From the IMG/VR virus record IMGVR_UViG_3300033075_001605: a stretch of 51,741 bases of DNA. One strand, given 5' to 3'. The notes under the pieces are model-generated. The model did not search any database and was not told where the DNA came from. It saw only the letters and a program-made list of their open reading frames with translations. The DNA comes from a virus. The position numbers and the translations under genes are program-made. Shown in pieces: positions 1 to 51,741 of this stretch (position 1 is its first letter; every line of letters starts with the position of its first letter).

Positions 1-2
1 AG

Positions 3-116
3 AAGATGAAACACATTGAGCCAAACGTGATAAAGGCGCAGCCGCCGAAGCAAAAGGCCAAGCCTGGCCAGGAAGACACCTCTGGTCCGGTTCCCATCAC
101 TCCAAAGAAGAAGTGA
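3..116 (+). CDS. hypothetical protein, 5'-truncated at window edge (C-terminal fragment)
   Basis: Open frame runs from the window start to a TGA at 114-116. The Lys/Pro-rich tail ...PITPKKK* is not in the ORF track because it is short and partial. Confidence 0.3.
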   Translation, partial: KMKHIEPNVIKAQPPKQKAKPGQEDTSGPVPITPKKK

Positions 117-376
117 TCATGAGCGGGCGGCGCCGTAAGATCGGCTCCATGGAACCGTCCAAGGAGATCCGCAATATCCCGCTGCCCAAAGGTGGCACCC
201 TCGAACTCGAGGTGATGCCCGGCTTTTACGAACGCGTCAGGGTTCACTTTGGCCTTGCACCTGACGCACCCGTCGACGACGACCACCTACGTATGTTCGT
301 TTTCGGCGCCCTCAAGACAGCAGTCGACAAGGCCGAAGAGGAGATGCAGCATGGAGGACAACCGATACTTTGTTGA
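113..376 (+). CDS. hypothetical protein
   Basis: 87-aa ORF with a GTG start that overlaps the upstream stop (GTGA). It overlaps the next gene only at its 3' end. Confidence 0.35.
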   Translation: MIMSGRRRKIGSMEPSKEIRNIPLPKGGTLELEVMPGFYERVRVHFGLAPDAPVDDDHLRMFVFGALKTAVDKAEEEMQHGGQPILC

Positions 377-755
377 CATGTACGGCGAAATGCCGTGCAC
401 TGAATGCGGCGAGATGTTCGTGCCGCGTGCAACTACTGACGGAGAAGCACTTGATCTGAGGTGTTCAAGGTGTGAAGCCTCGGACACGAGCATTTCTGAA
501 CACCTGCGTGAGTTCGTTGAACTGTTCCTCGAGCGTAAGATGCGAGAGGCAGACGTTTCAGACGGTTCTCGAGTTCCACACGGGTCATCAAAGCACATCA
601 AGGATCTTGAGGTACGCATCGCCGACCTTTCCAGGTGGCGTGACAAGCAGAGACGTGGTAGTGAAGCAAAGGCAAACTACTCTCGGCTCATTTCTCGCCT
701 AAAGGGTGAACTGTCGAGCGCTAAGCGCCAGGCTGCAAAAGCAAGGAGCAAGTGA
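351..755 (+). CDS. zinc-ribbon protein with C-terminal coiled-coil/basic region
   Basis: CTECGEMFVP...CSRCE is a CxxC...CxxC pair. The internal ATG at 351 (MEDNRYF) is preferred over the ORF-track start at 249, which overlaps the upstream gene. The stop overlaps the GTG start of the next gene. Confidence 0.45.
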   Translation: MEDNRYFVDMYGEMPCTECGEMFVPRATTDGEALDLRCSRCEASDTSISEHLREFVELFLERKMREADVSDGSRVPHGSSKHIKDLEVRIADLSRWRDKQRRGSEAKANYSRLISRLKGELSSAKRQAAKARSK

Positions 756-2905
756 GACACGAAGACCTTCGAAGGCTAGTGACTGAGTGGACGCACCTGA
801 ATGAAGGCGGCGCCGCAGGTCACCTGCAACACCTGTACGACAATCTGGAACTGACGTTTGGAGAGATCAAAGACGTCATCAGCAAGGCGTCTGAAGGTAA
901 GCTTGAGAAGGCATCAGAGAAGCTCGACGGCATGAACCTTGTCTTCACGTTTGACGTTGACGTAGGTCTACTCAGGGTTGCCCGCACGGGTTCAGACATC
1001 AAAAACGGTGGCATGGACGCCGCCGGGTTGGCAAAGAAGTTTTTTGGAAGGGGTAACGTTGAGGTTGCCTTTAACGCAGCGTTCAAGGTCCTAAACGAGG
1101 CGCTGACAACGTTGCCTGAAAACGTCAAGGCGCAGGTGTTTGGTGAAAACGGCAACAGGTGGTACTCGTTAGAGATCATCTATGCCGCTGATCCAAACAC
1201 TATCAGCTACGACTCCAACAACGTGGTTTTCCATGGGTGGCCGATCTTTAACGTCGATAACGACGGTGTTGTCGAACAGGTTGACGACGACGCAGGCGTT
1301 CAGGTTCTTTCGTCTCGCATCGAGCAGATGCAAAAGGCAATCAGCATGAAAGACTGGCGCGTTAGAGGGCCGTCGTTGCTAAACATGAAGCAGATTTCTG
1401 ACGGGACTGTCGCCAAGAAAGCGATCGACCAGATCAACGCTGCCATGTCCCAAGGCAACGTAAACGATGAAAGCACGGTGTTCGATTACTTACGCAGCCT
1501 GATGCAAGATGAGGTCGCAAACCTAAACCTTCCTGACAACGTGTCTTCGATGGTCGTCGAGCGCGCCATCGAAGCTCCAGACGCCCCGAGCGTACCAGAG
1601 ATCAAACGAGTTGCATCGCCAGACACACACCAAGCGATCGCAGCGTTCATCAGGTCGTCTGAGCAGCTCAAGCAGCAGATGATCGCGCCCATCGAAGGCG
1701 CGATACACCAGTTTGCAATCGAGGTGCTACGAGGCCTAAAGTCAACGTTGATAGCAAGGTCTGATGATGAAGTCGCGCGCCTCCGGACGCAGGTCGCCAA
1801 GGCGATCAAGGCGATTGAGGCCTCAGGCAACCAGGCGGCGATGGACGTGTTGCAGAAGGAGATGCAAAGGTTAGGCAACGTTGAAAACATTGGCGCAGCG
1901 ATGGAAGGCGTTGTCTTCTTTTACAAGGGCCAGGCGTACAAGTTTACAGGCGCATTTGCTCCAGCGCATCAGATACTGTCGTTGTTCAAGTATGGTCGCA
2001 AGGGCATCCCAAAGATGGACATGGGTGAGTCGATCACACGGCATGGACCCATCAACGAAGGCGGCTATGCGTTCAATAACGTCAGCTCAATTACGCTTAG
2101 CGACTTTAAAGAAACGTGGCCGTTCATAAAAGACGACTTGGAAACGTTGGGATGCACAAAGGTTGAGTTCATCGGCAGCACAGGCAAGAAACCTGTCATG
2201 GGTGATGTTGACCTTGCAGCAGAGTTTCCTGGCCCACGTGACGAGCTGCTTAGCTATGCACAGGACATGTTTGGCAAGGAAAACGTTGACAAGGTTGGCG
2301 CAACGATCGTCACCATCAGCTACCCGGTGCACGCAGCCGAAGGCGGACACACCGGCACAAGGGTTCAAGTCGACGTCATGCTTGGGAAAACAAGCTACCT
2401 TAAATGGTCGCGCTTCGGCACTTCGTCTGATCCTACGCACGTCGACTACTCTCCTGCAAAAGGTGTCGCAAGAAACGTGTTGATAAATGTGATCACGCGT
2501 TTTTCTGCAGGCCAAGACTTTCCAGGACAGCAGACGGAGCTTGACAGGACACGCTACGCTGTCGACTTTGACAAGGGTTTGTATAAGGTGACGCAGACGA
2601 AAAGGAACAAAAACCCTGGTGGTCCTCAGCTAAAGGATTGGCGCACCGTTGAACGAAAGCTGATCAGCGATGATCCTGACGAAATTGTAAGGATCATTCT
2701 TGGGCCATACGCAAAGGCTTCAAGCCTTCAAAAAGTGGAAGATGTCATGCTCGCCTTGCGCCGTTCAAGACCCAATGATGCCCAGCAAATCCTGCAGGCA
2801 TTTGCGAATGAGCTACGCGTGTTGCTAGAAAAGACGCCCAAGATGCTAGGCAACGATCCACAGGGAGTCATTAGGTATATCGACCAGTTGGTTGCAGGCG
2901 GATAA
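752..2905 (+). CDS. covalent nucleotidyltransferase superfamily protein (RNA/DNA ligase- or capping-enzyme-like), 717 aa
   Basis: The start is GTG. A KxDG motif I (ASEKLDGMNLVF) is present, and the later AAMEGVVFFYKGQAYKFTG resembles motifs IV/V (EGxV...KxxxxK). The N-terminus DLRRLVTEW fits the shared [LIV]xE motif. The ligase-versus-capping assignment is uncertain. Confidence 0.45.
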   Translation: MRHEDLRRLVTEWTHLNEGGAAGHLQHLYDNLELTFGEIKDVISKASEGKLEKASEKLDGMNLVFTFDVDVGLLRVARTGSDIKNGGMDAAGLAKKFFGRGNVEVAFNAAFKVLNEALTTLPENVKAQVFGENGNRWYSLEIIYAADPNTISYDSNNVVFHGWPIFNVDNDGVVEQVDDDAGVQVLSSRIEQMQKAISMKDWRVRGPSLLNMKQISDGTVAKKAIDQINAAMSQGNVNDESTVFDYLRSLMQDEVANLNLPDNVSSMVVERAIEAPDAPSVPEIKRVASPDTHQAIAAFIRSSEQLKQQMIAPIEGAIHQFAIEVLRGLKSTLIARSDDEVARLRTQVAKAIKAIEASGNQAAMDVLQKEMQRLGNVENIGAAMEGVVFFYKGQAYKFTGAFAPAHQILSLFKYGRKGIPKMDMGESITRHGPINEGGYAFNNVSSITLSDFKETWPFIKDDLETLGCTKVEFIGSTGKKPVMGDVDLAAEFPGPRDELLSYAQDMFGKENVDKVGATIVTISYPVHAAEGGHTGTRVQVDVMLGKTSYLKWSRFGTSSDPTHVDYSPAKGVARNVLINVITRFSAGQDFPGQQTELDRTRYAVDFDKGLYKVTQTKRNKNPGGPQLKDWRTVERKLISDDPDEIVRIILGPYAKASSLQKVEDVMLALRRSRPNDAQQILQAFANELRVLLEKTPKMLGNDPQGVIRYIDQLVAGG

Positions 2906-2919
2906 TTACGGATAGCAAA

Positions 2920-4272
2920 ATGGGAACTTTACGAATGAAGCTGCTTGTGCGAGAAGCAATCAGGCAAGCGCTCCTAGAAGACGACGCGGCCCGAGCCGGA
3001 GAGGCTTTGAAAGCTGAAGAAAGGGCAGCCAAGGAAGCCTATGAAAAGGCGGTTGCTGACCTTGCTCGTTGGGACGCGGAGGAGGCAAAACGCGTTGCGC
3101 TTATCAACAGGGCACAAGAGCTAGGCATAAAGCTGGGCGACAACAAGGCGTCAAAAGACCTTAGAAAAGACCCAAAGTATAGCTATGACGCTAAGGTCCT
3201 TCAAGGTAAGCGAGAAACGTTAGTAAAAAAGCTTGAAAAAGCAAAGGATGAATACGGCGCATATGACGCCGCCGCAGTCTCATATAAGCGAGTAGCATCT
3301 GGCGGCGCAAAGACGCCAGCCAACATGCAGATGCCGGACCCTAAAACAAAGGTCTACATGCCGATCAGCGAAATTAAGCCGTTGAGGTGGTATAGCTGGT
3401 CTGATCCACGCTGGGCCAAGGCAGTCAAGAACATTGCCTTTGGAAGCAGCAAAGAAAAGTCTGGGGTTGAACAGGCCGGCACAGGACCGGGAGAAGAACG
3501 CCTCGCCAAGATTTTCGGCGGAAAGGTGCAAGGCGGCGGCGTGTCGTTTGACGTTGTGACGCCTGACGAACGTCGATGGGAGGTCAAGGCGTTGGAGACT
3601 GCCAGCACGTTGATCAGGCCAGGCACAGAGGGCCGCGCAGCCTTTGAAAAGCCTCGGAAGCAGCTGCAACGGATCATGATCCAGATCCGTAACTTTAGCA
3701 TCATAACGAAGAAGCTAGGGCCTGACGTAGCTGACAACCAGGACGACGTTGCGATCCTGAAATACATCTCTGATTTCATTGATGATGAGTTTGAGATGTT
3801 TGCCAAAGGTGAAATCTCGCCTGAACGTTTCAAAGGCCTGCGCGCGGTCCTGAAGGCGTTGTCTTTCTTGAAAAAGAAATGGATGCCAGGAGAAAAGCCG
3901 TCAGATGAACTGATTGTTGGGCTTGCTGACAAGAAAATTCCAGTTGACCAACCTACGTTCATTGACGTAGCAAAGAGGGTTCAGAAGTCGTCTCCTGACG
4001 TTGACGTGCTTAGCAACTTTGAGGAGAAAGAGGTAGCGTGCGCAGCATTGAAGGACCCTGCGTTTGAAAACCCGACAGGGTTTTTCAATGACTGGTTTGA
4101 AACAGTCGATATCAACAGGGTCTTTGAGCAAGTTGACGGCGTCTTCATCGTCAACTCAAAAGGCTTCAACATGGTGCCAAAGCCGCTGTTTCAAAAGGCG
4201 TTTAAGTTTAGCCAGGTTAGCCAGCTCGTTCCAAGGTTTAGGTTCGTCTTCTACGCTTCGTCAGAAGAGTGA
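2920..4272 (+). CDS. hypothetical protein, possible PD-(D/E)xK-type nuclease fold
   Basis: 450-aa ORF. The N-terminus MGTLRMKLLVREAIRQALL carries the shared motif. An internal FDVVTPDERRWEVKALE is D...E-V-K-like. The nuclease assignment is weak. Confidence 0.6.
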   Translation: MGTLRMKLLVREAIRQALLEDDAARAGEALKAEERAAKEAYEKAVADLARWDAEEAKRVALINRAQELGIKLGDNKASKDLRKDPKYSYDAKVLQGKRETLVKKLEKAKDEYGAYDAAAVSYKRVASGGAKTPANMQMPDPKTKVYMPISEIKPLRWYSWSDPRWAKAVKNIAFGSSKEKSGVEQAGTGPGEERLAKIFGGKVQGGGVSFDVVTPDERRWEVKALETASTLIRPGTEGRAAFEKPRKQLQRIMIQIRNFSIITKKLGPDVADNQDDVAILKYISDFIDDEFEMFAKGEISPERFKGLRAVLKALSFLKKKWMPGEKPSDELIVGLADKKIPVDQPTFIDVAKRVQKSSPDVDVLSNFEEKEVACAALKDPAFENPTGFFNDWFETVDINRVFEQVDGVFIVNSKGFNMVPKPLFQKAFKFSQVSQLVPRFRFVFYASSEE

Positions 4273-4277
4273 TGCTG

Positions 4278-4905
4278 TCAAAAAAGACGTTTCTGGCTTA
4301 GGACGCTACGAACGTAGCAACGAAGCAACGCCTCGTTTTTTGCACGGCTAGCCTTTCTAGGCTTAGGCTTTTCCACGGCTGTAGATGTCAAAATACGCCA
4401 TACTTCTTCGCCATCGATCGCTGGTGGCATAAACCTTAGGAACGACTGCTTGTCGCCGTCCTTAAGGTACCTTCGCATCTGCGTACCGCTAACATTTACT
4501 GTTGATGTTCTTTCGACTGGCCTGATGTGGATCCTTCCTTCGTTGAAGGCACGGGGTGCATACTTTTGAAGATAGGTCGCAGGAAAGTTTGCTGCTGCGT
4601 CCTTAACGTCAGAGTATAACCATAGCTCATCTTTCAGCCCAGCGACGTCAGCGTCCCCGATGTACTTGAATGCTTTTCCCACAGGCGATCCGCCAAGCTC
4701 TACGACAACGTTTGCCGGCAGCGTTGGCGTTATGATCCTTTCCCAGATCGTTTTCATCGCCTGCCCGCTGACCTCTTCCCTGTCTGACGTAGAAACATAA
4801 AGGAGCACCTCGTCACATTCCCTGGCAGCAAGGCGCACTAACCCATCATGGCCAGCGTGATACGGCTTTCCGCTTATCGGTACAATTCCAATTTTTGCCA
4901 CTAGT
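4278..4905 (-). CDS. HxGH-type nucleotidyltransferase (cytidylyltransferase-like; NMN/NaMN adenylyltransferase-like)
   Basis: IGIVPISGKPYHAGHDGLV contains the (H/T)xGH signature, and VSGTQMRRYL is an ISxTxxR-like C-terminal motif. The likely GTG start (VAKIGIV) has AAGGA upstream. The ORF-track ATG at 4961 would overlap the divergent NUDIX gene. Confidence 0.6.
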
Positions 4906-4939
4906 GTCAATCCTTGTGTGGGTGTAGTAGTAAATAAGG

Positions 4940-5410
4940 ATGAGCAAGAAGAACAAGGCACGCAAGCAGTCTATGTCTTGCGGCGCAGTTGCATGGAGGA
5001 TCAACGATGGCATCATCGAAGTCTTGTTGATCAAGCAGTTTGCGCATAAGGACAGCTGGGGAATCCCTAAGGGACACATCAACAAGGGAGAAACGTTGGA
5101 AGAATGCGCAATCCGCGAGGTCAGGGAAGAGACAGGGATCAACGTCTCCTTGGGCTCACGACTGCCAGACGCAAAGTCTTTTGTTAAGCACGAAGACAAG
5201 ACTGTTGTTTCATACTTGGCAAAGCCAGTCGGCAACCAAACCCCTTCGTCTGGTGATCCTGACTGCGAAGTGGCAGACGCAAGGTGGTTTTCTGTTGATT
5301 CTTTGCCAACGATACACCTGTACCAACGACCTTTGTTGGAGGAAGCAGTTAGGCTCATCAAGAAACTCGCTGCTGATGAAGCAGGGTCGTCAGACGAAGC
5401 GACCGAATGA
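4940..5410 (+). CDS. NUDIX hydrolase
   Basis: Nudix box GHINKGETLEECAIREVREETGI, which is Gx5Ex7REuxEExGu. Confidence 0.8.
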   Translation: MSKKNKARKQSMSCGAVAWRINDGIIEVLLIKQFAHKDSWGIPKGHINKGETLEECAIREVREETGINVSLGSRLPDAKSFVKHEDKTVVSYLAKPVGNQTPSSGDPDCEVADARWFSVDSLPTIHLYQRPLLEEAVRLIKKLAADEAGSSDEATE

Positions 5411-5634
5411 ACGACCAGCTTCTTGACGCGATTGTGTTTGTTTTTAGCTACGCTTCAAACGTTGACGACTGGATCACTATCAAAAAGGAGCTTCTAAAGG
5501 CGCTCCCGCCAGACGCTAGAACGTCCTTTTCGATACGTGATCCTAAGACCAAACGTCAGGTGCCAAATGAGCTTGAAAAGCTGATCGCTGCAAGGTGGGA
5601 AGAGATGACTGGGCGTCAGGTCCTATTTAGGTAG
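5407..5634 (+). CDS. hypothetical protein
   Basis: 75-aa ORF whose ATG overlaps the upstream stop (ATGA). Confidence 0.5.
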   Translation: MNDQLLDAIVFVFSYASNVDDWITIKKELLKALPPDARTSFSIRDPKTKRQVPNELEKLIAARWEEMTGRQVLFR

Positions 5635-5635
5635 C

Positions 5636-6649
5636 ATGACACTTAAGCTGCTGCGAGAATACATCCAAGCTGTTCTGGTTGAAGACATGGGCGGCGACTA
5701 CGGCGGGCTTGGGTTTGGTGACGCCATGGGCGACATGCCGTATGGGATGCATTTCGCCAGCCAAGACCAGCTTTACAAGATCTTCGTCAAGCCATTCGCC
5801 GACGTTGTCGGCGTTGCTGCTGGGAAAACAAAGGAGCTTTCGCAACGCGGCATCACAGCCCTTAACGTTGCGTTTGAAGCGATAGCAACAACGCTTATTC
5901 CGATCCTAAAAGACAGCTATGGCGAGATCTTTCAGAAAGAAAAGCAGCAGATCGACAAGATAAGGTCGGAGTACTCAGACGTCTATCAAGCCACCTGGGA
6001 TGCATTCAACGAGATGGATGTGGTCGTCGCAGCCTTTGCCTATCGCCCAGATCTCTTTTTGACTGCCAAGTTTGCTAAGCACGCGCCTAAAGCAGCAGCA
6101 AAGCTCTTAAGCGTTTTGTCGGGAGGTTCGTTGGACAACGTCCTTCATGGCTTGCTTAAAAGCAGCGGGAAGCGACACGTTGACCATTCAGAGGGTCCCG
6201 GCATGCCAATTGAATCTTTGATACGTGAGGAAAAGGACAACGAACCGTCAAAGCTTGAAAAGCTCATCACCAACAAAAAAATCAAGCAAGTGTTGGCAGG
6301 AAGCCCAAAGGTTCAGCAGCTTGCGAAGGTTGGCTCAGAGCTTGTCCAAGGAACGTTAAAGGACGTTTTTTCACAGGCCAACAACGTCATGAACGCAAAG
6401 TCGTTACAGGACCTGCAGTCTAAGCTTGGGAAAAAGCTGCCGGGCATTGACAAGCTTTCTCAGGTGCCTCAACGGGAACGTGAACAGGCTGAACAAAAAC
6501 TTTTGGTTGGCGTGCAGAGGGGAATGAAGGAGTTTTACGTAAAGCAGCTGGAAGGTCAGGTAAAAGCCGCCATCGAGGCAGGCGTGCCGAAGGATCACCC
6601 GTTTGTGGCTGATTACGTGAGCGTTATCTCAAAGATCAAGGGGCTGTGA
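5636..6649 (+). CDS. hypothetical protein (alpha-helical)
   Basis: 337-aa ORF. The N-terminus MTLKLLREYIQAVL carries the shared [LIV]xE motif. Confidence 0.65.
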   Translation: MTLKLLREYIQAVLVEDMGGDYGGLGFGDAMGDMPYGMHFASQDQLYKIFVKPFADVVGVAAGKTKELSQRGITALNVAFEAIATTLIPILKDSYGEIFQKEKQQIDKIRSEYSDVYQATWDAFNEMDVVVAAFAYRPDLFLTAKFAKHAPKAAAKLLSVLSGGSLDNVLHGLLKSSGKRHVDHSEGPGMPIESLIREEKDNEPSKLEKLITNKKIKQVLAGSPKVQQLAKVGSELVQGTLKDVFSQANNVMNAKSLQDLQSKLGKKLPGIDKLSQVPQREREQAEQKLLVGVQRGMKEFYVKQLEGQVKAAIEAGVPKDHPFVADYVSVISKIKGL

Positions 6650-7214
6650 TGTCAGCGATGACCGGGTTGCTGGTCGCTGCGTGCCAAAAGATGCCGTGGA
6701 GGCCGTGTTCAGCTAGCCTTGCGACTAACCTGTCCTGAACCACCTGCGTGTCTTCAGACAACCGTCGCAGCGCAGGGTGCCATTCGATGTATAGCTTGCT
6801 GATCAGCTTGATCGAGCCTTCGTTGATCATCTTTTCGAGCACCTCGTACTCCGAGCCTTCGATGTCTAACTTCAACACAACGTAATCGTCTGGTGTGAAA
6901 CGTTCACGTACCCACCTGCTGAAGTCGATGCACGGCACGTCTACGTGGATCTGCTTGTTGACGATGTATTTGTTTTCCCTGTGTAGCGAGGAGCTAATCG
7001 TCCACATCCCAGCGTTGTAAAACGTGATGGTGCCGTCCTCAATCCAGATGGCTTCATTGTGAAACTCAATGTCTGTCAGGTCCTTGAAGTCATCATGCAA
7101 CGAAACGTTAGGCTCAAACGAGATGATTGAGAACTCTTCCGCTTTTGGGTACTGGCTACGAAACAGCCTGACAGATTCGCCCTTGTGCCCGCCGCCGTCG
7201 ATGAAGTATTTCAC
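6636..7214 (-). CDS. FkbM-family SAM-dependent methyltransferase
   Basis: YFIDGGGHKGES...SFEPN is a glycine-rich SAM motif followed by FEP. LKLDIEGSEYEVL is typical of the FkbM domain. Confidence 0.7.
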   Translation of the reverse strand: MKYFIDGGGHKGESVRLFRSQYPKAEEFSIISFEPNVSLHDDFKDLTDIEFHNEAIWIEDGTITFYNAGMWTISSSLHRENKYIVNKQIHVDVPCIDFSRWVRERFTPDDYVVLKLDIEGSEYEVLEKMINEGSIKLISKLYIEWHPALRRLSEDTQVVQDRLVARLAEHGLHGIFWHAATSNPVIADITAP

Positions 7215-7255
7215 TGCTTAGGTATGCATGAAACAAGACAAGGCAAGGTGTTAAG

Positions 7256-7549
7256 ATGCTGTTCATGGGAAAACGAGCACCTAAGCAATATAACGTTGCG
7301 CATCTTCAGCCTGATGAGATCAATGCCCTTCGCGCCTTAGTCAAGGAGTTCATCACAAAGGTGTCTGCCGTTGATGCAGAGATCGAGCTTCTGAAGAACG
7401 ATAGGAAAGAAATCATCGAAGAGTATCAGGAAAAGCTTGACATGAAGACCCTGACAGCTGCGCTGAAGGTCATCAAGATCCAGCAAGGCGTGCAGCATCG
7501 TGACACATACGACCTGTTCATAGAAGCCTTGGAAGATCCCACGATGTGA
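7256..7549 (+). CDS. hypothetical coiled-coil protein
   Basis: 97-aa ORF with heptad-like K/E/L composition. Confidence 0.5.
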
Positions 7550-7562
7550 TGTAAGGAAACAA

Positions 7563-8828
7563 ATGATTACATCACGTTGGAAAGGCATCAAGCGTCCTTA
7601 CACAAAGAACGACGTAAGCAAGCTACGAGGGCGAACAAGCGTTGAACATACGCTGGCGCGCTTGGGCGCAAACAAGCTGTGGAGCCTGATGACCGAGCAG
7701 CCATACCTGGCTGCCTTAGGCGCGCAGACTGGTAACCAAGCTGTGCAAATGGTCAAGGCTGGCTTACGCTCCATCTACGTCAGCGGGTGGCAGGTCGCGG
7801 CAGACGCTAACCTTTCGCAACAAACCTATCCTGACCAAAGCCTTTATCCAGCCAACAGCGTTCCAACGCTTGTTCAACGGATCAACCAGTCGCTCTTAAG
7901 AGGCGAGCAGATCGAACACCTGGAAGGAAAGGACGATCGTGATTGGATGGTTCCGATCGTTGCAGACGCCGAGGCCGGCTTCGGCGGGCCGCTGAACGCG
8001 TTCGAGCTGATGAAGGGCATGATCGAGGCAGGCGCCGCGGGCGTCCACTTCGAGGACCAGCTTTCAAGCGAGAAGAAGTGCGGCCACCTCGGCGGCAAGG
8101 TGCTCGTGCCGTCGTCGCAGTTCATCCGGACGCTCGTCGCAGCCCGGTTAGCCGCAGACGTGATGGACGTACCGACGGTGATCGTTGCTAGGACAGATGC
8201 CTTAAGCGCCAAGCTAATCACCAGCGACATTGACCAAACAGACGCACAGTTCATCAGCAAGAAAGAAGGCAGAACGTTAGAAGGCTTTCATTACGTTGTT
8301 GGTGATCCGCTTCAACACGCTACACACCGTGCGTTGTCCTTTGCACCGTACGCTGATGTGCTATGGTTTGAGACGTCTGAGCCTAACCTTGCTGAAGCGA
8401 TGAGGTTTGCGGAAGACGTTCACAAACGCTACCCAGGTAAGCTGCTGGCGTACAACTGCTCGCCGAGCTTCAACTGGAAGAAAAAGCTTAGCCATGACGA
8501 CATTGCGTCCTTTCAGCGTGACCTAGGTGAGCTCGGGTATGCGTTTCAGTTTGTCACGCTGGCCGGTTTTCATGCAAATTCGTTGGCGCTGTTTCAGCTA
8601 GCAAACGACTATGCATCGCGTGGGATGTCGGCCTACGCTGACCTTCAGCAGAGAGAGTTTGCAGAAGAGAAAAACGGGTACACCGCGACGCGCCACCAAC
8701 GAGAGGTAGGCACCGAGTACTTCTCTGAGGTTTCTAGGGTAATCAGCTCTAACCAGTCGTCAACGCTCCCGATGGAGGCATCAACTGAACGAGAGCAGTT
8801 TGACGACACGACTCCTAAACATACCTAA
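7563..8828 (+). CDS. aceA: isocitrate lyase
   Basis: The catalytic KKCGH motif ([14 protein letters not shown]) is present. The order SGWQ..., DADAGFGG and VARTDA matches ICL over about 420 aa. AAGGAA lies 6 nt upstream of the ATG. Confidence 0.9.
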
Positions 8829-8876
8829 GCTAGGTTTGTTCTGAACACAGTGACAGTCTTGAAGTAGGATCGTTGC

Positions 8877-9269
8877 ATGAGCGAACAAGAAAAACCGCGA
8901 AAGACTTATACGGTTCGTTTGACAAGGGCGGAGCTCGTGCATCTACGAGATCTTTTTTCCGTTTTGCTTCCGTTGGAGATGAAGGAAACCCTTAGCCATC
9001 GTTTGGCACACCTTCAGGACCGTGTCATGGTGGAGGCTAAGCTATGGCAAAAGGTGGTGGCAGCGTGCCAGGAAGCCAACCTTCCGCTTGACGATGACGC
9101 CCCTGACTTTGTTGTCACTGCGTCCGCTGCGCCTCCGATCGGCGTGTTTGAGCTTTCGTCTGACGCTGAACAGCAGGACAACCTCCTTGAAAATGCTTTC
9201 GTGGCAGAGGAGGATGAAGAGGATGATGAAGAGGAAGGGTCAGACGACCTTGAGGAGGACGAGGAATGA
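8877..9269 (+). CDS. hypothetical protein with strongly acidic C-terminal tail
   Basis: The ORF ends ...EEDEEDDEEEGSDDLEEDEE. Its stop overlaps the next start (ATGA). Confidence 0.55.
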   Translation: MSEQEKPRKTYTVRLTRAELVHLRDLFSVLLPLEMKETLSHRLAHLQDRVMVEAKLWQKVVAACQEANLPLDDDAPDFVVTASAAPPIGVFELSSDAEQQDNLLENAFVAEEDEEDDEEEGSDDLEEDEE

Positions 9270-9781
9270 GCTACACAGTAGGTCAGGTCATCTACGTTGT
9301 CCTTAACAAGGAAGCGCGCGTCTACCCGATGCAAATTGTTGAAGAGATCACCAAGAAAACGCTTGAAGGCGAGATGGTTACATACATGGTCCGCGGCGGC
9401 GCGGAGCCGGCAACGGTCGTATCGATATCACAGGTCAACGGAGAGATCTTCGACTCAATCGACGAGGCATCGGAGGCGCTAAAGGCCCGTGCAATCGCAA
9501 GCATCAACAAGCTCATCGCCGCCGCGCGCCAGAAAGCTGAGGAATGGTATCCTAACGCAGTCGCTGTTAACAAAAGCGTCGACAGCGCTTTTATGGACGT
9601 CCCAACGCCTTCGCTGCCTAAAGCCAAGGCCAAGAAGAAGTTTGATCCAGTAGCCGAGCTGCAAAATGACCTTCAAAAAGAGGCAAACTCTCCTGCGTTA
9701 GAAGAGGGTTCTGTCATGATGCTTCCAGACGGAACAAAGGTAAAGGTAGCGTCAATCAAGCTTCCTGACTCGGTGCAGTAG
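9266..9781 (+). CDS. hypothetical protein (N-terminal small beta-barrel-like segment)
   Basis: 171-aa ORF translationally coupled to the upstream gene. Confidence 0.55.
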   Translation: MSYTVGQVIYVVLNKEARVYPMQIVEEITKKTLEGEMVTYMVRGGAEPATVVSISQVNGEIFDSIDEASEALKARAIASINKLIAAARQKAEEWYPNAVAVNKSVDSAFMDVPTPSLPKAKAKKKFDPVAELQNDLQKEANSPALEEGSVMMLPDGTKVKVASIKLPDSVQ

Positions 9782-9798
9782 GCTTCAATAGTTATGAC

Positions 9799-10053
9799 AT
9801 GCGTATCAGGCTAGGTCAGCTTCGAAAGCTAATCAACGAAGCAGGCAAAAGGATCGGTGCGTCCGCAGCGTATCTCAAAAAAGAGAAGGTTCGCGAGGAG
9901 ATGCAGCGGTTCATCATTTCACAGATCTCCGCAGGGAATGTCTCAGACCAGGCGTCGTTGGATGCCTTTGTCAAGGACATCGAGCTGTCGATGACTGCGT
10001 TGAGGTCTGTTCCGTTCGATGTCTGGAAAAAGCTGGCTGGAAACAAAGTGTAA
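9799..10053 (+). CDS. hypothetical small protein
   Basis: 84-aa ORF. The N-terminus MRIRLGQLRKLINEA carries the shared [LIV]xE motif. Confidence 0.45.
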   Translation: MRIRLGQLRKLINEAGKRIGASAAYLKKEKVREEMQRFIISQISAGNVSDQASLDAFVKDIELSMTALRSVPFDVWKKLAGNKV

Positions 10054-10075
10054 GCCACCAAAAAGCTGGTATACC

Positions 10076-10861
10076 ATGCTTGCCATGGCATCGAACGATT
10101 CGCTTGCTGCTCGCATGAAGGAGTATGAACAGGCGGCCAGGTCAACGTTGACGAACCGTCTCCCGGTGATCATTCGTGTTGACGGCAAGGCATTCAGCAG
10201 CTACACGCGCGGGTGCGAACGACCCTTTGACGTTTCGTTTGGCGATGTCATGCTTGATGTTGCTCATGAGCTCATCAACGGCGTCCAGAACGCTCAGGTT
10301 GCATACGTTCAATCGGACGAGGTGTCCGTGTTGCTTCACGGCTACAAAAGGCTCAATTCCCAGCCTTGGTTCAAAAACCAGGTGCAGAAGATGTGTTCTG
10401 TGGCGGCTAGCATCGCTTCAGCTACCTTCACGGCAAACAGCTGGAAGATTTGGGCGCCAAAGTCTCCTGCAACCAACCCCGACCTTGCCAAGGCTCTTGC
10501 GGTTCACGGCGCATTCGTAGACAACGTAAGGCCAGCTGTGTTTGATGCGCGGGTCTTCACGGTGCCAGAGCGTGACGTTTGCAACTATTTCCTATGGCGT
10601 CAAAAGGACGCAATGCGCAACTCTGTTCAGATGCTCGCAAGGTCCTTGTACTCTCACAAGGAGTGCCAGGGGAAGAACAGAAACGCCTTACGCGAGATGT
10701 GCCTTCAAAAGGGAAAGAGCTGGGATGACGTCGATGCTCGTTGGCAGCGCGGCGCATGCGTCTACCGTTCAGCTGAGAAGACGATCGTTGACACAAACAT
10801 TCCGATCTTCTCAAACGACAGGGGCTACATTGAGCGTCACCTCAGCGTCACAGAAGGCTAA
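10076..10861 (+). CDS. Thg1-like protein (tRNA-His guanylyltransferase family, 3'-5' nucleotidyltransferase)
   Basis: VIIRVDGKAFSSY, VAYVQSDEVSVLL and WFKNQVQKMCSVAASIASATF are collinear with the Thg1 signatures VVRLDGRNFHRF, IAYGQSDEYSFVF and WFKRRASKFMTHVASQFAS. The ATG at 10076 (or 10085) is preferred over 10019, which overlaps the upstream ORF. Confidence 0.8.
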   Translation: MLAMASNDSLAARMKEYEQAARSTLTNRLPVIIRVDGKAFSSYTRGCERPFDVSFGDVMLDVAHELINGVQNAQVAYVQSDEVSVLLHGYKRLNSQPWFKNQVQKMCSVAASIASATFTANSWKIWAPKSPATNPDLAKALAVHGAFVDNVRPAVFDARVFTVPERDVCNYFLWRQKDAMRNSVQMLARSLYSHKECQGKNRNALREMCLQKGKSWDDVDARWQRGACVYRSAEKTIVDTNIPIFSNDRGYIERHLSVTEG

Positions 10862-10878
10862 GCAAGAAAGAGGTTTTC

Positions 10879-11007
10879 ATGGTCGACAGTGAGCTTGTTT
10901 ACACCGTATTTGCCTGCGTCATCGGAGTCTCGTTGGGGCTAAGCGCTGCATTCTTTTGCAGGGCACACGCCCTTTTCCGTGACGCAGGGGGTGGTCCACG
11001 AAGGTAG
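10879..11007 (+). CDS. small hydrophobic (single-TM) peptide, 42 aa
   Basis: MVDSELVYTVFACVIGVSLGLSAAFFCRAHALFRDAGGGPRR. AAGAGG lies 7 nt upstream of the ATG. It falls below the ORF-track length cut-off. Confidence 0.3.
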   Translation: MVDSELVYTVFACVIGVSLGLSAAFFCRAHALFRDAGGGPRR

Positions 11008-11072
11008 GGACTTTCTTTTGCTTAGCGGCTGAAGAAGACCCTGCAAACGCGGCACGAATAATCTAGGATGGC

Positions 11073-11321
11073 TTGGTGTTAAAGGTCATCGTCAACATAA
11101 ACCGTAGCGATGTTGTCTATGCGCGATCGCTCGGCCAGCGGCTTCCAGACCTTGAAGGCAAGCTGATCTCAGTTGAAGCCAACGGAAAGGAGCTGCTGGC
11201 GCTTCATGAACGACACCCAGTCCCGTTAAACGCAGTCGACACCGTTAGCGTTACGTGGCACGGTCGCCATGCCGCGCGGGCGCTTAAAACGTTTCGTCAG
11301 ATCTTTGATGAATCAACGTAA
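11073..11321 (+). CDS. hypothetical protein
   Basis: 82-aa ORF with a TTG start and AGGA 4 nt upstream. A stem-loop follows its stop. Confidence 0.4.
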   Translation: MVLKVIVNINRSDVVYARSLGQRLPDLEGKLISVEANGKELLALHERHPVPLNAVDTVSVTWHGRHAARALKTFRQIFDEST

Positions 11322-11328
11322 CACACGT

Positions 11329-11375
11329 GCGTTCATTAATGCGGCACGTACGCAGTCGTAAGCATTAATGAACGC
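11329..11375. terminator. stem-loop (14-bp perfect inverted repeat GCGTTCATTAATGC / GCATTAATGAACGC, about 19-nt loop), possible terminator or operator
   Basis: The perfect inverted repeat lies 8 nt after the stop of 11073..11321. A second short hairpin, TGGAT(N8)ATCCA with a T-run, follows. Confidence 0.35.
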
Positions 11376-11421
11376 AATGGATAGTTTTTGATCCATCAAA
11401 GCCCCTTCACGGGTGCGAGTT

Positions 11422-11470
11422 TTGACAATTTCATGACGAAGTGAAACAATTTGATGCCTGTGGTAGAATA
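11422..11470 (+). promoter_or_regulatory. sigma70-like promoter candidate
   Basis: TTGACA at about 11422 and a TAGAAT/TGnTAGAAT -10-like element at about 11462-11470 lie upstream of the lipoprotein gene. The spacing is imperfect. Confidence 0.2.
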
Positions 11471-11536
11471 GTTCTAGAAGGTGGAAAACAGGTTCGAAAA
11501 GACGAACCGGTCCGCCTGCAGAGGCATCAGAAGGTC

Positions 11537-11884
11537 ATGTTTTCCAAGTGGTTTTCAGTCGTAGCGCTCGTTCTCGTCGCCTGCCAGAACGCGGGTCCCC
11601 CGGACCACCCGTTGCAGTGCGAACCCGAAGAGCAGGTCAACAAGGTGTGCGGAGAGTGTGCGCTCGAGTTCCGGCTCGATGACCCCAGCCCCGAGCTGGA
11701 GGCGTTTGCGAACTGCTACGAGGACGTCGACTCGGGCTCGCTCGAGGGCGACGGCACCCTGTGTGCCTTCAACAACCCTGTCGGCGCCAAGGAGTGGAAG
11801 CAGCTCGTCGCGGACGTCTGCCGAAAGTGCAACGAAGAGTGCTGCTACCTGTGCTCCAGCGAATGGGGCGTCCTGAAGCCCTAG
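11537..11884 (+). CDS. Cys-rich secreted lipoprotein
   Basis: The ATG has GAAGG upstream. The signal peptide ends in the lipobox LVAC. The mature part carries 9 Cys (CGECA...CRKCNEECCYLC). Local GC is high, about 62%. Confidence 0.55.
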   Translation: MFSKWFSVVALVLVACQNAGPPDHPLQCEPEEQVNKVCGECALEFRLDDPSPELEAFANCYEDVDSGSLEGDGTLCAFNNPVGAKEWKQLVADVCRKCNEECCYLCSSEWGVLKP

Positions 11885-11983
11885 CTAAGCTTGGGTGCAA
11901 GCAGGCCCTCGGTCGTGGTAACATAAGGCTATGTTGGCCTGGATCAATGCGCTTTTTAGCGCCAAACAGGAAGTTGGATTCGC

Positions 11984-12565
11984 ATGAGAAAGCTTTACGC
12001 TAGCAACCAACGCCTGCTCGACCGCGTGTGCTACGTCTCGAAGGCAGAGTCGAACGACACCGACTTGTTCGGCAACGAAATCAAAGTTAGGCACACCTTC
12101 CCGTACAACCCCGATTCGAAGACAGCGCCAGAAACCGCGAAGCAGTGGGCCGACAACACCATCTGGGACCATAAGACCCATCGGTACGTCAAGGGACCCG
12201 AGCCAGAGTTCCTCGAGCGCGCCAACGATCCCTTCAGCGTCACAGTCATTGACCTGGACGTCAGGTCGGAGGGCGGACGCGCCTACAAGGTCGTCGACCA
12301 GGACGGGCGCTGCTTCGACCTCCGCGAGGACCAGGTCCTTGAGGTCTTCAAGCACTCCGGCGTCCTAGCGGGCGGCCAGATCCCTGGCCGTTTCGTCTGG
12401 GGGATCTTGGGTAGCCAGATGCGCATGGTCCTCGTCGGTGGCGATCTCCACAAGGAGATGGTTGCTCAGACCGAGGCGTTTGAAGGAATCGAATCGCAGG
12501 CACGCGACTGGAGCGGCGCCGTCAGAAGGCACATTGAAGCTTGGTCACATCTATCGCAAGCGTGA
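11984..12565 (+). CDS. hypothetical protein
   Basis: 193-aa ORF inside the GC-rich island. Confidence 0.5.
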   Translation: MRKLYASNQRLLDRVCYVSKAESNDTDLFGNEIKVRHTFPYNPDSKTAPETAKQWADNTIWDHKTHRYVKGPEPEFLERANDPFSVTVIDLDVRSEGGRAYKVVDQDGRCFDLREDQVLEVFKHSGVLAGGQIPGRFVWGILGSQMRMVLVGGDLHKEMVAQTEAFEGIESQARDWSGAVRRHIEAWSHLSQA

Positions 12566-13178
12566 TGGCTCGTTGCACGTCTTCCTGGGCAAGGTCAAGC
12601 ATCCCGGTGCTGAGAAGACGTCATTCGCTTTCGTCAAGTTGCCAGAGAAGCCGTTTGAATGGGATGGAGTAGACTTGGCAGAGCACGACGGCGAGCACGG
12701 GATCCACATGCGTGAAGAGCGGGATGTCGCCAAGAAGTGGAACCAGATGACCTGGCAAGAACGATGCCAGTGGGAATGGTACGATCGCACCACGTACCTG
12801 TATCGTCAGTACAAGGACGTCGAGCCTGGGTACTACGATCACCCAGGGGAAATCGTCCTTATGGCATCGCCCAAGTTCGAAGAGGAACTAGCCGAGACGG
12901 CGACAGAACTCGCGACGCAGCTCCGCGAAAATGCAGGAGCAAAGCACAAGTACGTCAACGGCAAAGGCGACGATCTCGCTGAACTTCACTTCAAGGCAAA
13001 CAGCGGCAATGAGCGACGTTGGGACTACTGGCCATATTCACACATGGGATACCCAGGTGACTGGCATCGCATCAGCGATGCCGAACGCCGACGGCTTGAG
13101 CGCGAACACCACGCTAACGTCAAACAAGAATACATCGCATACCGCCAATCATGGCAGAAGCAACTGTCATGGATGTGA
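12438..13178 (+). CDS. hypothetical protein (start uncertain; may begin near 12570)
   Basis: 246-aa ORF rich in W, Y and E. Its 5' end overlaps the previous gene by 128 nt in another frame. Confidence 0.45.
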   Translation: MAISTRRWLLRPRRLKESNRRHATGAAPSEGTLKLGHIYRKRDGSLHVFLGKVKHPGAEKTSFAFVKLPEKPFEWDGVDLAEHDGEHGIHMREERDVAKKWNQMTWQERCQWEWYDRTTYLYRQYKDVEPGYYDHPGEIVLMASPKFEEELAETATELATQLRENAGAKHKYVNGKGDDLAELHFKANSGNERRWDYWPYSHMGYPGDWHRISDAERRRLEREHHANVKQEYIAYRQSWQKQLSWM

Positions 13179-13282
13179 CCACGCCTGAGCCAGGTTCGTT
13201 ACAAGACCGCTGAAATCAGTTCTCATGGGTCGTTCACGATGACGCTCGATGAACTCAAATAGTTCAAGCTTATCTCGAACAC

Positions 13283-13600
13283 GTGAATACACTGCGTACG
13301 CGATTCAGTGAACTTCGTCAAAAAGAAAGGTATAGTCTGACGATGGCAATCAACACGATCAAGTTCTCTTTCGAAGGAACGCTCGACGAGGTGACTGCAC
13401 AGCTTGGCGTCCTTTTCAAGGAACCGGGCAAGATCAAGATTCAAGGTGAGGCAGTTCTGAACGCACCCACCGCGCAAGACGAAAAGATTCCACCTCCACG
13501 TTGGAGGTGGACGTTGGGACTTGTTGCAAAGAACAATTCGTCCAAGGAAGTGAAGGAAGAGAAGACTAGCGTTGATGAATGGGACCTTTGTGGTTTCTAG
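13283..13600 (+). CDS. hypothetical protein
   Basis: 105-aa ORF with a possible internal start at 13343 (MAINTIKF). The plus strand is preferred over the antisense 13223..13648. Confidence 0.4.
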   Translation: MNTLRTRFSELRQKERYSLTMAINTIKFSFEGTLDEVTAQLGVLFKEPGKIKIQGEAVLNAPTAQDEKIPPPRWRWTLGLVAKNNSSKEVKEEKTSVDEWDLCGF

Positions 13601-13657
13601 AAAGTGCAACAAGGTTCTTCCCTGCCTTTTGTTGAAAACACTTTTCACTCATGAATA

Positions 13658-14428
13658 GTGTTTGTTCTGCATAAACTGTGGTACGCTGAGATCATGGCTA
13701 CTGTATTGAGCTGGGCAGACCCGGAAGTCCGAGCGGTTCGAGAAGATGCTTTTCTCGAAGCGGGCGGCGGCGAGCTGCGGCTTCCCATGATCGTGAGCGC
13801 AGGATACGCCATCGATTACACCGATAAATCAGCAGCTAGTTACGAACCCATCGGCGGCGGTGATATCGACGGAACAATATTTGGCGGGGGTGATGGTTGT
13901 GGGCCAGGATTTGCTGGTGATGGTGCGTACGAGGACGAGGTGAACCCAGGTGGGTTTGGGGGTGAAAGTGGCACTCCTGAACGTGATGGTAACGGGTGCC
14001 CGTTCCTTAGCGAGCTTAGCGACCATGGCGAGGGTTTAACGTGGCACGTTGACATCGATTATCTTCGTAAGTACCGTAATGGCCTTTTCGAAAAAGGCGA
14101 GCTTCGAGACGGTGAATTCGCAATTGTTGTGTCTTCGTGCGGAGCGTACCCGTTTTTCCGAATTGGAAGGTGCCACCACGTCTTTGGCGACGAGTGGGAG
14201 CTGCAAAAGTGCCGAGTCATCAAACGAATCGGCAAGCTTGCTACGTTGGATGCACTTGCTGAACATGGCCCAACGCAAGATACACAACTTCTTAAAGTGT
14301 CGCCCGTTGAGTACCTGCACAAGCTGCACGTTATGCGTGTGATCCCTGTTTCGCGGGAAGCGTACCAGAAGTTTATTGACACACCAGATCTTTCTAAGAA
14401 ACGTCGTCGTGTCTTAAAGGATTTGTGA
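13658..14428 (+). CDS. hypothetical protein; Gly-rich N-terminal region plus C-terminal domain paralogous to the next gene
   Basis: The C-terminal approximately 95 aa, GEFAIVVSSCGAYPFFRIGRCHHVFGDEWELQKCRVIKR...VIPVS, align with 14451..14747. A GGGDIDGTIFGGGDGCGPGFAGDG tract lies upstream. Confidence 0.6.
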   Translation: MFVLHKLWYAEIMATVLSWADPEVRAVREDAFLEAGGGELRLPMIVSAGYAIDYTDKSAASYEPIGGGDIDGTIFGGGDGCGPGFAGDGAYEDEVNPGGFGGESGTPERDGNGCPFLSELSDHGEGLTWHVDIDYLRKYRNGLFEKGELRDGEFAIVVSSCGAYPFFRIGRCHHVFGDEWELQKCRVIKRIGKLATLDALAEHGPTQDTQLLKVSPVEYLHKLHVMRVIPVSREAYQKFIDTPDLSKKRRRVLKDL

Positions 14429-14450
14429 TTCTTCACGAGGAAAAGGAAAC

Positions 14451-14747
14451 ATGAGGAACGGAGAAGCTGTTATCGTTGTGTCCCCTTGCGGTGCATACCC
14501 GTACGTTCGGATTGGAGTGTGTTATCACGTTTCTGGCGACGAGTGGGAGCTTCGTGACTGTCGAGTGATCCGCCGTTTTGGCAACGGCGTTTCGCTGTCT
14601 TCGCTTGCCAGCGAAGGTCCTGGGAAAGACACCCAGCTTCTTCCCCCGTCACCCGTCGAATACGTACACAGGTTGCACGCTACTCGCGTGATCCCTGTTT
14701 CGCCTCGAGCGCACGAGAAGTTCAAGAACTTCGTAGCTACGAAGTGA
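14451..14747 (+). CDS. hypothetical protein, tandem paralog of the 13658..14428 C-terminal domain
   Basis: GEAVIVVSPCGAYPYVRIGVCYHVSGDEWELRDCRVIRR...VIPVS. GAGGAAAAGGAAAC precedes the ATG. Confidence 0.6.
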   Translation: MRNGEAVIVVSPCGAYPYVRIGVCYHVSGDEWELRDCRVIRRFGNGVSLSSLASEGPGKDTQLLPPSPVEYVHRLHATRVIPVSPRAHEKFKNFVATK

Positions 14748-14833
14748 ATGAGTTCATTCAAGCAATCGACGAAGGATTGCAGCACTTGCGTGAGCTAGTG
14801 TAAAACGCTAGCCAACAACGGTAGAATGGACGT

Positions 14834-15847
14834 ATGGTTCGACACATCAAGTGGACTGAGATTGAAAGTTTTTACCACGTTCGTAAGCACGTGGCTGCTT
14901 ACCCGATCCTGACCTGCGGCAACGACGTTGTCACCTATCGCGCCAAGGTGAAGCTTCACGGCTCGTGTGGGTGCGTCGCTGTCTCGTCTGACGGCACGGT
15001 GACCGCGATGTCGCGGTCTGTCGTCCTTGTCAACGGCTCGGACAACGCAGGCTTTGCGAAGTGGGTCGCTGACCGTTCTGCGCAATTTGCGAAGCTCGCT
15101 CCTCAAAAGGGAACGCTTGCTGTCTTTGGCGAGTGGGTCGGCCCAGGCGTCCAAAAGGGCGCCGCAGTCACAGAGATCAAGGAGAGGTCGTTCGTTGTCT
15201 TCGCTGCCCGGGTGCTAGACGAACTCGACAACGACGTTGACTTCCTTGTCGAGCCGTTTGTGCTGACGGGCCTCGTCCAATACATCGACGGCTGCCACGT
15301 GCTGCCGTGGTTCAACTCTGCCGAAGAGTTCAATGTTGATTGGGTGTCTTCCCCGGAAGGGTTGCAGCCTGTCATCGACCGCATCAACACCCACGTTGAC
15401 CAGGTGGAGGCGTGTGACCCTTGGGTCCTTGATGTCTTCAACGTCAAGGGAACCGGCGAAGGCCTGGTGTTTTACCCAACGAGCCAGGCACACCGAGGCT
15501 ACAGGAGCTTTAGCAACCTTTGCTTCAAGGCAAAAGGCGAGAAGCACAAGGTCGTCAGCAAGACCAAGCCGGCGCAGGCTGACCCAACTGTCGCTGCGAG
15601 CTCCGCGGCGTTTGCGGAGATGGTCATGACACCAGCGCGGCTAGAGCAAGGGGTACGGGCCGTCAACGACGGCGACCTGGTGTTCAACCCCAAGAACATC
15701 GGCCAGTTTCTGGCGTGGATTAGCAAGGACATCATCAAGGAGACGAAAGCTGAGATGGACGCGGCAGGCCTCGATCAAAAGGTCGCCGTGCAGGCGTGCA
15801 GCACCCGTGCCAGGGCCTGGTACCTCGAGGAGATGAAGAAGCTGTGA
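14834..15847 (+). CDS. ATP-dependent RNA ligase, Rnl2-like
   Basis: Motif I is KLHGS. Motif III, AVFGEWVGPGVQKG, matches FGEFAGPGIQKN of T4 Rnl2. Motif IV is GEGLVFY. Motif V is FKAKGEKHK. Confidence 0.85.
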   Translation: MVRHIKWTEIESFYHVRKHVAAYPILTCGNDVVTYRAKVKLHGSCGCVAVSSDGTVTAMSRSVVLVNGSDNAGFAKWVADRSAQFAKLAPQKGTLAVFGEWVGPGVQKGAAVTEIKERSFVVFAARVLDELDNDVDFLVEPFVLTGLVQYIDGCHVLPWFNSAEEFNVDWVSSPEGLQPVIDRINTHVDQVEACDPWVLDVFNVKGTGEGLVFYPTSQAHRGYRSFSNLCFKAKGEKHKVVSKTKPAQADPTVAASSAAFAEMVMTPARLEQGVRAVNDGDLVFNPKNIGQFLAWISKDIIKETKAEMDAAGLDQKVAVQACSTRARAWYLEEMKKL

Positions 15848-16827
15848 AACTGTTCATCCCAGCCGTCGGCTACCGCATCAGGCTCGTGAAGGACTGGTCG
15901 TTTGACCTGTATAACGAGCATCGTAACGATTCCTTGCTTAAGGTGTATGACCCGTCTGACGAAAGCAAGGAGTCCAAGATCTTTGCTTCAATGCCACAAG
16001 GCACAGTCCTTGAGGTCGATCGAGTCTATGTTCGTAACGCGAACAAGTCAGCGACGGAAGAAGATGATCATGACTCTGTGACGTTCAAGCTCATCGAGCA
16101 CCCAACGCTTCCTTCGAAGCCTCGCGTCCGCTTCTGGGCCAAGCTGTCAGACGTCAACAACATCGAGTTTGAGCTTCCCGAGAACTACAGCGAGGGAAAG
16201 GACAAGGCGAGGGAAAGCGCAAAAAAGCCTAAGAAGCTGACCTTTGCTTCGATCAAGGCTCTCATTGACGCGGGTATCCACTCTGTCATCGACGAGAAGC
16301 ACGCTTCATACTACGGTGATCCGCCAGCGTGGATGAACGAAACGCTTAGCGCGCAGATGTCTGCGGTCAAGGAAGAATACATTCGTTGCAAGGTTCCATT
16401 TGACAAGGAGCATCACGAAAAACGCCAAGCTGAACACAGAAAAGAGCTGCAGCTTGCGTTTGAGAAGGGAACCCTCAACCTACCGGTGGGGGTGGCTGGC
16501 AAGGTGACCAGCTTTGATGACATCGTTAACGTTGGTTCATACGCAGACGCGTTCAAGCCTTTCTCTGAGGCAGACACGCGGGCGTTGTACCTCAGGCAGA
16601 GGCCGTCGTCGTTTTTGTACTATGACGTCATCAACAACTCTGAACCAAAGAAAGTCGTCAAGTCTAAGGCTAGCGACGGACGTTGGTGTAGGGAGTTTCG
16701 TTGTCACAACCAACACTTGGTCACCGCCATGCCGTTCCTAACGCGCTTTTGGGTCAAGGTCTTTTCGGACGAAGATGACCAGACGATCGTTTGTGTCGAA
16801 GCGGGTTTCGACAAGGATGAGTCATAG
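15796..16827 (+). CDS. hypothetical protein
   Basis: 343-aa ORF. A GTG at 15844 overlapping the ligase stop (GTGA) is an alternative start. Confidence 0.6.
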   Translation: MQHPCQGLVPRGDEEAVKLFIPAVGYRIRLVKDWSFDLYNEHRNDSLLKVYDPSDESKESKIFASMPQGTVLEVDRVYVRNANKSATEEDDHDSVTFKLIEHPTLPSKPRVRFWAKLSDVNNIEFELPENYSEGKDKARESAKKPKKLTFASIKALIDAGIHSVIDEKHASYYGDPPAWMNETLSAQMSAVKEEYIRCKVPFDKEHHEKRQAEHRKELQLAFEKGTLNLPVGVAGKVTSFDDIVNVGSYADAFKPFSEADTRALYLRQRPSSFLYYDVINNSEPKKVVKSKASDGRWCREFRCHNQHLVTAMPFLTRFWVKVFSDEDDQTIVCVEAGFDKDES

Positions 16828-16851
16828 CCTCACCTGCTAAAGAGAAACATC

Positions 16852-17712
16852 ATGAAGATTCTTTGCATCGACGGGATGAACTTTCTGCACCGAGCCCGTG
16901 CAGGTTTTACCCTCGGCGACTACCCAGTTGTCTTCAACTTCTTTCGTAACCTTCGTGCGTTGGTTGAGCTTCATCGGCCTAGCCGGGTCTACTTCACCCT
17001 TGAAGGTCACCCAAAACAACGGCATGATCTAATGCCTGAGTACAAGGCAAACCGCCGCATCGGTCCCGACGAAGACGGCACAATGACGCCAGAGATGGTC
17101 AAAAAGGCCGCAGAGATGGAGAGCTTTTTTCGCCAGGCTGGCGTCGCCGTAGCCTTGCTTTCTGAGCGGTTTCCTGTGTCGGTCGTTCGCCACGCAGACT
17201 ACGAAGCAGACGACGTCATCTACAACCTGATCCTTCGCAGCTCGACCGCTGTTCCCTGGGTTGTCGTTTCCACGGACACTGACTTCACCCAGCTGTTGGG
17301 TGAGTTTGAGCACGTCAGCGTGTACAACCCTGTCACAAAGGGATACGTTGAGGCGCCTCCGTTTGACTATGTCACCTGGAAGGCTCTTCGAGGCGACGGC
17401 TCTGACAACATCCCCGGGCTTCCGAAGATCAGCGACAAGGTTGCAGAGGAGATCGTCAACGATCCTGACCGCTTGCGTGAGCTCTTCAAGGACAAAGCTC
17501 TCGCTGAGCAGTTCAACCGCAACTACCAGCTGATCAAGTTTCATACGTGGTCTGACGAGGACGCGATGCAGATGACTTGTTCAGAGCCTGTCCGCGACTG
17601 GGACGCAGTCGCAAGGCAGCTTGAGGAATGGCAGTTCAAAAGCTTCCTAAAGGAAGCAACGTGGCAGAAGTTCAAGGCTACGTTTGAGCCGCTGTTCGGC
17701 GATACGCCATAG
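16852..17712 (+). CDS. 5'-3' exonuclease / flap endonuclease (PIN-like, T4 RNase H/T5 D15 type)
   Basis: MKILCIDGMNFLHR, YEADDVIY and RGDGSDNIPGLPKISDKVAEE form the H3TH and acidic-cluster motifs. Confidence 0.8.
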   Translation: MKILCIDGMNFLHRARAGFTLGDYPVVFNFFRNLRALVELHRPSRVYFTLEGHPKQRHDLMPEYKANRRIGPDEDGTMTPEMVKKAAEMESFFRQAGVAVALLSERFPVSVVRHADYEADDVIYNLILRSSTAVPWVVVSTDTDFTQLLGEFEHVSVYNPVTKGYVEAPPFDYVTWKALRGDGSDNIPGLPKISDKVAEEIVNDPDRLRELFKDKALAEQFNRNYQLIKFHTWSDEDAMQMTCSEPVRDWDAVARQLEEWQFKSFLKEATWQKFKATFEPLFGDTP

Positions 17713-17767
17713 AATACTAGCTAAACAGAGCACGCGTAGTTGCTACTTACTCGCGAGGTGACAACGC

Positions 17768-18286
17768 ATGTCTAACGTAAAACGACTGTTGGGTTTTGCT
17801 TGGGCGTCTCCCTTGACGCTTGCTGGCCTGGTCTACGTGGGAGTCTTCTCGGCCTTTGGCTGGTACGACAAGATCGGCGTGTTTGGTGACGCTTGGGTGT
17901 GGCGTTTGAACGGCGCCCGGGCCCCTGAGTGGCTGATGAAGCTGTGGACAAAGTGGGGCGGTCACACCATCGGCAACGTGGTGGTGATGAAAGGCTCCCC
18001 AAAGAAAGACACTGTCACGCTTCGCCATGAACAGGAACACGTTCGCCAGTGCATGGCGTTAGGAATCTTTCAGCCGATCCTTTACGGGCTCGCGATGCTG
18101 GCGATCAAGCTTGGGTGCAAGCTGTCCGACCCATACTTCTCGAACCCGTTTGAGATCGAGGCACGTAGGGTTGCGGGCCAAACAGTCGACATCGAAGGGT
18201 TCTTGGCTAAGGTGACTGCAGCCAAGAACAAGGCAACAGAAAAGGCAAGCATCCGTCGGGCCAAGGCGAAAAATGGTCAGCGTTGA
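17768..18286 (+). CDS. membrane protein with HExxH motif (holin-like or membrane zinc-peptidase-like)
   Basis: Two predicted TM helices (LLGFAWASPLTLAGLVYVGVFSAF and IFQPILYGLAMLAIKLG) flank HEQEHVRQ. The C-terminal tail is basic. Confidence 0.45.
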   Translation: MSNVKRLLGFAWASPLTLAGLVYVGVFSAFGWYDKIGVFGDAWVWRLNGARAPEWLMKLWTKWGGHTIGNVVVMKGSPKKDTVTLRHEQEHVRQCMALGIFQPILYGLAMLAIKLGCKLSDPYFSNPFEIEARRVAGQTVDIEGFLAKVTAAKNKATEKASIRRAKAKNGQR

Positions 18287-19397
18287 ACAGATAGGATGGG
18301 GCGTGTATTCTGGCTATGAAGGCCCGTCGTTCCATGGCTCCCAGCGCTACGTTCTTCCAGCTGAGCCAACGAAGGCTGACAAGCAAATAGCTGTCATCAC
18401 AGCCGCGGAAGGCGGGACGTATGACGGCATCAACATGTATGACAGCGGCATCATCAGCGTCGGGTTGATCCAATGGATCGAGTCAGGCCAGCACAGCGTG
18501 TCGAGCATGCTTGGAAAGGTCGCTGAGCTAAACGGAATCGACTTTGTCGTGTCGTGTCTCGGCCCTGCGCTTGCGCTTAGCAACGCACGGTTCCAGAAGA
18601 ACTCACGTGGCAAATGGCGTTTTTTCTTCAACGATGAACGCGGCGAGGTAGACACGCAGGACAAGCAACGGCAGCTGTTCCTTGGGTGTTCCGGGAAGCT
18701 GGGCGCGTGGACCCCAGAAGCCAGGCTTCTTGCGAAGACGTGGGCAGCATGCGTTGCCAGCGTATGGTCTGACGAAGGCGCCAAGCGTGCGCAGGTTAGC
18801 TACACCGCAGATCGCCTGATGGGATTCGTGCTTCCTTTTGGAAAAGCAGAGCTCTTTGACCAAGAGCCTGACGAAGGCTGGGTCGCAGCCACCAGAGCAG
18901 TATTCGTGTCGTTTGCAGTGAACCTTCCAGCCGCTGCTGAGGCCCAGCTCAAGGCTGCAATCAACCAGCTTAAGTCGCCTAAATGGAGCCCAAGCTGGTG
19001 CATCGGCCTCATCAAGCAGCTGACGTTTGGCCCTAAGATTCGCATCTATCCTCAGCGATATAACAACATCAGGCCCACGGTGGAGCGTCTATGGGGAATC
19101 CAGCTGCCAAAGACGGCAGATTCGCTAGCGATCTGGAATGAGCCAGAGCCCGTCGTGGAGCACGCCCCTGGGCCCACCCAGGCCTCCCAGGACGCACCAG
19201 AGCGGCCTTCGAACGGCCCTCAGGCCGCCCAGGAGGGTTCAGAAAACCCAGGACAGGTTGACCTACCTTTTCAGGACAAGGGCCTCGTGCTGTCACCTGT
19301 GGGTGATGTTTCGTCAGCGACTTCAAAGGCAAATTTCTGGAACGTTATCACGCAGATCATTAATGCTATCGTTCGCTTTTTTGTGAGGGCGAAGTGA
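18273..19397 (+). CDS. hypothetical protein, possible cell-wall hydrolase (GH108-like EGG motif) with C-terminal amphipathic helix
   Basis: AEGGTYDGINMYDSGIISVGLIQW resembles the EGGYxxxxxDxGGxTxxGI motif of GH108 lysozymes. The C-terminus is FWNVITQIINAIVRFFVRAK. The functional call is weak. Confidence 0.35.
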   Translation: MVSVEQIGWGVYSGYEGPSFHGSQRYVLPAEPTKADKQIAVITAAEGGTYDGINMYDSGIISVGLIQWIESGQHSVSSMLGKVAELNGIDFVVSCLGPALALSNARFQKNSRGKWRFFFNDERGEVDTQDKQRQLFLGCSGKLGAWTPEARLLAKTWAACVASVWSDEGAKRAQVSYTADRLMGFVLPFGKAELFDQEPDEGWVAATRAVFVSFAVNLPAAAEAQLKAAINQLKSPKWSPSWCIGLIKQLTFGPKIRIYPQRYNNIRPTVERLWGIQLPKTADSLAIWNEPEPVVEHAPGPTQASQDAPERPSNGPQAAQEGSENPGQVDLPFQDKGLVLSPVGDVSSATSKANFWNVITQIINAIVRFFVRAK

Positions 19398-19690
19398 GCG
19401 CACTCCTTAATGAATACATCAAATGTATCATCGTTGAGTTAAAGCGCGATGAAAACATGATCGACCTCCTGAAGACAACGCGCCTGAGGAAGCAATTCCC
19501 AAACGTGGAAAAGATCGCTGATGAATGGGCCAAGAAGCAGAAGGGTTTCAAGCAGGATCAGCTGCAATCAGCCCGGACGTTCGTCAACAGCAGGTTTCCA
19601 AAGCTGTATGCACAATCGCATGAGGATTTTGCTGCCACCAAACGAGCGTTGTTCGATGCGTTGAGCAGCCGGTTTAAGGTTGAGAAATGA
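19394..19690 (+). CDS. hypothetical small protein
   Basis: 98-aa ORF. The N-terminus MSALLNEYIKCIIVEL carries the shared [LIV]xE motif. It overlaps its neighbours by 4 nt. Confidence 0.5.
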   Translation: MSALLNEYIKCIIVELKRDENMIDLLKTTRLRKQFPNVEKIADEWAKKQKGFKQDQLQSARTFVNSRFPKLYAQSHEDFAATKRALFDALSSRFKVEK

Positions 19691-20214
19691 ATCAAAAGCT
19701 TTTACGAACATTTATTCGAGAGGTCATCAGCGATGGGTTCGGTAACAAGAACCTTGGAAAGGATGCGCCGGGCGGGAACCTTAGGTACGATGTTCAGGTC
19801 ACCGCGCGCGGCACCAACATCCTTGACGATGAAGCCGAAGAGGCATCTAAGCCTAGGCCTCGTGCAGCATGCGTGTTAATCATCGCTGACGACGGCAAGG
19901 TGTTGGCTGTCTCTAGGCGGAACGACCCAACCGCGTTTGGGCTTCCTGGGGGCAAGGTTGACCAGGGCGAGCAGCCAGCTGACGCAGCAGCTCGAGAGCT
20001 TAAGGAGGAAACCGGCCTAGACGTTGCTGGGCTTCGTCCCGTCTTTGTTCACAAGGAAGATGACGGCTACGAGACCACGACGTTTATCGGAAGCGTCAGC
20101 GGGAAAATTGACACCAAGGAAGAGGGCGTCATCCGTTGGGTCGACCGTGAGGTGCTGTTCAACGGGCCGTTTGGAAGGTACAACCGCAAGCTGTTTGCTA
20201 CGTTGGGCCTTTGA
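19687..20214 (+). CDS. NUDIX hydrolase (second copy)
   Basis: Nudix box GGKVDQGEQPADAAARELKEETGL. The N-terminus MNQKLLRTFIREVI carries the shared motif. Confidence 0.75.
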   Translation: MNQKLLRTFIREVISDGFGNKNLGKDAPGGNLRYDVQVTARGTNILDDEAEEASKPRPRAACVLIIADDGKVLAVSRRNDPTAFGLPGGKVDQGEQPADAAARELKEETGLDVAGLRPVFVHKEDDGYETTTFIGSVSGKIDTKEEGVIRWVDREVLFNGPFGRYNRKLFATLGL

Positions 20215-20236
20215 TAAACGCGCGCATAGTTAGCTC

Positions 20237-20917
20237 ATGCGGCAGATTAGGGTTCTTAAAGAAGCTATCCGGATGATGGTGGAGGCTGCTGTCAGCGGCG
20301 AGCAGGCAGTGAAAGAAAGGCTTGCGTTGTTTCGCGGCCAGAAAGGGCCTCATTACTACTACGTCCTATACGACCCCAAGGCGTTGGTTGACGAAGCGAG
20401 CGACGATGGTTTCTTCAGCATGAGGTTCAACCGTTCGCTAGACCAGATCGTGCTAGGATTTATCAAGGGTGAGCCTCGCGAAGGAGCCTGCAACGACGCC
20501 ATGGAAATCAAGATGTCAGCTGCGTCAAAGGGTTACGGCCCGTTGATGTATGACATCGTCATGAGCGACGGAACAGGCGGAATCGTGCCTGACAGGATAA
20601 GCACGTCAGGAAGGGCAAAAAACGTCTGGAAGCACTATTCGTCAAAACGCGCTGACGTCAAAAAGGTGCCGCTGGATGACTACGACAACCCCAAGACGCC
20701 TGACCCATGCGACGACTGCCAAATCGTCAAAGACGATGATGACGTCTTGAACTACTCGTACGACGGCCCAGGGCAGCCAGCAGCTAAGTCTAAGCTCATG
20801 AACGTGCATGACGATGTCGTCGCTGGCCTCGTAGAACGCGGCATCAAAAGGCAGGCGATTGAGCTGATGTTGATGCGGATGGGCCAGGCATTGTTTGACG
20901 CCAAGTACAGTGAATGA
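20237..20917 (+). CDS. hypothetical protein
   Basis: 226-aa ORF. The N-terminus MRQIRVLKEAIRMMVEA carries the shared motif. Confidence 0.6.
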   Translation: MRQIRVLKEAIRMMVEAAVSGEQAVKERLALFRGQKGPHYYYVLYDPKALVDEASDDGFFSMRFNRSLDQIVLGFIKGEPREGACNDAMEIKMSAASKGYGPLMYDIVMSDGTGGIVPDRISTSGRAKNVWKHYSSKRADVKKVPLDDYDNPKTPDPCDDCQIVKDDDDVLNYSYDGPGQPAAKSKLMNVHDDVVAGLVERGIKRQAIELMLMRMGQALFDAKYSE

Positions 20918-20966
20918 AACTTGCCCATGGCATAGTGTAAGGTGTTGTCGCTAGACACACGGTAAG

Positions 20967-21461
20967 GTGATGAACATCTTTGTGCTCGACAAGGATCCCG
21001 TCCAGGCTGCACGGGACATGTGCAACAAACACGTCTGCAAGATGGTCATTGAATCTGCGCAGCTGCTTTGCACTGCCATGCACCTAAACGGAACATCGAT
21101 AAGCCAGCTTCCATATAGGCCGACACACGCCAGGCACCCGTCATCAGTGTGGACGGCGGCTAGCCCAGACAACACAGCGTGGCTGTGGCTTCACGCGTTA
21201 GAGCTGCGTGATGAATACGAGCGACGTTACCGCAAGCGACACAAGACATCGCTAGCGTTGGCTGCGTTGCAACAGCTGGTTCCTGTCGGCGACTGGCGCT
21301 CCCACACGCCGTTTGCTCAGGCTATGCCTGATGAGTGGAAAAACCCAGACGCTGTGCTTGCGTATCGTTGCTACTACATTGCAGAAAAGTCTACGTTTGC
21401 GCGTTGGGCGCCTAGGGCTTCACCACCAGCTTGGTGGCCTTTCAAGGAGGAAGAACGATGA
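20967..21461 (+). CDS. hypothetical protein
   Basis: 164-aa ORF whose stop overlaps the next start (ATGA). Confidence 0.55.
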   Translation: MMNIFVLDKDPVQAARDMCNKHVCKMVIESAQLLCTAMHLNGTSISQLPYRPTHARHPSSVWTAASPDNTAWLWLHALELRDEYERRYRKRHKTSLALAALQQLVPVGDWRSHTPFAQAMPDEWKNPDAVLAYRCYYIAEKSTFARWAPRASPPAWWPFKEEER

Positions 21462-22537
21462 TTCGCTTTGAACCTGGGTTTGTCGCAGACCTAAAACGCG
21501 ATCTAATGAACGTTGATGAAGACACAAAGGTTCGTCTTGCCAGGGTCGGTTCGTTGACAGAGGACGAGCTGCTGCGGCTGGTCACAAACCCACCGAACCA
21601 TGATGTTTTTGACGTTGATCACCCAGCGATCAACGACGTGGTTCCATACGATGACCTAACCTCTTGGCAGCTGGGCGTTGAAGCTGTCGATAGGGGTGAA
21701 GTAGCGTTTGTTGTTCTTGCGGGGGGAACCGAAACGCATTTAGGGTTGCCTAAGGCGTTAACAAAGCTTCCCAGGCTGGGAATTTCGTTGTTGGCGATCA
21801 AGCTAACGCAAGCTAGCTTTATGACGAAGGACAGCCATCACAAAACTCCCGTCTGGATCATGACGTCACCTGCATCGTTCGCGCAGGTAGGTGAACACAT
21901 AGCTAGCATCAACTCACCCGCATCTGGCGTCATTTTTGAACAGTTCCAATCATATCGCCTGTTGCCGAACAATTCGCTTAGCTGGATGCCTGACGGTCAA
22001 CCCAACCTTTATCCTACGGGGCACGGAGACGTTGGGCCAGCTTTGGTGGAGTCTGGCATCCTTGAACAGCACGCGAACGTGAAGCACGTGGTCATCGTTA
22101 ACTGTGACAATGTGTTGGCTTCGCTGGATCCTCACGTCATCGGCCATCACATCAAATCAGGGAATGATGTTACGTGTGAAATCGTTAAACGACAAAAAGG
22201 TGACGCTGGGGGCGTGCTCTGCTGGGCAAACAACAAGCTTCAGGCGATCGAATGCTTCAGGCTACCCACGAATTTTGTTGATGAAGCGGTCTATCAAAAC
22301 ACCAACACATTCATCGTCAACGTAGCAGCGTTAAAACGAAGCATGGCATGGCGTTGGCACAGGCTTCGCAAGCTCGTCGACAACACCGTCTTTGTCCAGC
22401 ATGAACGCCTGCTTCAGCAGCTGACTGAAGAACACAGCACCGGGTACGTTCTCGTGGATAGGGAACGACGTTACCTGCCTGTCAAGACGAAAGCAGGTTT
22501 GGTCGCCGCCGACGACATGCTCAGCTGGGAGAAATGA
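21458..22537 (+). CDS. UDPGP-family nucleotidyltransferase (UTP:sugar-1-phosphate uridylyltransferase-like)
   Basis: VLAGGTETHLGLPKAL is the GGxGTxxGxxxPK motif. YPTGHGDV is the PxGHGD signature. IVNCDNVLA is the NxDN motif. GGAGGAAGAACG precedes the ATG at 21458. Confidence 0.7.
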   Translation: MIRFEPGFVADLKRDLMNVDEDTKVRLARVGSLTEDELLRLVTNPPNHDVFDVDHPAINDVVPYDDLTSWQLGVEAVDRGEVAFVVLAGGTETHLGLPKALTKLPRLGISLLAIKLTQASFMTKDSHHKTPVWIMTSPASFAQVGEHIASINSPASGVIFEQFQSYRLLPNNSLSWMPDGQPNLYPTGHGDVGPALVESGILEQHANVKHVVIVNCDNVLASLDPHVIGHHIKSGNDVTCEIVKRQKGDAGGVLCWANNKLQAIECFRLPTNFVDEAVYQNTNTFIVNVAALKRSMAWRWHRLRKLVDNTVFVQHERLLQQLTEEHSTGYVLVDRERRYLPVKTKAGLVAADDMLSWEK

Positions 22538-22538
22538 C

Positions 22539-22979
22539 GTGCCCATCAAGAAAGGTTGGGTCCCACCAGTCAGCCCGTTTGGCCTGATCCAGGAACAGCT
22601 TTGGCCGAACGAATGGCGTGTGCTTGTTGCGTGCATGATGCTGAACTGCACGCAGCGAAAGCAGGTTGAGAAGGTGCTTCCAGAGTTTTTCAGAAGGTGG
22701 CCAGACGCTGAGTCATTTGTCATGTGTGACGTCAATGAGGTCGCTAGGCTCTGTCGTCCACTTGGTTTTGCAAACAGACGAACGAACAACCTTGTCAACA
22801 TGTCAAAAAGGTACGTTGCTGGTGGATGGAGCCACGTGAGTGAGCTTCCAGGCATCGGTTTGTATGCATCACGTGCGTGGGAGATCATCTGTCGTGGCGA
22901 GCTCGGTAGCTCGCCACCAAACGACCACGCCTTGAAGGACTACTTCACATGGGCAAGCATGCATAAGCTAGGAGCATAG
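22539..22979 (+). CDS. HhH-GPD DNA glycosylase (MBD4/MIG-like minimal glycosylase domain)
   Basis: WRVLVACMMLNCTQ...LCRPLGF...LPGIGLYASRAWEIICRG is a helix-hairpin-helix with the Gly/Pro...Asp pattern. Confidence 0.6.
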   Translation: MPIKKGWVPPVSPFGLIQEQLWPNEWRVLVACMMLNCTQRKQVEKVLPEFFRRWPDAESFVMCDVNEVARLCRPLGFANRRTNNLVNMSKRYVAGGWSHVSELPGIGLYASRAWEIICRGELGSSPPNDHALKDYFTWASMHKLGA

Positions 22980-23000
22980 CAGTAGATACATGATGCCTAG

Positions 23001-23321
23001 TTGGCATACTATTATTGCGTGAAAAACGCTCAAAAGCTTATGGACAGGGCTGGCATAAAAAAGCCTAGGGCTCCTCGTGCAAAGAAGCTAAAGGTCGATC
23101 TGACAAGCCTACCAGATGCCATCGTTGACGGAAAGCTAACTGTTCCCGTCAACGGTAAAGTCGTCTTTGTGCGGTCGCTCGACCAAAAGCAGGTTGTTCA
23201 CAAAGGCTATGTGTTTAGCGTTGACCTAGAAAAGGGTGACGTAACGCTTTGGGATGAAACCAGGGAGCAGTTCTACAGCTTTAACGTCAAAGAACCGCCC
23301 GTGATCAAGGTCATTTCCTAG
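23001..23321 (+). CDS. hypothetical protein
   Basis: 106-aa ORF that converges on, and overlaps by 11 nt, the protease gene. Confidence 0.45.
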   Translation: MAYYYCVKNAQKLMDRAGIKKPRAPRAKKLKVDLTSLPDAIVDGKLTVPVNGKVVFVRSLDQKQVVHKGYVFSVDLEKGDVTLWDETREQFYSFNVKEPPVIKVIS

Positions 23322-24111
23322 ACGGTTGCTGTCGACCCAAAAACTGCTTGATTGTGTCAAGGTGAACGAAAAAGCTCTCGTTCGGCGCGCCAAAAACAAA
23401 CGACGCTACGCCCACGAGCTCACCGTCGTCGTTAAACCCACCTCCGCCAGAGTTTCCTCGAAACACCTCGCCCGCGACCTGAAGGAACGGACCTTTCAGG
23501 TTTGTTGCAATGAAGTTTTCTTCTCTGTATGCCGCGGCGACGCATTTGGTGTATGTCCAAAGCAGCTGGGTGACATGGCCCATGATGTGAATGTTTTCAC
23601 CGACAGCAGGCGTGGAGCGTGCAAGCGGGATCACGGGATGCATCGGCATGAACTTTTCGTTTGTGACCTGTAGCAACGCAAGGTCGTGTTCCTTGTCGTG
23701 CTTGACGATCTTGGCCTGGTACACCTCTTTTGGTGTTCTGCCGACCCCATTAGAGTCCTTGTCAACAACGTAGCTTACGTTGAAGCCGTCTTCGAGCAGT
23801 TGAACGCTGTTTTCCAGCACGTCAGCGTCTTCGAAGCCTGTCGCGACAGACAAAATAAGCTTTTCGACTGGTACTCTGGCGCAGTGGTCGGCGGTCAGGA
23901 TCTTGTCTTTTGCCACCCACACTCCCGTGCAAAACGTGAAGACATCGCCGTCTTCGTCCTTCACGACCAGGGCAACGGTGCCGTGCGTGATCTTTTCGAT
24001 CATCGTCTGCCGTGACTCAGGATGCCGTAACCCAGTGTGAACGCAGCAACCAGCCAATGCGCTAAAGAGAATGAACAAAAAGGCAGGAAACAGCTTTCTC
24101 ATGGGCACCAC
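23311..24111 (-). CDS. secreted trypsin-like (S1) serine protease, probable lipoprotein
   Basis: The signal peptide ends in LAGC. TADHC is the His motif and GNSGGG the Ser motif (GDSGG variant). Confidence 0.75.
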   Translation of the reverse strand: MVPMRKLFPAFLFILFSALAGCCVHTGLRHPESRQTMIEKITHGTVALVVKDEDGDVFTFCTGVWVAKDKILTADHCARVPVEKLILSVATGFEDADVLENSVQLLEDGFNVSYVVDKDSNGVGRTPKEVYQAKIVKHDKEHDLALLQVTNEKFMPMHPVIPLARSTPAVGENIHIMGHVTQLLWTYTKCVAAAYREENFIATNLKGPFLQVAGEVFRGNSGGGGFNDDGELVGVASFVFGAPNESFFVHLDTIKQFLGRQQPSRK

Positions 24112-24340
24112 CCTTAAAATAGACTATAGGCGCTCGCGCACTTGAAAGCGTCTAAACGTTTTGTTTGCGAAATTGGTCGCGTTGTTGCATAGGAATTGCA
24201 TTAACTGCGCAAGCGGTTAAGCATGTAAATCTTTAACCGTCAGAGTAAGTTGCTAACAAACTAATGGGTTACCTCCTACGCAAGATCGCGACAGAGGGCG
24301 TTTACGGTCAGCCTTCAAAGAACGGTACAAGAAAACTCAA

Positions 24341-24946
24341 ATGATTGAGAACAACGACAACAAGATGATGTTTAGTCGAGCCAGCAAGCAGCCAACGATC
24401 AACTGGGAGCTGATCGGGCGAGCAGTTCACTATTACAAACGTCTTGGCTACAGGTACACGGAAGTTCCATGGCTTGTCAGCAACGAAGCTGTTACAGCAA
24501 CCTTGCCGCAAGACAAAAAACCGTTTCAGACAGTTCATGGGTGTCTCGTTGGCTCTGCCGAGCAATCATTCATCCACATGATGATGTCTGGAGAGCTTGT
24601 TTCTGGGCGTTACTGCGCTTGTTCGCCGTGTTTTCGAGACGACGCATTAGACGATATTCACCAGCTTCACTTCATGAAGGTAGAGCTGATCCATTTTGAA
24701 CGTGGGAACATTGACGATCACGACGCAAGCGTTGCTGAAGCATGCCAGGCCGCCGACAGCTTCTTTCGTAGCCTAGGCGCATACGACACCAAGCTCGTTC
24801 AGACAGCAGACGGCTTTGACATCGAGATTAACGGCATTGAGGTTGGAAGCTACGGCCACCGAACGTTCAACGAGTTTAGCTGGGTGTATGGCACTGGGAT
24901 CGCAGAGCCTAGATTTTCGATCGCAAATAGCCGGGGTCGTGCGTGA
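24341..24946 (+). CDS. class II aminoacyl-tRNA-synthetase-like catalytic core (AsnA/EpmA/HisZ-like minimal paralog)
   Basis: SPCFRDDALDDIHQLHFMKVELIHF matches aaRS class-II motif 2 (FRxE...HxxEFxxxE). YGTGIAEPRF matches motif 3 (GxGxGxER). The protein is only 201 aa, so it is not a full synthetase. Confidence 0.5.
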   Translation: MIENNDNKMMFSRASKQPTINWELIGRAVHYYKRLGYRYTEVPWLVSNEAVTATLPQDKKPFQTVHGCLVGSAEQSFIHMMMSGELVSGRYCACSPCFRDDALDDIHQLHFMKVELIHFERGNIDDHDASVAEACQAADSFFRSLGAYDTKLVQTADGFDIEINGIEVGSYGHRTFNEFSWVYGTGIAEPRFSIANSRGRA

Positions 24947-25257
24947 GCTACGACAGGCAGCTAGTGTCTGATGCAGTTGAAGCTGACTTTGCTTCTTTGT
25001 TTGAGCCATATGCCAAGAGACGCCCAGAGAACTGGGCGTGCAGCCAATCAACGCGCGACATTGTAAGCATCGGTGCCTGGGTCGACAGGGAGCTACGAAG
25101 GCTTCAGGCTGACGATGAAGACAGACGAATCCTCTTGCACGCATACACGCGTCGTACATCTAGGGAGCTAGACCCATTTGATGTTGCTGCAAAGATCATG
25201 AATGAGTTTTTGGCTGGTGTAGTCAACAGGAACCCATCACATAGAAGGTGGGGATGA
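24943..25257 (+). CDS. hypothetical protein
   Basis: 104-aa ORF with a 4-nt overlap with the upstream gene. Confidence 0.5.
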   Translation: MSYDRQLVSDAVEADFASLFEPYAKRRPENWACSQSTRDIVSIGAWVDRELRRLQADDEDRRILLHAYTRRTSRELDPFDVAAKIMNEFLAGVVNRNPSHRRWG

Positions 25258-25295
25258 CAGTGAAAATGTGCTCAAGAAAAGTTTAAGGATAGCTC

Positions 25296-26324
25296 ATGAG
25301 CCACTTTACTGTCACTGTCAAGCTTTCGGCTGAACGCTTGATGAAGCACAAGAATGATGTTGATAGCGCACTCAACGAGATCCTTGCTCCGTACAATGAA
25401 GCAACGAGCGACCCAAGCCTAACTGAGTTCGTTGACGTTACGGACGAATACAGCGTCAAGTATGCCTCTGAGGCGATTGAGCAGGTCAGGCTAGACGATG
25501 GCACGTTTGTTTGGCCTTATGACGAGCGATTCCGTGTCAAGGATACGTTTGGAACTGGACGCAACACTCACAAGGCGCCAGAAGACAAGCTCGTCAACCG
25601 CTCCGCAGAAGAGGTGTATGGATCTTTCGAAAACTACATGAAGGAGTACTGCGGTTACAAGAAGAACAGCAAAGGCCGTTACGGTTACAGTCACAACCCC
25701 AACGCAAAGTGGGACTGGTGGGTGATCGGAGGGCGATGGACAGGGCACTTCCCTCTTAAGAAGTCTTCTCTTAGGATCCTTGGCGAAAGCGGTTCGTTCA
25801 ACAACCTGCCTGCCGAAGGACACGGTGATCTCGTAAAGGTAGGCGATATCGATCTTGATGCAGTGGCTCAGCAGGCGAAAGAGCAGGCAAAGAACTTCTT
25901 TCTTGAATACCAGGAGCTGCTCCAGGGTAAGACGTTCTTGGCGTTTGATGGCCCGCGCAGCACTGCGCTGCGTTTGGGGCTCATCAAGGTCGTAGAAAGC
26001 GCAGCAGACGCTGGACTTAATGAGGTTGCTGTTTCATGGGCAAGCTTCGTTAGCCCTGACAACGAGCGCGCGACATGGACCGACCTATGCAAGGTGATCT
26101 CACTCGACGAGTTTCTTGATCGGTACACCGATTGCTTCAACCCAATCGCAACGTATGCCGTTTTGGATGATGAGGGTTGGCATGCACCCGGAGAGATGGG
26201 GTGGTTTGGGCTGTCAACTGACAGCAGCGATGACTACGTTGCTTTTAAGAAAGCTTTCATGCAGCGCGTTATCAAGTCAGCAAAGCCTGACGACACGCTT
26301 GTCTGTGTTGACTGTCACATCTAA
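25296..26324 (+). CDS. hypothetical protein
   Basis: 342-aa ORF. Confidence 0.65.
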   Translation: MSHFTVTVKLSAERLMKHKNDVDSALNEILAPYNEATSDPSLTEFVDVTDEYSVKYASEAIEQVRLDDGTFVWPYDERFRVKDTFGTGRNTHKAPEDKLVNRSAEEVYGSFENYMKEYCGYKKNSKGRYGYSHNPNAKWDWWVIGGRWTGHFPLKKSSLRILGESGSFNNLPAEGHGDLVKVGDIDLDAVAQQAKEQAKNFFLEYQELLQGKTFLAFDGPRSTALRLGLIKVVESAADAGLNEVAVSWASFVSPDNERATWTDLCKVISLDEFLDRYTDCFNPIATYAVLDDEGWHAPGEMGWFGLSTDSSDDYVAFKKAFMQRVIKSAKPDDTLVCVDCHI

Positions 26325-26337
26325 CGTTCTAGCTAAC

Positions 26338-26541
26338 GTGAGCGAGCTTCAAACATACTACTTCCCAAGAGACCATCACATCTTGTCGTGTGAGAGCTTT
26401 ACACATGCTGTGTACCTCGCGCCTGGCGCATTGGTCAGACACGGTTACCAAGAAGGCTCGAGAGGCATCTTGATCGCGTCTAGTGAGCATTTTTTGACCG
26501 TGTTATGGTCTGTTCCACCGCGTCCGTTCCGCACCAAGTGA
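26338..26541 (+). CDS. small protein, member of the xPGDLV/GIVV/W paralog family
   Basis: The GTG start is inferred from the sequence ...YLAPGALVRHGYQEGSRGILIASSEHFLTVLW. It is the 3' part of ORF 26116..26541. Confidence 0.35.
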   Translation: MSELQTYYFPRDHHILSCESFTHAVYLAPGALVRHGYQEGSRGILIASSEHFLTVLWSVPPRPFRTK

Positions 26542-26637
26542 CTTAACGTCATCCTCAGAGAACGCGCTATGTTAGCAACGCTCAGCGTAACAAATACATG
26601 CCATGCAGTAAGGTGATCACCTTCACAAGGATCCTAA

Positions 26638-28029
26638 ATGAAATTTAGCAGTATCAAGGCAGCATCCAGCGTTGTGGAAGAAGTTCATAACGTTCTTAGC
26701 CAAAAACACGTCAAAAAGGTCTTTCGTCTTGGATCTGACATTGTCAATGAAATCAATCCTTTCATTGACAATCCGACCTGGATGACGGGCGCCCGGGCGC
26801 TCCTTGGGGTCGGAAAAATCCTTGTCAACGAGGCTGACTATTACAGCGATGACTTTTTCAACAACGGCGAATGGTTGCAGCCGTACAGCACTGACTTCAA
26901 CCCGTTGATCATCAAGCTGCTGTCTAAGTTTCCTCAGACTGTCATCAAGACCTCCGAAGAAAACGTTGTCATCAAGCTTGTTACGGTTGACAACGTAAAG
27001 ATTGCGTGGACGTCCAACACCAAGCTCAAGTCCATTTCACCAGATCTTTACGTCAAATCTGAACACATTGACCAGGGTCGCGAGATTATCAAGCACCTCC
27101 TTTGGGAACACTTCAAAGGAAAGCCTTTGGTGATGCATAAGGGAAGCCAAATGGTTTCTTCGTATGAAGAAAGCAAGATTGCTTTTGAAATTGACGATAC
27201 GTTCAACCCGCTCCCTTCTGAACAAGCAACAAGGTACGCAAGCTACTTGACACGATGCTTTAATGCTGGCGTTCACAGGAGCGTCATGCTGTATGGGTCG
27301 CCGGGGACCGGTAAGTCCACGATGGCTAGGACGTTGGTTGACATCTTGAAGCTGAGGTCGTTTAGGATTAGGGTCGAAGACATTCGAAGCCTTGACAACA
27401 AGACGCTGTTTGAGGCGATCAACATCTTTGAGCCTGATGCTGTCATCCTAGATGACTTTGACAGGACGCATCAGCAGGCGATGTTGCTGGAAACGCTGGA
27501 GTTTTTCCAACGACACGTCAAGCTGGTCGTGGCGACTGTCAACGAGATGAACTCGCTTGACGATGCGCTGCTGCGCCCTGGTCGGTTTGATGAGCTGATG
27601 CTCGTTGAACGTATGGACGAAGGCGTTGTCAAGAAAACGTTGGGGCAGTACGTTGATGGGTTTGATCTGGTAAAGAACTGGCCGATCGCCTTCATCCAAG
27701 AGTATTGCAAGCGTCGTCGTTTCATGGATCTTGATGAGGCAGCAAACGCAATGATTGAACTCTCTTCTAGAGTGAAAAACCTCAGCAAGTATGACGCCGC
27801 CCAGCTATGGTCTCAGCTTGAGCCGTCTAACGCCCACGACGATTCCGTTGACCAAAACGTTCCTGACACTGACCAGCCCGGTGACGATGTTCCTTCGACA
27901 ATGCCGTCAGTTCGTTCAAGCAGCGTTAGCGGTTCGCCCAGCTACTCGCTAGCAGAAATGTTTGATTATGCGTTTGCGAACAAGCGCACTGGTCGCAAGA
28001 AGCGAACCAAGGGCTTCACTAAGCGATAG
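26638..28029 (+). CDS. AAA+ ATPase
   Basis: Walker A is LYGSPGTGKST. Walker B is AVILDDFD. The second region of homology is LLRPGRFDE. A perfect 12-bp palindrome AGGTGATCACCT lies just upstream at about 26611. Confidence 0.75.
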   Translation: MKFSSIKAASSVVEEVHNVLSQKHVKKVFRLGSDIVNEINPFIDNPTWMTGARALLGVGKILVNEADYYSDDFFNNGEWLQPYSTDFNPLIIKLLSKFPQTVIKTSEENVVIKLVTVDNVKIAWTSNTKLKSISPDLYVKSEHIDQGREIIKHLLWEHFKGKPLVMHKGSQMVSSYEESKIAFEIDDTFNPLPSEQATRYASYLTRCFNAGVHRSVMLYGSPGTGKSTMARTLVDILKLRSFRIRVEDIRSLDNKTLFEAINIFEPDAVILDDFDRTHQQAMLLETLEFFQRHVKLVVATVNEMNSLDDALLRPGRFDELMLVERMDEGVVKKTLGQYVDGFDLVKNWPIAFIQEYCKRRRFMDLDEAANAMIELSSRVKNLSKYDAAQLWSQLEPSNAHDDSVDQNVPDTDQPGDDVPSTMPSVRSSSVSGSPSYSLAEMFDYAFANKRTGRKKRTKGFTKR

Positions 28030-28080
28030 TTAAGGAAAAAGCAAGGCGTTACACAAATCCTTAAAGGAGCTTGTTAGTTA

Positions 28081-28365
28081 GTGAATGTAAAGATGGCCAC
28101 GCGCAACCCTACCAATGCAAAGATCGATGACGGTCTGTGCACTGACTACGTGTTGCATAAGTCGCAGCAGACGATCTTTAATGGGATCCAGGGAAAGATC
28201 ATTGACTACACTGAGCATCGTCTGCTGCGTTACCTAAGCACCGTCAAGGACCCTCAGCAGCGTCTTGTCTTGACAGCGATTCTTCATGACTACTGCTTAG
28301 GGCACATAGCAATTGCATGGAAGCGCGGCTCTCCGACTTACCTTCGCGTGACAAAACAAAGGTAG
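28081..28365 (+). CDS. hypothetical protein (upstream of groEL; not GroES-like)
   Basis: 94-aa ORF with a GTG start and AAAGGAG upstream. Confidence 0.5.
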   Translation: MNVKMATRNPTNAKIDDGLCTDYVLHKSQQTIFNGIQGKIIDYTEHRLLRYLSTVKDPQQRLVLTAILHDYCLGHIAIAWKRGSPTYLRVTKQR

Positions 28366-28398
28366 CACAGCTCATGCGTTTGAGTTAGTATCAAGCTC

Positions 28399-30036
28399 AT
28401 GAGTTTTAACGAACCAAGCCTTACCACGAAGGTTTTGTTTTCTAGCGCGGCGCGCGACAAGTTGTTTGACGGCATGTCAATCGCTGCAAACGCTGTCGGA
28501 TGCACCTTGGGCCCAAAAGGCAAGACTGTTTTAATCCAACGTGACGGTTTGTCTCCCTTGGTCACCAAGGACGGTGTGACTGTCAGCAAGTCGATTAGGC
28601 TCAAGGACCCGGTGAAGAGGATGGGTGCTGAGCTTATCCGTGAAGCAGCTGCCCAGACAAATGAAGTTGCAGGAGACGGTACCACGACTGCGACCGTCCT
28701 CACGATTGCGATGGTGAGGGAGGGGCTAAAGCTGCTCGACGCCGGCTTTCCTGCAAAAGAGCTATGCGCTGGGATTGAAAGCGCAAGAACTCGTGTTGAC
28801 GCAGAGCTATGCTCAGCCGCAAAGCAGCTAACGACGTTGTCTGAGATCGAACAGGTTGGCACGATCAGCGCAAACGGTGATGCAGTCATCGGCGGCCTTA
28901 TCGCACAGGCAATGGACAGGGTGGGCCGCGACGGCGTCATCACAGTAGAAGATGCAAAAGGAATGGCTACTACGCTAGACATTGTCGAAGGCATGCAGTT
29001 CGACCGTGGCTACCTTAGCCCATACTTTGTGAACAACCCAGAGCGAATGGTTGCAGCGTATGCAGACGCATTTGTCTTGGTGACAGACAAGAAGCTTTCA
29101 AACCTTCGCGACCTCGTCCCGTTGCTGGAACACGTCATCAAGCTCCAGAAAGGATTGTTGATCATCGCAGAAGACGTTGAAGGCGAGGCATTGCAAGGCC
29201 TAGTCCTCAACAGGGTCAAGTCGCAGCTGCCTGTGGCTGCCATCAAGGCACCTGGCTACGGCAACCACCGTGACGAGCTGCTGCAGGACATCTGTGCCTT
29301 AACGGGAGCCAAGCTTGTGTCTAGCTCAACAGGCGTCGCAGTAGCAGAAGCTGCAAAGTCGTTGGGACAGGTGAAAAGGTTTGTTGTCGACGCTAAATCG
29401 ACGACGCTGGTTGGTTCTGGAAAGACAAAGGAAGACGTTGAAAAATACGTCTCTGAGCTGCGCATTCGTCTGGATGACGTTACGCTCGGTGCAGAAGAGA
29501 TCGCTAAGCTAAAGGTACGCATCGCCAAGCTAGCCAGCGGTGTTGCAGTCATCAAGGTCGGTGGAGCCACTGAGGTTGAGATGATTGAACGAAAGTACCG
29601 CATCGAGGACGCGCTAAACGCGACCAAGGCTGCTGCCCAAGAAGGAATCGTCCCTGGCGGAGGGATGGCGCTTGTCAATGCATACAAAAAGCTAGACGGA
29701 GCCAAGGTGGGCCCAGAACCAAAGCAGATGGGCGAAAGCATAGTGTTTAAGGCTTGTCTGGAGCCTCTTCGTCGGATCGTGGAGAACGCAGGACGGGCGC
29801 CTGATGTTGTGGTAAACGATGTCATGCGCATGCAGCAAGATGGCTCATCAGCAAACGGATATAACGGGTCAACCGGCTGCTACGAAGACCTCATCGTCGC
29901 AGGAATCGTTGACCCTGTGAAGGTCACCAGGACTGCACTAAAGAACGCAGCGTCAGTCGCAGTTACGTTTTTGTCGCTAGATGCTGTCATCTACGATGAG
30001 TGTGAAAGAAAGGCAGGCGTCGATGCAAACAAGTGA
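28399..30036 (+). CDS. groL: chaperonin GroEL (Hsp60, group I)
   Basis: AAVEEGIVPGGG, AGDGTTTATVL and the apical and equatorial order are collinear with GroEL over 545 aa. Confidence 0.9.
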   Translation: MSFNEPSLTTKVLFSSAARDKLFDGMSIAANAVGCTLGPKGKTVLIQRDGLSPLVTKDGVTVSKSIRLKDPVKRMGAELIREAAAQTNEVAGDGTTTATVLTIAMVREGLKLLDAGFPAKELCAGIESARTRVDAELCSAAKQLTTLSEIEQVGTISANGDAVIGGLIAQAMDRVGRDGVITVEDAKGMATTLDIVEGMQFDRGYLSPYFVNNPERMVAAYADAFVLVTDKKLSNLRDLVPLLEHVIKLQKGLLIIAEDVEGEALQGLVLNRVKSQLPVAAIKAPGYGNHRDELLQDICALTGAKLVSSSTGVAVAEAAKSLGQVKRFVVDAKSTTLVGSGKTKEDVEKYVSELRIRLDDVTLGAEEIAKLKVRIAKLASGVAVIKVGGATEVEMIERKYRIEDALNATKAAAQEGIVPGGGMALVNAYKKLDGAKVGPEPKQMGESIVFKACLEPLRRIVENAGRAPDVVVNDVMRMQQDGSSANGYNGSTGCYEDLIVAGIVDPVKVTRTALKNAASVAVTFLSLDAVIYDECERKAGVDANK

Positions 30037-30439
30037 AAGCGTCAAGAACCCTATGATGCACGAGCAGCTGATGTGGGAAAACCTCCTTAACCATGAAGAG
30101 GCTTTGTCATACGAAGGTGTGTTGGCTCGCTTCAACGAAAGGATCGTTGACCTTCAAATCGTTAAGGAAAAGCTGAGAGGACAGGTCGTTACCATGGCAG
30201 TTGTGGGAGCCTGTGCGCTTATCGGGTTGCTTCACAGCTATTTTGCAGCAGCCGTTGTGACAACGTCTCTCGCTGTCTCAAGCGTTCTTATGCTATACTT
30301 AGAGATGTTTTTGACCAAGAAAAGGATGATGGCTGCGTTTGATGAGCTAAACGAACTGACGGTTGAGCTGTCGTGCAAGGTCGTTGAACGCTCGACTGGG
30401 CATAAGATTGACTATGTCCCGATGCCTAAAGACAGGTGA
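30023..30439 (+). CDS. small membrane protein (2 TM)
   Basis: VVTMAVVGACALIGLLHSYFAAAVVTTSLAVSSVLMLYL. The ATG overlaps the GroEL 3' end. Confidence 0.45.
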   Translation: MQTSESVKNPMMHEQLMWENLLNHEEALSYEGVLARFNERIVDLQIVKEKLRGQVVTMAVVGACALIGLLHSYFAAAVVTTSLAVSSVLMLYLEMFLTKKRMMAAFDELNELTVELSCKVVERSTGHKIDYVPMPKDR

Positions 30440-30572
30440 CCTTGTCGTTTTTCGAAACGAACGCAAAGACATTGGGATCGTTTTAGCGTTTGCTAGCCTA
30501 GAAGATACTGGGCTGTTGATCAAACCGATCATGGTGTTTTGGGTCAAACGAGAGCTTGCATCGTTTTCATAG
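30414..30572 (+). CDS. small protein, xPGDLV family member (52 aa)
   Basis: MSRCLKTGDLVVFRNERKDIGIVLAFASLEDTGLLIKPIMVFWVKRE. The ATG overlaps the upstream stop. Confidence 0.4.
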   Translation: MSRCLKTGDLVVFRNERKDIGIVLAFASLEDTGLLIKPIMVFWVKRELASFS

Positions 30573-30616
30573 CACCATGAGACTTCGTTGATGGTTGTAA
30601 ATACTACGGTGTAAGG

Positions 30617-30901
30617 TTGAATAAACACGTTAGCCATGATGACGCGTGTGGCGCATGTCATAGAAGGCATGAGCCTGGGCGCTGTGAACGAAATGGTCAG
30701 CCACGGTTCTTGGTTGGTGACATGGTCATAAAAGAGCCACAGACAGCCGTCTACAAGCTCCGCGGCATCGTTGTAGGCGTTAGAAGAAGCAACCAGAACG
30801 CCATACTTCCCCCAGAGATCTACCCTTACGTCTACTACGTCTTTTTTAACGACGGCATCCTAGAAGGGCCGCTGTTTCATAGCCAACTTTCGGCCTCTTG
30901 A
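30617..30901 (+). CDS. small protein, family-like (Cys-rich N-terminal extension)
   Basis: FLVGDMVIKE...GIVVGV...YYVFFNDG. Confidence 0.4.
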   Translation: MNKHVSHDDACGACHRRHEPGRCERNGQPRFLVGDMVIKEPQTAVYKLRGIVVGVRRSNQNAILPPEIYPYVYYVFFNDGILEGPLFHSQLSAS

Positions 30902-30955
30902 CCTTAGTCGCTCTGGCGGCTCCCGAGGCCAGCCGAGACCGTGATCATACCCTTC

Positions 30956-31249
30956 TCAGGGGTCCCCAGAATAATCTTCTTTGCCGCGGTAAGGTTTCCC
31001 CCAGTTAAGCGGCACGCAATAATCTGAATGAGAGAACCAGCAAAGCCTGCCGTTCACGACGACAAGAAGGCGCACCTTTTGACCAGCAAAAAACGTTGCA
31101 ACGAGAAGCCCTAGCGTTCCTTCAACGATCTTTATGCGATCGTCGTCTTCGCCTCGAAAGTCCGGCCCTTGCCATGACACAAGCGTCCTTTGTGACACCA
31201 AGATGTCGCCGGGAACAAACGTTATTGCGTTGAAACGTTTTTCTTCCAT
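30956..31249 (-). CDS. small protein, xPGDLV family member
   Basis: FVPGDILVSQRTLVSWQGPD...LLVVVNGRLCWF. Confidence 0.45.
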   Translation of the reverse strand: MEEKRFNAITFVPGDILVSQRTLVSWQGPDFRGEDDDRIKIVEGTLGLLVATFFAGQKVRLLVVVNGRLCWFSHSDYCVPLNWGKPYRGKEDYSGDP

Positions 31250-31301
31250 CTACAACCTAAGACACTACCATTTGCTTTGGTGCGTTGCACTGTGATACAA
31301 T

Positions 31302-31664
31302 TTGCTGATGGAGCTTGAGCTACAAGGGCTTGCTGAAACAAACGTTGAAGGAAACGTTGAGATCATGCTTCCTAGCTTTATGATGATGCTACCACAAGGA
31401 ACGCTTGACACGATCGACGCCGCAAAGACGCCTGACGCCGTCGTTGCTGCTGGCTTGCGCCCAATGACGACTGAGGTCGTTTTTCTAACCGCTGACGGAA
31501 GGCTATTTTGCCTTGACGCAGCAGCGAACGGCTTGCCCGTTGGCGAGGCAGCTCCCTCTGGATCTGGAGAGCTGTTCACCATCAATGATGTTCTCAACGT
31601 TCCTGTGGCATGGGCGCTGCAACGCTCTAGACTGCTAGCAACCGTTGACATCACAGATATGTAA
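31302..31664 (+). CDS. hypothetical protein
   Basis: 120-aa ORF on the same strand as infA. The antisense ORF is low-complexity. Confidence 0.45.
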   Translation: MLMELELQGLAETNVEGNVEIMLPSFMMMLPQGTLDTIDAAKTPDAVVAAGLRPMTTEVVFLTADGRLFCLDAAANGLPVGEAAPSGSGELFTINDVLNVPVAWALQRSRLLATVDITDM

Positions 31665-31701
31665 TTTTAACACTAAGTGTGTTATTGTGGTATACAGAGG
31701 C

Positions 31702-31962
31702 ATGGCAAAAAAGAAAAACAACAGGTACGTTGAGCAGGACCAAACACGCGACGATCGGCTAGAGCTTGATGGCGTCGTTGAAGAGGCGATGCCAAGCACC
31801 TTGTTCAAGGTAAGGTGCATCAGCGGGTTGATGGTGATCTGCACGCTAGGTGGAAAGCTACGTATCAACAGGATCAGGGTGCTCCCTGGCGACAGGGTAA
31901 AGATCGAGGTTTCTCCTTACGACACAAGCAAGGGACGCGTTGTATGGAGGGAAAAATCTTGA
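31702..31962 (+). CDS. infA: translation initiation factor IF-1
   Basis: LGGKLRINRIRVLPGDRVKIEVSPYDTSKGRVVWR matches [34 protein letters not shown] of bacterial IF-1. The internal ATG with GAGG upstream is used. Confidence 0.85.
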   Translation: MAKKKNNRYVEQDQTRDDRLELDGVVEEAMPSTLFKVRCISGLMVICTLGGKLRINRIRVLPGDRVKIEVSPYDTSKGRVVWREKS

Positions 31963-31975
31963 CGTTTGTTGCAGC

Positions 31976-32233
31976 ATGACCTATGGCGTTGCAATAGTTA
32001 GCTACATGACTGCGCTAAAGGTTGCTAGCTATGTTGGTGCAACGTTAACGTTGCTGACGTTTGTTTGTTCGTTAGCGTTTAGTGCATGGTTTGCGATCGC
32101 CAGGCACCACGTAGGAGGCAGCCTTTGCCTTCTTGCGATCGCAGTAATCGATGCATTGTTTGTCGCCTGGCACGACTGGCCGCTGATCTGGAAGCCGTTG
32201 TTCGTCAAGCCTGAGACGCAGGCTAAGCCTTGA
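31976..32233 (+). CDS. small membrane protein (2-3 TM)
   Basis: MTYGVAIVSYMTALKVASYVGATLTLLTFVCSLAFSAWFAIA... Confidence 0.4.
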   Translation: MTYGVAIVSYMTALKVASYVGATLTLLTFVCSLAFSAWFAIARHHVGGSLCLLAIAVIDALFVAWHDWPLIWKPLFVKPETQAKP

Positions 32234-32438
32234 CAAGCATGCTTGGGTGGTAGCAGTAGCGTAAGCCGCTAGGTTGCCATCGTACGTCCAACTCGGGTCC
32301 CTTTTGGGACCCGAAGTCAGTTGGGCCTTCGACAACGCCTACGCATTCGCCAAACTCGTCTACGTGTTCCTTGCTATCGTTTGTTCGAAGCTCACGTTTC
32401 AAAGCCTCGCTCATCTTGACAAGCGTTCCAGCCTTCAT
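32223..32438 (-). CDS. small protein, family-like
   Basis: MKAGTLVKM...GVVEGP...VRWQPSG. Confidence 0.4.
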   Translation of the reverse strand: MKAGTLVKMSEALKRELRTNDSKEHVDEFGECVGVVEGPTDFGSQKGPELDVRWQPSGLRYCYHPSMLVKA

Positions 32439-32439
32439 A

Positions 32440-33204
32440 TTAGTACGTACCTACGTCTCCATCGATGAGGTATAGCTCACGGTCTGCTCTCTTGCTACCA
32501 GTCGAAGGGCACGGTTGACGAACGATTTGGTTGTCTGGCAACACAAATGCCCAAAGCTCCTTCCCAAAGCACCCTCCGCCGTCGATGCCCACGACGAGGT
32601 GGTTGACTAGCGGCTTGTTGAGGACGCTGTGACCAAAGATGATTCTTTCTGGGCCGCCCCAAAAATGCGTCCAAAACCTCCAATCTTTTTCACTTGAAGG
32701 CACCCTGCTTGGCCAAAGCGTTTGTTCAACGCCGTTGGGACTCTTGGCAAACGGTCTGATCGACTGGATGTGAAGCAGGTGACGTTTGCTCTGTTGTTCA
32801 AGCGAACGTTGCGGCCAGACGCCTGCGTGTACGCAGGCAGCGTTGTATTCTGGAAGCCTGATGTACATCGGAAGCGTTCTCATGTACTCATAGTGACGAG
32901 GCTTTAGCTGCGAGCGCGTGCGCATGTGCGACTCTGATCTGACGTCTGCCTTGCCGTGTTGTTTTTCTGCGTCATCGTATGAAAGGTGACGTTCTTCATG
33001 GTTTCCTAGCACGCAGGCGGGAGCGCCTTGCTCCTTTTCAATTCGCATGGCTAGGTCAACGCAGCCAGCGCTGTCAGGGCCTCTATCCACGAGGTCGCCA
33101 AGCAGAATGATACGATCGTTCGCGGTTGCTTGGCATTTTTCAAGCAGCAGGTGCGCCTCGTGGCACATCCCGTGAAGGTCGCCTATCACAATCGTTCGTT
33201 TCAT
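32440..33204 (-). CDS. Ser/Thr protein phosphatase, metallophosphoesterase (lambda PPase/ApaH-like)
   Basis: GDLHG, GDLVDRGP and GNHE are the calcineurin-like motifs. Confidence 0.8.
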   Translation of the reverse strand: MKRTIVIGDLHGMCHEAHLLLEKCQATANDRIILLGDLVDRGPDSAGCVDLAMRIEKEQGAPACVLGNHEERHLSYDDAEKQHGKADVRSESHMRTRSQLKPRHYEYMRTLPMYIRLPEYNAACVHAGVWPQRSLEQQSKRHLLHIQSIRPFAKSPNGVEQTLWPSRVPSSEKDWRFWTHFWGGPERIIFGHSVLNKPLVNHLVVGIDGGGCFGKELWAFVLPDNQIVRQPCPSTGSKRADRELYLIDGDVGTY

Positions 33205-33407
33205 GAACTCGTAGTCTCCTCTGAGAATAATTCCTCAACGCGCCAGGCATCATGTAGCTTTCTAAGGTTTGAGTCAAAAAGCAAAAACGCCCCCCATTTG
33301 TGGCCTTTCGTTCCAAACCCATGCTTCCATGTGCTTACGACCAAAGCAAAAACCTTTCGCTTAGCCCTTTGGTCGTAGGTTGTCAACAACGTTCCTGGCT
33401 TCCACAC
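33201..33407 (-). CDS. small protein, xPGDLV family member
   Basis: MWKPGTLLTTYD...ALVVSTW. The 4-nt overlap is with the start of the phosphatase gene. Confidence 0.45.
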   Translation of the reverse strand: MWKPGTLLTTYDQRAKRKVFALVVSTWKHGFGTKGHKWGAFLLFDSNLRKLHDAWRVEELFSEETTSS

Positions 33408-33413
33408 TGTCGT

Positions 33414-33698
33414 CTAGTTGATGTCGTAAAGATGCGTTGGGAGCTTGATGAGGCTAAGCTGCTCGATGCTGAGCTGCGCCGTTAGCTCCTTGTCCTCAAA
33501 GACGACGCCGAGGTGCTGCTCATTGATGTCACGGTGTTCAATGTTGATTGTGACGTCATTCCATTCTTTGACCTGCTCTAGGTCGACGGTACGCAACATG
33601 AACCACGCTGCCAACGAATCAAGCCTGAGGAACATGCAAACCTTTGCTAAGAACGCAAACAGCAGCTTAATCATGAGCTTTACTATATCACCCATCAA
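33414..33698 (-). CDS. hypothetical protein (hydrophobic N-terminus)
   Basis: 94-aa ORF. Confidence 0.35.
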   Translation of the reverse strand: MMGDIVKLMIKLLFAFLAKVCMFLRLDSLAAWFMLRTVDLEQVKEWNDVTINIEHRDINEQHLGVVFEDKELTAQLSIEQLSLIKLPTHLYDIN

Positions 33699-33742
33699 AG
33701 AAAGGTTACAATGCTGCTGTCACAAACTGTATATGTAAGCCT

Positions 33743-34066
33743 GTGAAGATCAAGCTGGGAGCGTTACGGCGCCTCATCAGGGAGGCGTTGTTGTCAGAGT
33801 GGGCAGGCTCGCCGCCCACAAAGCCGATGTTTGACTACGTCAACAACCCGTTGTCGCCAAACCTGGCTGACAGGGAACAGCTCGGAAGCCTGGCTAACAC
33901 CGATGAAGCGCCAGAAGATGACCTGCCAGATCACCTTCGAGAGCCGGAGCTAACGCCTGAGGAATGCTACGGTCCGGTTCCGCCAGACGCGCCTGATCCT
34001 TACGTCCAGGCTGATCCGTTTGTCAAGTCACATTCACCGATTCCGACGCCAGGGATCAGGCGTTAA
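33743..34066 (+). CDS. hypothetical protein
   Basis: The start is GTG. The N-terminus MKIKLGALRRLIREALL carries the shared [LIV]xE motif. The C-terminus is Pro/Asp-rich. Confidence 0.5.
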   Translation: MKIKLGALRRLIREALLSEWAGSPPTKPMFDYVNNPLSPNLADREQLGSLANTDEAPEDDLPDHLREPELTPEECYGPVPPDAPDPYVQADPFVKSHSPIPTPGIRR

Positions 34067-34919
34067 GCAGCTCAACTCCACCTCGCGACGCAAGCATTTT
34101 TAACGCTACGTTTCTGTTGTAGGCATCCTTTAGCGGCAACGTCGAGACCAACAATAGGTCTTGATCGCTCAGGAACGTGAGAAGCTCCTTCATCCTGCTC
34201 ATGACTGAATGATGGGTGTAAGGACCCCAAGGAAGCTCAACGGGAGCCTTCTTGAGCTTCTCGATGACCTTAAACGCATTTTCACACAGCTCTTGCGACG
34301 TTTTTGGCGTCAGGCCCCTCAGGTGATGGCGCATCTGCCACTTTACGATACGTGCGATCGTGAAGTCAGATTCCCAGTTTGCAACGTGAAGCAGCTTTGC
34401 GTCATCCAGCTCGTCCCACCCGTTGGGGACGATCTTTTCTTTGTCGTTGAACGCAACCATTCCGTTGTAGATGTCAAATGACGACAGCACATCAATGATG
34501 TCACCAGTGTACCTTTTGACAACCTGCAGCTGGCTCACGCTGTTCTGAAAGTTGATGCAGGCTCCCGTGGGCGACACGTTGGCGTTGAATGCACGACGCA
34601 GGTTTCTGTCTCGTTTGAGAGCACCCAGAAACGAATTGATCGCTTCATCGTTTGGGAAAAACAGGTCAATGTCTCCCGACAGGCCTCGGTGTTCGATGAT
34701 AGCATCCCGAAGGTCGTCAACAGATTTATTGTCTGCTGAGATCACGATCCTCGCAAAGCCGCCAGCAACATACGCTCCGTGGGAAAACGCAAGGCTGACA
34801 AGGTCAGGCGTTGTGTCAAACAATCGCCTTTCCTCGTTTTTATCTGACCGGTAGCTTGCCTTTAACATTTCAAAGGCGTCGCTAGGTGTCCTGCTGAACT
34901 CAAGCTGCTCCATGGGCAA
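34056..34919 (-). CDS. Pol-beta-superfamily nucleotidyltransferase
   Basis: HGAYVAGGFARIVISADNKSVDDLRDAIIEHRGLSGDIDLFF has the hG[GS] motif followed by [DE]h[DE]h. Confidence 0.5.
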   Translation of the reverse strand: MPMEQLEFSRTPSDAFEMLKASYRSDKNEERRLFDTTPDLVSLAFSHGAYVAGGFARIVISADNKSVDDLRDAIIEHRGLSGDIDLFFPNDEAINSFLGALKRDRNLRRAFNANVSPTGACINFQNSVSQLQVVKRYTGDIIDVLSSFDIYNGMVAFNDKEKIVPNGWDELDDAKLLHVANWESDFTIARIVKWQMRHHLRGLTPKTSQELCENAFKVIEKLKKAPVELPWGPYTHHSVMSRMKELLTFLSDQDLLLVSTLPLKDAYNRNVALKMLASRGGVELLNA

Positions 34920-34945
34920 AACCTACCACAGAAAGCCGCATGTTT

Positions 34946-43471: not shown

Positions 43472-43711
43472 CTACCTTTTCTCGTGCACGTAGATCCACG
43501 CCCATGTAAACCCAGGCGCGATAAAACAAAACACCCTTTTATGGTCTAGCATACGATGCGAAACTTTCTTTGGGTTCGTCGCGATGACTGTGTACATGCC
43601 CGGGTTGATGACGCAAGAACGAAATGCTCCTGCGGAGTGAGGGTCCATGACGCTAGCCAGGGTTTGATTGATGATGACAATGTCGCCCGGAAAGATGTCA
43701 TCTTGCGCCAT
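43472..43711 (-). CDS. small protein, xPGDLV family member (short form)
   Basis: FPGDIVIINQ...YTVIATN...FCFIAPGFTWAWIYV. Confidence 0.5.
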   Translation of the reverse strand: MAQDDIFPGDIVIINQTLASVMDPHSAGAFRSCVINPGMYTVIATNPKKVSHRMLDHKRVFCFIAPGFTWAWIYVHEKR

Positions 43712-43718
43712 TGAACTC

Positions 43719-44141
43719 TCAACTTACCCTTTTGAGCATGGAGTTGTCTAGGATCCACGACACGTTTCCAACGACAAACTCATGCGACGCCTGTGACCAC
43801 AACACCTGTGTCCAACGCGGGCCGCGAACTGGCATGTCTTCTTCATCCAAATGCGTCGACAGGATCATGCCAAACGCCTCAAGGCCAGGAACGAGGAGCG
43901 AGCCACAGGAGAACTGTTTGATGATCTTCATGATTTCCTGCCTGTTGTCAAGGCGTCCCAGCGACCACAAAGAAGGATCAAGCCCCTCATACTCCTTTTC
44001 AAGACGTTTTAGGATTGGGCTCGGCGAGCTCCATAGCTTCACAGCCCAGTAACGTTTTGACCAAAAGTTAAGGGTGGAAACGCTATCTAACGTAGATGCG
44101 CTTGGGCAGCGAGCAACGATCAACGTTCCAGGCGTCAGCAA
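43719..44141 (-). CDS. small protein, xPGDLV family member (long form)
   Basis: MLTPGTLIVAR...WTQVLWSQ...SWILDN. Confidence 0.5.
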   Translation of the reverse strand: MLTPGTLIVARCPSASTLDSVSTLNFWSKRYWAVKLWSSPSPILKRLEKEYEGLDPSLWSLGRLDNRQEIMKIIKQFSCGSLLVPGLEAFGMILSTHLDEEDMPVRGPRWTQVLWSQASHEFVVGNVSWILDNSMLKRVS

Positions 44142-44143
44142 CG

Positions 44144-44554
44144 CTACACCGCCTTCAACGCAGCGCTTTCAAGCATCCAACCGAGCTGCTTCCCTGAGGG
44201 TTCATCGGGCCAGAACACGCAGGTCCACGTCATGATACCTTTCGTTTTTGACCTTGAGATGATGGTCCCTATTCCCCTGTGCCTGTTTCCCATTCCTAGC
44301 TTAGAAATCAAAAGCGAGTTAATCAGTTCAGTGTCATTGATGGCGCAAACGCCGCGCGGGTCAGAAAACGGGCCGTGCTTTACTCGAAGATGCACCAGGC
44401 GTTCGTCAGGCGCCGCGAAAAACCCTAGGCGCCAAAACTTGTCGGGTGTGTCAAACAACCAATCGCTGTTGGGATGGGCGGGAATCATATTTTCGTGAAG
44501 CACGACAATGCTCCCTGGAAAGATGCGTCGCTTAGCAAAAGAGCAACGTTTCAT
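44144..44554 (-). CDS. small protein, xPGDLV family member (long form)
   Basis: An internal start is used, giving MKRCSFAKRRIFPGSIVVLHEN...GIGTIISR...WTCVFWPD...GWMLE. Confidence 0.45.
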   Translation of the reverse strand: MKRCSFAKRRIFPGSIVVLHENMIPAHPNSDWLFDTPDKFWRLGFFAAPDERLVHLRVKHGPFSDPRGVCAINDTELINSLLISKLGMGNRHRGIGTIISRSKTKGIMTWTCVFWPDEPSGKQLGWMLESAALKAV

Positions 44555-44556
44555 AG

Positions 44557-44946
44557 TTAAACAACTTCCAACAAAAAGTCGTCCAACAACCAGTGGAGTC
44601 GCGACTTTGTCTCTACTGCTAAGATCGCTGGAAAGAATACCAACGTCCATGCCCAGTTGCGTTTAAGCATCTCTGGGGTAGAAAAGCGGGAGACGACAAT
44701 GCCCAGACAATCATTTTCAAGCAACAAGTTGAAAGCGATATTGTTGAAGATCGTAATGCTGATCTCATCTAGTCTGTTTTCGGTGGTACAAAACCGAGGG
44801 TCGCATTCTCCGTGCTTGATCCTAAGGTCGACGAGCTCCTCTGCAGGCTCTCTCCATGAACGAATCGCCCAAAAGAAATCTTCTGCCAGAAGAGATGGCA
44901 ATGCGTTAGCATTTTTGATTCGAACAAGCGTTCCTGGTCTGATCAT
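44557..44946 (-). CDS. small protein, xPGDLV family member (long form)
   Basis: MIRPGTLVRIKN...LGIVVSRFSTPEM...WAWTLVFF...HWLLDD. Confidence 0.55.
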   Translation of the reverse strand: MIRPGTLVRIKNANALPSLLAEDFFWAIRSWREPAEELVDLRIKHGECDPRFCTTENRLDEISITIFNNIAFNLLLENDCLGIVVSRFSTPEMLKRNWAWTLVFFPAILAVETKSRLHWLLDDFLLEVV

Positions 44947-44958
44947 TGCAGCACGTCA

Positions 44959-45324
44959 TTAACCAGCAAGAACCTTGCTGACTACCTTTTCATACCTTTG
45001 AAACAGAAAAACCATGTGTCCGTCGTGACGAATGACAACAGACTGGCTAGGTAGGCACCAGCGCCTGACAAGCTCATCAGTGTGTTTCCTGATGACGTCT
45101 GTAGGCTGGCCAAAGGCTGTCGTAAGAACGTTGACGATTTCGTCCAGTTGGGTGTCGTCAACGCTCAGCCACACCACCCACTCGCTGCGCCAGTAATCGT
45201 CCCCTACGTAAATGTCGCCGCGGCGCGACACGCTGTTCGCTCTTAGCTTTACGTCGTTTTCAGAACGAACCTTGCCTGGGAACAGCTCCTTGACGCGATT
45301 GGCGACCTCAACAAGGCTTTCCAT
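44959..45324 (-). CDS. hypothetical protein (not obviously a family member)
   Basis: 121-aa ORF embedded in the array. Confidence 0.4.
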   Translation of the reverse strand: MESLVEVANRVKELFPGKVRSENDVKLRANSVSRRGDIYVGDDYWRSEWVVWLSVDDTQLDEIVNVLTTAFGQPTDVIRKHTDELVRRWCLPSQSVVIRHDGHMVFLFQRYEKVVSKVLAG

Positions 45325-45377
45325 GCAGCTTTAAGCATTCTAACACGTTGGAAAGAAAGGTTTCACCCGCACGAAAG

Positions 45378-45746
45378 CTACACCTTTGTTAGGTAAGATT
45401 CATCCATGAACCAGCTTAGCAAGCCGCGGAACCACGGCGGCTCAACGTTCCAAAGCACAAGCGTCCAACACCAATTTTCCTCTTGCATCTCTGGCGTGGA
45501 AAAGCGGGAAATGACGGTCCCCAGCCAGGTTCCCTGGCTGGGGACTATACCCGTCATCAACAGTGCGATCAGCAGCTCCACCGGGTGGCGCTCGGGCCCG
45601 GGCTGAACCTGGCTTCTTGGGTCATAGTCACCGTATTGAAGCCTGAGCTTGACAAGCCGGTCGTCTGGGGCAGACCATGTCCTGGTCGCCCAGAATGTCC
45701 AAAGGCTTCCGCCTTCCACACGAACCATCGTTCCGGGTTTAAGCAT
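45378..45746 (-). CDS. small protein, xPGDLV family member (long form)
   Basis: MLKPGTMVRVEG...GTVISRFSTPEM...WCWTLVLWN. This is the closest paralog of 44557..44946. Confidence 0.55.
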   Translation of the reverse strand: MLKPGTMVRVEGGSLWTFWATRTWSAPDDRLVKLRLQYGDYDPRSQVQPGPERHPVELLIALLMTGIVPSQGTWLGTVISRFSTPEMQEENWCWTLVLWNVEPPWFRGLLSWFMDESYLTKV

Positions 45747-45747
45747 G

Positions 45748-46128
45748 CTAGGCTTCTTTCAACGCGTCCGGGTCAAAGATCCAACCAACTACAGCCTGCA
45801 ATGCGACGAGCGTCCAGCTGATCTGGTACCCCTGAACGTTTCGCGGGACTGATGCAAGCACGAGGCCGTAGCAACGCGGGCCCAGGTTGCACACAAGGCT
45901 TGTAGCAATATCATTACGAATGGTGTAACAATTGTCGCGCTCGGCGAACGTCAGGCTGATCTCCTTTAACCAAGCATCTTCGATGCTTGCAAGCGTCCCT
46001 GACCACACGCGTGAACGCCAATACCAGGATCCGAAGTGCCCTGTCGGGTTGGCGGGCGTGATCGGCCACGGAGGGCGTGAGTACACGTTGTCAAAAATCA
46101 CCAGGCTTCCAGGAAGAAACAACGTCAT
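45748..46128 (-). CDS. small protein, xPGDLV family member (long form)
   Basis: An internal start MTLFLPGSLVIF is used. The sequence continues ...GLVLASV...SWTLVALQAVVGWIFDP, with a 4-nt overlap. Confidence 0.5.
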   Translation of the reverse strand: MTLFLPGSLVIFDNVYSRPPWPITPANPTGHFGSWYWRSRVWSGTLASIEDAWLKEISLTFAERDNCYTIRNDIATSLVCNLGPRCYGLVLASVPRNVQGYQISWTLVALQAVVGWIFDPDALKEA

Positions 46129-46481
46129 GCTTTTACGACCCCGATAGGATCCAACATCCATCCTATTCCGTGTGAGGGCCACAGCACTGCGACCCACGTG
46201 AGGCAGTAGGTAGAGACGTTGCTTCTGAATGTTGACAGCGTTATCCCAACGTCGTCGTTGAACCGCATGCTAAACAACCGAAACGACGCAACGCTTCGAC
46301 GTACGCTAATTTTCCAAGCTTGATCAGCTTGAAGATCATCAAGCCATGCATTTTCAACGATCTTGCTCGGGGTCGACCAGACTGAAGTGCCCCACCAGGG
46401 AGAGCAGCCGTAGTTGCCAGCCAGCGGCAGCTCTTCAAAAGGATCGAGAAAAATCAGGTCGCCCGGAGAAAAGCTGGTCAT
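46125..46481 (-). CDS. small protein, xPGDLV family member (long form)
   Basis: An internal start MTSFSPGDLIFLD is used. The sequence continues ...GITLSTF...LTWVAVLWPSHGIGWMLDP. Confidence 0.5.
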   Translation of the reverse strand: MTSFSPGDLIFLDPFEELPLAGNYGCSPWWGTSVWSTPSKIVENAWLDDLQADQAWKISVRRSVASFRLFSMRFNDDVGITLSTFRSNVSTYCLTWVAVLWPSHGIGWMLDPIGVVKA

Positions 46482-46864
46482 TGTAGCAGCCAAAGGTTCA
46501 CCGGCTCCAACATCCATGCAACTCCGTAGCTTTCCCAAAGGATTAACGTCCATGTGAGCACACACGCGCCGGCTCGCCTCGTCACCACCGAAAGTATGAG
46601 CCCCGTCGAGCCGAAACCCAACGCGGAGTATGCGCTCCAACACGAAAACTGTTGCTGTAAATCATTCCTGATCTCGGCGAATGAATAGTGGTTGAGCGAC
46701 TTCAACCACCCCTCCTCGATGCTGTTGTCTAGCGTGGGCCACAGCTGCGTGCACCACCACAGCGAGCAACCGTGGGGGCCGACATGGACAACGTCATCTC
46801 CACCTCGTTCGTGAAGCATGACAAGGTCGCCGGGTCGCAGCTCTTCAAGTGGCCAAAACATCAC
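46478..46864 (-). CDS. small protein, xPGDLV family member (long form)
   Basis: LRPGDLVMLHE...GLILSVV...LTWTLILWESYGVAWMLEP. Confidence 0.55.
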   Translation of the reverse strand: MMFWPLEELRPGDLVMLHERGGDDVVHVGPHGCSLWWCTQLWPTLDNSIEEGWLKSLNHYSFAEIRNDLQQQFSCWSAYSALGFGSTGLILSVVTRRAGACVLTWTLILWESYGVAWMLEPVNLWLLQ

Positions 46865-47252
46865 TCACCGTCGCCTTTAGAAAGAATGGGTCAAAAAGCC
46901 AACCCACGCGGCCGCTGCCCAAAATGATGCAGGTCCACCAACCAGAGTAGATTTCATCATAAAGCTTCTTGTGCACCCTAGACAGGACGATGCAGCACGG
47001 CTCCAGCTCCATTCTTGACGACCAAACGTCAAGGCCCCTGAAGTCATTCGCAGGCATTCTAGCACGGTCGATCAGTCGCAGGGTTTCTGGGCTTACGACG
47101 GTCCCCCCGTTCCTGATGCGCTGCTCATCCAGCTGAGCAGCCTCAATGCACACATCCGGAAACGTCCAGAGCGTAGAGCACCAAAATATACGGACACCGT
47201 TGCTAGCTACGCGGTTGAAGTCAAACGTGACAATGTCGCCAGGCAGAAGCAT
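46845..47252 (-). CDS. small protein, xPGDLV family member (long form)
   Basis: An internal start MLLPGDIVTFDF is used. The sequence continues ...CIVLSRV...WWTCIILGSGRVGWLFDP. Confidence 0.5.
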   Translation of the reverse strand: MLLPGDIVTFDFNRVASNGVRIFWCSTLWTFPDVCIEAAQLDEQRIRNGGTVVSPETLRLIDRARMPANDFRGLDVWSSRMELEPCCIVLSRVHKKLYDEIYSGWWTCIILGSGRVGWLFDPFFLKATVSDVLAT

Positions 47253-47256
47253 AACG

Positions 47257-47517
47257 CTACACCCTTCGAAGCTCGGCAGCGAAGAACCAGCCAAGCTGGC
47301 CCCGAGGGGACATGCACAGCAACCAATCGTGGTTGTTAAACTCTTTGTGAGGAAGCGATGCAATCACCAAGCCGTATCTCTGTTGGTCAATACCAATATA
47401 CCATCCTAGGAAACCTCTTTCACCGACCGGGCCGGGGAAATTCCTAGCAAAGATGGCTTCTGACTGTCCTTTGACGAGGTCACCGGGGCGCAGCATTTCA
47501 ATCTTCCTTGTTTTCAT
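47257..47517 (-). CDS. small protein, xPGDLV family member
   Basis: An internal start is used, giving MKTRKIEMLRPGDLVKGQ...GLVIASL...GWFF. Confidence 0.45.
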   Translation of the reverse strand: MKTRKIEMLRPGDLVKGQSEAIFARNFPGPVGERGFLGWYIGIDQQRYGLVIASLPHKEFNNHDWLLCMSPRGQLGWFFAAELRRV

Positions 47518-47723
47518 TTGTGAATTACGCGACAGGTGAAGCTCACCGGCAGCAGCATACACCCAGAGCCAGACAGAACGTACATGAATGGGATGAACGG
47601 CGGCTCCGTGGGACGAAGGGTGACGCTGACAACGAGCCAGACGCCGGGCACGTACGTTTGTATCAGGTCGCCTGGGTAGACCTCCTGTACGTTTACACGT
47701 TTGGGTCCTCTGTTGCGCGGCAT
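47514..47723 (-). CDS. small protein, xPGDLV family member (short)
   Basis: VYPGDLIQTYVPGVWLVVSV, with a 4-nt overlap with 47257..47517. Confidence 0.45.
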   Translation of the reverse strand: MPRNRGPKRVNVQEVYPGDLIQTYVPGVWLVVSVTLRPTEPPFIPFMYVLSGSGCMLLPVSFTCRVIHK

Positions 47724-47744
47724 CTAAAGGTTCCTTGGGCAAAG

Positions 47745-48014
47745 CTACCGACGTTGGGACCTAACCCAGGCCCACGCCGGCCCATCGCCTGTCAGCACCA
47801 TTACCCACGTTCTCTTCTTTGAATGAAAGACTGACAAGACTAGCGGCAGCTCGCCGGCAGAAACCACTATAGGGTGATCGCCGGGAACATCGTTCCCGGC
47901 GAGCCAATCATCAACAACGTCATCGTTTGGTCGACGCCACACCGTGGCGGGCGCGGGCCAGATGAGCAAGTCGCCTGGCTTGAAGCCGTCGTTGGTTGTT
48001 GCCCGTCGTTTCAC
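47745..48014 (-). CDS. small protein, xPGDLV family member
   Basis: FKPGDLLIWP...VWRRPNDDVVDDWL...IVVSAG...TWVMVLTGDGPAWAWV. Confidence 0.5.
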   Translation of the reverse strand: MKRRATTNDGFKPGDLLIWPAPATVWRRPNDDVVDDWLAGNDVPGDHPIVVSAGELPLVLSVFHSKKRTWVMVLTGDGPAWAWVRSQRR

Positions 48015-48235
48015 GTTTCCGTTGCTCGGGAGCCGTTGCGCCAGACGGCGGTCACTTTATCAATGTTGTAGCAACATAGGCCGTTGCTGGCAGTCAGGAC
48101 GTATACCAACCGCACGGAGCGCCGGAGGAGCTCTTCGGCTGGAACGATTGCGACCACAAGGCCGGCTCGTTCGTCTGGGTTCACGTTCCACGTCATTCGC
48201 ACCCAGTCACCAGGGTATACGTTTAAAACGTTCAT
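48011..48235 (-). CDS. small protein, xPGDLV family member
   Basis: VYPGDWVRMTWNVNPDERAGLVVAIV, with a 4-nt overlap. Confidence 0.5.
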   Translation of the reverse strand: MNVLNVYPGDWVRMTWNVNPDERAGLVVAIVPAEELLRRSVRLVYVLTASNGLCCYNIDKVTAVWRNGSRATET

Positions 48236-48237
48236 GT

Positions 48238-48453
48238 TTACCTGTATGGGACCTCTGAGGCCTCCTGTTCGAGCAAGATGGTAAAGCCGTTTTCAAGGTT
48301 GGCGTGCGAGACTGCACGCCACCCGTGCGGAGGCTGGTATCGCCCCGCCAACAACGCGGGGAAGCCAGGGTTGCTCGCGTACCTTCCGGCGGCGTCCATC
48401 GTTTCCCTCTTGACCTCGACGACCATGTACCTGAAACGCATCATCTGCCTCAT
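48238..48453 (-). CDS. hypothetical small protein
   Basis: An internal start gives a 4-nt overlap with the next gene. Confidence 0.35.
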   Translation of the reverse strand: MRQMMRFRYMVVEVKRETMDAAGRYASNPGFPALLAGRYQPPHGWRAVSHANLENGFTILLEQEASEVPYR

Positions 48454-48746
48454 ACGTTCGTAACCGAAAACTTCTTCCACTCGCAGACCCAGACGACCTG
48501 CCCGTTGCTGCAAAGCAACATGAGCCATCTCCTTCTCAGGAGAACGACAGAAACGACAATGGCACGGCAGCCTTCATCGACGGTCCCGATGCGGGAGCGG
48601 ACCTGTGCAGGCGCCAGCCGGCCGCTCAGGCCAGAAAGCCAGCCATCAAAGACGTCGTCGTCTGGATCACGCCACGTTGGGATGTAGTGTTCCCCATCGA
48701 ACTTGATGAAGTCGCCGGGCCAAAGGCCGTCGTTTGCCGTCGTCAT
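48450..48746 (-). CDS. small protein, xPGDLV family member
   Basis: LWPGDFIKFDGEHYIPTWRDPDDDVFDGWL...AIVVSVV...VVWVCEW. Confidence 0.5.
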   Translation of the reverse strand: MTTANDGLWPGDFIKFDGEHYIPTWRDPDDDVFDGWLSGLSGRLAPAQVRSRIGTVDEGCRAIVVSVVLLRRRWLMLLCSNGQVVWVCEWKKFSVTNV

Positions 48747-49216
48747 CGCCCGTCCTCTCCGGCGGGGGACAACACCCGAAGCCTAGCGAAAGAAGTCGTC
48801 CACAGCAGCTCTGGCGCCCTGTTGGGCCTCTGCCAAAGGACGCTGGCCAGCGGCATCTTCCAAGAAAGCTGCTCGCAGAGAGGAAGGGACTCGTCAGGCG
48901 GCTCGGCGGCCTGCCTCCCGCCCGCGATGACGCCGGCCGAGACGACGATGCCGACTGCCTTTTCGGACCCAAGGAGGTCGTTCCTCGTGGAGCAGCCGGG
49001 GCTCCCGCTGCCCAGGAACGTGTTCGGGTTGAATATTATCTTGCTAAAGAAGCTTAGCGCCCACGAAAGCTCTACCAGGTCAAGGCGCCACGTGGGCCAG
49101 CTGTGCTTCGACCAAAAGGCCTTGTCGAGCGGGTCCGCGTCTGCGTTCACCTGCAGCTGCATGTCGGCGACGACGAGCGAGCCTGGCCCGGCCGCTGAGC
49201 CGAGGCAGTCGAGCAT
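48743..49216 (-). CDS. small protein, family-like (GC-rich)
   Basis: An internal start is used. GPGSLVVAD...GIVVSAG...SVLWQR. Calls in this high-GC segment are less certain. Confidence 0.35.
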   Translation of the reverse strand: MLDCLGSAAGPGSLVVADMQLQVNADADPLDKAFWSKHSWPTWRLDLVELSWALSFFSKIIFNPNTFLGSGSPGCSTRNDLLGSEKAVGIVVSAGVIAGGRQAAEPPDESLPLCEQLSWKMPLASVLWQRPNRAPELLWTTSFARLRVLSPAGEDGR

Positions 49217-49317
49217 CGGCCAGGCCACGCGCTGGCGCCGGGGGACGAGGGTGACGTCAGCGATCTGCGCCGCACCGACTAGCGCCTCCGGGAGCAGCGC
49301 CGAGGGGCTGACAGGGT

Positions 49318-49965
49318 TCATCGGGCAACGCCCTCATCGCTGTCGATGCCGCGCGGCCTGGCCTCCCAGGCGGGAGACAAAACCGACGAGAGCCTGGAGC
49401 AGGAGACGTGCCAGAGGAGCTGCGGCTGCCAGGAACCGCTCGTCCAGAGGACAGAGGTCCAAGGAACGGACCAGCCGCTGTCCTCCGAGCAGGAGCCGAC
49501 GCTGAGCAACGTTGAGACGACGACGCCCACGGCGCCCTGGTTCCTCAAGGTGAACACGGAGACGCTCGGCGGCACATTGTACACTCCGGTTCCGACCTGC
49601 AGGACGGTCGAACACCCCTTGGCTTCCCTTGCGCTTCCGCCTGCATGGTCCACGACCCACGCGGTCTCAACCTCGACAGAGGGCCTCGTCCACCCGAACG
49701 CTGAGCCCCCGGGCAGCTTCCTCTGGGCCGGGTTCGGGTGGACGAGGCCCACCGCAGGGACGACAACGTCGCCAGGGAAGACAGGGTGCGTTCCGGAGCT
49801 GTCGACAGGTGGATACGTTCCTGTGGCCCGGACGCTGCGTCGAGGGATGTCCAGGGCGCGCGAGAGCGCACGGATCCCCTTGAGCGTCACCTGTGAGGAA
49901 ACGATGGCCGGAGGGAGGGGAGGGATGACGTGAGAGGTATTACCCATAGTTTCGGATGTTTTCAT
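49318..49965 (-). CDS. family-like protein with N-terminal extension (GC-rich)
   Basis: The internal ATG (MKTSETMGN...) is chosen. The Arg/Pro-rich 150 codons upstream in the ORF track look like a GC artifact. VFPGDVVVPAVG...AVGVVVSTL...SVLWTSGSWQPQLLW. Confidence 0.35.
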   Translation of the reverse strand: MKTSETMGNTSHVIPPLPPAIVSSQVTLKGIRALSRALDIPRRSVRATGTYPPVDSSGTHPVFPGDVVVPAVGLVHPNPAQRKLPGGSAFGWTRPSVEVETAWVVDHAGGSAREAKGCSTVLQVGTGVYNVPPSVSVFTLRNQGAVGVVVSTLLSVGSCSEDSGWSVPWTSVLWTSGSWQPQLLWHVSCSRLSSVLSPAWEARPRGIDSDEGVAR

Positions 49966-50028
49966 TGTTGATGTTCTCTGCTTCTGCTCCCGCGGCTGCT
50001 CCCTGCTGCGGGCCAGCCAGGGACCGAC

Positions 50029-50199
50029 GCGCCTGCCCTCTGGGTTTCGGAGTCCCAAGCGGCTGCCTCTGTCCCTGGCTGGCCCTGGCGTGTCGCTGTG
50101 CCTTGTCGCTGCCCTACCGGGCCTTCTTCGGTCCCTTCCGCTGCTTCCGCCGCGCGCCTGCCCTCTGGGTTTCGGTGTCCCGGGCCGCCTTTTGCGGCC
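50029..50199. repeat. 29-bp direct repeat pair (CGCGCCTGCCCTCTGGGTTTCGG[A/T]GTCCC) about 142 bp apart
   Basis: Copies lie at about 50029-50057 and about 50171-50199 with 1 mismatch. One copy is in the 3' coding end of the AT-hook gene and the other just downstream. Confidence 0.5.
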
Positions 50200-50830
50200 T
50201 GGCTGCCTTCCGGCGCTCCCTGGCTGCCCTCTTGGCGTTTCGCTCCGCAGCGCGCTGCCGCTTCTCGGCCGCCACGACCTCCTTGGGTCGGTTCTTGCTG
50301 CCCTTCGGCCGGCCGCGACCCCTCTTCTTGGGCTGCTCCTGTCCCTCCGCTGCCTGGGGTTGTCCGGCGCCCGGGGGCTGGGCGCCTGCGGCAGGGGCAG
50401 CGTCGGCGACACGCCTCGGCTGCGAGAACGGGTTGCCCTTCCTCGGGGCCAGGTACACCTTCGTCAGCGGGTCGTTGAAGCCGATGAAGCTCCAGCCGGT
50501 CTCGCCCTCCTCCTGCGCCCGGAAGAAGCCAGCATCGTCGTCGATGCTGTCGACCACGTAGCAGCGGGTGTGCAGCCAGGGGTTCCCCTTGAGGAAGAAG
50601 CTGCGGCGCTCGACCACGACCCGCTCGCCGGCGTCGAAGAGCGGAAGCACGGTGCCGTCCTGAAGGACGTCGACCCCGGGATGAAGGTGGCTGACGTCCG
50701 GCCGGCGGCTTAGCCGGGCCTGCTCGTTCTGCTCCGGGCTGAGCAGCGGGTCTCCGCTGGGCTCCTCGCCGTCCGTCACCAGGGCAACATCGGTGGGCTC
50801 TTCCGCCGCAGAAAGGGTCTCTTCCGCCAA
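50114..50830 (-). CDS. AT-hook / Lys-Arg-rich DNA-binding protein with N-terminal small-barrel-like domain
   Basis: The TTG start has AAGGAGG 7 nt upstream. The C-terminus KKRGRGRPKGSKNRPK carries a GRP AT-hook and is followed by a K/R/A-rich tail. A Pro/Ala/Gly/Gln low-complexity linker is also present. Confidence 0.5.
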   Translation of the reverse strand: MAEETLSAAEEPTDVALVTDGEEPSGDPLLSPEQNEQARLSRRPDVSHLHPGVDVLQDGTVLPLFDAGERVVVERRSFFLKGNPWLHTRCYVVDSIDDDAGFFRAQEEGETGWSFIGFNDPLTKVYLAPRKGNPFSQPRRVADAAPAAGAQPPGAGQPQAAEGQEQPKKRGRGRPKGSKNRPKEVVAAEKRQRAAERNAKRAARERRKAARPQKAARDTETQRAGARRKQRKGPKKAR

Positions 50831-51239
50831 GTGGGTCCTCCTTTTTCTGGGGCCTTCCTCAGGCCCAAGACCATTCTAACAGGGGATTCAGCCGGGTTGC
50901 ACTGCCTTCCTGCGCCGGGCGTTTTTTGCCGGAGGAACGCGGAAGAGGCTCGTCTGCCAGATCCAGCCGACGCTGCCGTCGCAGAACAATGCGAAGGCGA
51001 AGCTTTTGAGCAGGTCGAGCTCCTTGCCCGGCGCCCAGCGGGATGCCTCGTCGACGACAGCGACGATGATCCCAAACGTTCCCTTTTCCACGAAGGCGTC
51101 GCTGAACGAGGCGCTCGGCGCAGGGCCGGTCCGCAGCCATTGGGCCCTCGCCGTCGTGCACACGTCTCCAGGGTGGAGGCCGCTGCGAGGGGGCGGCGAC
51201 GCCGCCTTGCGCAGATCGTTGGTGTTCATGCGTTTTTGC

Positions 51240-51632
51240 TCACGAGTGGGTGCCCCCGCGATCGCGATCGCCTGCACGTCGCGATCGACGCGATTCGCGT
51301 GCAGGCGCGCGCCCGAATCGCGCGATCTCGTCAGCTGCGACGCTTCGCGTGACTTCGTCAATGAAGATCGTGTTGATGTGGCCGACCGTTCCGTTCGCCG
51401 TGAGGACGAGCACGCAGTAACGGATCCTATATGACCCCACGGCGCGACCCTCGTGGCCTGCCGCAAGGACGAGCACGGTTTCCTTTTTTTCATCAGCGAT
51501 CAACTCGGTGGGGTCTTCTTCATCGTCCCGCACGGGGTGAAAGGGCGTCTGGCGGGCGATGACCGCCAGGTCGCCAGGATAAAGCTGCTGCGGCTGCTTG
51601 ATGTCGAAATTGAACGTTTTGGACGTTTTCAT
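51240..51632 (-). CDS. small protein, xPGDLV family member (GC-rich variant)
   Basis: LYPGDLAVIARQTPFHPVRDDEEDP...VLVLAAG...YCVLVLTANGTVGH. It is preferred over the overlapping 50888..51493 frame, but the choice is uncertain. Confidence 0.4.
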   Translation of the reverse strand: MKTSKTFNFDIKQPQQLYPGDLAVIARQTPFHPVRDDEEDPTELIADEKKETVLVLAAGHEGRAVGSYRIRYCVLVLTANGTVGHINTIFIDEVTRSVAADEIARFGRAPARESRRSRRAGDRDRGGTHS

Positions 51633-51741
51633 GCTGGGTCAACGAGGTGCGAAAGAACGTAGCCTGGCGCACCGTCAGGCATCGCGAGCACGAGCGTGAA
51701 GGTCCGAGGCTCCTCAGGCGTTTTCTCGGATCCCGGCACCG

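Follow-up and report, generated by a model that had tools for sequence, protein, structure and literature searches.

A short N-terminal helix on unrelated proteins of a large phage lineage resembles the capsid targeting sequences of T4

Phage T4 provides the closest known system to the one considered here. The capsid targeting sequences (CTSs) of its internal proteins (IPI, IPII and IPIII) and of Alt, together with the propeptides of gp24, gp22, gp67 and gp68, are processed by the gp21 protease. Such tags are known from a handful of T4 proteins, namely the internal proteins, Alt and core proteins. For IPIII, targeting depends on residues 4 and 7, and processing on residues 8 and 10 (PMC9026906). 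Giant phages similar to phiKZ target internal head proteins by using N-terminal propeptides, and a gp21-related protease cleaves these after Glu (PMC5694885). In such giant phages (phiKZ, 201phi2-1 and SPN3US), many internal head proteins are propeptide-targeted. However, most phiKZ-like propeptides span 80-160 residues and, paralogs such as gp53 and gp54 aside, show no mutual similarity, whereas the tag examined here is short and conforms to a strong consensus. The cleavage motif of the phiKZ-like phages is (S/A/G)-x-E, whereas the candidate site here carries a hydrophobic residue (h) before x.

Two cellular systems are also instructive. Unrelated enzymes of bacterial microcompartments (BMCs), including PduP, PduD and EutC, carry encapsulation peptides in which an N-terminal amphipathic helix of ~18 residues is followed by a flexible linker. 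These peptides are retained and serve a shell made of BMC domains, whereas the tag described here is tied to the assembly of an HK97-fold capsid. The INT domain of PARP4, which mediates targeting to vaults, invites comparison through the major vault protein (MVP) homolog encoded near the tagged genes, but INT is a C-terminal domain of ~160 residues, whereas the tag is a short helix whose spread is independent of MVP.

The DNA analyzed, hereafter called the window, is a complete viral contig of 51,741 nucleotides (IMG/VR record IMGVR_UViG_3300033075_001605). A first-pass annotation had pointed to eight open reading frames (ORFs, designated here by their first nucleotide) that begin with similar sequences, and had suggested that these direct unrelated proteins to the capsid or to another compartment. 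All eight N-termini were found, with exact sequences and positions, and three of the ORFs (752, 19394 and 33743) have GTG start codons. Common to the eight is an amphipathic helix of the form x-[LM]-[RK]-x-h-[IV]-x-E-h-h, which appears in predicted structures as an isolated helix ahead of a disordered or linker region. The proteins are indeed otherwise unrelated, as evident from BLASTP comparisons made after residues 1-25 were cut off, which yield no significant pairwise similarity among the eight (best E-value 0.11). When counted against chance in the window, the motif is enriched at N-termini: the regular expression [LIVM][RK]x[LIVMFYAT][IVL][RKNQTE]E finds 5 hits among 880 N-terminal positions and 1 among 14317 internal ones (Fisher p = 4e-6, which is optimistic because this 7-residue expression was composed after inspection of the data). 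After residue shuffling, the proteins show on average 0.06 N-terminal matches. Moreover, seven of the eight tagged proteins rank among the top 14 ORFs for the hydrophobic moment of this region.

The quality of the match is uneven, with two canonical tags (33743 and 9799), five diverged forms (20237, 19687, 5636, 2920 and 19394) and one marginal case (752). Homologs back four of the five diverged forms, with 19394 as the exception. An HMM trained on external sequences only assigns ~19 bits to each canonical tag and 3.6 bits to 19687, and does not detect the remaining five of the eight N-termini. The AAA+ ATPase at 26638, initially listed as a weaker member, is matched neither by this HMM nor by our position-specific scoring matrix (PSSM) and is not retained. 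The position originally assigned to the Glu residue also needs revision. An [LIV]-x-E element at residues 10-13 is present in 752, 2920, 9799, 19687 and 33743, all of which fit a spacing that pairs hydrophobic residues (i, i+3) with a following h-x-E (i+4 to i+6), as does the external consensus L8-x-x-[IL]11-I12-x-E14. The element is missing from 5636, 19394 and 20237, which instead have Glu residues at positions 7-9 and 15-16, such that only five of the eight proteins carry Glu at residues 12-14. An h-x-E followed by a linker is nonetheless a frequent layout among tagged proteins.

The canonical tags, like the other six, are encoded on the plus strand. The tag MKIKLGALRRLIREALLSE (33743..33799) opens a 107-aa ORF (33743-34066) and scores 15.7 in leave-one-out PSSM analysis and 19.4 bits with the external HMM. 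Its family alignment (A1, 20 members) has the consensus MKIxLGxLRRIIREA, with H, D or T in place of Glu in three of the 20 members. The tag is followed by a Pro-rich, disordered remainder in which short motifs are conserved, and an AF2 model built from A1 predicts a helix at residues 5-20 (pLDDT 70-82) with the remainder as coil. The tag MRIRLGQLRKLINEAG (9799..9846) of the 84-aa ORF 9799-10053 scores 5.2 by leave-one-out PSSM and 19.3 bits with the external HMM. This gene matches the degenerate DNA pattern described below, for which the chance expectation in the window is 0 matches, and its ortholog in a related locus that shares a syntenic block with the window (L003) starts MKVSIRQLRSLIEARI.

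The diverged tags are connected to the canonical ones through their homologs. The sequence MRQIRVLKEAIRMMVE (20237..20284; 226-aa ORF 20237-20917) has a leave-one-out score of only 0.6, and is kept as a member because homologs in five loci (L020, L110, L161, L183 and L210) open with the canonical MKIRL(G/S/D)ELRRIIRE. Another homolog (L114) starts with the short form MSETQLRRFIRQVLME. Canonical and short forms (MKNKILREYIKETIRE and MSETQLRRFIRQVLME) interchange among homologs in both the 33743 and 20237 families, which connects 5636, 19687 and 19394 with this motif as well. The short-form tag MTLKLLREYIQAVLVE (5636..5683; 337-aa ORF 5636-6649; leave-one-out 13.6) is followed by a Gly-rich linker, DMGGDYGGLGFGD, and its orthologs start MRPDDLLRELVTEILRED (L003) and MNDVLLREYVRRVLRED (L066). 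For 19687, the initial reading as a NUDIX protein is borne out by a Pfam NUDIX match at residues 57-169 (E = 3.9e-19), ahead of which the protein has an N-terminal extension. In this 175-aa protein (ORF 19687-20214), the tag MNQKLLRTFIREVIS (19687..19731; leave-one-out 13.7) precedes a Gly-rich linker and then the NUDIX domain, and a low-confidence AF2 model predicts a helix at residues 3-17, a coil and then the fold. Its L003 ortholog starts MLSDIKGLRALVREVL, and its remoter orthologs (L100 and L102) lack the tag, as does the other NUDIX gene of the window, at 4940. The short-form tag MSALLNEYIKCIIVE (19394..19438; 98-aa ORF 19394-19690; leave-one-out 8.0) most resembles that of 5636. The fetched loci yielded no homolog of 19394, and its putative membership is based only on its own sequence and on this likeness.

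The two remaining tags belong to 2920 and 752. The tag MGTLRMKLLVREAIRQALLE (2920..2979) of the 450-aa ORF 2920-4272 has a leave-one-out score of 5.5, and a second register, LVREAIRQALL, scores 15.2 by PSSM. This protein has no family match. A 402-aa homolog within the syntenic block of L003 (gene 3791-4999; 42% identity by tblastn over query residues 72-447) starts MTTLTIVRECIRDLV. The weakest member is MRHEDLRRLVTEWTHLNE (752..805; leave-one-out 0.0), at the start of the 717-aa ORF 752-2905, with a candidate cleavage junction LNE|GG. Only the h-x-E-G-G junction is conserved among its homologs, reading IEE|GG in L003 and LLE|GG in L093. This protein matches no Pfam or PHROG family, and its original description as a ligase-like nucleotidyltransferase is left without Pfam support.

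The motif extends far beyond the window. A DNA-level search pattern for MKIxhxxL[KR]xhI[KR]E was run on IMG/VR, where at least 120 viral stretches matched. Among the 137 matches listed, 118 are true ORF starts, located on unrelated proteins, and 111 also have at least three pattern-independent features. Even positions left unconstrained by the pattern are biased among the matches listed, with Q or E at position 7 in 56 of 77, E at position 15 in 35 of 77, and I, L or V at position 16 in 54 of 77. When applied to bacterial and archaeal genomes (596 Gb), the same pattern yielded largely out-of-frame noise, with 16 canonical sequences among 126 matches, and these 16 reside on small MAG contigs of viral appearance. 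The motif is virus-specific and widespread. No cultured or GenBank phage carrying a canonical tag was found, the tagged proteins are orphans with respect to PHROGs, and literature searches found no description of an MKIxLxQLKxIIKEE-type consensus.

Orthologs with 40-60% identity retain the tag. Within it, every synonymous codon for Leu (six), Ile (three) and Glu (two) occurs, and Lys shifts to Arg with rising GC content as the motif persists from GC 0.29 to 0.61. This codon usage and the Lys/Arg exchange indicate that selection acts on the protein. The motif is real, N-terminal, selected at the protein level and attached to unrelated proteins.

An indication of function comes from the genomic surroundings of the tag in relatives, where tblastn searches with T4 gp20, gp21, gp23 and gp17 reveal T4-type head genes adjoining tagged genes. 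The protease in these head modules belongs to PF03420 (gp21-type, Peptidase_S77/U9), and two tagged head-core genes are located immediately downstream. Across 80 head modules, these two post-protease genes start M(G/K)ITKxQLKxIVKECLVEIL and MKLTSxLLKKIIxEEV, and the Gp23-type major capsid protein (MCP) has a propeptide that starts MKxFTLDQLAQGIRE. The first-pass annotation had called for a search for prohead protease and scaffold genes, and this search succeeded for relatives and for the clade of the window phage. In the 51.7-kb window itself, genes for the protease, the scaffold and a complete capsid protein are absent, although a Gp23-type sequence fragment is present at 36382-36474. The link between head genes and the window phage is by clade and not by genome. 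It runs through a 309-kb contig, IMGVR_UViG_3300037010_002844, on which one locus (L005) carries an MVP 71% identical to that of the window plus a homolog of 33743, and another (L518) carries a head module in the order portal, 284-aa gene, protease, two core proteins, scaffold and Gp23 MCP. The protease matches T4 gp21 (E = 8e-19), the first core protein contains ..MSRQQLKAIVKECLVEIL, the second starts MKLTSKLLKKIIEEEV, and the MCP starts MSSKFFTLDQLAQGIRE. A GC-matched relative (L371) has the same layout, although its MCP site reads GIQR, without Glu. Protease, Gp23-type capsid and scaffold genes also occur together in L278, L291 and L371. Thus, the motif opens bona fide core proteins and the MCP propeptide in relatives and in the clade of the window alike.

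These features resemble those of T4 in several respects. In both systems, a short N-terminal peptide is common to otherwise unrelated proteins, occurs both on core proteins and on the propeptide of the capsid protein, and belongs to a phage lineage with a gp21 homolog (PF03420), Gp23 and Portal_T4. The h-x-x-h-h-x-E spacing, seen in five of the eight window proteins and in the external consensus, equals that in the N-termini taken from the T4 genome for gp24 (MAKINELLRE), gp22 (MLKEQLIAE) and Alt (MELITELFDE). However, the tag here, which is known from genes alone, spans ~14-18 residues rather than 10, is more basic and has a different consensus (MKIxLxQLKxIIKEE). The core-protein genes follow the protease gene, whereas those of T4 precede it. 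Compared with its T4 counterpart, the tag would be present in far greater numbers per genome. It is found on enzymes such as a NUDIX hydrolase, and is conserved over a very large uncultured lineage.

Among the readings considered, a capsid-targeting propeptide similar to the T4 CTS, as initially proposed, appears best supported by comparative evidence, given the head-module core proteins, the MCP propeptide and the PF03420 protease. We consider it probable that the N-terminus is a T4-type (prohead-core) targeting sequence for loading into the head, likely cut after Glu. The tag would consist of an amphipathic helix of ~14-18 residues and a flexible linker, in a canonical form (M-K-I-x-h-x-x-L-[KR]-x-[IL]-[IV]-[KR]-E) or a shorter one (M-x-x-K-L-L-R-x-[FY]-I-x-x-h-h). 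We infer that the helix would bind the scaffolding core during head assembly, such that a Gp23-type shell forming round the core would enclose the tagged protein. The gp21-type protease (PF03420, Peptidase_S77) would then probably cut the tag after the Glu of h-x-E, thereby freeing the cargo inside the head. The packaged window proteins would be the NUDIX hydrolase, the large 752 protein, which has no curated family, and several orphans, and they would be ejected together with the DNA when the next cell is infected. Some observations count against this reading. Eight tagged genes within 34 kb would imply dozens per genome, more than the handful known for T4; the Glu is not fixed, being shifted in three window proteins (5636, 19394 and 20237) and replaced in some members of the 33743 family; the external HMM is strong on only two of the eight; and amphipathic N-terminal helices can have other uses.

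One such use would be as a generic docking or oligomerization helix that engages a scaffold hub, a coiled-coil partner or a membrane, with neither packaging nor cleavage. For example, enzymes could be concentrated in this manner at the assembly site. The heptad-like hydrophobic stripe, the high hydrophobic moment and the variable Glu are compatible with docking, but this function would not account for the presence of the tag on the capsid-protein propeptide and on core proteins beside the prohead protease, nor for the frequent h-x-E and linker. Furthermore, T4 encloses and then degrades the corresponding regions (PMC5694885, PMC9026906), and we therefore regard simple docking as unlikely. A tag for degradation or chaperoning, read by the AAA+ ATPase (26638) or the GroEL-like chaperonin (28399), would determine when early proteins are removed or folded. 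The window does encode both this ATPase and a Cpn60 chaperonin, but such genes have no link to the tag across genomes, and stable structural proteins (MCP and core) of head modules carry it, making this role highly improbable. Even more doubtful is a nucleic-acid signal at gene starts, such as a translation initiation element, downstream box or promoter. Many tagged genes do lack a Shine-Dalgarno sequence, codons 2-3 are A-rich, and a TA(N)TTA element reaches its peak at 11-12 nt upstream of the ATG (22 of 118 tagged genes), with examples upstream of 5636, 9799 and 20237 in the window. However, the unrestricted choice among synonymous Leu, Ile and Glu codons, the Lys to Arg change with GC content and the hydrophobic periodicity are all properties of a protein.

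The window also encodes an MVP homolog (38389-41073, minus strand; Pfam MVP_shoulder E = 1e-29), and the helix might load cargo into a vault-like shell formed by the phage MVP, by analogy with BMC encapsulation peptides, which it resembles in combining an amphipathic helix with a flexible linker. The MVP gene lies 4.3 kb from 33743, the nearest tagged gene, and MVP and tagged genes occur together in ten related contigs. These ten IMG/VR contigs are the only ones with a close MVP relative, whereas the tag is present on over 100 viral contigs with GC contents between 0.29 and 0.61. The other tag-bearing loci that were fetched, ~2.5 Mb in all, revealed no MVP. The tag also opens capsid and head-core proteins, which are unconnected with vaults. 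Conversely, megaphage LR756500 encodes an MVP 43% identical to that of the window and has no such N-termini in the 42 kb around its MVP gene. Pfam scans of 40 window proteins also revealed no BMC shell domains (PF00936, PF03319). An MVP shell as the destination, which had been offered as an alternative at first pass, is thus at odds with the distribution of the tag, and we judge it very unlikely. There is a comparably slight chance that, in the MVP-bearing clade, a head-targeting helix might also, or instead, load some tagged enzymes into such a shell. If so, the phage would possess another protein compartment besides the head, with its cargo addressed by sequence.

If the tag operates as in T4, the set of proteins carried in the head and injected into the host would become readable from sequence alone for a very large, uncultured lineage of T4-like phages that includes genomes of 200-370 kb. 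A 15-residue tag of this type would also offer a ready means of directing foreign proteins into large capsids. For the window phage, the injected set would comprise the NUDIX hydrolase, the large 752 protein and several orphans, and such proteins would be candidates for functions in the takeover of the host during the first minutes of infection or in countering its defenses.

The eight N-termini singled out by the first-pass annotation as a possible T4-like targeting propeptide, which belong to the ORFs beginning at 752, 2920, 5636, 9799, 19394, 19687, 20237 and 33743 (ORFs are named here by their start), were all found in the sequence as written, and three of these ORFs use a GTG start codon. 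The tags align in register as x-[LM]-[RKN]-x-[LYFA]-[IV]-x-[EACM]-[AVIWM]-[ILV], with hydrophobic residues at i, i+3, i+4, i+7 and i+8 as in an amphipathic helix, and a Gly- or Pro-rich linker follows the tag in 5636, 19687, 33743 and 752. The proteins are indeed otherwise unrelated, as evident by a best pairwise E value of 0.11 past residue 25. N-terminal enrichment is likewise borne out by a regular expression, defined post hoc, that matches 5 of 880 N-terminal versus 1 of 14317 internal positions (p = 4e-6). Shuffled proteins yield a mean of 0.06 N-terminal matches, and seven of the eight ORFs are within the window's top 14 for N-terminal hydrophobic moment. The assertion that every member carries [LIV]-x-E at residues 10-13 holds only in part: Glu occupies positions 12-14 in five of the eight and lies elsewhere in the remaining three. 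An AAA+ ATPase, proposed as a weak member, was discarded because motif models give no match.

Leave-one-out PSSM scores are high for 33743, 19687, 5636 and 19394, reach moderate values in 2920 and 9799, and fall to nil in 20237 and 752. An HMM built solely from external sequences gives 19 bits for 33743 and 9799 and little for the other six. The sole feature retained by 752 is an h-x-E-GG junction (h, hydrophobic). Homologs of 20237 open with the canonical MKIRLxELRRIIRE, and in the 33743 and 20237 families the canonical form interchanges with the shorter form M-x-x-K-L-L-R-x-[FY]-I-x-x-h-h, and this exchange connects the short forms of 5636, 19687 and 19394 with the motif. Because 19394 has no homolog in any fetched locus, its membership rests on its own sequence. 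Pfam and PHROGs searches with the tagged proteins returned nothing beyond NUDIX for 19687. The AF2 model of 33743, made with the family alignment, is helical at residues 5-20 (pLDDT 70-82) and coil thereafter, and the single-sequence model of the 19687 NUDIX protein (pLDDT 34, usable for secondary structure alone) has a helix at residues 3-17, coil to approximately residue 60, and then a fold. Beyond the tag helix, members of the family of 33743 (ORF 33743-34066, + strand) are Pro-rich proteins of ~105 aa, predicted to be disordered, with invariant short motifs in alignment A1 (REQLG, LPDHL.EP, PEECYGPVPP, DPF.RD and IKRG), and the body resembles a series of linear binding motifs.

Orthologs in syntenic relatives that are 40-60% identical retain the tag. 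A degenerate DNA pattern encoding M-K-I-x-h-x-x-L-[KR..]-x-h-I-[KR..]-E was found in at least 120 IMG/VR stretches, a count made with this narrower MKI pattern, in which other tag variants are under-represented. Among the matches listed, 118 of 137 are true ORF starts, with highly diverse downstream sequences (46-465 aa), contigs of up to 292 kb with GC contents from 0.29 to 0.61, and a maximum of four tagged genes per locus. Residue usage is strongly skewed where the pattern imposes no constraint (T/K/S/R at position 4, Q/E at 7, E at 15 and I/L/V at 16). When applied to 596 Gb of bacterial and archaeal genomes, the same pattern gave mostly out-of-frame noise in AT-rich DNA, and the few genuine tags reside on small MAG contigs that are viral in look. 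Judged from these searches, the motif is widespread and virus-specific. The similarity might have reflected a signal in the nucleic acid, but this reading is rejected, given that every synonymous codon is used for the conserved Leu, Ile and Glu, and that Lys is exchanged for Arg as GC increases. Both observations argue that selection acts on the peptide and not on the DNA.

Tagged proteins of the pattern-matched loci have no PHROG family and no homolog in GenBank phages. A DNA search of GenBank phages with the window gave no match, and DNA and protein searches using the window, the tagged proteins and the consensus peptide gave a sole match, the major vault protein (MVP) in LR756500, LR756501 and LR756503. 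In the cultured cyanomyophage S-CAM4 the head module is compact and lacks additional tagged genes, and the cultured phages Mel-JY01 and Flavobacterium phage immuto carry the tag in degenerate versions only. In many tagged genes a Shine-Dalgarno sequence is absent and a TA(G/T/C)TTA element takes its place; the most frequent start of this element is 11-12 nt ahead of the ATG, as seen in 22 of the 118 tagged genes among the matches listed. A TAnnTTA-type match occurs anywhere within 30 nt upstream in 36 of 118 tagged genes versus 160 of 993 control genes. The element precedes 5636, 9799, 20237 and also 2920 in the window, as well as tagged genes in loci L015-L134, and could be a promoter for leaderless or short-leader transcripts, and hence mark a shared regulon.

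Head protein sequences taken from the T4 genome served as queries against the tag-bearing loci. Many of these loci encode a T4-type portal, terminase, Gp23 capsid protein and gp21-type prohead protease (PF03420, Peptidase_S77), and tagged genes directly follow the protease gene. A consistent pattern recurs in 80 head modules from relatives of ~200-280 kb, wherein the gene immediately following the protease opens with M(G/K)ITKxQLKxIVKECLVEIL, the next gene with MKLTSxLLKKIIxEEV, the scaffold with MSKQLYEEALAD and the capsid protein with MKxFTLDQLAQGIRE. Some of these contigs have genes in common with the window; contig 3300034101_006325 shares 11, and contig 3300016471_001002 (211 kb) carries genes of the 33743 and 31645 families.

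A direct link between a head module and the window's own clade is provided by the 309-kb contig IMGVR_UViG_3300037010_002844, which carries an MVP 71% identical to that of the window, a 33743 homolog (locus L005) and a complete head module (locus L518). The module comprises, in order, the portal, a 284-aa gene, the protease (T4 gp21 E = 8e-19), a core protein containing ..MSRQQLKAIVKECLVEIL, a core protein starting MKLTSKLLKKIIEEEV, the scaffold (L518 6941-8944), and a Gp23 capsid protein starting MSSKFFTLDQLAQGIRE. The prohead protease and scaffold sought on the strength of the first-pass annotation are both present in this clade, and the tag is carried by its core proteins and capsid propeptide. 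The GC-matched relative L371 has the same layout, and its MCP was the query that located the clade's module, which was not found via the protease of L030 or P0123, nor via an MCP DNA pattern. The portal genes of L518 (38-3115, + strand) and L030 (1456-4755, + strand) encode 1025-1099 aa with similarity to other portals in two separate blocks, which points to an insertion, for example an intein or an extra domain. A peptide-deformylase-like gene (L518 5026-5529, + strand; signature GVGLAAPQVGINQRLIVVDP recognized by eye) separates the protease gene from those of the tagged core proteins, and the window encodes a methionine aminopeptidase (34946-35680, - strand; Peptidase_M24, E = 5e-46). Thus, the phage has its own enzymes for N-terminal protein processing.

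The window is a complete JGI metagenome contig of 51,741 bp (GC ~52%) with tightly packed genes, and its gene set is typical of a huge-phage accessory region. Besides the aminopeptidase, it includes two NUDIX hydrolases, isocitrate lyase, a Thg1-like enzyme, RNA ligase, 5'-3' exonuclease, UDP-glucose pyrophosphorylase, HhH-GPD glycosylase, a trypsin-like protease, the AAA+ ATPase, a Cpn60 chaperonin, a metallophosphatase and an 894-aa MVP homolog (38389-41073, - strand; MVP_shoulder E = 1e-29, plus Vault_3 and Band_7). Ten IMG/VR contigs, the longest 369 kb, carry close relatives of the MVP (66-72% identity), and distant ones (39-43%) occur in the three megaphages matched in GenBank. At 48000-51741 the GC content rises to ~0.63 from ~0.52 elsewhere, and ORFs 48743-49321, 49318-50412 and 50888-51493 (all - strand) are Arg/Pro-rich with no Pfam family; either an assembly join or a segment of foreign origin could explain this end. 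Small ORFs of a multi-copy family (~30956-47400, - strand; also in loci L004, L005, L006, L007, L010, L012 and L013) share an SH3-like unit, ..PGxWVxH...G(V/M)LIA..DD.LxVLWS..P. One member (36379-36654, - strand; Pfam Gp23 E = 0.0076) ends in VMPNVNRVFPGLIKNDIIQVQPMSLPSTLFF, a sequence with 55% identity to residues 84-114 of a Gp23-type capsid protein, and in related loci neighboring members of the family end in N-terminal, middle and C-terminal capsid-protein pieces, one per small ORF. Candidate explanations are that the capsid gene is split or permuted, or that the pieces are decoys or remnants.

Motif-like stretches also occur away from N-termini. A cytidylyltransferase-like ORF (4278-4961, - strand) has LLRCYVRSVLS at residue 212 of 227, near its C-terminus; its L093 homolog has DLLRQLIKEAVVD within a C-terminal extension, and its L003 and L066 homologs have neither. 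This end may represent the tag in a C-terminal position; C-terminal propeptides are also present in T4 Alt and gp21. The 97-aa ORF 7256-7549 (+ strand) has a 14-residue stretch at residue 22, conserved in L003 and other relatives; it lies away from the N-terminus and may be an unrelated coiled coil.

Our literature searches turned up no account of this consensus, of how broadly it is distributed among uncultured T4-like and huge phages, or of its occurrence on enzymes such as a NUDIX hydrolase, although the principle of such targeting has reportedly been known since T4 work of 1996. T4 N-termini removed by gp21 share the h-x-x-h-h-x-E spacing of the tag, as in gp24 (MAKINELLRE), gp22 (MLKEQLIAE), gp67 (MEGLIEA) and Alt (MELITELFDE). 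In T4 IPIII, targeting depends on residues 4 and 7 and processing on residues 8 and 10, and the 10-residue peptide is sufficient to package foreign proteins (PMC9026906; PMC3012670; PMC5694885). However, the window-type tag is longer and more basic than the T4 capsid targeting sequence and has its own consensus, and the core genes follow the protease gene in the tag-bearing lineage but precede it in T4.

The first-pass annotation had offered an MVP shell as an alternative destination, into which the tag would load cargo. This proposal is disfavored and was set aside, because the distribution of the tag is much wider than that of MVP-bearing contigs, and because capsid and core proteins carry it. 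A role as a degradation or chaperone tag found no support. A docking helix that serves neither packaging nor cleavage is a possible reading because the Glu varies. We favor capsid targeting because of the genomic context in head modules. In the most likely mechanism, which we consider probable, the tag helix would bind the scaffolding core such that the tagged protein becomes enclosed in the prohead, and a gp21-type protease would cut after the Glu to free the cargo. We infer that the eight window proteins would be packaged and processed by this route, and that the freed cargo would later be ejected together with the DNA.

Follow-up and report, generated by a model that had tools for sequence, protein, structure and literature searches.

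An isocitrate lyase gene as accessory cargo in a fixed slot of a jumbo/huge-phage lineage

We find that a 51,741-nt stretch of viral DNA (IMG/VR record IMGVR_UViG_3300033075_001605, hereafter the window) carries a gene whose predicted product is a catalytically intact isocitrate lyase (ICL) of the bacterial type. Comparison with related contigs shows the gene to be accessory cargo of a jumbo/huge-phage lineage, lodged in a fixed slot that two conserved genes border. The explanation that we favour, and hold to be probably correct, is that an intact phage-borne ICL occupies a slot that ancestrally housed an aceBA cassette, that aceB has been lost from this slot repeatedly, and that the glyoxylate shunt would be completed by a malate synthase of the host. 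The core of the initial annotation, which saw an intact ICL as metabolic cargo on a phage genome, is upheld by the catalytic residues, the viral context and the purifying selection described below. The features that we refer to are collected in Table 1.

Table 1. Positions of the ICL gene, its local signals and the neighbouring features in the window.
Feature	Position	Strand	Evidence
Isocitrate lyase (aceA-type, short prokaryotic ICL1 form), 421 aa	7563..8828	+	ORF, NCBIfam, Pfam, PDB, active-site residues
Codons of catalytic loop K171-K172-C173-G174-H175 (Mtb ICL1 K189-H193)	8073..8087	+	Sequence read, Mtb ICL1 alignment
SD-like AAGGA	7553..7557	+	Sequence read; 5 nt 5' of ICL ATG
Conserved 97-aa backbone gene, left slot border	7256..7549	+	phrog_14706 (function unknown); homologs in relatives
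Conserved 130-aa backbone gene, right slot border	8877..9269	+	No Pfam family; homologs in relatives
FkbM-type methyltransferase	6636..7214	-	Pfam Methyltransf_21 3.5e-09, phrog_8156
Syntenic backbone block	249..10053	+	tblastn of window proteins vs loci; concatenated backbone tree

The ICL open reading frame starts with ATG and encodes a full-length prokaryotic ICL. Its product scored 684 bits against the NCBIfam equivalog model NF011645 'isocitrate lyase' (cut-off 562), covering model positions 21-428 of 430, along with 536 bits against TIGR01346 (cut-off 275.9) and 338.8 bits against the Pfam ICL family PF00463 (cut-off 26; E 6.6e-101). The best solved structure was the bacterial ICL 7cmx (E 1.8e-179), with 6lrp also close, and the alignment ran from end to end; identity to solved ICLs is about 60% or higher. 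In the homology search the protein was 100% identical to the cluster representative P0001, although looking up the exact product yielded no record. A complete ICL with a KKCGH catalytic loop, as initially annotated, is thus what we recovered: the open reading frame fills exactly the interval in Table 1, KKCGH lies at residues 171-175 and the equivalog cut-off is passed.

In order to assess the integrity of the enzyme, we aligned the window protein with 120 homologs, E. coli AceA and Mycobacterium tuberculosis (Mtb) ICL1; the Mtb ICL1 reference, which also supplied the numbering, is 100% identical to 5dql_A. We take the list of catalytic, Mg2+ and substrate residues of Mtb ICL1 to be established structural knowledge. 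All 22 of the 22 catalytic, Mg2+ and glyoxylate/succinate residues were identical in the window ICL. The catalytic loop aligns to Mtb 189-193, including the general-base cysteine (Mtb C191) and H193; the Mg2+ site (Mtb D108, D153, E155 and E182) is identical; and the substrate ligands Y89, S91, G92, W93, H180, R228, E285 and N313, together with S315, S317 and T347 (Mtb numbering), are all kept. The pocket is likewise of the ICL type, with Mtb W283/F345/T347 represented by W268/F330/T332 in the window protein, a triad that separates ICL from methylisocitrate lyase. The catalytic Cys and His, whose loss in an alignment would have pointed to a pseudo-enzyme, are therefore both in place.

The window ICL departs from the references at 3 of 124 invariant columns (Y260F, D388S and A403P) and at 10 of 200 columns that are conserved at 95% or more, most of them in the C-terminal lid. 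The lid motif S-T-E-x-x-Q-F is present as STEREQF, and the atypical lid residues are GTEYFS for GTGYFD and LPMEA for LALxx, with an 8-aa tail after QF. The N-terminus is minimal and starts four residues before the RWxGI motif. We considered whether such a short N-terminus is phage-specific and rejected this, as 33 of 109 bacterial references have the same. When compared with bacterial AceA/ICL1 enzymes (EC 4.1.3.1; 7cmx, 6lrp, Mtb 5dql/1f61 and E. coli 1igw), the window protein is collinear over its full length at about 57-69% identity and has KKCGH, the Mg2+, glyoxylate and succinate ligands and STExxQF; it differs in being phage-encoded, in its minimal N-terminus, odd lid and 8-aa tail, and in having no adjacent aceB, aceK or regulator gene. 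We conclude that the alignments show the gene to encode an ICL of bacterial type that is predicted to be catalytically intact.

The ICL had been credited with a good Shine-Dalgarno (SD) site; the AAGGA is indeed present, but it is better described as reasonable than as strong, since SD-like motifs precede 17 of the 74 window genes against a background of 10%. A scan for sigma-70 promoters and terminators around the ICL gene gave nothing better than shuffled sequence. The flanking genes had been described as orphan phage-like ORFs, and although they are without a Pfam family, they are conserved across related viral contigs.

This conservation defines the slot. The synteny was assessed by tblastn of the window proteome against the loci around ICL homologs and around homologs of w752, and the order of the backbone is w249-w752-w2920-w4278-NUDIX-w5407-w5636-w7256-[slot]-w8877-w9266-w9799. 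Homologs of the left border gene (w7256; 58-77% identical) and of the right border gene (w8877; 46-71% identical) lie directly upstream and directly downstream of the slot, respectively, in L017, L036, L038/L049, L042 and L045-L048. The content of the slot varies. An intact malate synthase gene followed by the ICL gene (aceB-aceA) is found in L017/L018, whereas the window, L042 and L036 have aceA only. In L038/L049 the first ~108 malate synthase codons are joined to ICL codons ~203-413, and the junction falls at an 8-nt microhomology, GTGCCGAC, that is common to the aceB 'SGAD' and the aceA 'VPT' codons. In L045-L048 there is nothing in the slot, or an unrelated small ORF, and no aceB or aceA remnant was found there by tblastn at E<=10. 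The border genes are adjacent in L008/L009/L011, where the ICL gene is at another site. An intact aceB beside the ICL gene is also present in the viral contigs L015, L016, L019 and L020. The empty slots led us to reject the possibility that ICL belongs to the core genes of the lineage. We conclude that the comparison shows an accessory gene in a fixed position.

It had been stated that no malate synthase is seen in the window, and we found this to be correct: tblastn with bacterial, phage and E. coli malate synthase queries returned no match in the window at E<=10, and none of the five window ORFs of at least 400 aa, all of which were scanned, gave a malate synthase match to Pfam or PHROGs. 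The ICL start is just 13 nt from the left border gene, and aceB is thus cleanly absent. E. coli AceK likewise had no tblastn match in the window at E<=1. On the far side of the left border gene the neighbourhood is variable, because the FkbM-type methyltransferase gene is next to the slot in the window only; no homolog of it was found in any syntenic locus, and the homologs of w5636 and w7256 are adjacent there or nearly so.

Several lines of evidence support the assignment of the ICL region as viral, and not chromosomal, DNA, a call that rests on gene content, on synteny with IMG/VR contigs and on homologs that are restricted to jumbo phages. On both sides the ICL gene is flanked by genes that keep their synteny in IMG/VR contigs as long as 309 kb, and PHROG families are also found on both sides. 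The two border genes are common to at least ten IMG/VR or metagenome contigs, again of up to 309 kb, and 10-16 collinear genes are shared with IMG/VR contigs of 204, 211, 216 and 309 kb and with several others that are shorter. In the 309-kb contig the backbone block lies ~37 kb from the MVP-like gene that the window also has, the same spacing as in the window. The 717-aa product of w752 has isolate-phage homologs only in the Microcystis jumbo phage Mel-JY01, the LR7565xx huge phages and the Lak megaphages, and the homologs of ORF 25296-26324 (w25296) are almost exclusively from jumbo phages, the best being from genomes of 355-378 kb. The PHROG and Pfam matches in the window are typical large-phage cargo: two NUDIX hydrolases, an FkbM methyltransferase, a Thg1-like tRNA-His guanylyltransferase, an RNA ligase, an exonuclease, a T4 endonuclease-V-like protein, a HisRS-like protein, an AAA ATPase, GroEL, a metallophosphatase, an M24 peptidase, UDPGP and phrog_10079. 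The genes are packed in the prokaryotic manner, with a median intergenic gap of 14 nt and overlaps of 1 or 4 nt at ten junctions. The window yielded no tRNA genes, and no housekeeping family was matched among the larger window ORFs that were scanned.

Searches for virion and packaging genes gave little. PHROG batches detected no gene for a capsid, portal or terminase protein in the 51.7-kb window or in the accessible flanks of its relatives, and tblastn with the terminase, capsid, protease and sheath-neighbour proteins of Mel-JY01 identified no virion or packaging gene in the window or in any of the loci. The only hint of virion genes was a set of small ORFs with Pfam Gp23 matches near the MVP-like gene of the 309-kb relative. 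Mel-JY01 was considered as a close relative and rejected, as it has one gene in common with the window. Megablast searches of GenBank phages with 25 kb of the window returned no match, nor did a distant blastn search with the 3' end of the window. A 41-mer from the KKCGH region had no exact counterpart in the IMG/VR collection searched. We did note that the last ~3.7 kb of the window, 40 kb from the ICL gene, is of foreign composition (GC 0.63-0.67).

To trace the history of the gene we built neighbour-joining trees, the ICL tree being made from 151 ICLs. The window ICL fell with L002/L004, L017, L036 and P0002-P0008 in a clade with 82% bootstrap support, and a larger clade of 21 members, with 39% support, adds other huge-phage ICLs. 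The phage ICLs form a phage-only clade within the bacterial ICL radiation, and all members that could be inspected in their genomic context look phage-like; by comparison, the bacterial ICL gene P0009 has malate synthase, topoisomerase and LeuRS genes beside it. A tree of concatenated backbone proteins, congruent with the ICL tree, resolved (window,(L049,L042)) with 73% and 100% support and (L036,L017) with 97%. L049, which holds the aceB remnant, is accordingly the sister of L042, which has aceA only, at 100% bootstrap, and L017 with its aceBA pair is the sister of the aceA-only L036. The most parsimonious reading of these trees is that an aceBA cassette is ancestral, and that there may have been at least three losses of aceB, including one in the line of the window, along with several losses of the whole cassette. 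The same pattern could instead reflect exchange of cassettes by recombination between related phages. One of the deletions appears to be recent, as the ICL remnant of L038 is still 92% identical to the ICL of L042 and keeps 59 of 59 invariant residues.

The ICL gene is compositionally at home in the window: its GC content of 0.551 and GC3 of 0.637 match those of the window genes (0.520±0.036 and 0.602±0.062), as does its codon usage (cosine 0.948). Pairs of phage ICL genes gave dN/dS values of 0.03-0.11, including an unsaturated pair with a dS of 0.24 and an ω of 0.11, while the flanking backbone genes gave 0.10-0.22. The window ICL has the longest branch of its clade. Taken together, the tree topologies and substitution rates show that the ICL gene and the phage backbone have been inherited together, with strong purifying selection acting on the gene. 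As the cassette is missing from several close relatives, any benefit that it brings would be conditional.

A phylogeny of the ICL had been suggested as a means of identifying the donor lineage. The phage clade was recovered by this approach, but no single phylum stood out as the donor. In the homology search and a scan of named genomes, the best cellular ICLs are 64-69% identical to the window ICL and form a flat plateau over at least ten phyla (Bacillota, Myxococcota, Acidobacteriota, Chloroflexota, Actinomycetota, Gemmatimonadota, Planctomycetota, Verrucomicrobiota, Proteobacteria and others). Phage relatives reach 71%, and no cellular ICL is closer. In the neighbour-joining tree the phage clade is placed beside a group that includes Polyangia/Myxococcota sequences, without meaningful support. 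The transfer of ICL into phage is old.

The initial annotation also regarded the enzyme as not a usual phage cargo, which overstates its novelty, since ICL has already been published from viromes, a 179-kb viral genome and 98 huge phages. aceAB was reported in Pacific viromes in 2013 (PMC4053976), and an aceBA operon was described in 2017 in the 179-kb T4-like environmental viral genome TARA_ERS478052_N000008 (PMC5332604). The latter likewise has shunt genes on a large, myovirus-like phage genome and its aceBA arrangement corresponds to the aceB-aceA order of L017/L018, whereas the window has aceA only. According to the accessible part of a 2025 preprint (bioRxiv 10.1101/2025.02.27.640493), ICL is encoded by 98 huge phages and malate synthase by only 22; when present, malate synthase is adjacent to ICL or one gene away. 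The phages in that part of the preprint have genomes of at least 200 kb and are mostly without malate synthase, and the relatives of the window, at 204-309 kb, display the same ICL/malate synthase states; a history of gain and loss at the level of the slot is not described there. Phage C48C1 (OQ984149, Kyanoviridae, 156 kb) was the only true phage with an ICL homolog in the GenBank phage set. Its CDS0055, annotated as 'hypothetical protein', is 52% identical to the window ICL and has KKCGH, and no malate synthase gene was found within 10 kb on either side. C48C1 and the window have no other genes in common, and the C48C1 ICL branches elsewhere, near Mtb ICL1, indicating a separate acquisition.

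A working model that accommodates these observations is that the phage ICL would be made during infection and would not be subject to the aceBAK/IclR type of host control. It would split isocitrate into glyoxylate and succinate at the branch point with isocitrate dehydrogenase, and a host malate synthase (AceB or GlcB, the presence of which is assumed) would condense the glyoxylate with acetyl-CoA. Two CO2-releasing steps of the TCA cycle would thereby be bypassed, and C2/fatty-acid carbon would be retained as phage progeny are produced, for use in C4 intermediates and biosynthesis. The occurrence of aceB beside aceA in relatives supports use in the shunt, while the repeated dispensability of aceB supports either host redundancy or an ICL that stands alone.

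That last possibility, under which the ICL is not half of a glyoxylate shunt and production of glyoxylate or succinate itself benefits the phage, seems to us unlikely but deserving of serious consideration. The products might serve as succinate for respiration or as glyoxylate for glycine and hence purines, or the reaction might lower NADH/oxidative stress. The apparent loss of aceB on at least three occasions, with aceA kept under strong constraint, speaks for it, and in the accessible part of the preprint 76 of the 98 ICL-bearing huge phages are without malate synthase (bioRxiv 10.1101/2025.02.27.640493). However, intact aceB adjoins the ICL gene in L017/L018, L015, L016, L019 and L020, host malate synthases are common, so that redundancy explains the loss of aceB equally well, and no glyoxylate aminotransferase or similar partner was found among the window ORFs that were scanned. 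A different potential explanation is that the gene does nothing for the phage and is a passenger, either decaying or neutral. In favour of this, L045-L048 have an empty slot, L038/L049 show a fresh deletion, and the window copy has a long branch and substitutions in the lid. These points are outweighed by the full set of catalytic residues, by dN/dS values of 0.03-0.11 across phage pairs, which are tighter than those of the flanking genes, and by a composition that is fully ameliorated in a gene co-inherited with the backbone down to ~54% backbone identity, and we consider a passenger to be very improbable.

We would judge it just as improbable that the enzyme is mainly a methylisocitrate lyase of the 2-methylcitrate cycle, serving the use of propionate or odd-chain carbon. 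The two enzymes belong to the same superfamily, and M. tuberculosis ICL1, which has the same active-site residues, carries out both reactions, a point in favour of such a role. The matches to methylisocitrate lyase (PrpB) models were weak and sub-threshold, at 93 and 75 bits against cut-offs of ~354 (93 against 354 for the PrpB equivalog); moreover, the discriminating residues (W283/F345/T347) are of the ICL type, and it is malate synthase, rather than prpC or prpD, that accompanies the gene in relatives. Least probable of all, and in our view barely credible, is that the region comes from a bacterial chromosome, from host DNA flanking a prophage or from an assembly chimera, in which case the ICL would simply be a host gene. 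The window is without virion or packaging genes and has the ~3.7-kb 3' end of foreign composition, as would fit such an origin, but that end is 40 kb off and the composition of the ICL gene matches the window. Both flanks of the ICL are syntenic with viral contigs of 200-309 kb, the ICLs of named genomes are at most 69% identical as against 71% in phage relatives, and the context of bacterial ICL genes is different (at L005, malate synthase, topoisomerase and LeuRS). A bacterial chromosomal setting, raised at the outset as the finding that would undo the phage assignment, is thus not what surrounds the gene, which sits within a synteny block of viral contigs with homologs of the jumbo-phage type.

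Phage ICL was already known, and the phenomenon is documented, so that our findings extend current understanding and do not overturn it; the new details are the polymorphism of the slot and the apparent direction of change, from aceBA to aceA. If the ICL did act without malate synthase, it would represent a distinct mode of viral TCA-cycle rewiring. A single fixed slot in which aceBA, aceA alone, a fresh deletion and an empty state all occur amounts to a natural experiment that asks which shunt half a phage needs, and close pairs such as L042 and L049 would suit a comparison of fitness effects. A phage-borne ICL would place a virus-controlled enzyme at the isocitrate branch point, where the fate of carbon, oxidation to CO2 or retention, is decided. 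If the enzyme is active, more carbon would stay available for virions in infected cells of nutrient-poor habitats fed with acetate or lipids, and estimates of carbon flux for virocells would be affected.

Among the loci fetched around homologs of the window's isocitrate lyase (ICL), two contigs, L002 and L004 (JGI 3300006899 and Logan SRR27686863), represent a second phage-like, ORFan-rich lineage carrying an ICL of the same clade, which is 69% identical to that of the window. No common gene besides ICL was detectable between these contigs and the window, and therefore either phage-to-phage transfer of the ICL gene or extreme divergence of the backbone is suggested. ICL homologs were also found on giant-virus MAG contigs from IMG/VR (L022, L033/L040), and many other IMG/VR contigs (L012-L014, L023-L032, L037) encode ICLs with full bacterial N-termini. 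In the ICL tree L012-L014 adjoin Bacillales ICLs, and the L023-L032/L037 group forms a deep branch separate from the phage clade. Host flanks or misclassified bacterial sequence probably account for some of these giant-virus MAG and other IMG/VR contigs, and raw IMG/VR counts of 'viral ICL' therefore exceed true phage carriage.

The slot, the variable cargo site between two conserved backbone genes that holds ICL, has undergone a deletion in the close syntenic relatives L038 and L049. At L038 9740-10630 (equivalent to L049 ~16950-17830) malate synthase codon ~108 is fused to ICL codon ~203, with an 8-nt microhomology (GTGCCGAC) at the junction. The product is two non-functional fragments, and the ICL half retains 92% identity to the gene of the sister phage, L042. 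It can also be seen that the ICL ORFs of two further relatives, L017 (9992-11374) and L036 (7229-8761), extend 45-95 codons beyond the usual ...STExxQF end as a low-complexity tail, which in L036 overlaps the next gene in a different frame. QF is also followed by a short tail in several further phage ICLs, including that of the window; bacterial ICLs, by contrast, end at QF or QFH.

The other features of the window are listed in the table below. The Thg1-like protein, RNA ligase and HisRS-like protein may make up a tRNA-His maturation or tRNA-repair module; a tRNA nucleotidyltransferase is also present in relatives (L045 463-1335). Likewise, the NMNAT-like protein, which additionally has a weak match to the PHROG NMN adenylyltransferase family, may together with the NUDIX genes constitute an NAD+ salvage or reconstitution module, and an NAD-synthetase-like ORF lies upstream in L045. 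We also noted that host-like cargo beyond ICL comprises GroEL, an IF-1/eIF-1A-family homolog, an M24 peptidase, a UDP-sugar pyrophosphorylase and an endonuclease-V-like protein.

Features of the window
Feature	Position	Strand	Match
Cytidylyltransferase/NMNAT-like protein, NUDIX hydrolase beside	4278-5410	- (NMNAT-like)	Pfam Citrate_ly_lig, 4e-05
Thg1-like tRNA-His guanylyltransferase	10019-10861		phrog_4717, 8e-77
RNA ligase	14834-15847		phrog_548, 2e-40
Second NUDIX	19687-20214		
T4 endonuclease-V-like protein	20967-21461		
UDP-sugar pyrophosphorylase, eukaryote-type	21431-22537		UDPGP, 4e-27
HisRS-like protein, 201 aa	24341-24946		phrog_4806, 3e-48
GroEL	28399-30036		phrog_5725, 7.5e-144
ORF homologous to L081 IF-1/eIF-1A-family gene	31645-31962		
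M24 peptidase	34946-35680		Pfam Peptidase_M24, 5e-46
Major Vault Protein (MVP)-like ORF, 894 aa	38389-41073	-	Pfam MVP_shoulder, 1.2e-29; Vault_3; Band_7

The last ~3.7 kb of the window (~48000-51741) is of foreign composition, with a GC content of 0.63-0.67, a codon-usage cosine of 0.71-0.74 (about 0.93 elsewhere) and long ORFs that overlap in several frames. It matched nothing in Pfam, PHROG or phage DNA, and its sole tblastx match was a weak one to a 309-kb IMG/VR relative that shares a backbone block with the window. Candidate explanations for this region are a recent island, an assembly chimera, and non-coding or repeat DNA.

The only viral MVPs reported to date come from two gut phages (bioRxiv 10.1101/2023.11.10.566534). 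The MVP-like ORF of the window, whose GC3 is 0.77 (window mean 0.60), has full-length homologs in >100 clusters at 50-89% identity, every one metagenomic, on contigs of up to 436 kb that include the 309-kb relative. Its conservation exceeds that of the backbone genes, suggesting that this huge-phage lineage uses it as an abundant structural or shell-like protein.
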